In this document: positions 1 to 46,815 of the stretch, in pieces
Position numbering within the stretch: the first letter of the stretch is position 1
Layout of the letters: each line of letters starts with the position of its first letter
Origin: Nemertoderma westbladi
Lineage: Eukaryota; Animalia; Xenacoelomorpha
DNA length: 46,815 bases
Direction: 5' to 3'
Assembly: GCA_032718475.1 (NCBI GenBank)
Contig: JAUCBJ010001025.1
Span: 1 to 46,815, forward strand
Program-made: the position numbers and the translations under genes
The notes under the pieces: model-generated
What the model was told of the DNA's origin: nothing
Database searches by the model: none
What the model saw: only the letters and a program-made list of their open reading frames with translations

Positions 1-3000
1 TGAGGTTTGTGTTGGTAAGGATTGTAATATTAAGGGTTTGGTTGGTGAGGTTTGTGTTGGTAAGGATTGTAATATTAAGGGTTTGGTTGGTGAGGTTTGT
101 GTTGGTAAGGATTGTAATATTAAGGGTTTGGTTGGTGAGGTTTGTGTTGGTAAGGATTGTAATATTAAGGGTTTGGTTGGTGAGGTTTGTGTTGGTAAGG
201 ATTGTAATATTAAGGGTTTGGTTGGTGAGGTTTGTGTTGGTAAGGATTGTAATATTAAGGGTTTGGTTGGTGAGGTTTGTGTTGGTAAGGATTGTAATAT
301 TAAGGGTTTGGTTGGTGAGGTTTGTGTTGGTAAGGATTGTAATATTAAGGGTTTGGTTGGTGAGGTTTGTGTTGGTAAGGATTGTAATATTAAGGGTTTG
401 GTTGGTGAGGTTTGTGTTGGTAAGGATTGTAATATTAAGGGTTTGGTTGGTGAGGTTTGTGTTGGTAAGGATTGTAATATTAAGGGTTTGGTTGGTGAGG
501 TTTGTGTTGGTAAGGATTGTAATATTAAGGGTTTGGTTGGTGAGGTTTGTGTTGGTAAGGATTGTAATATTAAGGGTTTGGTAGGTGAGGTTTGTGTTGG
601 TAAGGATTGTAATATTAAGGGTTTGGTTGGTGAGGTTTGTGTTGGTAAGGATTGTAATATTAAGGGTTTGGTTGGTGAGGTTTGTGTTGGTAAGGATTGT
701 AATATTAAGGGTTTGGTTGGTGAGGTTTGTGTTGGTAAGGATTGTAATATTAAGGGTTTGGTTGGTGAGGTTTGTGTTGGTAAGGATTGTAATATTAAGG
801 GTTTGGTTGGTGAGGTTTGTGTTGGTAAGGATTGTAATATTAAGGGTTTGGTTGGTGAGGTTTGTGTTGGTAAGGATTGTAATATTAAGGGTTTGGTTGG
901 TGAGGTTTGTGTTGGTAAGGATTGTAATATTAAGGGTTTGGTTGGTGAGGTTTGTGTTGGTAAGGATTGTAATATTAAGGGTTTGGTTGGTGAGGTTTGT
1001 GTTGGTAAGGATTGTAATATTAAGGGTTTGGTTGGTGAGGTTTGTGTTGGTAAGGATTGTAATATTAAGGGTTTGGTTGGTGAGGTTTGTGTTGGTAAGG
1101 ATTGTAATATTAAGGGTTTGGTTGGTGAGGTTTGTGTTGGTAAGGATTGTAATATTAAGGGTTTGGTTGGTGAGGTTTGTGTTGGTAAGGATTGTAATAT
1201 TAAGGGTTTGGTTGGTGAGGTTTGTGTTGGTAAGGATTGTAATATTAAGGGTTTGGTTGGTGAGGTTTGTGTTGGTAAGGATTGTAATATTAAGGGTTTG
1301 GTTGGTGAGGTTTGTGTTGGTAAGGATTGTAATATTAAGGGTTTGGTTGGTGAGGTTTGTGTTGGTAAGGATTGTAATATTAAGGGTTTGGTTGGTGAGG
1401 TTTGTGTTGGTAAGGATTGTAATATTAAGGGTTTGGTTGGTGAGGTTTGTGTTGGTAAGGATTGTAATATTAAGGGTTTGGTTGGTGAGGTTTGTGTTGG
1501 TAAGGATTGTAATATTAAGGGTTTGGTTGGTGAGGTTTGTGTTGGTAAGGATTGTAATATTAAGGGTTTGGTTGGTGAGGTTTGTGTTGGTAAGGATTGT
1601 AATATTAAGGGTTTGGTTGGTGAGGTTTGTGTTGGTAAGGATTGTAATATTAAGGGTTTGGTTGGTGAGGTTTGTGTTGGTAAGGATTGTAATATTAAGG
1701 GTTTGGTTGGTGAGGTTTGTGTTGGTAAGGATTGTAATATTAAGGGTTTGGTTGGTGAGGTTTGTGTTGGTAAGGATTGTAATATTAAGGGTTTGGTTGG
1801 TGAGGTTTGTGTTGGTAAGGATTGTAATATTAAGGGTTTGGTTGGTGAGGTTTGTGTTGGTAAGGATTGTAATATTAAGGGTTTGGTTGGTGAGGTTTGT
1901 GTTGGTAAGGATTGTAATATTAAGGGTTTGGTTGGTGAGGTTTGTGTTGGTAAGGATTGTAATATTAAGGGTTTGGTTGGTGAGGTTTGTGTTGGTAAGG
2001 ATTGTAATATTAAGGGTTTGGTTGGTGAGGTTTGTGTTGGTAAGGATTGTAATATTAAGGGTTTGGTTGGTGAGGTTTGTGTTGGTAAGGATTGTAATAT
2101 TAAGGGTTTGGTTGGTGAGGTTTGTGTTGGTAAGGATTGTAATATTAAGGGTTTGGTTGGTGAGGTTTGTGTTGGTAAGGATTGTAATATTAAGGGTTTG
2201 GTTGGTGAGGTTTGTGTTGGTAAGGATTGTAATATTAAGGGTTTGGTTGGTGAGGTTTGTGTTGGTAAGGATTGTAATATTAAGGGTTTGGTTGGTGAGG
2301 TTTGTGTTGGTAAGGATTGTAATATTAAGGGTTTGGTTGGTGAGGTTTGTGTTGGTAAGGATTGTAATATTAAGGGTTTGGTTGGTGAGGTTTGTGTTGG
2401 TAAGGATTGTAATATTAAGGGTTTGGTTGGTGAGGTTTGTGTTGGTAAGGATTGTAATATTAAGGGTTTGGTTGGTGAGGTTTGTGTTGGTAAGGATTGT
2501 AATATTAAGGGTTTGGTTGGTGAGGTTTGTGTTGGTAAGGATTGTAATATTAAGGGTTTGGTTGGTGAGGTTTGTGTTGGTAAGGATTGTAATATTAAGG
2601 GTTTGGTTGGTGAGGTTTGTGTTGGTAAGGATTGTAATATTAAGGGTTTGGTTGGTGAGGTTTGTGTTGGTAAGGATTGTAATATTAAGGGTTTGGTTGG
2701 TGAGGTTTGTGTTGGTAAGGATTGTAATATTAAGGGTTTGGTTGGTGAGGTTTGTGTTGGTAAGGATTGTAATATTAAGGGTTTGGTTGGTGAGGTTTGT
2801 GTTGGTAAGGATTGTAATATTAAGGGTTTGGTTGGTGAGGTTTGTGTTGGTAAGGATTGTAATATTAAGGGTTTGGTTGGTGAGGTTTGTGTTGGTAAGG
2901 ATTGTAATATTAAGGGTTTGGTTGGTGAGGTTTGTGTTGGTAAGGATTGTAATATTAAGGGTTTGGTTGGTGAGGTTTGTGTTGGTAAGGATTGTAATAT

Positions 3001-3920
3001 TAAGGGTTTGGTTGGTGAGGTTTGTGTTGGTAAGGATTGTAATATTAAGGGTTTGGTTGGTGAGGTTTGTGTTGGTAAGGATTGTAATATTAAGGGTTTG
3101 GTTGGTGAGGTTTGTGTTGGTAAGGATTGTAATATTAAGGGTTTGGTTGGTGAGGTTTGTGTTGGTAAGGATTGTAATATTAAGGGTTTGGTTGGTGAGG
3201 TTTGTGTTGGTAAGGATTGTAATATTAAGGGTTTGGTTGGTGAGGTTTGTGTTGGTAAGGATTGTAATATTAAGGGTTTGGTTGGTGAGGTTTGTGTTGG
3301 TAAGGATTGTAATATTAAGGGTTTGGTTGGTGAGGTTTGTGTTGGTAAGGATTGTAATATTAAGGGTTTGGTTGGTGAGGTTTGTGTTGGTAAGGATTGT
3401 AATATTAAGGGTTTGGTTGGTGAGGTTTGTGTTGGTAAGGATTGTAATATTAAGGGTTTGGTTGGTGAGGTTTGTGTTGGTAAGGATTGTAATATTAAGG
3501 GTTTGGTTGGTGAGGTTTGTGTTGGTAAGGATTGTAATATTAAGGGTTTGGTTGGTGAGGTTTGTGTTGGTAAGGATTGTAATATTAAGGGTTTGGTTGG
3601 TGAGGTTTGTGTTGGTAAGGATTGTAATATTAAGGGTTTGGTTGGTGAGGTTTGTGTTGGTAAGGATTGTAATATTAAGGGTTTGGTTGGTGAGGTTTGT
3701 GTTGGTAAGGATTGTAATATTAAGGGTTTGGTTGGTGAGGTTTGTGTTGGTAAGGATTGTAATATTAAGGGTTTGGTTGGTGAGGTTTGTGTTGGTAAGG
3801 ATTGTAATATTAAGGGTTTGGTTGGTGAGGTTTGTGTTGGTAAGGATTGTAATATTAAGGGTTTGGTTGGTGAGGTTTGTGTTGGTAAGGATTGTAATAT
3901 TAAGGGTTTGGTTGGTGAGG
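1..3920. repeat. Intronic minisatellite, 45-bp unit (tgaggtttgtgttggtaaggattgtaatattaagggtttggttgg), about 87 copies, truncated by window start
   Basis: Exact 45-bp periodicity; only one substitution seen (t>a at 583); ends 56 bp before the NCX acceptor at 3976. Confidence 0.98.
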
Positions 3921-3976
3921 ATTGGTTGCTTTATGATTGTTACCTCATTACCTCTTCTGTACTCTTTGCGTTCCAG

Positions 3977-4103
3977 GGATGGATCTGGGAAGGGTGGCGA
4001 TTCTCTTACCTCGAAGGATTACAAACACAAGCAGGGGACTTTATTCTTTATGCACAACGAGTCAAAAAAGGACATCGAGATTGAAGTATCGCCCGATTCA
4101 AAA
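3977..4103 (+). CDS. NCX: Na+/Ca2+ exchanger (SLC8/NCX family), internal exon, Calx-beta domain part (DGSGKGGDSLTSKDYKHKQGTLFFMHNESKKDIEIEVSPDSK)
   Basis: Acceptor ttccag at 3971-3976 after a pyrimidine tract, donor gtaatt at 4104; Calx-beta-like DG..K....DY....GTL.F...E..K.I.I pattern; phase 0 fits next exon. Confidence 0.8.
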
Positions 4104-4298
4104 GTAATTTATTTACCTTCTAATAATATTTCGTCTTAATTTATTTACAGATTTTGTAGATTTTTGATACCGTTTGGGCACCATTATTATGATATATAAT
4201 AATTTAATATATCGCCTAAAATAATTGCTGAGTTATCATATTTGGCACGCCGTAACTTTAGTTTATTTTATATTGTAACTCATTTTTTGTTTTTGTAG

Positions 4299-4404
4299 AA
4301 TTTGAATTTTGTGATTATACTTAAGAATCCTTGTGGTGGAACAGGTATTGGCGAAAATAGCGCCGCTGTAATGAATCTATACGAAAAAGGAAAATTTGAA
4401 GAAG
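4299..4404 (+). CDS. NCX: NCX exon, end of Calx-beta domain (NLNFVIILKNPCGGTGIGENSAAVMNLYEKGKFEE)
   Basis: Acceptor ttttgtag ending 4298, donor gtgagt at 4405; open frame, phase 0 in and phase 1 out, matching the flanking exons. Confidence 0.8.
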
Positions 4405-4410
4405 GTGAGT

Positions 4411-6193
4411 GGTAATGTATATCTTTTATATGTATATATATAATGTATATCTGTTATATGTATATATATATAACGTATATATTGTATATATATATACATA
4501 TATAATGTATATCTTTTATATGTATATATATATAATGTATATCTTGTATATGTATATCTATAATATATATATCTTGTATATGTATATCTATAATATATAT
4601 ATCTTGTATATGTATATCTATAATATATATATCTTGTATAAGTATATATATAATATATAATATATATCTTGTATATATATATATATATAATGTATATCTA
4701 TAATGTATATCTTGTAAATGTATATATATAATATATATCTTGTATATGTATATATATATAATGTATATCTTGTATATGTATATCTATAATATATATATCT
4801 TGTATATGTATATCTATAATATATATATCTTGTATATTTTTATCTATATATATATATCTTGTATATGTATATCTATAATATATATATCTTGTATAAGTAT
4901 ATATATAATATATAATATATATCTTGTATATGTATATATATATAATGTATATCTTGTATATGTATATATATATAATGTATATCTTGTATATGTATATCTA
5001 TAATATATATATCTTGTATATGTATATCATATATATAATGATATATCTTGTATATGTATATCTATAATATATATATCTTGTATATGTATATCTATAATAT
5101 ATATATCTTGTATATGTATATCTATAATATATATATCTTGTATATGTATATACTATATATAATATATATCTTGTATATGTATATATATATAATGTATATA
5201 CTTGTATATGTATATATATATAATGTATATCTTGTATATGTATATATATATAATGTATATCTTGTATATGTATATCTATAATATATATATCTTTGTATAT
5301 GTATATCTATAATATATATATCTTGTATATGTATATCTATAATATATATATCTTGTATAAGTATATATATAATATATAATATATATCTTGTATATATATA
5401 TATATATAATGTATATCTATAATGTATATCTTGTAAATGTATATATATAATATATATCTTGTATATGTAATATATATATAATGTATATCTTGTATATGTA
5501 TATCTATAATATATATATCTTGTATATGTATATCTATAATATATATATCTTGTATATTTTTATCTATAATATATATATCTTGTATATGTATATCTATAAT
5601 ATATATATCTTGTATAAGTTTTTATCTAATATATAATATATATCTTGTATATGTATATCTATATATATGTATATCTTGTATATGTATATATATATAATGT
5701 ATATCTTGTATATGTATATCTATAATATATATATCTTGTATATGTATATCTATAATATATATATCTTGTATATGTATATCTATAATATATATATCTTGTA
5801 TATGTATATCTATAATATATATATCTTGTATATGTATATCTATAATATATATATCTTGTATATGTATATCTATAATATATATATCTTGTATATGTATATA
5901 TATAATATATAATATATATCTTGTATATGTATATATATATAATGTATATCTTGTATATGTATATATATATAATGTATATCTTGTATATGTATATCTATAA
6001 TATATATATCTTGTATATGTATATCTATAATATATATATCTTTTATATGTATATCTATAATATATATATCTTGTATATGTATATATATATAATGTATATC
6101 TTGTATATGTATATCTATAATGTATATCTTGTAAATGTATATATATATATAATGTATATGTTGTATATGAATATATGTAATGTCTATCTGTAG
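4411..6193. repeat. AT-rich degenerate minisatellite, about 30-bp unit (tataatatatatatcttgtatatgtatatc)
   Basis: Clean 30-bp period at 5701-5900, degenerate elsewhere; starts directly after the donor at 4405. Confidence 0.92.
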
Positions 6194-6650
6194 TAACTAT
6201 ATTTAAAATAATTGTTGAAGTGAAACTTCTAAATATAAATACATTTTTATAATTTGTTATTTTACATAAATAGTTAAATTTTTTATTCTATAAGTTATTT
6301 AGTTATTATTTAATTTGCTATTTTGTAATTATATTTTGCATTTCCGCTGATTCAGATAATTATCGTATGTATTTGATGATCATTTAACAAACAAATCATT
6401 TTAATTTTCCTTTCAACTTTTAACAAAACTTATTTACATGAAATATCTTGAATGTAACCACATCTTCATGTTTCGTTTAATTAACAACCGAGCGTAGCGA
6501 GTGTGTTTTATAATGCAATCACCAAGCACGTACAGCTGGGGTTCTCATATTCTTTAAATGGTTCAATTTTATCGATTATATTTATTTTAATTCGAATATT
6601 TTTTTAATTTCTTTCTCAGTTTATTTTTGATTAAAAATTACATTCCGATC

Positions 6651-7949
6651 CACATGAAACATAGCCTAGCCGGCTACCGTTACACCACATGAAACATACC
6701 CTAGCCGGTTACCGTGACACCACATGAAACATACCCTAGCCGGCTACCGTTACACCACATGAAACATACCCTAGCCATCTACCGTGACACCACATGAAAC
6801 ATACCCTAGCCATCTACCGTGACACCACATGAAACATAGCCTAGCCGGCTACCGTGACACCACATGAAACATACCCTAGCCGGCTACCGTTACACCACAT
6901 GAAACATACCCTAGCCATCTACCGTGACACCACATGAAACATAGCCTAGCCGGCTACCGTGACACCACATGAAACATAGCCTAGCCGGCTACCGTGACAC
7001 CACATGAAACATAGCCTAGTCGGCTACCGTGACACCACATGAAACATAGCCTAGCCGGCTACCGTGACACCACATGAAACATAGCCTAGTCGGCTACCGT
7101 GACACCACATGAAACATAGCCTAGCCGGCTACCGTGACACCACATGAAACATAGCCTAGCCGGCTACCGTGACACCACATGAAACATAGCCTAGCCGGCT
7201 ACCGTGACACCACATGAAACATACCCTAGCCGGCTACCGTAACACCACATGAAACATAGCCTAGCCGGCTAACGTGACACCACATGAAACATTCTCTAAC
7301 CGGCTACCGTTACACCACATGAAACATACCCTAGCCATCTACCGTGACGCCACATGAAACATAGCCTAGCCGGCTACCGTTACACCACATGAAACATAGC
7401 CTAGCCGGCTACCGTTACACCACATGAAACATAGCATAGCCGGCTACCGTGACACCACATGAAACATACCCTAGCCGGCTACCGTAACACCACATGAAAC
7501 ATACCCTAGCCGGTTAACGTGACACCACATGAAACATAGCCTAGCCGGCTACCGTGACACCACATGAAACATAGCCTAGCCGGCTACCGTGACACCACAT
7601 GAAACATAGCCTAGCCGGCTACCGTGACACCACATGAAACATACCCTAGCCGGCTACCGTAACACCACATGAAACATACCCTAGCCGGCTAACGTGACAC
7701 CACATGAAACATAGCCTAGCCGGCTACCGTGACACCACATGAAACATAGCCTAGCCGGCTACCGTGACACCACATGAAACATAGCCTAGCCGGCTACCGT
7801 GACACCACATGAAACATACCCTAGCCTTCTAACGTGACACCACATGAAACATACCCTAGCCATCTACCGTGACACCACATGAAACATACCCTAGCCTTCT
7901 AACGTGACACCACATGAAACATACCCTAGCCGGCTAACGTGACACCACA
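6651..7949. repeat. Intronic minisatellite, 35-bp unit (cacatgaaacatagcctagccggctaccgtgacac), 37 copies
   Basis: 35-bp period with a few recurrent variants; contains the 10-bp palindrome TAGCCGGCTA. Confidence 0.97.
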
Positions 7950-8302
7950 GGAAATTTTGTCACAGAGATAAAACAACGGCACACAATTACAGTGGGTTGT
8001 TTTACCTCAAAGTTATCGTTAGTGTTGCGAACTTTATAAAAGCATTACATACCGTTGACATTTAGACACACATTGTCTGCTGTATCACACCAGTTCTCAA
8101 TACTACATGAGATCTTGAAGGAGTTAACATTATATACTACAACTACAATATTGTAGTTAGTATGACTGTAAGTGAGTTGGACATACTGTATGTGAGCAAT
8201 TAATGTTGTATAAATGTGAGAGTCTAACCATTTTAATTAATATTACAGACCGAAGGAATACCACCTCCATTATAACACAGGGAATGAATACAGGTCTAGT
8301 GT

Positions 8303-9212
8303 CCGACCGACCGACCGACCGACCGACCGACCGACCGACCGACCGACCGACCGACCGACCGACCGACCGACCGACCGACCGACCGACCGACCGACCGACC
8401 GACCGACCGACCGACCGACCGACCGACCGACCGACCGACCGACCGACCGACCGACCGACCGACCGACCGACCGACCGACCGACCGACCGACCGACCGACC
8501 GACCGACCGACCGACCGACCGACCGACCGACCGACCGACCGACCGACCGACCGACCGACCGACCGACCGACCGACCGACCGACCGACCGACCGACCGACC
8601 GACCGACCGACCGACCGACCGACCGACCGACCGACCGACCGACCGACCGACCGACCGACCGACCGACCGACCGACCGACCGACCGACCGACCGACCGACC
8701 GACCGACCGACCGACCGACCGACCGACCGACCGACCGACCGACCGACCGACCGACCGACCGACCGACCGACCGACCGACCGACCGACCGACCGACCGACC
8801 GACCGACCGACCGACCGACCGACCGACCGACCGACCGACCGACCGACCGACCGACCGACCGACCGACCGACCGACCGACCGACCGACCGACCGACCGACC
8901 GACCGACCGACCGACCGACCGACCGACCGACCGACCGACCGACCGACCGACCGACCGACCGACCGACCGACCGACCGACCGACCGACCGACCGACCGACC
9001 GACCGACCGACCGACCGACCGACCGACCGACCGACCGACCGACCGACCGACCGACCGACCGACCGACCGACCGACCGACCGACCGACCGACCGACCGACC
9101 GACCGACCGACCGACCGACCGACCGACCGACCGACCGACCGACCGACCGACCGACCGACCGACCGACCGACCGACCGACCGACCGACCGACCGACCGACC
9201 GACCGACCGACC
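8303..9212. repeat. (CCGA)n microsatellite, about 227 perfect units
   Basis: Uninterrupted tetranucleotide run of 910 bp. Confidence 0.98.
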
Positions 9213-10214
9213 TGCACGTAGAGCATCCACAAAGTAGATAATTAATTGTAATTCTATTATTGTCTATTTAAACCAAAACATTGTGATATTGAATAGTAAA
9301 CCCGTGAACTGTGTATCCAAGACTATTGGTTACTTATAGAACGCACAACCCAATAGACGCAATGACGAATGGATTTCTACTAACATTAATATATCCATCC
9401 ACCCCAACCAACCCATATCTGTTAGACTCAGTTTGTTTTTTTGTGATACAATATGGGTGATTCGTTGAAATGTTACATAAACATTACCCATATTACTAAA
9501 TTTGAATGTCGGACACCTGTTTATCCTTTTTTTGTAACTCAGATCTCCACCCTTTATTTGTGTAGCAGTGTTGTAGTGTTGTAGTAGACCTATACTATAT
9601 ATATTTATGTTAATATTGACAATATATTATGTTGTCATTGGTGTTTTATTGATTTCAATATTAAACGATATTAAATTACTTAACGAAGTTAATAAAATAG
9701 CAAGGTTAATGGTTTAAATACTAGCTAACACCAACTAGCAGACTGCACTGGTTCAGGTAACCTAAACTCTATAATTTGCAATTTCTCATGACTTTCCAAT
9801 ACAACTGCGTCGTTGAAATATTTTAATATTAGGCCCAAACATTTTCTACTTTGAAACTCTATTAATACCTATTATAAAATCATATGTCTGTTATTCATCA
9901 GGTTTCATAATATTACACTTTCTAGAATAAATCTATAAACCTACTTTTTGCTAAGTATTTTACAGTGTTCTGATCCTTGTATATTTATTTCCACTCACTC
10001 GCTACGATCGTTCGTATAACAAACCACTTAGATAACCACGGTGGTGATACTTTAGTGACAAGTATTGCAAATATTTATTAAAATTATAATTTATTTTGAT
10101 AATAACTTAACAAATATAATAAATATTAAATATTGACACTCTATTTCCATAGTTACAGTTTTATATTACGTTAGAAATTCAACAAATTACCATATCAATT
10201 CCTCCTTCTCTTAG

Positions 10215-10293
10215 ACTTGTTAGCGGAAAGAGTAGCCAACGTATTAGCAGACAGGGAAGAGGAGGACGAGACATGGTCTGGTCAGTTCCGAAG
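10215..10293 (+). CDS. NCX: NCX exon (DLLAERVANVLADREEEDETWSGQFR)
   Basis: Acceptor ttctcttag ending 10214, donor gttcgt at 10294; W..QF motif of the NCX cytoplasmic loop; phases 1 and 2 fit. Confidence 0.85.
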
Positions 10294-10448
10294 GTTCGTT
10301 TCTGATTGGCTGATTAATTTTAATGACAGTTCACTCTTATTTATTGGTTAACTAAAATGAGGAAGTGATCCAAGGATGTTGTGTCAACTGATAGGTTATT
10401 AATATTGATGTTCAATCTAATAGAATCTAATATTTATTTAACGTTTAG

Positions 10449-10571
10449 CGCTATGATGATAGAGCAAGATGAGGATGAAGATGGCAAACCCATTCCCCCT
10501 AGCAACGTTGCTTACGTCATGCATTTTCTAACGTTTCTATGGAAAATTCTATTCGCCTTTATTCCTCCACG
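10449..10571 (+). CDS. NCX: NCX exon (SAMMIEQDEDEDGKPIPPSNVAYVMHFLTFLWKILFAFIPPR)
   Basis: Conserved NCX motif YVMHFLT..WK.LFAF.PP; acceptor tttag ending 10448, donor gtaagt at 10572. Confidence 0.93.
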
Positions 10572-11086
10572 GTAAGTATTAATACTAAGAAAGTAGTTGA
10601 TCGTTGCTATAGTTACTGTTGCTATGATGTAGTCGGTGATTTCTTTTCCGACGTCAGTTTTAATGTTTGAGAGTATCTATCTATGTCTGTGTGATGGTTT
10701 GTCTGTCTGTCTGTTTTCCTTTCTTCTACATTTTAACGGACACACTGGTAGAGGGAAAGACAGCGATAACTCGACCAAAAAGATTTCGCCAATCCGTTTT
10801 AAGATTTCAAATAAATCCCCATTAAATTCTGCATCAGATGAAATAAAAAACCAAAAATGTGAAAATGTTATCCAAAGAGAGGGGTAGAGGGTAACCCCCC
10901 CCCCCCCCCCCCTTATTGATCCTTATTGATTTATCTACACACTTCTGTGACGGTGGTGTCGCCACCCAAATAATATAATAATAATAATATATTGCTACTG
11001 GTTGCGTATATGTTAGATAAATAATAAAATCTCTTGTTATTTATACTTTATATCCCTCCTTCATTGTTCTACTTTATGACTTTCAG

Positions 11087-11316
11087 TAAATTACTTGGTG
11101 GATTCGCGTCATTCTTCTCCTCTTTGGTTGTGATTGGCGGGTTGGTGATCCTTGTCGAGCAGTTCGGTAACCTATTGGGATGCGTCATCGGTCTGAGGAA
11201 TAGCATTTCCGGTATCACAATCGTCGCCCTGGGAACCAGTCTGCCAGACACCTTCGCAAGTCGAACCGCCGCCATGATGGATTCACATGCTGACGCCTCT
11301 ATCGGCAATATAACTG
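11087..11316 (+). CDS. NCX: NCX exon with alpha-2 repeat ([12 protein letters not shown]...ADASIGNIT)
   Basis: Hallmark [10 protein letters not shown] alpha-2 motif; acceptor tttcag ending 11086, donor gtgagt at 11317. Confidence 0.95.
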
Positions 11317-11410
11317 GTGAGTTGTTGTGGTGCTGAAGGATAACATAAAACCAATGTTTCATTTCATTCTGTAATACTGAATACTCCAATGTGTTTGTAT
11401 TTATTTTCAG

Positions 11411-11592
11411 GTAGTAACAGCGTTAACGTTTTCCTTGGTTTGGGTTTACCTTGGGTAATGAAGGCAATGTATTTGTACTACAACAAAGGCGTCGCAACTT
11501 TCCACGTAAAGACAACCAACCTAAATCTCGCCGTTTATCTCTTTACATCAATCGGTACAGTCTGTATAATATTCCTTCTTCTTAGGAGAAAG
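11411..11592 (+). CDS. NCX: NCX exon (GSNSVNVFLGLGLPW...FLLLRRK)
   Basis: GSN.VNVFLG.G..W motif; acceptor ttttcag ending 11410, donor gttagc at 11593, phase 0. Confidence 0.95.
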
Positions 11593-11645
11593 GTTAGCCA
11601 TTTTATTATTCAGTCATTTTATTTTATGTTATGAATATTTGGTCC

Positions 11646-11804
11646 GGGAAATTCGACGCAAATAACAGCTGTTTACTCTCAAAAATAAAACTGTAACCTG
11701 TTCTATTGTGGTTAGTTTATTGTTTTGGTAAGAATTACGTGCCACTGTAACCTGCTCAATTCCCTTAATTGATAATCTAACATTGGGATTTGCGTCCAGT
11801 ACCC
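11646..11804. mobile_element. MITE-like non-autonomous element, copy 1
   Basis: Imperfect terminal inverted repeats gggaaattcgacgcaaat / atttgcgtccagtaccc; body (actctcaaaaataaaactgtaacctg...) closely matches 23007-23118. Confidence 0.65.
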
Positions 11805-11853
11805 CTCCCCCCATGTTTTTAATGAAATGTTAAAACGTATAAAAGATTCAAAC

Positions 11854-12741
11854 TTTGTTTTTGTTTCAGTTTATCGGTGGATAGTTAGGCGGGCCAGCGC
11901 CAACTAAATGGGTTTGTTTTTGTTTCAGTTTATCGGTGGAGAGTTAGGCGGGCCAGCGCCAACTAAATGGGTTTGTTTTTGTTTCAGTTTATCGGCGGTG
12001 AGTTAGGCGGGCCAGCGCCAACTAAATGGGTTTGTTTTTGTTTCAGTTTATCGGCGGTGAGTTAGGCGGGCCAGCGCCAACTAAATGGGTTTGTTTTTGT
12101 TTCAGTTTATCGGCGGTGAGTTAGGCGGGCCAGCGCCAACTAAATGGGTTTGTTTTTGTTTCAGTTTATCGGCGGAGAGTTAGGCGGGCCAGCGCCAACT
12201 AAATGGGTTTGTTTTTGTTTCAGTTTATCGGCGGTGAGTTAGGCGGGCCAGCGCCAACTAAATGGGTTTGTTTTTGTTTCAGTTTATCGGCGGAGAGTTA
12301 GGCGGGCCAGCGCCAACTAAATGGGTTTGTTTTTGTTTCAGTTTATCGGCGGTGAGTTAGGCGGGCCAGCGCCAACTAAATGGGTTTGTTTTTGTTTCAG
12401 TTTATCGGCGGAGAGTTAGGCGGGCCAGCGCCAACTAAATGGGTTTGTTTTTGTTTCAGTTTATCGGCGGTGAGTTAGGCGGGCCAGCGCCAACTAAATG
12501 GGTTTGTTTTTGTTTCAGTTTATCGGTGGAGAGTTAGGCGGGCCAACGCCAACTAAATGGGTTTGTTTTTGTTTCAGTTTATCGACGGAGAGTTAGGCGG
12601 GCCAGCGCCAACTAAATGGGTTTGTTTTTGTTTCAGTTTATCGGCGGAGAGTTAGGCGGGCCAGCGCCAACTAAATGGGTTTGTTTTTGTTTCAGTTTAT
12701 CGGCGGTGAGTTAGGCGGGCCAGCGCCAACTAAATGGGTTT
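11854..12741 (+). repeat. 59-bp tandem array x15 made of the NCX last 3' splice site plus the first 14 codons of the last exon
   Basis: Acceptor AG at 11869+59n up to 12695; unit tttgtttttgtttcag|tttatcggcggtgagttaggcgggccagcgccaactaaatggg. Confidence 0.97.
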
Positions 12742-12815
12742 CTGCGTTGTTTCTTTTGCTTCTATGGGTTGTTTATGTAACTCTATGCAGTTTACGCTCC
12801 TATAACTACATATAA
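12696..12815 (+). CDS. NCX: NCX terminal exon (FIGGELGGPAPTKWVSALFLLLLWVVYVTLCSLRSYNYI*)
   Basis: GGELGGP motif and final TM helix typical of NCX C-termini; only this 15th acceptor reads into the TM helix; TAA at 12813-12815. Confidence 0.9.
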   Translation, partial: FIGGELGGPAPTKWVSALFLLLLWVVYVTLCSLRSYNYI

Positions 12816-12942
12816 TGGAGATGTCATGGAGTTCGCTCGATTATTGTCTGCCTCAAATGGAAGGCCTTGGGAAGATTTAAGTGTCCTTTGAGTTTTTACT
12901 TCGCTATTGATGGCAAATTTTATACCAATCATAAATTGCGCC

Positions 12943-15348
12943 GGAACCAAGTTCGGAACCTTTACAAACGACCCGGAACCTTTACCAATAACCACTCCCT
13001 GAACCTTCTACATACTTGGAACCTTTAGCAATGACCAGTCCCTGAACCTTCTACGTACTTGGAACCTTTAGCAATGACCAGTCCCTGAACCTTCTACATA
13101 CTTGGAACCTTTACAAATGACCCGGAACCTTTACCAATGACCAGTCCCTGAACCTTCTACATACTTGGAACCTTTAGCAATGACCAGTCCCTGAACCTTC
13201 TACATACTTGGAACCTTTAGCAATGACCAGTCCCTGAACCTTCTACGTACTTGGAACCTTTAGCAATGACCAGTCCCTGAACCTTCTACGTACTTGGAAC
13301 CTTTAGCAATGACCAGTCCCTGAACCTTCTACGTACTTGGAACCTTTAGCAATGACCAGTCCCTGAACCTTCTACATACTTGGAACCTTTACAAATGCCA
13401 ATGACCCGAAACCTTCACCAATGAACAGTCCCTAAACCTTCTACATACTCGAAACCTTTACCAATGACCCGGAACCTTTACCAATGACCAGTCCCTGAAC
13501 CTTCTACATACTTGGAACCTTTAGCAATGACCAGTCCCTGAACCTTCTACATACTTGGAACCTTTAGCAATGACCAGTCCCTGAACCTTCTACGTACTTG
13601 GAACCTTTAGCAATGACCAGTAGTCCCTGAACCTTCTACATACTTGGAACCTTTAGCAATGACCAGTCCCTGAACCTTCTACGTACTTGGAACCTTTAGC
13701 AATGACCAGTCCCTGAACCTTCTACATACTTGGAACCTTTAGCAATGACCAGTCCCTGAACCTTCTACGTACTTGGAACCTTTAGCAATGACCAGTCCCT
13801 GAACCTTCTACGTACTTGGAACCTTTAGCAATGACCAGTCCCTGAACGTTCTACGTACTTGGAACCTTTAGCAATGACCAGTCCCTGAACCTTCTACATA
13901 CTTGGAACCTTTACAAATGCCAATGACCCGAAACCTTCACCAATGAACAGTCCCTAAACCTTCTACATACTCGAAACCTTTACCAATGACCCGGAACCTT
14001 TACCAATAACCACTCCCTGAACCTGCTATATACTTGGAACCTTTACCAACGACCCGGAACCTTTACCAATAACCACTCCCTGAACCTTATACCTTCTCGG
14101 AACCTTTACCAATGACCCGGACCCTTTACCAATGACCAGTCCCTGAACCTTCTACATACTTGGAACCTTTAGCAATGACCAGTCCCTGAACCTTCTACGT
14201 ACTTGGAACCTTTAGCAATGACCAGTCCCTGAACCTTCTACATACTTGGAACCTTTACAAATGACCCGGAACCTTTACCAATGACCAGTCCCTGAACCTT
14301 CTACATACTTGGAACCTTTAGCAATGACCAGTCCCTGAACCTTCTACATACTTGGAACCTTTAGCAATGACCAGTCCCTGAACCTTCTACGTACTTGGAA
14401 CCTTTAGCAATGACCAGTCCCTGAACCTTCTACGTACTTGGAACCTTTAGCAATGACCAGTCCCTGAACCTTCTACGTACTTGGAACCTTTAGCAATGAC
14501 CAGTCCCTGAACCTTCTACATACTTGGAACCTTTACAAATGCCAATGACCCGAAACCTTCACCAATGAACAGTCCCTAAACCTTCTACATACTCGAAACC
14601 TTTACCAATGACCCGGAACCTTTACCAATGACCAGTCCCTGAACCTTCTACATACTTGGAACCTTTAGCAATGACCAGTCCCTGAACCTTCTACGTACTT
14701 GGAACCTTTAGCAATGACCAGTCCCTGAACCTTCTACGTACTTGGAACCTTTAGCAATGACCAGTCCCTAAACCTTCTACATACTTGGAACCTTTACAAA
14801 TGCCAATGACCCGAAACCTTTACCAATGACCAGTCCCTGAACCTTCTACGTACTTGGAACCTTTAGCAATGACCAGTCCCTAAACCTTCTACATACTTGG
14901 AACCTTTACAAATGCCAATGACCCGAAACCTTTACCAATGACCAGTCCCTAAACCTTCTACATACTCGAAACCTTTACCAATGACCCGGAACCTTTACCA
15001 ATGACCAGTCCCTGAACCTTCTACATACTTGGAACCTTTAACAATGACCAGTCCCTAAATCTTCTACATACTTGGAACCTTTACAAATGCCAATGACCCG
15101 AAACCTTTACCAATGACCAGTCCCTGAACCTTCTACATACTTGGAACCTTTAACAATGACCCGAAACCTTTACCAATGACCAGTCCCTAAACCTTCTACA
15201 TACTTGGAACCTTTACCAATGACCCGGAACCTTTACCAATGACTAGTCCTTGAACCTTCTACATACTCGGAACCTTTACCAATGACCCTGAACCTTTACC
15301 AATGACCAGTCAGTCCATAAACCTTCTGCATACTCGGAACCTTTACCA
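12943..15348. repeat. Compound minisatellite, 43-bp main unit (ggaacctttagcaatgaccagtccctgaaccttctacatactt) with 20-bp sub-units, downstream of the NCX stop
   Basis: Recurrent GAACCTT core; higher-order duplication with 1144-bp offset (13111/14255, 13391/14535). Confidence 0.95.
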
Positions 15349-15700
15349 CAATACACCGATTTCTGCTAATTGCTTTCAATATGCGCCTAGTGACTGTAGC
15401 CTGTAGACTGGCCTACCCGAAAACACCACCCGTATATTGAAAAGCAATATGATAATATACCAATCCTTGCAATTCTTTGTTCTCAGTCACTTCGTTATTA
15501 TTTATAGAATTGTGAAAAATATTCCCAATTAGAATTAGCTATTTATGTACTAATTTGAATCAAACTTGCCCCACTTAATTATAGTTAAACATTTTGGTGG
15601 TGTATGTGTAATTTATTTCTCATTATTTGTGGATTTGTACCGAAGAACTGTTTCTATTTTGGGATGTAGTTGAGACGTATTTACACTTTTAGCATCTCTA

Positions 15701-16927
15701 CCCATTGGGTTAGGCAGTGCTGTAGTGTCTCCCCATCGGGTTAGGCAGTGCTGTAGTGTCTCCCATTGGGTTAGGCAGTGCTGTAGTCTCTCCCCATTGG
15801 GTTAGGCAGTGCTGTAGTGTCTCCCATTGGGTTAGGCAGTGCTGTAGTGTCTCTCATTGGGTTAGGCAGTGCTGTAGTGTCTCCCCATTGGGTTAGGCAG
15901 TGCTGTAGTGTCTCCCCATTGGGTTAGGCAGTGCTGTAGTGTCTCCCCATTGGGTTAGACAGTGCTGTAGTGCCTCCCCATCGGGTTAGGCAGTGCTGTA
16001 GTGTCTCCCATTGGGTTAGGCAGTGCTGTAGTGCCTCCCCATTGGGTTAGGCAGTGCTGTAGTGTCTCCCGATTGGGTTAGGCAGTGCTGTAGTGCCTCC
16101 CCATTGGGTTAGGCAGTGCTGTAGTGTCTCCCCATTGGGTTAGGCAGTGCTGTAGTGCCTCCCCATTGGGTTAGGCAGTGCTGTAGTGCCTCCCCATTGG
16201 GTTAGGCAGTGCTGTAGTGTCTCCCATTGGGTTAGGCTGTGCTGTAGTGTCTCCCATTGGGTTAGGCAGTGCTGTAGTGCCTCACCATTGGGTTAGGCAG
16301 TGCTGTAGTGCCTCCCCATTGGGTTAGGCAGTGCTGTAGTGTCTCCCCATTGGGTTAGGCAGTGCTGTAGTGCCTCCCCATTGGGTTAGGCAGTGCTGTA
16401 GTGCCTCCCCATTGGGTTAGGCAGTGCTGTAGTGCCTCCCCATTGGGTTAGACAGTGCTGTAGTGCCTCCCCATTGGGTTAGGCAGCGCTGTAGTGTCTC
16501 CCCATTGGGTTAGGCAGTGCTGTAGTGTCTCCCATGGGGTTAGGCAGTGCTGTAGTGTCTCCCGATTGGGTTAGACAGTGCTGTAGTGTCTCCCATTGGG
16601 TTAGGCAGTGCTGTAGTGTCTCCCGATTGGGTTAGGCAGTGCTGTAGTGTCTCCCCATTGGGTTAGGCAGTGCTGTAGTGTCTCCCATTGGGTTAGGCAG
16701 TGCTGTAGTGTCTCCCATTGGGTTAGGCAGTGCTGTAGTGTCTCCCCATTGGGTTAGGCAGTGCTGTAGTGTCTCCCCATTGGGTTAGGCAGTGCTGTAG
16801 TGTCTCCCCATTGGGTTAGGCAGTGCTGTAGTGTCTCCCCATTGGGTTAGGCAGTGCTGTAGTGTCTCCCAATTGGGTTAGGCAATGCTGTAGTGTTTCC
16901 CCATTGGGTTAGGCAGTGCTGTAGTGC
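15701..16927. repeat. Intergenic minisatellite, 30-31-bp unit (cccattgggttaggcagtgctgtagtgtctc), about 40 copies
   Basis: Clear periodicity; length variation in the C run. Confidence 0.97.
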
Positions 16928-18246
16928 TAACTACTTGTGGTACGGTTAGAAAGTCCATTGTTGTGGTTTTGCCAGTTGCCGTGACAACTGATTTTGCCAC
17001 TTCCATATTTTTGCGGTTCAGTGAATATTCAGTACCTGGTGTGTTTACTGTAACCGCTGAGTTCTCATGTAGGCCACCCTATTTGGCAGTTATTCAGGTC
17101 ACTAATAATTCAGTCGTATATTTCTACATTTATATTATTTTATTATATTTATTCAATGAAGAACAATAAGCCATTTGAGTGAAAAAAATGTTTAATTAAT
17201 CATCGACATTATTCGAATACCGGTAGACCCATGTTCGAATCCTGATGGTTGCCAATTTATATTTTTTCGCTTTAATCCACTTATTTTTTATATGTCCTTT
17301 TACAGCTTCTTCTGTTTCCTTTATCGGGTTTTTTGGGACTGTTAGCTAATAAACCTACACATAAATATTTTAGTTTATTTAGTATATGACGTCATTTATT
17401 CCTATTTTGTATTGTTTTTCCCTATAGTAGTTTTTGAAGTAATCTTTCTTTACTTGTAAATTGAATTTTCACTTGAGCATTTATTTTGTATTGTAAATTG
17501 TTTATATATTTTTGTAATAAATTAGCGGGTAAGAAAGATGGTGCTGTTGGTTTTATTGAAATAATTAATATATCGCTTTGGTATGGATATCAATAGCTGA
17601 TGGTCGAGATATATTTACGATTATTTTGCATAGGCCTAGTATATTTGTATTAATTAATATAGATAGCAGAAATTAATTTATCAACACCTTTAATTATTAT
17701 GCGTCTCCTAACATTAATTAAGACTGAATGTAAATCATTTATTAGAATTGTTTAAAACAAACCTTATTAATGGTATTAATCTTACAATGTAGATTATTTC
17801 CAAGAAATAAGATTATATATCAATTAATGTAGTCGGATATTACCAGTTATGTACAGGCCAAGCTGTAAAGACTGCGCAGCGCAATCATGGAAATCTAGTT
17901 TTTGCATAAATATTCAACTTATTCAAGAACTCCATACTATCTGGATCTGTTTTTACAGATTGCCGTTTGTTTCAGTTTGCCGCACCGACACGCTTAGCTC
18001 ACAGAATATCGTTTTGGCAACTGTTTTTTTCTTTTATTCAAACTGATACTTTTTTGGCATCGATTTTTCAATGAACCCGATTTTGTGCTCAGCTAATACT
18101 TGCACTGTGTCTGTAACGCGTTCGTTTGTGCTAAAAATATCACTTTATATAATATTATGTATGTTGGTGGTACAGTAACTACAATTATTATTATATTCCA
18201 CTTAATTGCAATTAATTAATTATTAAATTATAACAATAATGATCAT

Positions 18247-19119
18247 TTACAATTTGCTTTTATTGTCTCCCTTGTTTATGAATTTCTCCCACCACTTCGG
18301 TCTTTCGAAGACCCCCGGTTGCTTAGTAACGTGGTTATAAATGTTTTCGTAGATATTCCCATCTGCTTCGCCGAGAACCGAGTTAAGTACAAAATCCGGT
18401 GGCGCGAAAACATCAACCAAAGCGACAGCATCAGCTTTAAGCTCATCTGATAGCTCAATAATGCCTTCTCGAACGTCCCTGACAATATCCGACGAATATG
18501 CGAATCCTCCCTCGTAGAAACTCGATAGGTACTTCTCAACAACCCAGAGGCCATAGAGACAACATAAGGACCGCAATACCGGCTGTACATCAGCTTCGGT
18601 CTGTCCAATAAAGTTTATAAAGGATTCCATAGCAACGCAATGTATAAATATCTTACTCAACTCCTGAGCAAAGTAAACCTGGCTTTCATTCCGCGCCCGC
18701 CAAACATTCGCACCGCTTTTTAACAGACAGTCGACTTTTTCGCTGGTCTTCTTGATATGATAACAAACCAGCCATCTCGACAACCATAGAACTCTCGACG
18801 GATTGCGGGTTAAGTCTTTCAGTTTGTATTTGTTACTAAGTATTTCCTCCATGCGGCTAAGGAAGGAAACACTTCCTCCAGGTTTGATGTTATTAAACCG
18901 AATTGCTTGGTAGATTCCCAACAGATAGTTGGCAGTTTGCTGCAGTATCACGGTGTTGTCGCCCTCGTACGTGTTGTTTGGATCGTTGTTGTCGCGAAGT
19001 TCCCCGAACCTACTGGTTGCTAGGTAACCGTGACCCCCGCACGCTTCCCTACACTCCTGTATGCAGTTCTGGGCCATCCAGGACGCCACTGCCTTACTAG
19101 CACAGGAACACGCATGGAC
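18247..19119 (-). CDS. ACOX3: Peroxisomal acyl-CoA oxidase 3, exon 2 (C-terminal, ends in PTS1 SKL)
   Basis: QECREACGGHGY and TYEGDN motifs, C-terminal SKL*; acceptor ataaag at 19125-19120, phase 0. Confidence 0.92.
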   Translation of the reverse strand, partial: VHACSCASKAVASWMAQNCIQECREACGGHGYLATSRFGELRDNNDPNNTYEGDNTVILQQTANYLLGIYQAIRFNNIKPGGSVSFLSRMEEILSNKYKLKDLTRNPSRVLWLSRWLVCYHIKKTSEKVDCLLKSGANVWRARNESQVYFAQELSKIFIHCVAMESFINFIGQTEADVQPVLRSLCCLYGLWVVEKYLSSFYEGGFAYSSDIVRDVREGIIELSDELKADAVALVDVFAPPDFVLNSVLGEADGNIYENIYNHVTKQPGVFERPKWWEKFINKGDNKSKL

Positions 19120-20087
19120 CTTTATGGAGAGTTAGATAGTTAGAATTGATAAAAAGTATTTGAAAACAACCGAGCAAAGGGTCGTTAAGTAAACTTTAGG
19201 AAAACTATTTATTTTGGCAGCAAAACATTTCATTTTAATAAATTAATTTAGTTTAAAACTAAAATAATTGTTTAGACTCATTATCCTTTAGTAGAGTAGT
19301 TCATTATTACATTAAGGGGGGGGGGGGGGGGGGGGGGTCAGAAATCATGTGTTGAAATTTGATTTCTGTGCAGTCCAGACCATAAGCTACACGTATTAAA
19401 AAAAAATGAGAATGCTATTTCTGGAGAAGGCCCAAATTAATTTCGACCAAACTTTGCCAGGGTGTCACATAAAAATTTAGTCCATTTCTCATTCAAGTTA
19501 TCATAGCATGAAAACTTTTCAATGAAACATAAATAAAAATATTCAAGTAGTTCTCACATGAACTACAATTTAATGAATCATAAACCACCTTCTCAGAATG
19601 AAGACTTCTCAAGAAATATGATTTTTAAAATCCCCGATCGGGTAAAATGTTGTTTTCCAGAAAACCCGTTTAAAGATAAAGGTATAGAAATCAGTTCATA
19701 AATATCGTAATAATTATTTTAAAATTAGAAATCTATCATGTTTAAACTATATTAATATCATTATTCATTAAAAGCCTGGTCACATTCATATGGAATTATG
19801 AAAACTCCCATAGTAAATAATCACAATAGTCAGGGAGGGCCAATCACCTACTACTCGTTATTTATGATTGCAATGCGGTATTTTGCCGGAAGCTTGAAGA
19901 ATGTGGCCTGTTATTCAATAATCATAAAACAACTGCCTTCTATATCAAGATGTGATGCTCTTTTATGTGAAATTATAAATTTAAGCACCCATGGTTATAA
20001 CCGTTGTTAACGTGGTTACCATGGTTATAAGTACATAAGAGGCAATCAAATATTGAACTGAGCTGATCATTTCCTGGGTGAGCTGAT

Positions 20088-20555
20088 GTGATAATAGTTT
20101 ATCTCAACGCACTGTTGCAGGGCTCAGTGATAATAGTTTATCTCAACGCACTGTTGCAGGGCTCAGTGATAATAGTTTATCTCAACGCACTGTTGCAGGG
20201 CTCAGTGATAATAGTTTATCTCAACGCACTGTTGCAGGGCTCAGTGATAATAGTTTATCTCAACGCACTGTTGCAGGGCTCAGTGATAATAGTTTATCTC
20301 AACGCACTGTTGCAGGGCTCAGTGATAATAGTTTATCTCAACGCACTGTTGCAGGGCTCAGTGATAATAGTTTATCTCAACGCACTGTTGCAGGGCTCAG
20401 TGATAATAGTTTATCTCAACGCACTGTTGCAGGGCTCAGTGATAATAGTTTATCTCAACGCACTGTTGCAGGGCTCAGTGATAATAGTTTATCTCAACGC
20501 GCTGTTGCAGGGCTCAGTGATAATAGTTTATCTCAACGCACTGTTGCAGGGCTCA
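20088..20555. repeat. 39-bp minisatellite x12 (gtgataatagtttatctcaacgcactgttgcagggctca) in the ACOX3 intron
   Basis: 468 bp = 12 x 39; one substitution seen. Confidence 0.97.
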
Positions 20556-21162
20556 GAGTTGCAAAGCATCTTCTCAATGAGTAGAAATGAAGAAAAATAT
20601 GGATACTTTCTGTTGATCGATTCTGCACTCATTGAAATTAAGGGACTATAACAACTAATATTCATATTTCGTATTAATATAGTTCGTTTCCCGCACCTGG
20701 TTCGCTTACTGTTACTAAATTAACTGAAAGTCAACAACTACTCAGAATTTTTGAAACGAAAACCGTTTTCATCACCAAATTCACCATTGAATTCTGGTTT
20801 AGAAACGGTGATAAAAAAAATATCGAAAATTTTGACCAATTTGCACTCTACCCCCCCCCCCCCCCCTAACTTTATCTATGATCATGGTCACAAATATATT
20901 GCTGATAAGAACTCACTTTTGAGATGATAGTTCTTTAGGCTGAAAAGGAAAGAAAACAACCCAGAACTAAGGGTATAAAATCAGTGATCAAGAGAAAGGA
21001 GCAGGTTACAGTTTCATCAACCAAAACATTATCAAAAACCCGGAACTATGGGTAAAGTGAAAGATTTAAATTTGGCCAGAATTTGTTTATGTTTAGGCGG
21101 GGACTTCCAATTCCAATTTTGTATATATTTTCGCTTGTTTTCATCCATTCTAACTAGCCAAC

Positions 21163-22371
21163 CTCATGTATTAGCTCTTCGTTATTTCCATTGTCGCCCC
21201 CGTGTGTTATTTTATTGAACTGCCGACAGAGTTTGCGGCTGTAGCAGTCCATTGCGTACGCCGCCGCTAGGTACGGCAGCAGACGGCACTGCTGACTCTG
21301 GTATTCTAGAACTGGAATTTCGTGGAGTTTTCCAGTCGACGGCTCGTGAAACTGCTTCCGGACGGCGGAGTAACGAATCGCGATGACGAGAGAGAGTTTC
21401 ATATTGACGACTCCGATGGTTGTTATGCCAACGCGACCGCCGGACAACGAGCCCAGAGTGGCCGCGAATCGTTTATCGTCGTTGCTATAGCGACTAACGT
21501 ACTCCCCACCCTCGCTCACGTCGCTGTGTTTATTTAGAAGATTTTCCCGCGGAATCCGGTAGTTATTAAAGGAAACGAATCCGTTGTCGATCCCGTTGAG
21601 ACCCAGTTTCTTACCGATGTCGCCAACAGTAACGCCATCTAGCGGGAGCAAAGTAGTAGCTTCGCGAATCGGCGTAACGAATCCGTGTAACCCGTGGCAA
21701 CTGTCGTCTCCAGCGTATAGTTGCGCGAAAAGAACTGCGTGCGTCGCCGACTTTCCGAGGTTTCCCACCCAGAATTTGGTTGCCTCGGTATCCGGAGTGT
21801 TTATAAGAAACTCCCGCGTGTCGGCGTCGTACCGTGCCGTAGTTCGGGTCGACTTTACGTCGGAACCGTGGGATAATTCCGTCAACGCGAAACAACCGAA
21901 CAATCCCAGATCGGAAGTCTCCTCTACGAACCGACGATGTCTCGCTGTTCCCATGGCAACCACTGCCGAGCCGAACATTTGGAAATGAAGAACGAACTTT
22001 GAGAGGCAATTCCAGTCGAACATTCCCATGGAATGCTGAAAGTTGTACATCAGTAAGGGATCTTTAGCCAACCCCTCTTGCGTCACCAACTGGCATTCTA
22101 TTATTCTCCTTGTTCTCAACGCCGTCACCTCCCTGAGATCATCGTGACTCTCGCCTGCTTTTTGGGAACTTTTCGCGAACACTGGTTCCCGCTCTATTAG
22201 TTCCCAAACTCTCCGTTGATACAGCAGACTGTCACCTCCGTACCAAAGGAAACGTAGTCGTCGCCAATCAAAGCTCGCCCTGTCTCTGTAGGCAGTGAGA
22301 CCCCCAGCGGGGAGATCAGGAATCAGAGTTAGTATGTCAAGTTTCTGTCCTTCGCTTGAGACAGCAGACAT
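21163..22371 (-). CDS. ACOX3: Peroxisomal acyl-CoA oxidase 3, exon 1 (start may be ATG 22371 or 22395)
   Basis: YR.RASFDW, GCFALTELSHGS, KFWVGNLGK, GLNGIDNG, AIRYSAVRKQF motifs characteristic of ACOX3-type oxidases; donor GAG|gttggc at 21162. Confidence 0.92.
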
Positions 22372-22717
22372 TTCTAGATTATTGCATAACAGCATCCAAT
22401 AGGAAATATATTAGATGCTTTATGTGACATATTTTGATATTCCGAAAAAGCAAAAGCCTTATTGTAATGAAGAAAAGTAAAAAAAATCACTAAAAAACGC
22501 CAAACTTTAAAAAATTGAATGTAAAATTGAAGTGCATAATTTTATCACAAATATATACGTAAATAATACTACTGGTTGCTAGGAAGGAGTTGTTTCTATG
22601 TATTGTAGTGTGGAACACCTTAGTGTGTCCATATGGATTCAATCACATTGAGGTGTAACTGAAGCAAATCTGGTATGTGAAGGTGTTTGAAGGCAGCATG
22701 ATTGATGTGTTTTATAA

Positions 22718-22739
22718 GGGGTGGGGGTGGGGGTGGGGG
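22718..22739 (+). promoter_or_regulatory. (GGGGGT)-type G-quadruplex / CACCC-box-like tract about 350 bp upstream of ACOX3
   Basis: ggggtgggggtgggggtggggg: four G runs with 1-nt loops; function not shown. Confidence 0.3.
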
Positions 22740-22956
22740 AGAGGTTGGTAACGGAAATTGTTCAGACTAAATATAACCTAATAAGTCAAGCCACAAACGT
22801 TTTTTACACGAATTCGATAACAGTGTGTATCGTGTAATCGCTTCAACTAATAAAATATTTGATGATAAAAATAGTTGAAACGAAATATTAACAATCTGGT
22901 CGTCCAGGAAACGGACCAATATTCTACCTCGGTCTTCTTGCGTGCGTAGATAATGG

Positions 22957-23162
22957 GGGAAACTGGACGCATAAAAATTCATCCCAGACGCACATAACTG
23001 CTGATCACTCTCAAAAATAAAACTGTAACCTGATCTATTGTGTTTAGTTTATTGTTTTGGTTAAAATAACGTGTCACTGTAACCTGCTCCTTTCCCCAAA
23101 TTGAGAATTTAACATTGATGAGGGATATTAATTCGCCAAGATGGGATTTGCGTCCAGTTCCC
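22957..23162. mobile_element. MITE-like non-autonomous element, copy 2
   Basis: Terminal inverted repeats gggaaactggacgca / tgcgtccagttccc; body matches 11675-11785 and carries an extra segment near 23118-23141. Confidence 0.68.
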
Positions 23163-23736
23163 TCCCTTTCTGTATTGCGTCAACATTAGCGGGTTTTTCA
23201 CTTTTTCTCTTGAATTTATGTAGTGTTGCTCATAAAAAAATCATATTTGCATTGGATATATATTTAAGAAGTCTATTGATTGTTAAAAGTTACATAACAA
23301 TTAATTCACATGTTTATCAATTATGTATTATTTACATGAAAATACTACAAAAATATAACGCATTTACTTATTATTAAATAGTTCATTGTCAAAGGTTCCA
23401 CAAAATATATGACTATAGTAAAAAACATTTTAATAACGCAGAGCTTTCAGCGAAGCCTATAGCCAACATGGATTAAACTTTAACAAAATGTTATAATCGA
23501 TTTATTAAATAAATATTTACAACTATTTACAATCTATTGTGATCAATATTATTGCACAACGTGGGATAAAAAATTATATTTACTAACAATTTACTTCAAC
23601 TCTTGGCTTAAATCCGGGGCCCACATCAATTAAAATTAATTACAAGACGATGTTATTACAGTATTATAATTAAAAGTATATATAATCTAAATTAAATAGA
23701 TTATAATTGAAAGGTTCCAAGTTAAATTATAAAATA

Positions 23737-26700
23737 TTATTTGAAATCACACAACAAGGCAACGCCTCGTAGGATCCAGAAGTCTGGGTGTTGGTCCGTG
23801 TGCAAAGAGAGCGAACATATGTAATTGAGATCGGTTCGTGATGGTTTCTTATAGACTGGACATTCGTACAACCGCTCCTTAGAGTTACTGGCACCAGTCT
23901 GCAAGTCGGCATAGATACGGACTACCGGTAATGGAGTGAAGAGAACTTTCATAGTGGATTCTGTGAGTTTGGATGACTTTCGGTTCCACCCTCCGCCATC
24001 CAGAAATAAACCGTAAACGAAGACCCCCTCGACGGGGGAATGACTCACTTCTTCTCGCATCATTCTTGTAACCTCGTTAGCTAGAACGACGTCATCTAGA
24101 GCCCAACCGGTGTGCGATCGGGTTGTCTCCTGACGCATCGCCGTGAGGAAACCCTGCGGGTTAAACATTCCCGTCATCCAGAAGCAGTTAGGTCGACCTT
24201 CGAGAATCCAGGATCGCATTTGGGCATTGCGATCTAGCAACTCAGTAAACCAGAAACCCAAGGTGGAGCTCAGCCAGGAGACTTTGGCCCAGGTGTCCGG
24301 CACTCGTGCATTGAACATGTTGTCTAGGGCATCCTGGAGGATCTCATTCATTATGATGCTGCCCTCGATGGCCAACTTGAGGTCATGGAGGGTGGTGCGA
24401 ACCGATGTTATCACTCTCTGCATCCGATGCAACTCTTGGCGTAGGAATATATTCAGCGGTTGAGTGACGCCGTATGATTTAAGTCTTTCTTTTACTTTGA
24501 ACGGGTTGTAATCCGGAGGTAATTTCTCCTCCATTTCGGAGGCCATCCGAAGAACTTGTGTTTCTCTACTTTCCCCACTAGAGGCGTTTGATTCCTTTGG
24601 TTGTATATTCAATATAGTAGCGAGACAATCATTCGCGAAGTTGGTCTGGTAGGTGATGTCTGCATTGGGATGCAGACCAAATGCTTGTGGGGTATCAATT
24701 AAAGGAAGCTTGTCAATGTGGTTACGAATTTCCTCAAGTTCACTATCTCTTGGTATCGTGTACCCAATGTAGAAATTAAACTTCCGATCGAAAAGGTTTT
24801 CCCCGAACCAAACTCTGGCAAATGTGTTAAGCAACCTCTTATCAAAATCGTCTGTAACTCTTCCACCATAATGGACTTCCCCTATCATATATCGGATGGT
24901 AACCCAGGATACCCCGCGCTTGGTGTCTAAGTCATCCAGATGATTCTGACACACCATTACTGTCGCGCTAAAGTCAGCTTGGTTGAACTCATATGGAATG
25001 TTCCAGCCAAGGGGACCGAATTTACGGCGCTCTTGAACGACGCTATGCAGGAATGCAACTGCATACATCAGAGGTTTCCATTCCATTCGGTGTGAAATAT
25101 CCAGCTGTTCCTTAGTAACTTCTGCGTAAGTTCGCTTCAACCCAGCCTTCAAGCCAAGTGGAGGATCATTTGTGAATTTAATACTCGCTTGGAGTAATGA
25201 AATAGGGAACAACACATGGGGTTCCGTTGTTATCCAAACTCTCATTGCTGGGTCTATTTGCTCTGTTGTGGTAATCAACTCTAATAATTCGCTCATAAAA
25301 TTTAAATCTAAATGACAGTTTTGGAAGAGACACCAGCCTCCATTACGCATCATTTCCTTGAGTATGCGTCTCGCATGAACCTCTTGCCCTTGACCCATAG
25401 AGATGTCTTTGCAAATGATATTGTTATATTTCGCTAATTTCTCTATATTGGACGTGGGGTCGGATCCCATGCTCAGGAAGCAGATCAGGGGACTTCGGCA
25501 ATCTGATTCTTTCTTCCACATCTCCTCTAGATTTGTAACAACTGGAGCTGTGAACTCTTCTCCCAATGACGATGCCACATACATTCTCGCCTGACTAAGG
25601 ATTCTGTCTGGACACCAACATCGAATGAGAAGGAGTTTGTTGAATGTTGATAGGTTGTCATAGCCATCGGGAATGGTCACTGCTTCAGGTGCCTCGCTCT
25701 CAAACCAAGACTTCCAACTTTTCTCATTCTGATTCACCTGCTCCAAAATATTGTGAAACAATGGTAACTTAGAGAGTTGAACCAAATTTAACCAGGTTGT
25801 GTCCGTGATCCACCGTTTAGGTTTTGTTGGAGCCGAGATGAGATCAAGCATAGCACCACCCATAATAAATGTTTGGAATTCTTCATATCTTATGTTTTTT
25901 AAATTAATATCAATTTTTAGAGCCAATAATATAGTAAACATAAATTTGTGCATTTCATATAAACCTCTAGCTGTGTACCTAAATACTTCAAAAGTTAGAT
26001 ATTCCATTATGTTATGCACTCGTCTACTCGTGATGGGACTTTTAACCGATTGCACCATTGAATTGTGAAATAGGTTGAGGAATTGTTTCAATGATGTCTG
26101 ATACATTTCATTAACCAGAGAAATTTCTACAATTAAGAAATATAGAATGGATCCACGATTAGCTATTGGTCGGTATTCTTCTCTGGCTGCATTTATTTGT
26201 AATTCAGTTTGGGCAGCTATTGTAAGTTTTTCTTTAACCTCATTGGATACTGCCTTAGTGACACCTAATACTTCAATAAGGGACTGGTCTTCAACCAATG
26301 AACCCTCCACAGATGACAACTTCTGCAATAAATTTTCCTCAAGTTCCTGTAGTTTCTCTTTATTTGCTGTAACTTCATCAGCAAGACGAGTGCTCTCACT
26401 TTCCAATTCACTTTTCTCGTTTTTGGTAACAAGACCCAGTAACTGATCCTCAAGTCCCTTCATCGTCACAGTGAAATCTATTATAGAAGTTCGAGAAGAT
26501 ATCTCTGGTGTGTAATTAGGATTTGATAACTTTGTTGTTATGTAGAGACGAAATCCTTTAGATATATCAATCTCTTTGTCACCAACTGTAACTTTAAATG
26601 TTGAACCTGATTTGAAATAGATTTTTTCTAAAACATTGTCAAGACATGGGTCAAGCTCATCTCTCACATCCTCCAGTAACAGAGGCTGACCTAGAGATAT

Positions 26701-29700
26701 CGCATCCTCTAAATGAGTTCGGAAATACTTGTTGTCTAATTGTGTCACTATCATGTTGTTTTCACTTTCTTTATTTTTGATCCAATATTTAGCCTGAATT
26801 TGTGGGTCAATTACAAGAGGGTACCGAGAAGAATTGGTTACAATGACACCATTCTGTATACTAAGTTCATCACTAGGCAACCCTTGCAGGTTCCACCGAG
26901 AAACTGTGACTTTATCAACCAGCATATCATTAATATCAATTGATTGACTGTAAGGAATCGACCTGTCACCAATTATTTGTCTTGTTCGTGTTATAAGTTT
27001 TTGTCGGAATAGTTGATTGAATGGACCAGCATATGAAAGAAACCCTGTAATTAACAACGCATCACCCATTAATTTAAACAACTGTTCTTTAAACAGTCGA
27101 CTGCTCTCTGTCCACCGAATGCGCTCCCCTCCCAAACCCTGGATCAATTTGCTAGCACTCTCCATCTTAAAGCGACAGGCGTCCAACCGGTCAACTAAAT
27201 TCTGTTTGAATCCCATTACTGTATCATACCTCACCTGCACTTTCATCAATTCTTCTTCCTTTTCATTCAAAGCCACCTGTGCTTTTTCTAATTCATTATT
27301 AGCACTGACCAGTCGGTGCTCCTGAGCAGCTAGTGAAGCCTTTAAGGGTAAGACTTCTCTGTTAACAGAAAAAAACTTGGACATGGCAATTGTCCATGCT
27401 AGCAATCCAGCAACATTTCCAGACACCTTCTTAGCTGTTTCCATGTTATAATCAGCCATTTTTAAATAAGGTTCCATTAATTCAACAATCTCATCATTGA
27501 TACAGTCTTTGTCAAAATTTAGCAAATTAGATAAGAACTTTGAATCACCCATAACCTTCAGCGATTCACCCCATGATGCTTTCGGACATGTTTTTTCCAA
27601 ATCTGGAGAGCAAGGATCGAGCGGTTTCTGGAATAAAATGAGAACGCAGTCCAAAATCCTCATAATGAGATGAGGAGGTTTACCTAGCTTTCGAACAGTC
27701 GCTATATCAACGGCTTTAATTGTCTGCAATGCCATCTCAGCTTCCTCAAGAGCTGGTCTTGCTACTTCCAACTTTTCCTCAGCAATAGCCTTGTCACTCT
27801 CTATTAAATCAACTAGATCCTGGGCGATATTCTTAACGGACTCTACTTGTAGTTTCACTTTCTCAGCCGCATGGGCAAACTCTGCCACTTCTTTAAGGAC
27901 AAGATCTGCCTCTACTGTTGCTTTATCTAGCTCTACCTCTGTGACGACCAATTCCTTTTGCAGTTCATTAACACTTACAGTGGCCTCATCTAGCTTTAGG
28001 AGACCGGTATCCATTTTTTGATACGAATTTTTCAGAGTAGCACTTCTTTCTACATATATACTGTTATAACCATTAAGAAATGACAGATAACTTTTGGGGG
28101 TAACATGAGTTTGGCGTCGAAATCTCTCAAAATATGACGAGCACATTTCAGTTACTTCCACATGGACATCTGCCATTGCCTCCACTAGATAATTCTTGAT
28201 GTGCTGATAGTTTTGAAAATCTAAGTCTCTCGAATACTGAACAGAAACTGCAGTCAAAGCATCACGCGGCCATATTTGGAACCAGTCAATAGTGCAGCCC
28301 GAGATTAGAGCAGGAAATTTTAAAGCTCTGCTTTGAAATTGATTCCCAGCAGACGAGAAACAAAGAGTTACATGGAAATTCTTTCCTACTCGGCTGTAAA
28401 AGTAATCAATTAAATTTTCTTGGGTGGGTGGATGTCTGGGAAATTCTTTTTTCATAATTGGGATTAAATTGCTGCATATTTCATCCATTTCATCCTTGGC
28501 AAACAAATTTGACACTTCGCCACTAGCTAAAACATTGTTCATTGGTTCCAAAAACATTTCATCTTTAATATCATTATCAGTAAAGATGAAAGTTAATCCT
28601 TTTCCCTGCTCACCTGTTATGCGATACATCACCTTGAGATCAGTTAGAAAGTCGGCAACATTGTAGGAACGTGTAAGAGTAATTCGGTAGGTACTATAAC
28701 CAGCTATAAAGGAGGCCAATTTCGTGAGACTCTGCTTGCCACAGCCACCTACACCAACTAACAACGCATGTCCCTTCCATGTGCGAATAATACGGGAGAT
28801 TCTCATCAAATGTATCATAGCATCATCGAAAAATACCAAGTCCATTTCCCCCCCTCTAGATTCTTCATTGCATTCAGCCATGTGTTCCAGGAGCTTGGAT
28901 TTTAATTTATCAAATCCTGGAATGGGTTCATAAACCTTTGGAGCCATAAGATCATCATCGTCGACCTCATCACCTGTTGGTTCGGGGGCTTCCCTGAGAA
29001 AATCAACAAAATATGAATCTTCTTTTAGAAAGTCATTACATTCAATTTTCAGTTCCGATTGAAGTAGGTCTCTCACTGTCGCATTAAACCATTGCTTATC
29101 TACCTGGTTCACAAATCGATCAGCAACAACACGTTCTATTTCATGTCGCCAAAGCTCAAAGAGTCTGGATCTCGAGTTTATAACATCCGCAGTGGAATTC
29201 AGCATCCCTTGCCAAATTCTACTCAAATCCCTGAGATTAAAAACATAATGAAATTTTCCTGGAATTGGTAACATTTTGATTTTCGTACATTGCCATATGA
29301 GCCTGGTTAATGAGACTAGTTGACTAACACATTCTACTACCTCTGTACAAAAACCTCTCTCAGTAATAAAGTGCCCACATCCAATAGTGTTATAGATCTT
29401 ATCAATACTGTTGTTGCTAGGAAGAGTGCAATTAAAAACATTAAATTGACGACGAAGTCGTTCAGGAATGTTGTTTCTCCCTCCTCCTGGATGAATCATT
29501 GCAGCCAGAAACTGGACATCAACTATTGTCGTAAAATCTCCAGGTTTATCCAAGTTATAGAAACCAGAAACATCTAATAGTTGCCTGACGATTTCATTGG
29601 TCACTTGATCACCCCACTCATTAATTACTGGCATGTTAATGTCATCAATGAATACTGTCATTTTCTTACCAGCCCGAGGTCCATAAGTGTGACCAACATG

Positions 29701-32700
29701 CTTCTCCACAAAACTCTCTATAGTTCTTTGATACATGAGAGGTGTTGTAGCGCTGCTGAAGTTCAAATTATTATTGATATGAAATTCTGAATCAAACTTC
29801 GACAAAAATGTCTTTATCATGACTGTTTTGGCAGTTCCCTGCTCACCTATCAGCAAAACTCTCTTATTCTGTTTATGTATAATGTGTATTAGAAATTCAG
29901 TCCTGACATTATCCACATTTGGCACGAGAATGGAGAGGTAATTTGGTGTGCAGTCTTTAGGGTATAGATATTCTGGAACTCTTTCCGACCAATGGCACCA
30001 CTCTAAATTATCACAATCTATAGCATAATCAAATATTGTGTCTCGCTCAAGGGGCAAATCAAGAGATCCAATGTCCCTAAGTTTCTCCTGAAATTTAACG
30101 CGATCACTTAATTCTAAAGCAGCACCAAGGGACCACATCAGTGAGAAAGTAAACAACCTTTCAACTCCATTATCTGGTAATTCTACTTTGGAATTGTGGT
30201 GGTGACCTGGGTAAGCCATGTTGTCATTATCACTTGGTAACATACCGTCAAGAATATCAAGGCTCTGCCGAACATACATACATTCCAAGAGCTCTATCTT
30301 TGGATTGAGATATTCGACCAAATATTGGTACATTTCTGGAAAATATTGCTGATATAAGTTTAAAATGGTTGTTTTCATGGAAGGCTTCCTTTCAGTCCAA
30401 GCCAAAACGAGGGGTTCCCAAGTAATAACCGAGCTGGAAAGAAACACTATTCCATTGCGAGATACAGTAGCTGGTGAGGCATTGTCGATATTTTGAGGTT
30501 CAAATATTATTTTACAATTTGGAGCCATTGGGATTCTGTCACCATTAGCTAGTGTCAACGTTCTATTGTCATCTAAAACAGAGTTGAGATTTTCTATCCA
30601 AATTGCATCTACTGGGCCATCCAGGACAAGCCACACATTATCTGACTTCTTTAGTTTATGAGTTCGTCGCCACAATGTAGAGAATATTCCATCTGTCCAG
30701 TCATTGGTAGCCACATCCAACTGGCCAAACATCTGAGATGCAGTCACAGCCTTTGGGTTCATTCTCAGTTCCTTATGAGGTAAATCGCAGATGGTCATGG
30801 CACCCATAAGGGTGTGAATAATCTCTGTTTTACCTGCGCCACTTGGACCTAATGTCATGATTCCCCACCGGACTAGTTGCGTTTCATACAACTGTATACA
30901 CTTAAGGACCCAGGGTTTGTGATCTATTAGAGAAGACTCCTTTATAGTACGGGAGAGAGCCGCCTCAAGTTCCCTATAGACAGCTTTATCGAGAGCTATA
31001 CCTGGGAAACAATCATTTATGAGACTAAGAAACAGAGGCTCATCTTCGTCAATCAATTTCGAAAGGTTCATATCTCTAAGAACTCGCATTACCACTTTCG
31101 GCTCAGGTTCATTTGGATTTTGCCTTTTCACACCACCCAGAGTTCTTAAAACCGAAAGAATGTTTCTCAATCCGAAATCATAGTGAACTTGTTTGCTGAG
31201 TTGCTCTTCACAAAGTTTGTATAATGTGTAGAATTTCCTCGACAAGATTATGTTTGCTTGAAAGCCTGTTATCGCTAATTTTACTCTTATAATAATTAAT
31301 CTGTCTGGGACCATCATAGCAACAGTTCGGAAGTTGATCTTCAGATTCTCAGGCAACTCCTGTCTCCCGGCATATCCTGGATTCATTGTGATGAACAATC
31401 CAAATGAGGGATGGAGAGAAACATTGTCTCCATCAGTAAAGATGAACTCTGATTTTCTCTCTCGCTTACATTGAAGGACAATAGCTATCTGTTGTGCCGC
31501 TACAGATAATACATTCAAATTGATTCTGTTGAATTCATCGAAACAACCCCAGCTACCTGACTGTGCTAAACCTTTAAAAATTCTACCCAGACCTCTGAAG
31601 TCCATCTGTTCCGAACAATTAAACACGACCACATAAGCTCCGAGAGTCCTTCCCATATCCTTAGTAGTCTCAGTCTTCCCAGTACCTGCAGGACCGGCTG
31701 GAGCTGCGCCCAGGGCTAACCCCAACGCCTGGGCAACTGTAATATAACACCTATCAGTAAGCGGTGTAATAACCAATCGCTCTCTGCAACCTATGAACTC
31801 ATACATATAACCAAACTTAATGTCTGTAATGTGGACAAAGCAGGCATCTACATCCTCCTTGAAATATATTCTTGTTTGTTTTAGCCACTCAAAATCATTT
31901 TTGCTGCGAACCCTAAGGCGGCACAAGTCATCAAATATATCTGTCTGGTGTATATGAATGGTAATTAGAGTTTCATATTTAAGACGTTCAAATTTTGCCA
32001 AATCTTGCGTTGTCACTTTTATCAGTGTGTTAAGCATTTCCAACCAACTTTTGTTGGTAGAATGCATTATTTTCTTGTCAAAAGCTGCCCGTTGCAGGGC
32101 AACTTCGCTGTCTCTCGTCCAGATCATCTGTATGGCCAACAGCACTACTTGAGATATATACGATGTAGAAAACTCGAGTAACTCAAACTCTTCGTCACCG
32201 ATGGTGTCATTGGCATCTTTAATTACTGAGTGCAATGATGCACGCTGGGATTGGAGTAGGTCGTTGAGCCAATATTCAACATTACCAGCAGCGATTGTCG
32301 GCTTGTGAAGTTCTAATTTGTCACCTTCAGCTGAAAGAACATCTGTTATTTTATCATACTGTTTGGAACAGAATGTGACATGGGCTACATTATCGAATAT
32401 GGATAGAAGATGAGACTGTATTGTGTGACTATCAGATGCTTGGCCCAGAATTTCTAAAAGTGCTGTGTCAGAGACAAAGAAAAATCGTGGAAACAACAAC
32501 CTTTTTTTCTCCAGATAACCCGTTAGTGACTTTTGACAAATTTCCAATAACTCCAAAAGATGGGGCAACATTTCTGATAAAATCTCATCCCCAGTACAGC
32601 AAAGCAAAACATTGGGTGTTTCATGTGCCTTAGTCATTATTTTCTGCCATGATTTATCTATTAATGCAAATCGCTTAGCTTCTTCGGGCAGTTGTTTTGC

Positions 32701-35437
32701 AATATCTCCCCCAACAAACACTGCTTCAAGATAAACCCAGATATTTTGAACCTGCAATAACATCTCAACTATGTCATTTGACTGGGATAACTTTGCAATG
32801 TATTTCTGCAACTCGGCTTTGAATGGCAAATTGTATCGGTTGCTCATTAATGTGCTCAGTATCATCATAGAATCTTCCATTAGGGCAATCAGTTCAATGA
32901 CTGAATCGCCCTTTAGCAACAACTCACCACGATTTTTAAATTGTCCAAATTTAAATATCTGCATTTCCCAGGTAGTCTTCATAGCTTTCAGTTTTGCTTC
33001 AATATCCAATTCCTTGAGCGCTGCAATACAAATATCTTCAATGTCCTCCTTGTGATGAAGAAGTGAAACCTCCATAACATCTTTCAATGTCAGAAAATCG
33101 TTCAGTATGTTTATATCGGCTCCAGTGACCTTGTTTATTCTGGACCAGTGCCTTTCCTTCATTGCCTTGTTTGTCATCATTTCAATGAGAGGGCAGGTTT
33201 CAGTCAAATCATCAACACATTTTTTTAGTTCGGTGAAGGCTGGATAATCTTTGAGGGCCCGCGGAAGCCTCTTGCATTTCTTCTGAAACTCTTGAAGATC
33301 CTCAGAAATCTTAATGATATCAATTTCTGTCCAAGTTGTTTCGTTATATTTTGCTATGCTGACAAGTACAGAATTATAAAGGGTGTATAACTTCCAAAGA
33401 AGTACCAGTTCCTTTTTTACTCGGTGAAGTTCGGGGTAGCTAGTTACAGGTAAACCAAAAAGTAGTTCGCCTCCAGAACATGTCTCATAGCTAGCCCATA
33501 ACTCGTCAAACTGCAATTGATAGAAACTTAGACTCTCATAAGCTTCTGTAGGGCTAATACCGGGGGTTGTTGGGCCCTTTTCGGTATATTTTTCCAGGAA
33601 AATATCAAAATCTACCTGAAAAGTGTTAATGGCAGTTAACAACCCGGTCTTAAATGATTGCTGGATCTCCAACAAAATGTCCTGCTTCTTTGCAGCATCA
33701 GATAAGATATTACGCATAGCATACCCCAATGAATCTACCTTCTCTTGAGTGCCTTGCTCGCAAATAACTCCATGTCTATTAAATAAAAAATATGCTTCTT
33801 CAACTTTCTTTACATCTACCTCCATGTCTAGCTGTTTGTCACGAACATCAACTAATGCAGTCATGACAGTCCGGATGCTATCCAGAGATTTTACTTTTTT
33901 ACTTAAATTCTTCTTGGTAGCAGTGAGAAAGTTTGATATTTCATTCATTTTAACATTGATGTGTGCTGTGATAGTTCTCGCGAATTCCTGTTTCCACGTA
34001 TTGCAATCCTGCAACAAACCTAGCTTCAAGGGTTCCAGTCTCAGTAATAATGGTCCTACTCTATGCTCTGATGGTATATTTTCTATTGTCTTTTCAAGAA
34101 ATGAAAATTCGCGTATTTTTAGGCTGAAGTCGTATAGAAGGTCTTTAGATTGATCAGCGGCATCAGAGGCGCACTTTACAGGGTCATTGTTCCATAAATG
34201 ATTGTAGCTCTGAAACTGCTCAAGCCAAGAGCAGATATCGCTCTCAATCTCTGGAATCAAAGAGTTCAGCTTATATGCGGCTTTGGCGATGTCTTTATTA
34301 TCATGAAGAACTTTAAATATTGATTTTACTGTCATTGTTGTCTTCAAATTCGGGGAATCTTCCATTGGATTCATCTCGGAAATAATGAGTGCATCTTTTT
34401 TCTCCATTTCAATCCGGGTATGGTCGTGATTCCAGTTGGGGAAATCCGTTCCGATTCCAATAAGTATTTGGCCTGCTTGGTTTATTGCACTCTGTATCTC
34501 ATCCAGTCCAGGTTTACAAACAATATTCGGAATCTCTAAAACAACGTCAGTTAAAAATACAGGGGGAAGAGATGCATTCCTTCCATGATGTAGTTGTGCA
34601 TCATACACACATTTGCGAATGTATTTAATATTCTCAGCAACACAACGGGACAAAACGTCGAGATTTTTAGCACCAAATAGAGTTAAGGTGTCCCAGAAAT
34701 GGCAAGGAAGGCACTCTTTACACCGTTTAACCTTGTATTTGCCCAGTGGGTTTCTGCAGAGGTAATACGGGGCTTCCATGTTAATGAGTTCATCAGGGAG
34801 AAGCTCTTTCTTCAACATGTGGAACAGTTCATTTATTGAAACCTCGATAAACTGACTGGCCGACGCGAGAGTTTTTCTACTAGCATTCACTACTTGCTGC
34901 GTCATGTTTATGAATTCTTGTATTGATACCGGTTCCTCTTCTGGTATAAAACAAATATCTGTAGATCTTATTTTCTGGAACGTGTTTTCTATACGATTCT
35001 CCAAAATTTCGCTAGCGCGACGTGTTACGAGTTCGAAGTGAGATAGTTGGCTTTCGACGTTACTGATGAAAACATTGGAATTTAAAGACATCCAAGTGTG
35101 AATCTTTATCCCCGGTAACATTTCATCGAATAGTCTTAAACGATAACCGGTCATCAGTGGTTCAATAATGGGGGGCGTGTTCTTTATGATTATCCTATAA
35201 TGTGTGAGTAAATTGTTCACTCCATTATAGGTTTTCTTTAATTCCGGTTCTTTATGAATCAGCTGTCTAGCAAAGGTAGGGAGTTCCAGGCCCATCCTCG
35301 CCATATGTTTCGATTCATCGATAAGTTCTAATATCGATCTATCGAAGTTGGTTTGAAACAAGTCTGTCTCCGGGTCTTGGAAGAATAGACAGGAATTCAG
35401 AGCCGTCCTTACAACATCAACCATTTTAATCCATGCA
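23737..35437 (-). CDS. DNAH5: Axonemal outer-arm dynein heavy chain (DNAH5/DNAH8 type), 11.7-kb terminal exon: tail, linker, AAA1-6, stalk, C-terminus
   Basis: P-loops GPAGTGKT, GPSGAGKT, GEQGTAKT, GVGGCGKQS; WGCFDEFNRI; C-terminal WILRGVALLCD; acceptor tttcgcag ending at 35438, phase 2 giving YH-S-AWIKM. DNAH5 versus DNAH8 cannot be settled by eye. Confidence 0.93.
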
Positions 35438-35511
35438 CTGCGAAATTAAAATAGTAGATTCAGATAGATATAATTACCATCTTACATTATGTCAACTTCT
35501 CCGCTCAGGTG

Positions 35512-35695
35512 GGATATCATCGTCACTTAGAAACGGATATCATCGTCACTTAGAAACGGATATCATCGTCACTTAGAAACGGATATCATCGTCACTTAGA
35601 AACGGATATCATCGTCACTTAGAAACGGATATCATCGTCACTTAGAAACGGATATCATCGTCACTTAGAAACGGATATCATCGTCACTTAGAAAC
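35512..35695. repeat. 23-bp minisatellite x8 (ggatatcatcgtcacttagaaac)
   Basis: 184 bp = 8 x 23, perfect; 74 bp from the dynein acceptor. Confidence 0.97.
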
Positions 35696-36235
35696 AATCA
35701 ACATCTGGTACGTGTTTTGAGTATTATACCATTGTATGCTAATTGTAAGATTATTTACCCTACAGTTAGTTGTAGTGTTAGCAACTAGTATAAAAACGAT
35801 ATTTCAATAATATTTCTAAACATTACAATTTAAAAGCTAATAATTAAGCAATCAGAAGACCGATTAGTTGACATAATGTAATAAAATTACGTATATCATT
35901 GTGTGAAACTATTAGCAATATTCAGCGTTTATGACCCTAGTATATTTATGTAAACCCTCTAACTGGGCTCGCCTGGGCCATAAAGAAAAATATTGAATTT
36001 TTCTCACAATTATGTAAATTATTGTTACTACAATATTTGAATGCGAATTAAGTTCGTCAAAAAAACGACTCTATAAAATGTGTGAAAATGGTTCATACTA
36101 ATATTCCAAATATAGAACGTGGAACTGTGGAAATTTACTCATGATGAGAACAATAACATACCACTCACTATTCAATAACGATTACTTTTACTTTTCCGTG
36201 AACATAACATAACAAAGAATCAGCCGTATTGGATG

Positions 36236-39200
36236 AGCCACTCACCTGCAGTACAACATTTCGTACTGTATCAGCCACTCACCTGCAGTACAACATTTCG
36301 TACTGTATCAGCCACTCACCTGCAGTACAACATTTCGTACTGTATCAGCCACTCACCTGCAGTACAACATTTCGTACTGTATCAGCCACTCACCTGCAGT
36401 ACAACATTTCGTACTGTATCAGCCACTCACCTGCAGTACAACATTTCGTATTGTATCAGCCACTCACCTGCAGTACAACATTTCGTACTGTATCAGCCAC
36501 TCACCTGCAGTACAACATTTCGTACTGTATCAGCCACTCACCTGCAGTACAACATTTCGTACTGTATCAGCCACTCACCTGCAGTACAACATTTCGTACT
36601 ATATCAGCCACTCACCTGCAGTACAACATTTCGTATTGTATCTGCCACTCACCTGCAGTACAACATTTCGTACTGTATCAGCCACTCACCTGCAGTACAA
36701 CATTTCGTACTGTATCAGCCACTCACCTGCAGTACAACATTTCGTACTGTATCAGCCACTCACCTGCAGTACAACATTTCGTATTGTATCAGCCACTCAC
36801 CTGCAGTACAACATTTCGTACTGTATCAGCCACTCACCTGCAGTACAACATTTCGTACTGTATCAGCCACTCACCTGCAGTACAACATTTCGTACTGTAT
36901 CAGCCACTCACCTGCAGTACAACATTTCGTACTGTATCAGCCACTCACCTGCAGTACAACATTTCGTATTGTATCTGCCACTCACCTGCAGTACAACATT
37001 TCGTACTGTATCAGCCACTCACCTGCAGTACAACATTTCGTACTGTATCAGCCACTCACCTGCAGTACAACATTTCGTACTGTATCAGCCACTCACCTGC
37101 AGTACAACATTTCGTACTGTATCAGCCACTCACCTGCAGTACAACATTTTGTACTGTATCAGCCACTCACCTGCAGTACAACATTTCGTACTGTATCAGC
37201 CACTCACCTGTGGTACAACATTTCGTACTGTATCAGCCACTCACCTGCAGTACAACATTTCGTACTGTATCAGCCACTCACCTGCTGTACAACATTTCGT
37301 ACTGTATCAGCCACTCACCTGCAGTACAACATTTCGTACAGTATCAGCCACTCACCTGCAGTACAACATTTCGTACTGTATCAACAACATTTCGTACTGT
37401 ATCAGCCACTCACCTGCAGTACAACATTTCGCACTGTATCAGCCACTCACCTGCAGTACAACATTTCGTACTGTATCATCCACTCAACTGTGGTACAACA
37501 TTTCGTACTGTATCAGCCACTCACCTGCAGTACAACATTTCGTACTGTATCAGCCACTCACCTGCTGTACAACATTTCGTACTGTATCAGCCACTCACCT
37601 GCAGTACAACATTTCGTATTGTATCAGCCACTCACCTGCAGTACAACATTTCGTACTGTATCAGCCACTCACCTGCAGTACAACATTTCGTACTGTATCA
37701 GCCACTCACCTGCAGTACAACATTTCGTACTATATCAGCCACTCACCTGCAGTACAACATTTCGTATTGTATCTGCCACTCACCTGCAGTACAACATTTC
37801 GTACTGTATCAGCCACTCACCTGCAGTACAACATTTCGTACTGTATCAGCCACTCACCTGCAGTACAACATTTCGTACTGTATCAGCCACTCACCTGCAG
37901 TACAACATTTCGTACTGTATCAGCCACTCACCTGCAGTACAACATTTCGTACTGTATCAGCCACTCAACTGTGGTACAACATTTCGTACTGTATCAGCCA
38001 CTCACCTGCAGTACAACATTTCGTACAGTATCAGCCACTCACCTGCAGTACAACATTTCGTACTGTATCAACAACATTTCGTACTGTATCAGCCACTCAC
38101 CTGCAGTACAACATTTCGTACTGTATCAGCCACTCACCTGCAGTACAACATTTCGTACTGTATCAGCCACTCACCTGCAGTACAACATTTCGTACTGTAT
38201 CAGCCACTCACCTGCAGTACAACATTTCGCACTGTATCAGCCACTCACCTGCAGTACAACATTTCGTACTGTATCAGCCACTCAACTGTGGTACAACATT
38301 TCGTACTGTATCAGCCACTCACCTGCAGTACAACATTTCGTACTGTATCAGCCACTCACCTGCTGTACAACATTTCGTACTGTATCAGCCACTCACCTGC
38401 AGTACAACATTTCGTATTGTATCAGCCACTCACCTGCAGTACAACATTTCGTACTGTATCAGCCACTCACCTGCAGTACAACATTTCGTACTGTATCAGC
38501 CACTCACCTGCAGTACAACATTTCGTACTATATCAGCCACTCACCTGCAGTACAACATTTCGTATTGTATCTGCCACTCACCTGCAGTACAACATTTCGT
38601 ACTGTATCAGCCACTCACCTGCAGTACAACATTTCGTACTGTATCAGCCACTCACCTGCAGTACAACATTTCGTACTGTATCAGCCACTCACCTGCAGTA
38701 CAACATTTCGTACTGTATCAGCCACTCACCTGCAGTACAACATTTCGTACTGTATCAGCCACTCAACTGTGGTACAACATTTCGTACTGTATCAGCCACT
38801 CACCTGCAGTACAACATTTCGTACAGTATCAGCCACTCACCTGCAGTACAACATTTCGTACTGTATCAACAACATTTCGTACTGTATCAGCCACTCACCT
38901 GCAGTACAACATTTCGCACTGTATCAGCCACTCACCTGCAGTACAACATTTCGTACTGTATCAGCCACTCAACTGTGGTACAACATTTCGTACTGTATCA
39001 GCCACTCACCTGCAGTACAACATTTCGTACTGTATCAGCCACTCACCTGCAGTACAACATTTCGTACTGTATCAGCCACTCACCTGCTGTACAACATTTC
39101 GTACTGTATCAGCCACTCACCTGCAGTACAACATTTCGTATTGTATCAGCCACTCACCTGCTGTACAACATTTCGTACTGTATCAGCCACTCACCTGCAG

Positions 39201-42200
39201 TACAACATTTCGTACAGTATCAGCCACTCACCTGCAGTACAACATTTCGTACTGTATCAACAACATTTCGTACTGTATCAGCCACTCACCTGCAGTACAA
39301 CATTTCGTACTGTATCAGCCACTCACCTGCAGTACAACATTTCGTACTGTATCAGCCACTCACCTGCAGTACAACATTTCGTACTGTATCAGCCACTTAC
39401 CTGCAGTACAACATTTCGTACTGTATCAGCCACTTACCTGCAGTACAACATTTCGTACTGTATCAGCCACTTACCTGCAGTACAACATTTCGTACTGTAT
39501 CAGCCACTCACCTGCAGTACAACATTTCGTACTGTATCAGCCACTTACCTGCAGTACAACATTTCGTACTGTATCAGCCACTCACCTGCAGTACAACATT
39601 TCGTATTGTATCAGCCACTTACCTGCAGTACAACATTTTGTACTGTATCAGCCACTCACCTGCAGTACAACATTTCGTACTGTATCAGCCACTCAACTGT
39701 GGTACAACATTTCGTACTGTATCAGCCACTCACCTGCAGTACAACATTTCGTACTGTATCAGCCACTCACCTGCAGTACAACATTTCGTATTGTATCTGC
39801 CACTCACCTGCAGTACAACATTTCGTACTGTATCAGCCACTCACCTGCAGTACAACATTTCGTACTGTATCAGCCACTCACCTGCAGTACAACATTTCGT
39901 ACTGTATCAGCCACTCACCTGCAGTACAACATTTCGTACTGTATCAGCCACTCACCTGCAGTACAACATTTCGTACTGTATCAGCCACTCACCAGCAGTA
40001 CAACATTTCGTACTGTATCAGCCACTCACCTGCAGTACAACATTTCGTACTGTATCAGCCACTCACCTGCTGTACAACATTTCGTACTGTATCAGCCACT
40101 CACCTGCAGTACAACATTTCGTACTGTATCAGCCACTCACCTGCAGTACAACATTTCGTACTGTATCAGCCACTCACCTGCAGTACAACATTTCGTACTG
40201 TATCAGCCACTCACCTGCAGTACAACATTTCGTACTGTATCAGCCACTCACCTGCAGTACAACATTTCGTACTGTATCAGCCACTCACCTGCAGTACAAC
40301 ATTTCGTACTGTATCAGCCACTCACCTGCAGTACAACATTTCGTACTGTATCAGCCACTCAACTGTGGTACAACATTTCGTACTGTATCAGCCACTCACC
40401 TGCAGTACAACATTTCGTACAGTATCAGCCACTCACCTGCAGTACAACATTTCGTACTGTATCAACAACATTTCGTACTGTATCAGCCACTCACCTGCAG
40501 TACAACATTTCGTACTGTATCAGCCACTCACCTGCAGTACAACATTTCGTACTGTATCAGCCACTCACCTGCAGTACAACATTTCGTACTGTATCAGCCA
40601 CTCACCTGCAGTACAACATTTCGCACTGTATCAGCCACTCACCTGCAGTACAACATTTCGTACTGTATCAGCCACTCAACTGTGGTACAACATTTCGTAC
40701 TGTATCAGCCACTCACCTGCAGTACAACATTTCGTACTGTATCAGCCACTCACCTGCTGTACAACATTTCGTACTGTATCAGCCACTCACCTGCAGTACA
40801 ACATTTCGTATTGTATCAGCCACTCACCTGCAGTACAACATTTCGTACTGTATCAGCCACTCACCTGCAGTACAACATTTCGTACTGTATCAGCCACTCA
40901 CCTGCAGTACAACATTTCGTACTATATCAGCCACTCACCTGCAGTACAACATTTCGTATTGTATCTGCCACTCACCTGCAGTACAACATTTCGTACTGTA
41001 TCAGCCACTCACCTGCAGTACAACATTTCGTACTGTATCAGCCACTCACCTGCAGTACAACATTTCGTACTGTATCAGCCACTCACCTGCAGTACAACAT
41101 TTCGTACTGTATCAGCCACTCACCTGCAGTACAACATTTCGTACTGTATCAGCCACTCAACTGTGGTACAACATTTCGTACTGTATCAGCCACTCACCTG
41201 CAGTACAACATTTCGTACAGTATCAGCCACTCACCTGCAGTACAACATTTCGTACTGTATCAACAACATTTCGTACTGTATCAGCCACTCACCTGCAGTA
41301 CAACATTTCGCACTGTATCAGCCACTCACCTGCAGTACAACATTTCGTACTGTATCAGCCACTCAACTGTGGTACAACATTTCGTACTGTATCAGCCACT
41401 CACCTGCAGTACAACATTTCGTACTGTATCAGCCACTCACCTGCAGTACAACATTTCGTACTGTATCAGCCACTCACCTGCTGTACAACATTTCGTACTG
41501 TATCAGCCACTCACCTGCAGTACAACATTTCGTATTGTATCAGCCACTCACCTGCTGTACAACATTTCGTACTGTATCAGCCACTCACCTGCAGTACAAC
41601 ATTTCGTACAGTATCAGCCACTCACCTGCAGTACAACATTTCGTACTGTATCAACAACATTTCGTACTGTATCAGCCACTCACCTGCAGTACAACATTTC
41701 GTACTGTATCAGCCACTCACCTGCAGTACAACATTTCGTACTGTATCAGCCACTCACCTGCAGTACAACATTTCGTACTGTATCAGCCACTTACCTGCAG
41801 TACAACATTTCGTACTGTATCAGCCACTTACCTGCAGTACAACATTTCGTACTGTATCAGCCACTTACCTGCAGTACAACATTTCGTACTGTATCAGCCA
41901 CTCACCTGCAGTACAACATTTCGTACTGTATCAGCCTCTTACCTGCAGTACAACATTTCGTACTGTATCAGCCACTCACCTGCAGTACAACATTTCGTAT
42001 TGTATCAGCCACTTACCTGCAGTACAACATTTTGTACTGTATCAGCCACTCACCTGCAGTACAACATTTCGTACTGTATCAGCCACTCAACTGTGGTACA
42101 ACATTTCGTACTGTATCAGCCACTCACCTGCAGTACAACATTTCGTACTTTATCAGCCACTCACCTGCAGTACAACATTTCGTATTGTATCTGCCACTCA

Positions 42201-44763
42201 CCTGCAGTACAACATTTCGTACTGTATCAGCCACTCACCTGCAGTACAACATTTCGTACTGTATCAGCCACTCACCTGCAGTACAACATTTCGTACTGTA
42301 TCAGCCACTCACCTGCAGTACAACATTTCGTACTGTATCAGCCACTCACCTGCAGTACAACATTTCGTACTGTATCAGCCACTCACCAGCAGTACAACAT
42401 TTCGTACTGTATCAGCCACTCACCTGCAGTACAACATTTCGTACTGTATCAGCCACTCACCTGCTGTACAACATTTCGTACTGTATCAGCCACTCACCTG
42501 CAGTACAACATTTCGTACTGTATCAGCCACTCACCTGCAGTACAACATTTCGTACTGTATCAGCCACTCACCTGCAGTACAACATTTCGTACTGTATCAG
42601 CCACTCACCTGCAGTACAACATTTCGTACTGTATCAGCCACTCACCTGCAGTACAACATTTCGCACTGTATCAGCCACTCACCTGCAGTACAACATTTCG
42701 TACTGTATCAGCCACTCACCTGCAGTACAACATTTCGTACTGTATCAGCCACTCACCTGCAGTACAACATTTCGTACTGTATCAGCCACTCACCTGCTGT
42801 ACAACATTTCGTACTGTATCAGCCACTCACCTGCAGTACAACATTTCGTACAGTATCAGCCACTCACCTGCAGTACAACATTTCGTACTGTATCAACAAC
42901 ATTTCGTACTGTATCAGCCACTCACCTGCAGTACAACATTTCGCACTGTATCAGCCACTCACCTGCAGTACAACATTTCGTACTGTATCAGCCACTCACC
43001 TGCAGTACAACATTTCGTACTGTATCAGCCACTCACCTGCAGTACAACATTTCGTACTGTATCAGCCACTCACCTGCACTGCAGTACAACATTTCGTATT
43101 GTATCAGCCACTCACCTGCAGTACAACATTTCGTACTGTATCAGCCACTCACCTGCAGTACAACATTTCGTACTGTATCTGCCACTCACCTGCAGTACAA
43201 CATTTCGTACTGTATCAGCCACTCACCTGCAGTACAACATTTCGCACTGTATCAGCCACTCACCTGCAGTACAACATTTCGTACTGTATCAGCCACTCAA
43301 CTGTGGTACAACATTTCGTACTGTATCAGCCACTCACCTGCAGTACAACATTTCGTACTGTATCAGCCACTCACCTGCAGTACAACATTTCATACTATAT
43401 CAGCCACTCTCTGCCACTCACCTGTGGTACAAAATTTCATACTGTATCAGCCACTCTCAGCCACTCCCCTGTGGTACAACATCTCGTATTGTACCAGCCA
43501 CTCACCTGTGGTACATAATCTCGAATTGTATCAGCCATCAGCCACTCTCTGCCACTCACATGTGGTACAACATTTATACTGTATCAGCCACTCTCAGCCA
43601 CTCACTCACCTGTGGTACAGCATTTCGTATTGGATCAACCACTCACCTGTGGTACAACATTTCATATTGTATCAGCCACTGTGGTACAACCTTTCGTACT
43701 GTATCAACCACTCACCTGTGGTACAACATTTCATACTGTATCAGACACTCTCTACCACTCATCTGTGGTACAACATCTCGCATTGTATCAGACACTCTCC
43801 GCCACTCACCTGTGGTACAACATTTCGTACTGTATCAGCCACTCTCAGCCACTCACCTGTGGTACGTACAACATCTCGTATTGTATCAGCCACTCTCTGC
43901 CACTCACCTCCGGTACAACATCACGTATTGTATCAGCCACTCTCTACCACTCACCTGTGGTACAACATTTCATACTGTATCAGCCACTCTCTGCCACTCG
44001 CCTGTGGTACAACATCACGTATTGTATCAGCCACTCTCTGCCACTTATCTGTGGTACAACATTTCATATTGTATCAGCCACTCTAAGCCACTCACCGGTG
44101 GTACAACATTTCATTCTGTATCCGCCACTCTCAGCCACTCACCTGTGGTACAACATCTCGTATTGTATCAGCCACTCTCTGCCACTCACCTGTGGTACAA
44201 CATCTCGTATTGTATCAGCCACTCTCTGCCATTCACCTGTGGTACAACATTTCATATTGTATCAGCCACTTTCTGCCACTCACCTGTGGTACAACATCAC
44301 GTATTGTATCAACCACTCACCTGTGGTACAACATTTCATACTGTATCAGCCACTCTCTGCCACTCATCTGTGGTACAACATTTCATATTGTATCAGCCAC
44401 TCTCTGCCACTCACCTGTGGTACAACATCTCGTATTGTATCAGCCACTCTCTGCCACTCACCTGTGGTACACCATCTCGTATTGTATCAGCCACTCTCTG
44501 CCATTCACCTGTGGTACAACATTTCATATTGTATCAGCCACTCTCTGCCACTCACCTGTGGTACAACATCACGTATTGTATCAACCACTCACCTGTGGTA
44601 CAACATTTCATACTGTATCAGCCACTCTCAGCCACTCACCTGTGGTACAACATCTCGTATTGTATCAGCCACTCTCTGCCACTCACCTGTGGTACAACAT
44701 CTCGTATTGTATCAGCCACTCTCTGCCACTTACCTGTGGTACAACATCTCGTATTGTATCAGC
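36236..44763 (-). repeat. About 220-copy 37/47-bp array made of the last 30 nt of a dynein exon plus its 5' splice donor
   Basis: Minus-strand unit tggctgatacagtacgaaatgttgtactgcag|gtgag versus exon end gtgctgatacaatacgagatgttgtaccacag|gtaagtgg; the array runs into the exon to 44763. Confidence 0.97.
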
Positions 44764-45113
44764 ACTGTCGACAACCGATTGTACCTCCGTATTGCCACAC
44801 GGGCCTGCGGTGTCGACGCTATCTTCGGCATCTTTCTGATTAATTCCATCGGGATGTTTATCCTACGGAACAGCTGACGAGCCCAGATAATCTTTCCGGC
44901 TACAGGCGGCATGTTCCGTTCTATAGGTGGGTCCATCTTCTCGGCCTCGTATTGCCGCGAGCAGGATGATAAGTCCTGCTCGTATCTCTGGACCACCATC
45001 TGGTACTTGTTCTCTACATCGAGATTCGCTCCAACTATATTCTCGAATTTCTCCAGAGCGATCAACACTAGTTGGGTGGAAAGTTTATGTTGGAAGAAAT
45101 TATCCATGAAAAC
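44734..45113 (-). CDS. DNAH5: Dynein heavy chain exon (VFMDNFF...DPPIERNMPPVAGKIIWARQLFRRI...LIQYEMLYH)
   Basis: Conserved DHC N1 motif RN.PP.AGKI.WARQL; acceptor ttctcag ending 45114, donor CAG|gtaagt at 44733. Confidence 0.93.
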
Positions 45114-45264
45114 CTGAGAATAAATAAATACAATATTAGATACTCATATTAGGTGCTCAGTGCTCAGTAGGAACTCATTGTTATTTAATAATTACGCGCA
45201 ACACCCTATATCATAATAGATCGTTGATATTATATGTTATCATTTATGTAATCGAGCAACGAAC

Positions 45265-45591
45265 CTGAAGCCACTGCTGTATCTGTTTAACATTATTCAT
45301 AAAGACCTCGTAATCATCGTTAAAGGCCATTAGATGGATGTCGTACATATCGTAAGACATGCGTTTCTTCGTCGTGGCAACCATGCTCGCGAACTTTACG
45401 GCTATCACATCAATCCCGTCGAGGTTCCACGTCCCGAGGGCCGCGAGTTCGTGGATCTTTATCAACATGTTGCTGATCTTCTCCAAACGACCGCAGAAAA
45501 CGTCGATTTTACCGAAAATCCGAGTCGTTGATAAATTAAACTGTTTAGCATTTGGGTCGGTCTTCTGTTGGTCTTTAAGGCGGTAGTAACA
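45265..45591 (-). CDS. DNAH5: Dynein heavy chain exon (CYYRLKDQQ...IFGKIDVFCGRLEKI...QQWLQ)
   Basis: IFGK...F..RL.KI motif; acceptor tttccag, donor gttcgt at 45264; 327 bp, phase 0/0. Confidence 0.9.
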
Positions 45592-45888
45592 CTGGAAAGC
45601 GATAAACAGAGACGTCAATAGGTGAGGAAGGAAAGGAAGGAAAGGATGAACGAGGAGAGATGATTTATAAAGGAAAAATACATACTTGGATAAATATAGT
45701 GGTAACCTTATAGTTGGTTATAATAATGCTACTTTCTCATTGTTTATAATGTAACGGTTGGCGAATAATTTGTCTTTCTGATCCGTTGAAATTAATAATT
45801 ATCACATTGAATCGAGACCGTTCCCTTTAGCGTGCAATTTGTATGTTATACCCGTTATTTACAATAAAGCTGTCCCTCCCTTCCTTAC

Positions 45889-46142
45889 CGCTTGGTAAAA
45901 CTCTTTCAGTTTCAAACAATGACCAATTCTCTCCCTCAAATCGGCGGAGTCTATATCCCATACGTCGTCCCCCAACTCACGGATACTCGATTTACACGAT
46001 ATTATCATTTGATTGGTTACTTTACTTAGCAACGAGGCTATCTTATCGCTCGTATTGTAGTACTGACTTATGTTGTAAATCATCTTTATTGTGTCCATTA
46101 AACCCGGTATGAACTCCAGCATATTCTTTGGGGTACTAGCTC
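45889..46142 (-). CDS. DNAH5: Dynein heavy chain exon (GASTPKNMLEFIPGLMDTIKMIYNISQYYNTSDKI...KVTNQMI...FYQA)
   Basis: IKMIY.IS.YYNTS.KI and KVTNQ motifs; acceptor tttgcag, donor gtaagg at 45888. Confidence 0.92.
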
Positions 46143-46231
46143 CTGCAAATTATTTACAAAATGTGATAATACAAATAATCTACTGTATTAATAAATAGAA
46201 GTTAAAAAATGGTCTGTTAATCCAAACTCAC

Positions 46232-46355
46232 CCAAAGGTCCAAAGTAAGTGTCGAGGGTGTAGAGATATTTCACGTTGTTCTTGGCGATATTGCTGGATT
46301 CTGTTATCTGCTTATCCAGATCACGCCATGTGTCAATGATTTTGCTTTGTGCAAC
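46232..46355 (-). CDS. DNAH5: Dynein heavy chain exon (VAQSKIIDTWRDLDKQITESSNIAKNNVKYLYTLDTYFGPL); gene continues beyond the window
   Basis: W...D..IT...N.AK.NVKYLYTL motif; acceptor acacag, donor gtgagt at 46231; phase 1 fits next exon. Confidence 0.9.
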
Positions 46356-46506
46356 CTGTGTAATAAATTTAAATATAAATAAATAGTTAAATATATATTA
46401 ATAATAAATTGTTGACTGTATGCCTCAAATCGAACTACCCGGAACAAAGGCAAAACAAATAGCGGAAGTTCATGTTGGTGTGCTAAGACAGGTGTATAAT
46501 ACCTCC

Positions 46507-46815
46507 ACCGGTCTACTACCGGTACTACCATCCATGGTCTACCGGTACTACCATCGATGGTCTACCGGTACTACCATCCATGCTACCGGTACTACAGGTA
46601 ACCATACATGCATGGTCTACCGGACCATCACCGGTCCATGGACTACCGGTACTACCATCGATGGTCTACCGGTACTACCATCCACATACATGGTCGACCG
46701 GTACTACCATCCACATACATGGTCGACCGGTACAACCATCCACATACACGGTACTACACGTAACCATACATGCATGGTCTACCGGACCATCACCGACCCA
46801 TGGACTACCGGTACT
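46507..46815. repeat. Compound intronic minisatellite, about 23-bp core (ggtctaccggtactaccatccat), truncated by window end
   Basis: Recurrent taccggtactaccat motif with palindromic sub-motifs. Confidence 0.85.

Follow-up and report, generated by a model that had tools for sequence, protein, structure and literature searches.

Minisatellite-like duplications of exon boundaries are known from amphioxus, where the sections of Ebner et al. 2010 (PMC3087553) drawn on here describe them at both 5′ and 3′ boundaries in the globin genes BflGb6 and BflGb9, with splice signals in many units, though not in every one, and with regular splicing kept, as judged by RT-PCR. The same sections name them 'mirages' after the Adh3 work (Canestro et al. 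2002, as cited there), suggest that they are general in cephalochordates, and cite the Rogers model of intron gain by tandem duplication; a portion of PMC3902484 adds troponin C and PGBD5 as amphioxus mirages. For human F7, the parts of Borensztajn et al. 2006 (PMC1557585) used here describe a 37-bp VNTR in which identical downstream donors are functional yet unused, and the most upstream one wins. Human repeats with related properties are the dual-specific AGGT repeats of UBC and VCX3A (PMC10809524) and the internal tandem repeats at exon-intron boundaries treated by De Grassi and Ciccarelli 2009 (PMC2812944), both considered from extracts of those papers.

The window (the whole stretch of 46,815 bases that was analysed) contains an acceptor-type array in a sodium-calcium exchanger (NCX) gene and a donor-type array in an axonemal dynein gene (Table 1). 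As in the amphioxus cases, boundaries are copied in tandem, both acceptor and donor types occur, and one unit appears to serve the real transcript; the repeats are head to tail, a real host junction lies within the unit, and splice signals are present in many but not all units. Concerted evolution, a feature of amphioxus mirages, has its counterpart here in ordered variant blocks, a 2,394-bp higher-order copy, and a gradient of divergence. However, the host is not an amphioxus and occupies a long separate branch, the dynein array runs to 227 units in 8.5 kb where the BflGb6 account gives 3–6, and normal splicing was checked by RT-PCR in amphioxus whereas here it is predicted from the sequence. 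The dynein array is also similar to the F7 intron 7 VNTR, in that the first unit provides the authentic donor and pseudo-donors of like sequence follow it; the 37-bp unit length common to the two is taken as coincidence. The F7 account gives 5–9 sites compared to 194 in the dynein array, the authentic dynein donor is GTAAGT whereas most of its decoys are GTGAGT, and in F7 a mutational test was made and the normal product comes from the most upstream site alone, the next donor being expected to take over if that one is mutated, whereas the dynein counterpart is predicted from sequence.

Like the repeats of UBC and VCX3A, the dynein units have AG directly before GT, and this juxtaposed AG/GT, the criterion for a recursive site, is seen in 194/227 dynein units and is lacking in NCX. 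The human repeats, as far as the extract describes them, lie in coding sequence and create introns, whereas the dynein intron contains, besides the array, 603 nt of unique sequence and an acceptor of its own, the length of its units is not divisible by three, and the AG of the unit follows a poor pyrimidine tract that falls short of acceptor grade (pyrimidine share 0.47, versus 0.53–0.88 for 14 real acceptors). With the human boundary repeats of PMC2812944 the arrays share the recurring expansion of boundary minisatellites as a surveyed phenomenon, although segmental duplications were surveyed in that extract, with about four units on average and often with alternative transcripts. The preliminary description of this DNA knew of no named system that would fit; the arrangement is in fact already known, matching the amphioxus 'mirage' of PMC3087553 and PMC3902484 and the F7 IVS7 repeat of PMC1557585 in the parts used, and the present example is notable mainly for its size, with 8.5 kb of decoy donors.

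Three genes are represented in the window: the forward strand carries the 3′ part of NCX, and the reverse strand an ACOX3-like gene that is complete with two exons, together with the 3′ part of a DNAH5-like dynein gene. The joined models are free of internal stops and encode 336 aa for NCX (55% against Glandiceps NCX residues 567–878), 4,261 aa for dynein (58% identity to an Elysia DNAH5-like protein) and 693 aa for ACOX3 (47% identity to medaka). The best matches are spread across many phyla, at 50–53% identity for dynein and about 50% for ACOX3, and a FastTree of 34 sequences, without sponge or ctenophore rows, places the host beside acoels on a long branch (support 0.53) and gives it no supported sister; a scan for related loci returned two distant loci. 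Tandem arrays recognised by TRF number 11 and cover 21,902 of the 46,815 bases (47%).

Table 1. Coordinates of the genes, exons, arrays and motifs described in the window.
Feature	Position	Strand	Remarks
45-bp array in NCX intron	1–3928	+	Possible third mirage, donor-type; outer end outside window
NCX (SLC8-like), 3′ part	3977–12815	+	Exons 3977–4103, 4299–4404, 8249–8293 (optional), 10215–10293
NCX, remaining exons	10449–10571, 11087–11316, 11411–11592, 12696–12815	+	
Penultimate NCX exon	11411–11592	+	Phase-0 donor must join acceptor 12695/12696
NCX acceptor-type mirage array	11854–12741	+	15 x 59 bp; units 1–14 intronic, unit 15 coding
Branch-point-like CTAA (predicted)	12671–12675	+	Branch A at −22 from coding acceptor; exon-derived part of unit 14
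Terminal NCX coding exon	12696–12815	+	Last transmembrane helix and stop
ACOX3-like gene	18247–22371	−	One intron, 19120–21162, containing 39-bp array
DNAH5-like axonemal dynein heavy chain, 3′ part	23737–46355	−	Exons 46232–46355, 45889–46142, 45265–45591, 44734–45113, 23737–35437
Dynein donor-type mirage array	36225–44763	−	227 units; first unit coding
Distal dynein block	36225–43400	−	Homogenised 37-mers, higher-order duplication
Exon-proximal part of dynein array	43400–44763	−	More varied, mostly 47-mers
Dynein seed exon	44734–45113	−	Last 29 bases in first unit; authentic donor CAG/GTAAGT at 44734/44733

There are several other features of these genes that we note. The NCX exon at 8249–8293 is a weakly supported candidate, being 45 bp long and phase-symmetric with a weak donor (GTCTAG), and the frame holds with or without it, such that it may be optional or not real. 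The dynein exon at 23737–35437 is a single coding exon of 11,701 bp (about 3,900 codons), and the four dynein introns in view all belong to the 5′ part, which is suggestive of heavy 3′-biased intron loss in an animal. A 131-bp dispersed repeat, possibly a small mobile element, is present in two copies that are 88% identical, one (11655–11785) just upstream of the NCX array and the other (22987–23117) between the dynein and ACOX3 genes. In the region 12816–17520 the first AATAAA after the NCX stop appears only at 17348, with a CATAAA at 12930, and arrays of 43-bp and 31-bp units that follow the stop may lie in the 3′ UTR.

The NCX array is reported by TRF with a period of 59, 15.1 copies and 97% matches. 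Each unit is composed of 16 nt of intron end, finishing in AG, and 43 nt of exon start; the intronic 16 bases are the same in 15/15 units. The tail of 39 aa encoded by the exon beginning at 12696 in unit 15 has its match in the last helix of human NCX1 (E 9e-5). Splicing to unit 1, which has an in-frame TAG, would give a 4-aa tail and splicing to units 2–14 tails of 25 aa, and all 14 of the decoy products are predicted to lack the last helix; the full protein is predicted through the outermost acceptor only, that of unit 15. With only 16 intron bases copied, unit 15 can have a branch point at the usual distance only within the exon-derived part of unit 14, where the predicted CTAA is found, and CTAA or CTGA occupies this same position (−22) in several real acceptors of the window. 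No CTAA branch-like motif is present in the 50 nt before unit 1, which may explain the skipping of this unit, while units 2–15 are not separated by it. Since the exon behind it is the sole unique feature of unit 15, we infer exon definition for NCX. By predicted RNA folding unit 15 does not stand out (0.56 unpaired, versus 0.40–0.59 for the decoys), and folding as a mask for decoys was rejected because coding and decoy sites are no different. The coding unit also has an internal donor (GCG/GTGAGT, its GTGAGT at 12706–12711) 10 bases past the acceptor, as do several decoys; in other units it is lost through a synonymous-site change.

In the dynein array the full units consist of 29 nt of exon end and 8 or 18 nt of intron start, and by our unit parse 192 units are 37 bp, 21 are 47 bp, eight are 21 bp, and six have other lengths. 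The authentic donor matches the consensus at 9/9 positions, the best of the 12 donors in the window, with most decoys at 8/9, and the join from it to the next exon has no indel relative to the four homologues compared. The intron is in phase 2 with an in-frame stop right past the first donor, so that any later donor would yield a premature stop; an intact frame is thus predicted through the outermost donor only, with every decoy giving a stop. The dominant unit reads TGCAG/GTGAGT at the boundary and has a CTGAT branch-like motif at −26.

The dynein array is organised into 46 distinct unit types in ordered blocks. A perfect copy of 1,768 bases, offset by 2,394 bp, marks a recent block duplication. 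Units 1, 2, 7, 12 and 13 have an exon part identical to the coding end, and divergence from the coding end grows with distance (means of 1.3, 2.8 and 4.0 differences in 29 bases; for the first 30 units, rho 0.43 and P 0.027). The coding unit has a 47-type tail and, taken with the five exact nearby matches and the roughly 4/29 divergence of distant units, this suggests that the working exon end is itself involved in the turnover of the array. The 47-mer holds a 10-base direct repeat across the unit-unit joint, and is most likely derived from the 37-mer once the array existed. Divergence of the dynein decoys chiefly through synonymous changes was considered and rejected by inspection: the three commonest old changes are synonymous, but the variants as a whole include many replacements and a stop.

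Much of the structure set out in the preliminary description stands. The arrays straddle an NCX acceptor and a dynein donor as it proposed, with homology-based junctions at 12695/12696 and 44733/44734 inside the terminal units, and its view that the outermost site must be used agrees with frames that are predicted to be intact only through the outermost sites, with stops through all decoys. The extent given for NCX (15 x 59 bp, 11854–12741) is unchanged, but the dynein array starts at 36225 rather than 36236 and has 227 units rather than about 220. All decoys were said to have intact splice signals, which is so for NCX, where the acceptor is kept in 15/15 units, but in dynein AG/GTRAGT is kept in 194/227 units and missing in 33. 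The proteins were called otherwise intact, and the parts in the window do have no internal stops, but both genes begin outside it.

That the arrays are real was examined in read-derived contigs, for which three DNA runs (X1–X3) from two studies hold the locus, all three carrying a flag as its possible sources. The NCX unit in X2 forms a circular contig of 89 nt (59+30) with a depth of 117 compared to 15.9 for the flank, a ratio of 7.4 versus the 9.9 copies predicted from the assembly for those words; the ratio is 4.4 in X3 and up to 20 in X1 and unit variants differ between runs too; contig depth is not a copy count. The dominant dynein unit forms a circular contig of 67 nt (37+30) in X2 with a depth of 1,988 compared to 12.6–17, a ratio of 117–158 versus 119 predicted from the assembly, with depth again a rough guide to copies. 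Contigs of all three runs, compared by eye, link the dynein unit to the far flank near 36180. In the dynein exon the read contigs differ from the window at four positions in X1 and at one in X2, and the 4/4 differences are synonymous, a pattern expected of a working gene. A further run with the same species label (X5) has no contig match on the NCX stretch, which is not proof of absence. The presence of both units at roughly the assembled depth in contigs from two studies argues against an assembly artefact, the outcome that would have undone the preliminary description. That both arrays are artefacts or grossly over-expanded is scarcely credible: the 1,768-base perfect repeat within the dynein array, the identity of 85/87 units in the 45-mer array, and the flagging of X1–X3 as possible sources could all be read in that way, but the circular contigs formed by the units in the runs from two studies, the depth ratios of X2 for both units, and the 46 dynein unit types in ordered blocks all speak against it.

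The 45-bp array at the left end of the window is a possible donor copy, with a seed exon that would be located upstream of the window. It is near-perfect, with two donor-like hexamers per unit, and in homologues its peptide aligns to residues −14 to −6 relative to the next NCX exon, with a GTAAGG donor following it. A block test using the common unit and four peptide lengths gave P 0.03–0.11, compared to P 0.001 for the dynein control, and the donors are in phase 1 in the matching frame, whereas phase 2 is needed by the next exon. A metagenome scan with the 45-mer returned 0 matches.

The preliminary description also proposed a recurrent process that targets exon ends. As a null, each array was collapsed to one unit and seeds were placed at random, excluding those wholly within coding sequence, in a space of 26 junctions in 25,277 bases; the window truncates two of the 11 arrays at its ends. 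A junction is spanned by two of the 11, against an expectation of 0.92 (P 0.23), or 0.65 with six bases required on each side (P 0.13), and for the seven arrays with units of at least 20 bp and both ends in view the expectations are 0.70 or 0.52 (P 0.15 and 0.09). Across all variants of the test 0.5–0.9 are expected and P is 0.09–0.24; nine of the 11 arrays span no visible junction. Junction overlap by itself falls short of significance in the window, and a junction-targeting system is not supported here. If the 45-mer array is counted, three of 11 span a junction and P becomes 0.02–0.06. Arrays within 10 nt of a junction are 4/11 versus 1.2 expected (P 0.027, post hoc, with seven thresholds examined), and the mean log distance of arrays to junctions is low (P 0.029, also post hoc). 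None of the nine units of at least 20 bp has a match elsewhere in the window, which indicates that arrays arise locally everywhere, and in an HMM test of the arrays for an exon origin, scores above zero were obtained for the 59-, 47- and 37-mers alone. Two other arrays begin 9–10 bases past NCX donors, these being an AT-rich 15-mer (4415–6189) and a pure (CCGA)227 microsatellite (8303–9212). In the literature searched, which largely left out subscription papers, no published genome-wide count of junction-spanning minisatellites was found for invertebrates.

We consider it probable that both arrays are locus-born, junction-spanning minisatellites ('mirages') that were started by chance, expanded by slippage, and tolerated through ordinary splicing at the outermost site, and the extra copies are likely to be harmless by-products of a very repeat-prone genome. 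Each array would have originated in a chance short tandem duplication, of 37 bp in dynein and 59 bp in NCX, with the dynein 47-mer arising later by a 10-nt slip over the unit-unit joint, and slippage and unequal exchange would then have expanded them like other arrays in the window. Survival would act as a filter, because one complete exon is left after a duplication that covers a junction, whereas the frame would usually be lost with a duplication confined to an exon. The choice of dynein donor would be first-come and exon-defined, taking the most upstream site as shown for F7, and would be helped by that donor having the best consensus match among the 12. For NCX, the last acceptor would be defined by the unique terminal exon behind it, using the branch-like motif from the exon-derived part of unit 14. 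This acceptor choice is the least secure of the proposed steps, and the fact that nearest-acceptor choice would take unit 1 and give a truncated protein counts against the scheme, as do the post hoc proximity of arrays to junctions and the possible third mirage. Use of the outermost site is what we infer in both genes.

A mutational bias could instead seed duplications at or near splice junctions, for example through transcription- or splicing-linked breaks that are mended by local duplication, so that mirages would be over-represented genome-wide. The proximity test (P about 0.03), the two arrays that start 9–10 nt after donors, and the 45-mer as a possible third mirage, with its peptide at −14 to −6 before the next NCX exon, all point in this direction; but direct overlap gives P 0.09–0.24, only 11 arrays are available with two cut by the window ends, the thresholds were post hoc, and the 45-mer donors are in phase 1 where phase 2 is needed, and we regard such a bias as unlikely. 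We would give about the same low credence to a wider proposal, which joins junction-preferring seeding of minisatellites genome-wide with a tolerance of hundreds of decoys. In dynein it would have an 8.5-kb run of about 190 AG/GT dual sites cleared by first-donor choice or by self-correcting re-splicing, and in NCX a spliceosome that skips 14 identical acceptors and borrows a branch point from duplicated exon sequence.

Stepwise removal of the decoys, raised in the preliminary description for both arrays, is possible by sequence for dynein and not for NCX. As the dynein unit is AG/GT, a donor would be regenerated by splicing into any unit, and if a wrong donor were used, what is left would be an intron that ends at the AG of that unit and can still be removed. 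The 194/227 units with AG/GTRAGT, the dominant unit with its CTGAT motif, and the use of dual-specific AGGT sites in tandem repeats of human UBC (in the extract of PMC10809524) are consistent with stepwise or self-correcting removal of the dynein array; nonetheless we hold it to be quite improbable, given a pyrimidine share before the unit AG that is under all 14 real acceptors, first-donor choice without such a step in the F7 data used (PMC1557585), and an NCX array that is outside its reach, since the NCX junction regenerates no site. It is more doubtful still that the arrays leak, with decoys used measurably, copy number tuning NCX or dynein output, or the NCX copy partly disabled. NCX units 2–15 do have the same acceptor and branch context, several NCX units including the coding one contain the internal GCG/GTGAGT donor, and boundary repeats alter splicing in human genes (PMC2812944, in part); but amphioxus mirages left splicing undisturbed by RT-PCR and the F7 pseudo-sites are silent in the relevant sections of PMC3087553 and PMC1557585, and all decoy products would be truncated, with no sign of a useful isoform.

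The two arrays extend mirages to another animal lineage, at a size far larger than in the published cases compared, and arrays of this kind can lead gene prediction astray. Of the two, that in NCX is the more useful, with 14 decoys of identical acceptor context standing before the only site predicted to give the full protein, and RNA from this animal would be a direct test, at a terminal exon, of exon definition versus nearest-site scanning. An excess of junction-spanning arrays genome-wide, if true, would suggest that splicing or transcription is linked to the sites of small duplications, and if junction-preferring seeding and the tolerance of hundreds of decoys were both to hold genome-wide, the genome would be a natural test bed for splice-site choice.

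Follow-up and report, generated by a model that had tools for sequence, protein, structure and literature searches.

A minisatellite repeats the last intron-exon junction of an NCX-like gene fifteen times in Nemertoderma westbladi

The window considered here is the whole stretch of DNA that was analysed, namely 46,815 nucleotides of contig JAUCBJ010001025.1 from the xenacoelomorph Nemertoderma westbladi (assembly GCA_032718475.1), read on the forward strand. It covers the 3′ part of an NCX/SLC8-like gene, whose 5′ half with the alpha-1 repeat falls outside the window, together with an ACOX3-like gene and an axonemal dynein heavy chain gene. Eight NCX exons lie between 3977 and 12815, separated by GT-AG introns, and form one open frame of 336 amino acids. 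The junction between the last intron and the last exon of this gene is occupied by a minisatellite in which every unit carries an acceptor site. The features are the following (a slash marks a splice boundary; X1, X2 and X3 are sequencing runs):

3977-4103, 4299-4404 and 8249-8293, plus strand: upstream coding exons 1-3 of the NCX/SLC8-like gene (tblastn, frame)
10215-10293, 10449-10571, 11087-11316 and 11411-11592, plus strand: upstream coding exons 4-7 of the same gene (tblastn, frame)
11593-11869, plus strand: final NCX intron, 277 nt as measured to the first acceptor, with AAG/GTTAGC as its donor
11646-11785, no strand assigned: high-copy dispersed element of about 140 bp inside the last NCX intron
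11854-12741, plus strand: minisatellite of 59 bp x 15 at the last NCX intron-exon junction (TRF; junction contigs in X1, X2 and X3)
11882-11884, plus strand: in-frame TAG of copy 1, which ends every path through the AG at 11869 (read from the assembly)
11929-12469, plus strand: six potential in-frame, stop-free cassettes of 69 nt with the acceptors of copies 2, 3, 4, 6, 8 and 10 (predicted)
12696-12815, plus strand: last NCX coding exon, preceded by the AG at 12694-12695, with the stop at 12813-12815, encoding the last transmembrane helix
36225-44763, minus strand: donor-spanning array, a second array of this kind (mirage, see below), in the axonemal dynein heavy chain gene

Compared exon by exon with tblastn, the NCX exons track NCX homologs, except for the 45-nt exon at 8249-8293, which has no tblastn match and is based on frame and splice signals. 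The exon at 11087-11316 has 709 homologs, the closest with 73% identity; among the matches listed, the closest proteins are the invertebrate NCX-like proteins of a hemichordate, a bivalve and a coral, with 67-73% identity over this one exon. The top homologs bear the domains PF01699 (Na_Ca_ex) and PF03160 (Calx-beta), and the gene has in common with the NCX/SLC8 family the Calx-beta part, the alpha-2 repeat, the GGELGG motif and the final helix. In particular, the tail of 39 amino acids reached through the AG at 12695 matches residues 908-944 of human NCX1 (E 9e-5), and a GGELGG-type motif is found in 80 of 120 NCX homologs among the matches listed, followed in 72 of these 80 by a hydrophobic helix. 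A tblastn search with five homologs gave no second NCX last exon in the window. Canonical AATAAA is absent between the NCX stop and 17348, with CATAAA at 12930, and for this reason a 43-bp array with higher-order structure (12975-15348), which begins 160 nt past the stop, may be part of the 3′ UTR or adjoin it. Other observations on this gene are that an AT-rich array (4415-6189) and a perfect (CCGA)227 run (8303-9212) each start some 10 nt downstream of an NCX donor and that, by eye, a frameshifting intron of 86 nt within the last exon (12706-12791) could be delimited by the GTGAGT of the last array copy and a TGCAG further on. The dispersed element in the last intron, possibly a MITE, has a second copy at 22987-23117 (88% identical) and thousands of related contigs per run, and it is present as well in run X5, where the NCX gene has no coverage.

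The array was delimited by TRF at 11854-12741, with a period of 59, 15.1 copies and 97% matches. Each unit joins 17 nt of the intron end, made of a T-rich tract and CAG, to the first 42 nt of the NCX last exon, so that 15 acceptor AGs end at 11869+59k, the final one at 12695. The sequence-only reading had described a 59-bp unit with a T-rich tract, a CAG and a branch-point-like ACTAAAT: the length holds and the tract and CAG are kept in 15 of 15 units, but ACTAAAT comes from the exon, where it belongs to codons T-K-W, and it precedes AG2-15 but not AG1. In fact, the sequence upstream of AG2-15 is identical, with a branch-like CTAAA at -22, whereas AG1 stands in a different context, where the best match is TTAAA at -37. 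The copies differ by 2.2% on average, and the exact sequence of copy 15 recurs in copies 3, 4, 5, 7, 9 and 11. Five sites vary in the exon part of the unit; two are synonymous and the others are the stop of copy 1, a G>D change in copy 13 and an A>T change in copy 12. The stop and these changes, which affect the conserved GGELGG motif or its vicinity, are as would be expected of non-coding copies. It had also been proposed that synonymous variants would identify the copy used, which does not work with so few synonymous sites and with a last copy that is the same as six inner ones. Finally, the trinucleotide TTT is common to both junction ends of the unit, which makes it likely that the array began as one small duplication.

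Sequencing reads bear on whether the array exists in the animal. Among six runs listed, three (X1, X2 and X3) cover the stretch; all are DNA and they come from two samples of two studies, one of which may be the source of the assembly. Absence of the array from raw reads had been named in advance as a result that would refute the reading. In fact, contigs crossing unit-unit junctions are present in both samples, at 4-20x the depth of the last exon. Over 12645-12940, an 89-nt contig spans the junction at a depth of 117 in X1 and 67 in X2, and X3 yields four array pieces at depths of 48-352, one with a loose end continuing into a further unit, against last-exon contig depths of 15.9 (X1), 15.4 (X2) and 17.4 (X3). 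The observed ratios of array to unique depth are thus 7.4x in X1, 4.4x in X2 and up to 20x in X3, against 9.9x, 8.5x and 13.6x, respectively, predicted from the 15 copies of the window; since they range over 4-20x and differ even between two runs of one sample, depth shows multiple copies of the unit in both samples but does not give the copy number. The last exon and the sequence downstream (12712-12940) are letter-identical in X1, X2 and X3, three of the four runs compared (X4 has no contig there), and the contigs over 11050-11675 show one difference, which is synonymous. Furthermore, X3 carries a G>A change at exon offset +10 that none of the 15 copies in the window has, which hints that the array is polymorphic.

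The consequences of each acceptor were determined by joining it in silico to the exon at 11411-11592, one splice each. Through copy 1, the protein stops after four residues (FIGG) at the TAG 11882-11884; through copies 2-14, it stops 11 residues past the 14 shared residues FIGGELGGPAPTKW. Only copy 15, when used alone, yields the 39-amino acid tail with the conserved last helix, and the best 19-residue hydropathy is 2.4 in this tail against 1.0 in the tail of copy 2. These results agree with what the sequence-only reading had claimed, i.e., that copy 1 bears an in-frame stop, that copies 2-14 run into a stop in the next unit and lose the last transmembrane helix, and that, with one splice, only AG 12695 leads to a full protein, 14 look-alike acceptors being passed over. 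In NCX proteins, TM7-TM10 are reported to be part of the exchanger core domain (PMC10897212), and therefore the loss of the last helix would likely be disabling.

The reading that we prefer, and consider probable, is that the array is tolerated: the last acceptor would be the one used, with the other 14 copies removed as part of the intron and a normal protein as the result. The repeat likely arose from one small duplication of a 59-bp piece of the intron-exon junction and grew through slippage or unequal exchange, like the other minisatellites of the window. As for the choice of the acceptor, AG2-15 are alike upstream and folding is of no help, so AG15 is distinguished only by what lies downstream, the whole exon and the 3′ end. 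The advantage of AG15 would lie in the full exon and 3′ end signals that follow no other copy, while in copies 1-14 a 42-nt exon stub would lead straight into the branch point and tract of the next unit. Such exon-adjacent selection would be expected to leak to some extent to upstream copies. RNA structure was considered as the selector and rejected: every unit can fold into a hairpin, but AG15 is not more exposed than AG2-14. One open frame over eight exons and an unchanged last exon speak for the preferred reading, but the intact frame is weak evidence for a working gene, the copies differing so little from one another.

Competition between acceptors has been studied in other systems, and the experiments cited for the use of distal sites are mammalian or amphioxus. 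The array had been presented as defying the rule that the first AG after a branch point is preferred; however, this rule applies to closely spaced AGs, within a few bases of each other and served by one branch point, and acceptors more than 12-20 nt apart are described as having their own tract and branch point and as competing earlier (PMC9225289). According to the same source, among human acceptors at least 20 nt apart the upstream one is preferred overall, most strongly with short introns and more weakly under exon definition, an overall preference that counts against use of the last copy. Also against it are the facts that the upstream copies are transcribed first, that the intron up to AG1 measures merely 277 nt, and that a strong donor, lacking in eight other copies, lies 10 nt beyond the AG of copy 15; under exon definition, the six 69-nt cassettes, with a good acceptor and a strong donor, could be recognised too. 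For complete duplications that leave a short exon stub, by contrast, published cases point to the distal site, among them CBS 844ins68 and the amphioxus mirages treated below. With duplicated beta-globin acceptors and a proximal exon of 14, 55 or 205 nt, only the distal site was reported to be used, although inefficiently (PMC5389562), and duplicated acceptors gave a proximal to distal ratio of 1:6 when splicing was coupled to transcription and of 1:25 otherwise (PMC1450099).

The internal donors lead to a different view of the locus. An A/T variant at exon offset +12 creates a GCG/GTGAGT donor in 7 of 15 copies (3, 4, 5, 7, 9, 11 and 15; in copy 15, GTGAGT follows base 12705). With a matrix built from 12 predicted window donors, a small training set whose leave-one-out median is about 8 bits, GCG/GTGAGT reaches 10.6 bits, a value higher than 10 of these 12 donors obtain when left out, and the TGG/GTTTGT present in the unit 5.1 bits. 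An acceptor joined to GCG/GTGAGT in the next copy would define the 69-nt cassettes, whose last exonic bases are 11997, 12056, 12115, 12233, 12351 and 12469, and up to three of them are predicted to be chainable with introns of at least 70 nt. Among 130 single-cassette paths, 18 are productive, 6 with the strong donor and 12 with the weak one, none through AG1. These predicted paths show the feature expected for intron gain under the Rogers model, namely that use of the donor and acceptor of the duplicated segment keeps the frame. On this basis, the upstream acceptors may be rescued by GCG/GTGAGT, with a sizeable share of the mRNA containing one to three in-frame exons of 69 nt (23 amino acids each), an intron gain in progress that we regard as unlikely. 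It draws on the donor strength, on six stop-free cassettes with onward introns of 226-698 nt, on 18 productive paths with the direct one counted, on the alternation of copies without and with the donor from 6 to 11, on a model already proposed for mirages (PMC3087553) and on human paralogs in which new introns from boundary repeats have been reported (PMC2812944). Nevertheless, a cassette end placed at random in the following unit would be productive at 11 of 59 positions, and a kept frame is therefore neither surprising nor, by itself, a sign of selection; copy 15 has the donor too, without an obvious partner for it; the GGELGG-type motif occurs twice in none of the 80 motif-bearing homologs among the matches listed; and the insert would separate the two final helices of the core domain as described in PMC10897212 (TM7-TM10). 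If intron gain were true, the number and composition of the repeats would set a ladder of isoforms, with 0-3 extra modules of 23 residues before the last helix, varying between individuals.

It is quite unlikely, in our judgement, that the array damages the gene, with proximal acceptors dominating, the last helix lost and the gene a hypomorph or young pseudogene. In favour of such damage are the reported advantage of upstream sites in acceptor competition (PMC9225289), the co-transcriptional head start of upstream copies (PMC1450099) and the truncation of the protein in 14 of 15 single-splice outcomes; however, the array occurs in two samples of two studies (one possibly the assembly's source) with the last exon unchanged and the frame open, and the published mirages are described as harmless (PMC3087553, PMC3902484).

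Very improbable is the earlier proposal that TGG/GTTTGT acts as a donor and releases 42-nt cassettes, each adding a module of 14 amino acids. Its reading frame stood up: these cassettes are in frame, stop-free for copies 2-13, and account for the 12 single-cassette paths with the weak donor; moreover, a similar GTTCGT is found in two predicted window donors and the unit junction provides a +5 G that is missing in copy 15. The donor itself fared worse, with 5/9 matches to the U1 consensus and a score below the window median, stronger donors being close by; furthermore, the adjacent intron would measure 17 nt, the shortest of 11 window introns measured being 89 nt, and copies 12 and 13 bear amino-acid changes. 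As for an assembly artefact, short-read contigs collapse the array, and its copy number and the copy-1 TAG come from the assembly only, with no contig seen over the 5′ flank and copy 1, but the depths of the junction contig in X1 and X2 and of the array pieces in X3 largely refute it for the array as such, and we consider it highly improbable.

The last-acceptor reading also draws support from the repeat content of the window, in which minisatellites are abundant (11 arrays, two of them boundary-spanning). The second boundary-spanning array lies on the donor side of the dynein gene and consists of 37/47-bp units, with 29 nt of exon end plus AG/GTRAGT, spread over 8.5 kb; its 194 AG/GTRAGT motifs are all the minus-strand matches of the window. 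The authentic donor follows 44734 and the next exon is at 35437, with an intron of 9296 nt; on human DNAH5, the exon before this intron ends at residue 678 and the one after it begins at residue 680. Joined, they give an open frame of 4261 codons, and a single donor among the 194, the exon-adjacent one, is productive. With random placement of 11 repeat seeds outside pure coding sequence, 0.66 boundary-spanning arrays are expected and the probability of at least two is 0.14, so enrichment of arrays at splice sites is not shown for this window and two such arrays, being near chance, need no targeting or function.

Some observations on the same repeats and genes are worth recording. The dynein gene is DNAH5/8-like, and each unit has CAG/GT with CTGAT about 27 nt upstream, a sequence likeness to recursive splice sites; its exon at 23760-35437 (minus strand) is single, open and about 11.7 kb long, the upstream exons of the same gene measuring 125-380 nt. 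At the beginning of the window, a 45-bp x 87 array (1-3928, 99% matches, G-only skew) has its start outside the window, contains GTAAGG and GTGAGG in each unit, with two stop-free frames, and ends 48 nt before an NCX acceptor; it was considered as a third mirage because of its donor-like motifs, but this is not supported, as no frame fits the expected upstream exon. The ACOX3-like gene (18330-22374, minus strand), whose protein has about 50% identity to all homologs among the matches listed, has one intron (19120-21163) with a 39-bp x 12 array.

The NCX array offers a natural test substrate for acceptor choice, with 15 near-identical acceptors before a terminal exon and the order of transcription against the right site, and in the same animal and the same window it stands beside the 194 donor copies of the dynein gene. 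Were mRNA to include the 69-nt cassettes, the locus would directly illustrate the model of intron gain put forward for mirages. At a practical level, boundary arrays can mislead gene predictors and lead to annotations of truncated proteins.

Three known systems are close to this locus. In the CBS allele 844ins68, a 68-bp duplication of an intron end and exon start, as in NCX, the upstream copy bears a damaging change in both cases, and for CBS the distal site is reported to be strongly favoured, giving normal mRNA (PMC2630376, PMC1802585). However, CBS has 2 copies before an internal exon and NCX 15 before a terminal one, and the mechanism described for CBS relies on G runs between the two sites, whereas in NCX G triplets are present in every copy, the last included. 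In intron 7 of human F7, a 37-bp VNTR (IVS7) carries five to nine identical donors, of which only the exon-adjacent one is reported to be used (PMC1557585); this is the direct analogue of the dynein array, on the donor side and with an exon-adjacent donor, the dynein array having 194 donor motifs instead of five to nine, and it differs from the NCX array in that on the donor side the order of transcription aids the right site, NCX being on the acceptor side.

The third system is that of the amphioxus "mirages," minisatellites of variable length that span an exon-intron boundary and have been described at both types of boundary, with units of 10-160 bp (PMC3087553), in the genes for Adh3, troponin C, the globins BflGb6/BflGb9 and PGBD5 (PMC3087553, PMC3902484). 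The Adh3 data and the RT-PCR of globins suggested no interference with splicing (PMC3087553, PMC3902484), and intron gain from mirages has been proposed (PMC3087553, Fig. 7 legend). The NCX array is a mirage: its unit spans the boundary (17+42 nt), its 59 bp lie within the sizes reported, and splice signals are kept in 15 of 15 units. It departs from the amphioxus mirages in that its target is a terminal exon, with tract and AG in all 15 units, and in that one variant creates strong donors inside the array and, with these, potential in-frame cassettes; moreover, harmless splicing is backed by RT-PCR in amphioxus, whereas for the NCX array it is a prediction. As read here, the NCX array is an ordinary member of this described class of repeats.

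Follow-up and report, generated by a model that had tools for sequence, protein, structure and literature searches.

A minisatellite of about 220 donor copies in a dynein heavy chain intron of Nemertoderma westbladi and its likeness to recursive splice sites

The window analysed here is a stretch of 46,815 nucleotides from Nemertoderma westbladi (assembly GCA_032718475.1, contig JAUCBJ010001025.1), in which an intron of a DNAH5-like axonemal dynein heavy chain gene carries a long tandem array built from its own exon-intron boundary. Judged from its sequence, the array belongs to the known class of exon-intron-boundary minisatellites (mirage, F7 type), and a single splicing step from the first donor is the most likely way in which the intron is removed, the approximately 200 downstream copies being probably silent or rarely leaky. 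A sequence-only reading of the same DNA had proposed that each copy is shaped like a recursive (ratchet) splice site. The geometry of that proposal stands, but no sign of its use can be seen in the sequence, as the motifs are coding-derived, the signals are no poorer in variants than the rest of the unit, and the would-be acceptor is both weak and predicted to be base-paired. Plain skipping of the copies, which that reading had offered as its own alternative, is the better interpretation.

The host gene lies on the minus strand, with the following features:

46355-46232, 46142-45889 and 45591-45265, minus strand: three upstream dynein exons with short introns between them, joined in the model without internal stop
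44734..45113, minus strand: coding exon of the DNAH5-like axonemal dynein heavy chain, 380 nt, DHC_N1 (Pfam), corresponding to human DNAH5 residues 554-678
44728..44736, minus strand: authentic donor CAG|GTAAGT, the intron beginning at 44733
35438..36235, minus strand: 3' part of the intron outside the array, with the authentic acceptor at 35438
23737..35437, minus strand: single terminal exon of 11.7 kb, which accounts for about 3,900 aa of the protein

When the five exons are joined from 44733 to 35438, a 4,262-aa open frame without internal stop is obtained, and all 118 junction-spanning homologs (of 120 compared) align gap-free within 10 aa of the junction; the best homologs, spread across many animal phyla, are 52-53% identical. 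Reading past 44733 was expected to reach a TAA at once, and the stop is indeed there, although His-Arg precede it; the same outcome was given by the four later donors tested (4/4). Any later donor or included unit leads to an immediate stop, and none of the three sense frames is open through the array units. Thus, the gene model, the homolog alignment and the later-donor stops bear out the sequence-only reading as to the first donor and the intron, 9,296 nt long (donor 44733 to acceptor 35438), and only the first donor is predicted to yield an intact, conserved protein. DNA contigs aligned over 44690-46400 and over 35700-36290 run continuously through the short introns, without splice joints.

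The last 30 nt of the 380-nt exon are the template for every repeat unit, each of which continues into the intron for 7 nt (37-mer) or 17 nt (47-mer). The array itself is organised as follows:

36236..44763, minus strand (read from 44763 to 36236): tandem array of donor copies, 8,528 bp
43421..44763, minus strand: exon-proximal zone, mostly 47-mers and more diverged, 30 junctions, 22 of them AG|GT
36236..43420, minus strand: homogeneous 37-mer zone, 190 junctions, 175 of them AG|GT and nine GTAAGT, the three minus-strand frames closed
37747..42534, strandless: higher-order tandem duplication of a 2,394-bp block, copies 99.8% identical, with 798-bp blocks within

The estimate of about 220 donor copies agrees with the script count of 220 junction-like sites (30 exon-proximal and 190 in the 37-mer zone), 206 of the 219 intervals between them measuring 37 or 47 nt. 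The first unit spans the authentic exon-intron boundary, and GTRAG occurs at 199/220 junctions, so that the splice signal is reiterated in most units. AG|GT is found at 197 junctions, 196 of them downstream of the first donor, and is broken at the remaining 23. The exon end followed by CAG|GTGAGT, with CTGAT about 26 nt upstream of the AG, had been described in nearly every unit; the counts bear this out, with CAG|GTRAGT at 193/220 junctions and CTGAT, its A at -26, at 194/220. The authentic donor is the sole GTAAGT among the 30 exon-proximal sites, and the nine further GTAAGT donors lie deep in the array, all in the 37-mer zone. AGGTRAG occurs only three times on the plus strand and four times on the minus strand in the other 38 kb of the window; the AG|GT density of the array is far above chance. 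Nevertheless, the array junctions are one duplicated site and not independent sites.

The array expanded through duplication of both units and blocks, and its copies are far from independent because of the 2,394-bp and 798-bp block duplications, the copies of the larger block differing by few bases. Haplotypes numbered 19 among 27 proximal units and 20 among 189 distal units, and the homogeneous centre, the diverged edge and the block duplications together show concerted evolution. DNA contigs from two studies, one of which may be the source of the window, contain both flanks and both unit types; their summed depth at the units is tens of times that of the flanks, a depth that is not a copy number. 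The distal edge of the array varies between DNA runs in these non-spanning contigs, with a 33-nt skip in X1 and X3 and other letters in X2. Long open frames cross the array on the plus strand and were rejected as genes, the unit being merely free of stops on that strand.

Regarding the origin of the ratchet-like appearance, CTGAT lies in Leu-Ile codons and CAG in His-Ser codons of the exon end, so both AG|GT and CTGAT are coding-derived motifs inherited through its duplication. A duplicated donor will often resemble a ratchet point, because an AG|GT junction is present at 5/10 of the real donors modelled here. The sequence-only reading had reasoned that joining the exon end to the AG of any unit restores an equivalent donor and leaves the mRNA unchanged, and this logic is right: any of the 196 AG|GT sites would regenerate a donor of the CAG|GTRAGT type. 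The juxtaposed AG|GT of a ratchet point is accordingly present at 197/220 junctions, and a downstream cryptic donor able to define an RS-exon follows each site at 37-94 nt, as a trivial consequence of the repeat. Branch-window motifs accompany exonic AGs in 8% (CTRAY) and 38% (YTNAY) of cases; the unit is better equipped with a branch-like motif than most of them.

The acceptor half of the unit is, by its sequence, weak but not dead. A matrix was built from 12 hand-curated acceptors of the dynein, Na/Ca exchanger and acyl-CoA oxidase genes and scored with leave-one-out; with this small training set, the 37-mer scores 0.46 and the 47-mer -1.78, both under 10/12 real acceptors. Among 207 intronic decoy AGs, 87% still score lower than the 37-mer and 67% lower than the 47-mer; of 797 exonic AGs, the 37-mer exceeds 93%. 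The weak pyrimidine tract pointed out by the sequence-only reading is found again here, with 8/16 pyrimidines and a longest run of 2, compared to 9-14 and 3-6 in the 12 real acceptors. An extra AG between -25 and -3 occurs in 185/220 copies and in 0/12 real acceptors. Hence, relative to the 12-site training set, the unit falls short of a normal-strength acceptor through its low score, its extra AG and a tract predicted to be paired.

The predicted pairing concerns the 37-mer, of which one example is given:

36286..36305, minus strand: predicted 8-bp hairpin, from -23 to -4 of the 37-mer, over the would-be pyrimidine tract

Folding of these 20 nt as RNA is predicted at -7.3 kcal/mol, compared to -1.8 for the exon version. 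The predicted chance that positions -12..-5 are fully unpaired is at most 0.012 in 219/219 downstream units, and has a median of 0.055 (range 0.009-0.35) at the 12 real acceptors. The 37-mer consensus differs from the exon end by four changes, three of which lengthen the stem by one Watson-Crick pair apiece. The hairpin would hide the would-be acceptor and may also aid DNA slippage. Structural masking of the downstream donors is unsupported, the 37-mer donors being predicted no less open than the first donor.

Constraint on the signals was examined by counting distinct alleles, which blunts the effect of block duplications, at 13 signal positions of the 37, in 27/30 proximal units (three with indels were dropped) and 189/190 distal units. 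The signal positions hold 9/24 alleles in the proximal zone (p=0.83) and 10/21 in the 37-mer zone (p=0.26), without depletion in either test, both of low power. Within the limits of this power, AG, GT and CTGAT are not seen to be protected inside the array.

A second boundary array in the same window bears on the idea that ratchet escape made expansion cheap:

11854..12741, plus strand: 59-mer x 15 array in a Na/Ca exchanger gene, repeating the final acceptor together with the opening 43 nt of the final exon

The complete C-terminus matching human NCX1 is obtained only from the last copy, with the exon starting at 12696; the other 14 copies truncate it. The junction of this array lacks AG|GT, which shows that boundary arrays can form and last in the window without ratchet escape. 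The sequence-only reading had argued that such escape lowers the cost of growth; the exchanger array expanded without it. Tandem repeats make up 47% of the window, and 2/10 arrays span a splice site, which is near chance (expected 0.77, P=0.18, with an approximate boundary count). The 3' part of the dynein intron (35438..36235) also holds a 23-mer x 8 array at 35512-35695, together with pieces of a dispersed high-copy repeat. An origin of the whole intron by duplicated coding AGGT (Rogers model, with both ends derived) was rejected, since 35438-36235 and the start of the next exon are unlike the unit.

For the one-step removal considered most likely here, a short duplication across the donor most likely grew by slippage and unequal exchange, giving the 47-mers first and the homogenised 37-mer later, an order suggested by their divergence. 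The first donor would win as it is transcribed first, bounds the 380-nt exon and has one more base matched to U1 than most copies do, agreeing with the U1-pairing consensus at 9/11 positions compared to 8. Oriented 5'-3' selection, as shown for human F7 (PMC1557585), could operate here in the same way, and leak products, which would carry a premature stop, would be removed by nonsense-mediated decay. Against this explanation, nine copies deep in the array match U1 as well as the first donor does, predictions give that donor no greater openness than the 37-mer donors, and the 37-mer acceptor stands above most decoys and also above the 47-mer. The dual use of tandem AGGT in UBC (PMC10809524) and a duplicated-site study of opposite result, cited in PMC1557585, also count against it. 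Usual exon definition cannot apply to the 11.7-kb exon downstream, which leaves the pairing of the array-bearing intron uncertain.

Low-level stochastic use of the second or third donor, or of an internal AG|GT, is the most probable of the rivals, though less likely than not. In this case, dynein mRNA would fall in proportion to array length and the copies would have no dedicated function. Such use has been seen in CBS, 6-16 and ABCA7 (PMC1557585, PMC5954066), low-level use of unannotated AGGT sites is widespread in human RNA (PMC10809524, PMC13105047), and as a side path it is compatible with one-step removal from the first donor. However, none was reported for F7, LMNB2 and PDGF (PMC1557585), and here the proximal zone offers no second GTAAGT.

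Regular stepwise removal, where the first donor joins an internal AG and the regenerated donor repeats the step until the true acceptor is reached, is considered unlikely. It draws on the 196 downstream AG|GT sites and the CTGAT at -26 in 194/220, on the better acceptor score of the expanded 37-mer relative to the exon-like 47-mer, and on a donor that follows each site at an RS-exon-like distance, approximately 50 nt in Drosophila (PMC8605326). Precedents are the dual sites of the UBC tandem (PMC10809524) and a duplicated coding AGGT spliced at 6-16% (PMC3265369). On the other hand, the signals are without constraint and the tract is weak, AG-containing and predicted base-paired, while Drosophila ratchet points are ultraconserved and their RS-exon is included if the ratchet donor is the weaker one (PMC8605326). 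As the regenerated donor would merely equal the next ones, each step risks a stop-containing insert; the boundary-minisatellite precedents need no intermediate steps (PMC1557585), and the nearby exchanger array expanded without AG|GT. The stronger form of this proposal, in which the duplicated CTGAT...CAG|GT exon end makes about 200 ratchet points at once, regularly used, and the minisatellite licenses its own expansion, is equally improbable.

Selection of the hairpin-forming 37-mer for masking its own acceptor, preventing pseudo-exon inclusion, is likewise doubtful. Three of the four changes add stem pairs, and only 127/5,000 random four-base changes fold equally well; however, all four are transitions, and because 581/5,000 transition-matched controls fold as well, the stem-extending changes are not evidence of selection. 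Shuffled versions of a single unit fold as well as the unit itself (z -1.05), and stem-breaking variants are common. Template switching at an imperfect inverted repeat is a neutral mechanism for stem-extending changes, and it would give the same pattern. An assembly artefact in the array or its length, suggested by the 2,394-bp block duplicated at 99.8% identity and by DNA contigs that do not span the array, is very improbable, as contigs of two studies carry both flanks and the unit types at a unit depth tens of times that of the flanks, and the block copies differ at few bases, which confines the doubt to the exact length.

The array is then a large natural example of a known curiosity, and a test bed for how the spliceosome chooses one donor when some 200 nearly identical ones precede an exon of 11.7 kb. 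The proximal 47-mers differ from the distal 37-mers in sequence, so that intermediates could be distinguished in long reads. If recursive use were true, it would represent the one-step birth of ratchet points and a reason for low-cost array growth, and with it a birth mechanism for recursive splicing, of which no description was found in the literature searched, with few subscription papers included. The same holds for recursive splicing through a donor-spanning minisatellite, for which no description was found in that literature (PMC13196383 among the sources).

Among known systems, the closest is the 37-bp VNTR in intron 7 of F7, where the donor is reiterated and oriented 5'-3' selection favours the first (PMC1557585, Borensztajn et al. 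2006). According to that paper, the first donor alone is used in F7, LMNB2 and PDGF, and the next two are also used in CBS and 6-16; a study of duplicated sites, cited by its authors, had the opposite outcome. As in all five of these genes, the first unit here spans the boundary and later donors would lead to aberrant mRNA. The differences are in the copy number (about 220 here, 5-25 there), in the composition of the unit, mostly exon here (30 nt) and mostly intron in F7, and in the junction, CAG|GT with an upstream CTGAT here and UGG|gu in F7 (PMC1557585). The "mirages" of lancelets are minisatellites at donor or acceptor boundaries, with units of 10-160 bp, reported not to disturb splicing (PMC3087553, PMC3902484). 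The Nemertoderma window shares with them both boundary kinds in one genome, a homogenised centre and a diverged edge; its array is much longer, and its dynein is 52% identical to lancelet DNAH5 proteins.

The size of the array is not unprecedented, because the VNTR of ABCA7 intron 18, which includes the donor, reaches up to about 427 units and 10.7 kb; it has an isoform retaining one unit, with a premature stop, and differs in its 25-bp, C-rich unit beginning at GT (PMC5954066). In human UBC, the tandem AGGT sites are used as dual donor/acceptor sites, and each unit carries an AGGT that is potentially either, as here; however, UBC units are coding and in frame and their use was shown by RNA, whereas the present ones are intronic with sense-frame stops (PMC10809524). 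Unannotated AGGT sites are widely used at a low level in human RNA (PMC10809524, PMC13105047), human recursive sites are often weak (PMC13105047), and a duplicated coding AGGT was spliced at 6-16% (PMC3265369). Drosophila ratchet points likewise place AG directly against GT and have another donor downstream within approximately 50-100 nt; they are ultraconserved and need an RS-exon, which is included if that downstream donor is the stronger of the two (PMC8605326). In contrast to those few, constitutively recognised sites of very long introns, the dynein intron offers about 200 weak copies, in which no constraint was seen, within 9.3 kb (PMC8605326).

Across the dynein array, the minus-strand minisatellite in an intron of the DNAH5-like dynein gene, all three plus-strand frames are open for about 7-8.6 kb (36179-44877); since the repeat unit carries no stop on the plus strand, these long open frames are taken as a by-product. 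Within the zone of 37-mer units, at 37500-43340 (minus strand), the exon-like unit ends, CCACAG, nearly always precede a dead TT donor, a pairing that probably arose as a single event and was then spread via block duplication.

Regarding the gene that hosts this array, the 3' part of the dynein (about 3,900 aa) is one 11.7-kb exon, located at 23737-35437 on the minus strand, whereas the exons and introns of the 5' part are short, and this difference suggests a 3'-biased intron loss. Repeats are also present in the rest of the dynein intron and in two other genes of the window, as follows:

1-3928, plus strand: array of 87 copies of a 45-mer, 99% identity, in an intron of the Na/Ca exchanger gene
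8303-9212: microsatellite within an intron of the exchanger gene, a perfect (CCGA)n run of roughly 227 copies
11854-12741, plus strand: array of 15 copies of a 59-mer, duplicating the exchanger gene's last acceptor together with the initial 43 nt of its final exon
18247-22410, minus strand: acyl-CoA oxidase gene, two exons
19120-21162, minus strand: sole acyl-CoA oxidase intron, containing an array of 12 copies of a 39-mer
35720-35960: dynein intron outside the array, containing fragments of a dispersed high-copy repeat

In three sequencing runs, the summed contig depth of the dispersed repeat exceeds the depth of the flank by a factor of as much as thousands. In the exchanger, the 45-mer array ends approximately 50 nt upstream of an acceptor, bears a donor-like GTAAGG motif in every unit and is largely open in five of six frames. 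The 59-mer array presents 14 decoy acceptors, whose use would truncate the protein, with an in-frame stop in the first copy and a donor-like GTGAGT variant in 7 of the 15 copies, including the last one.
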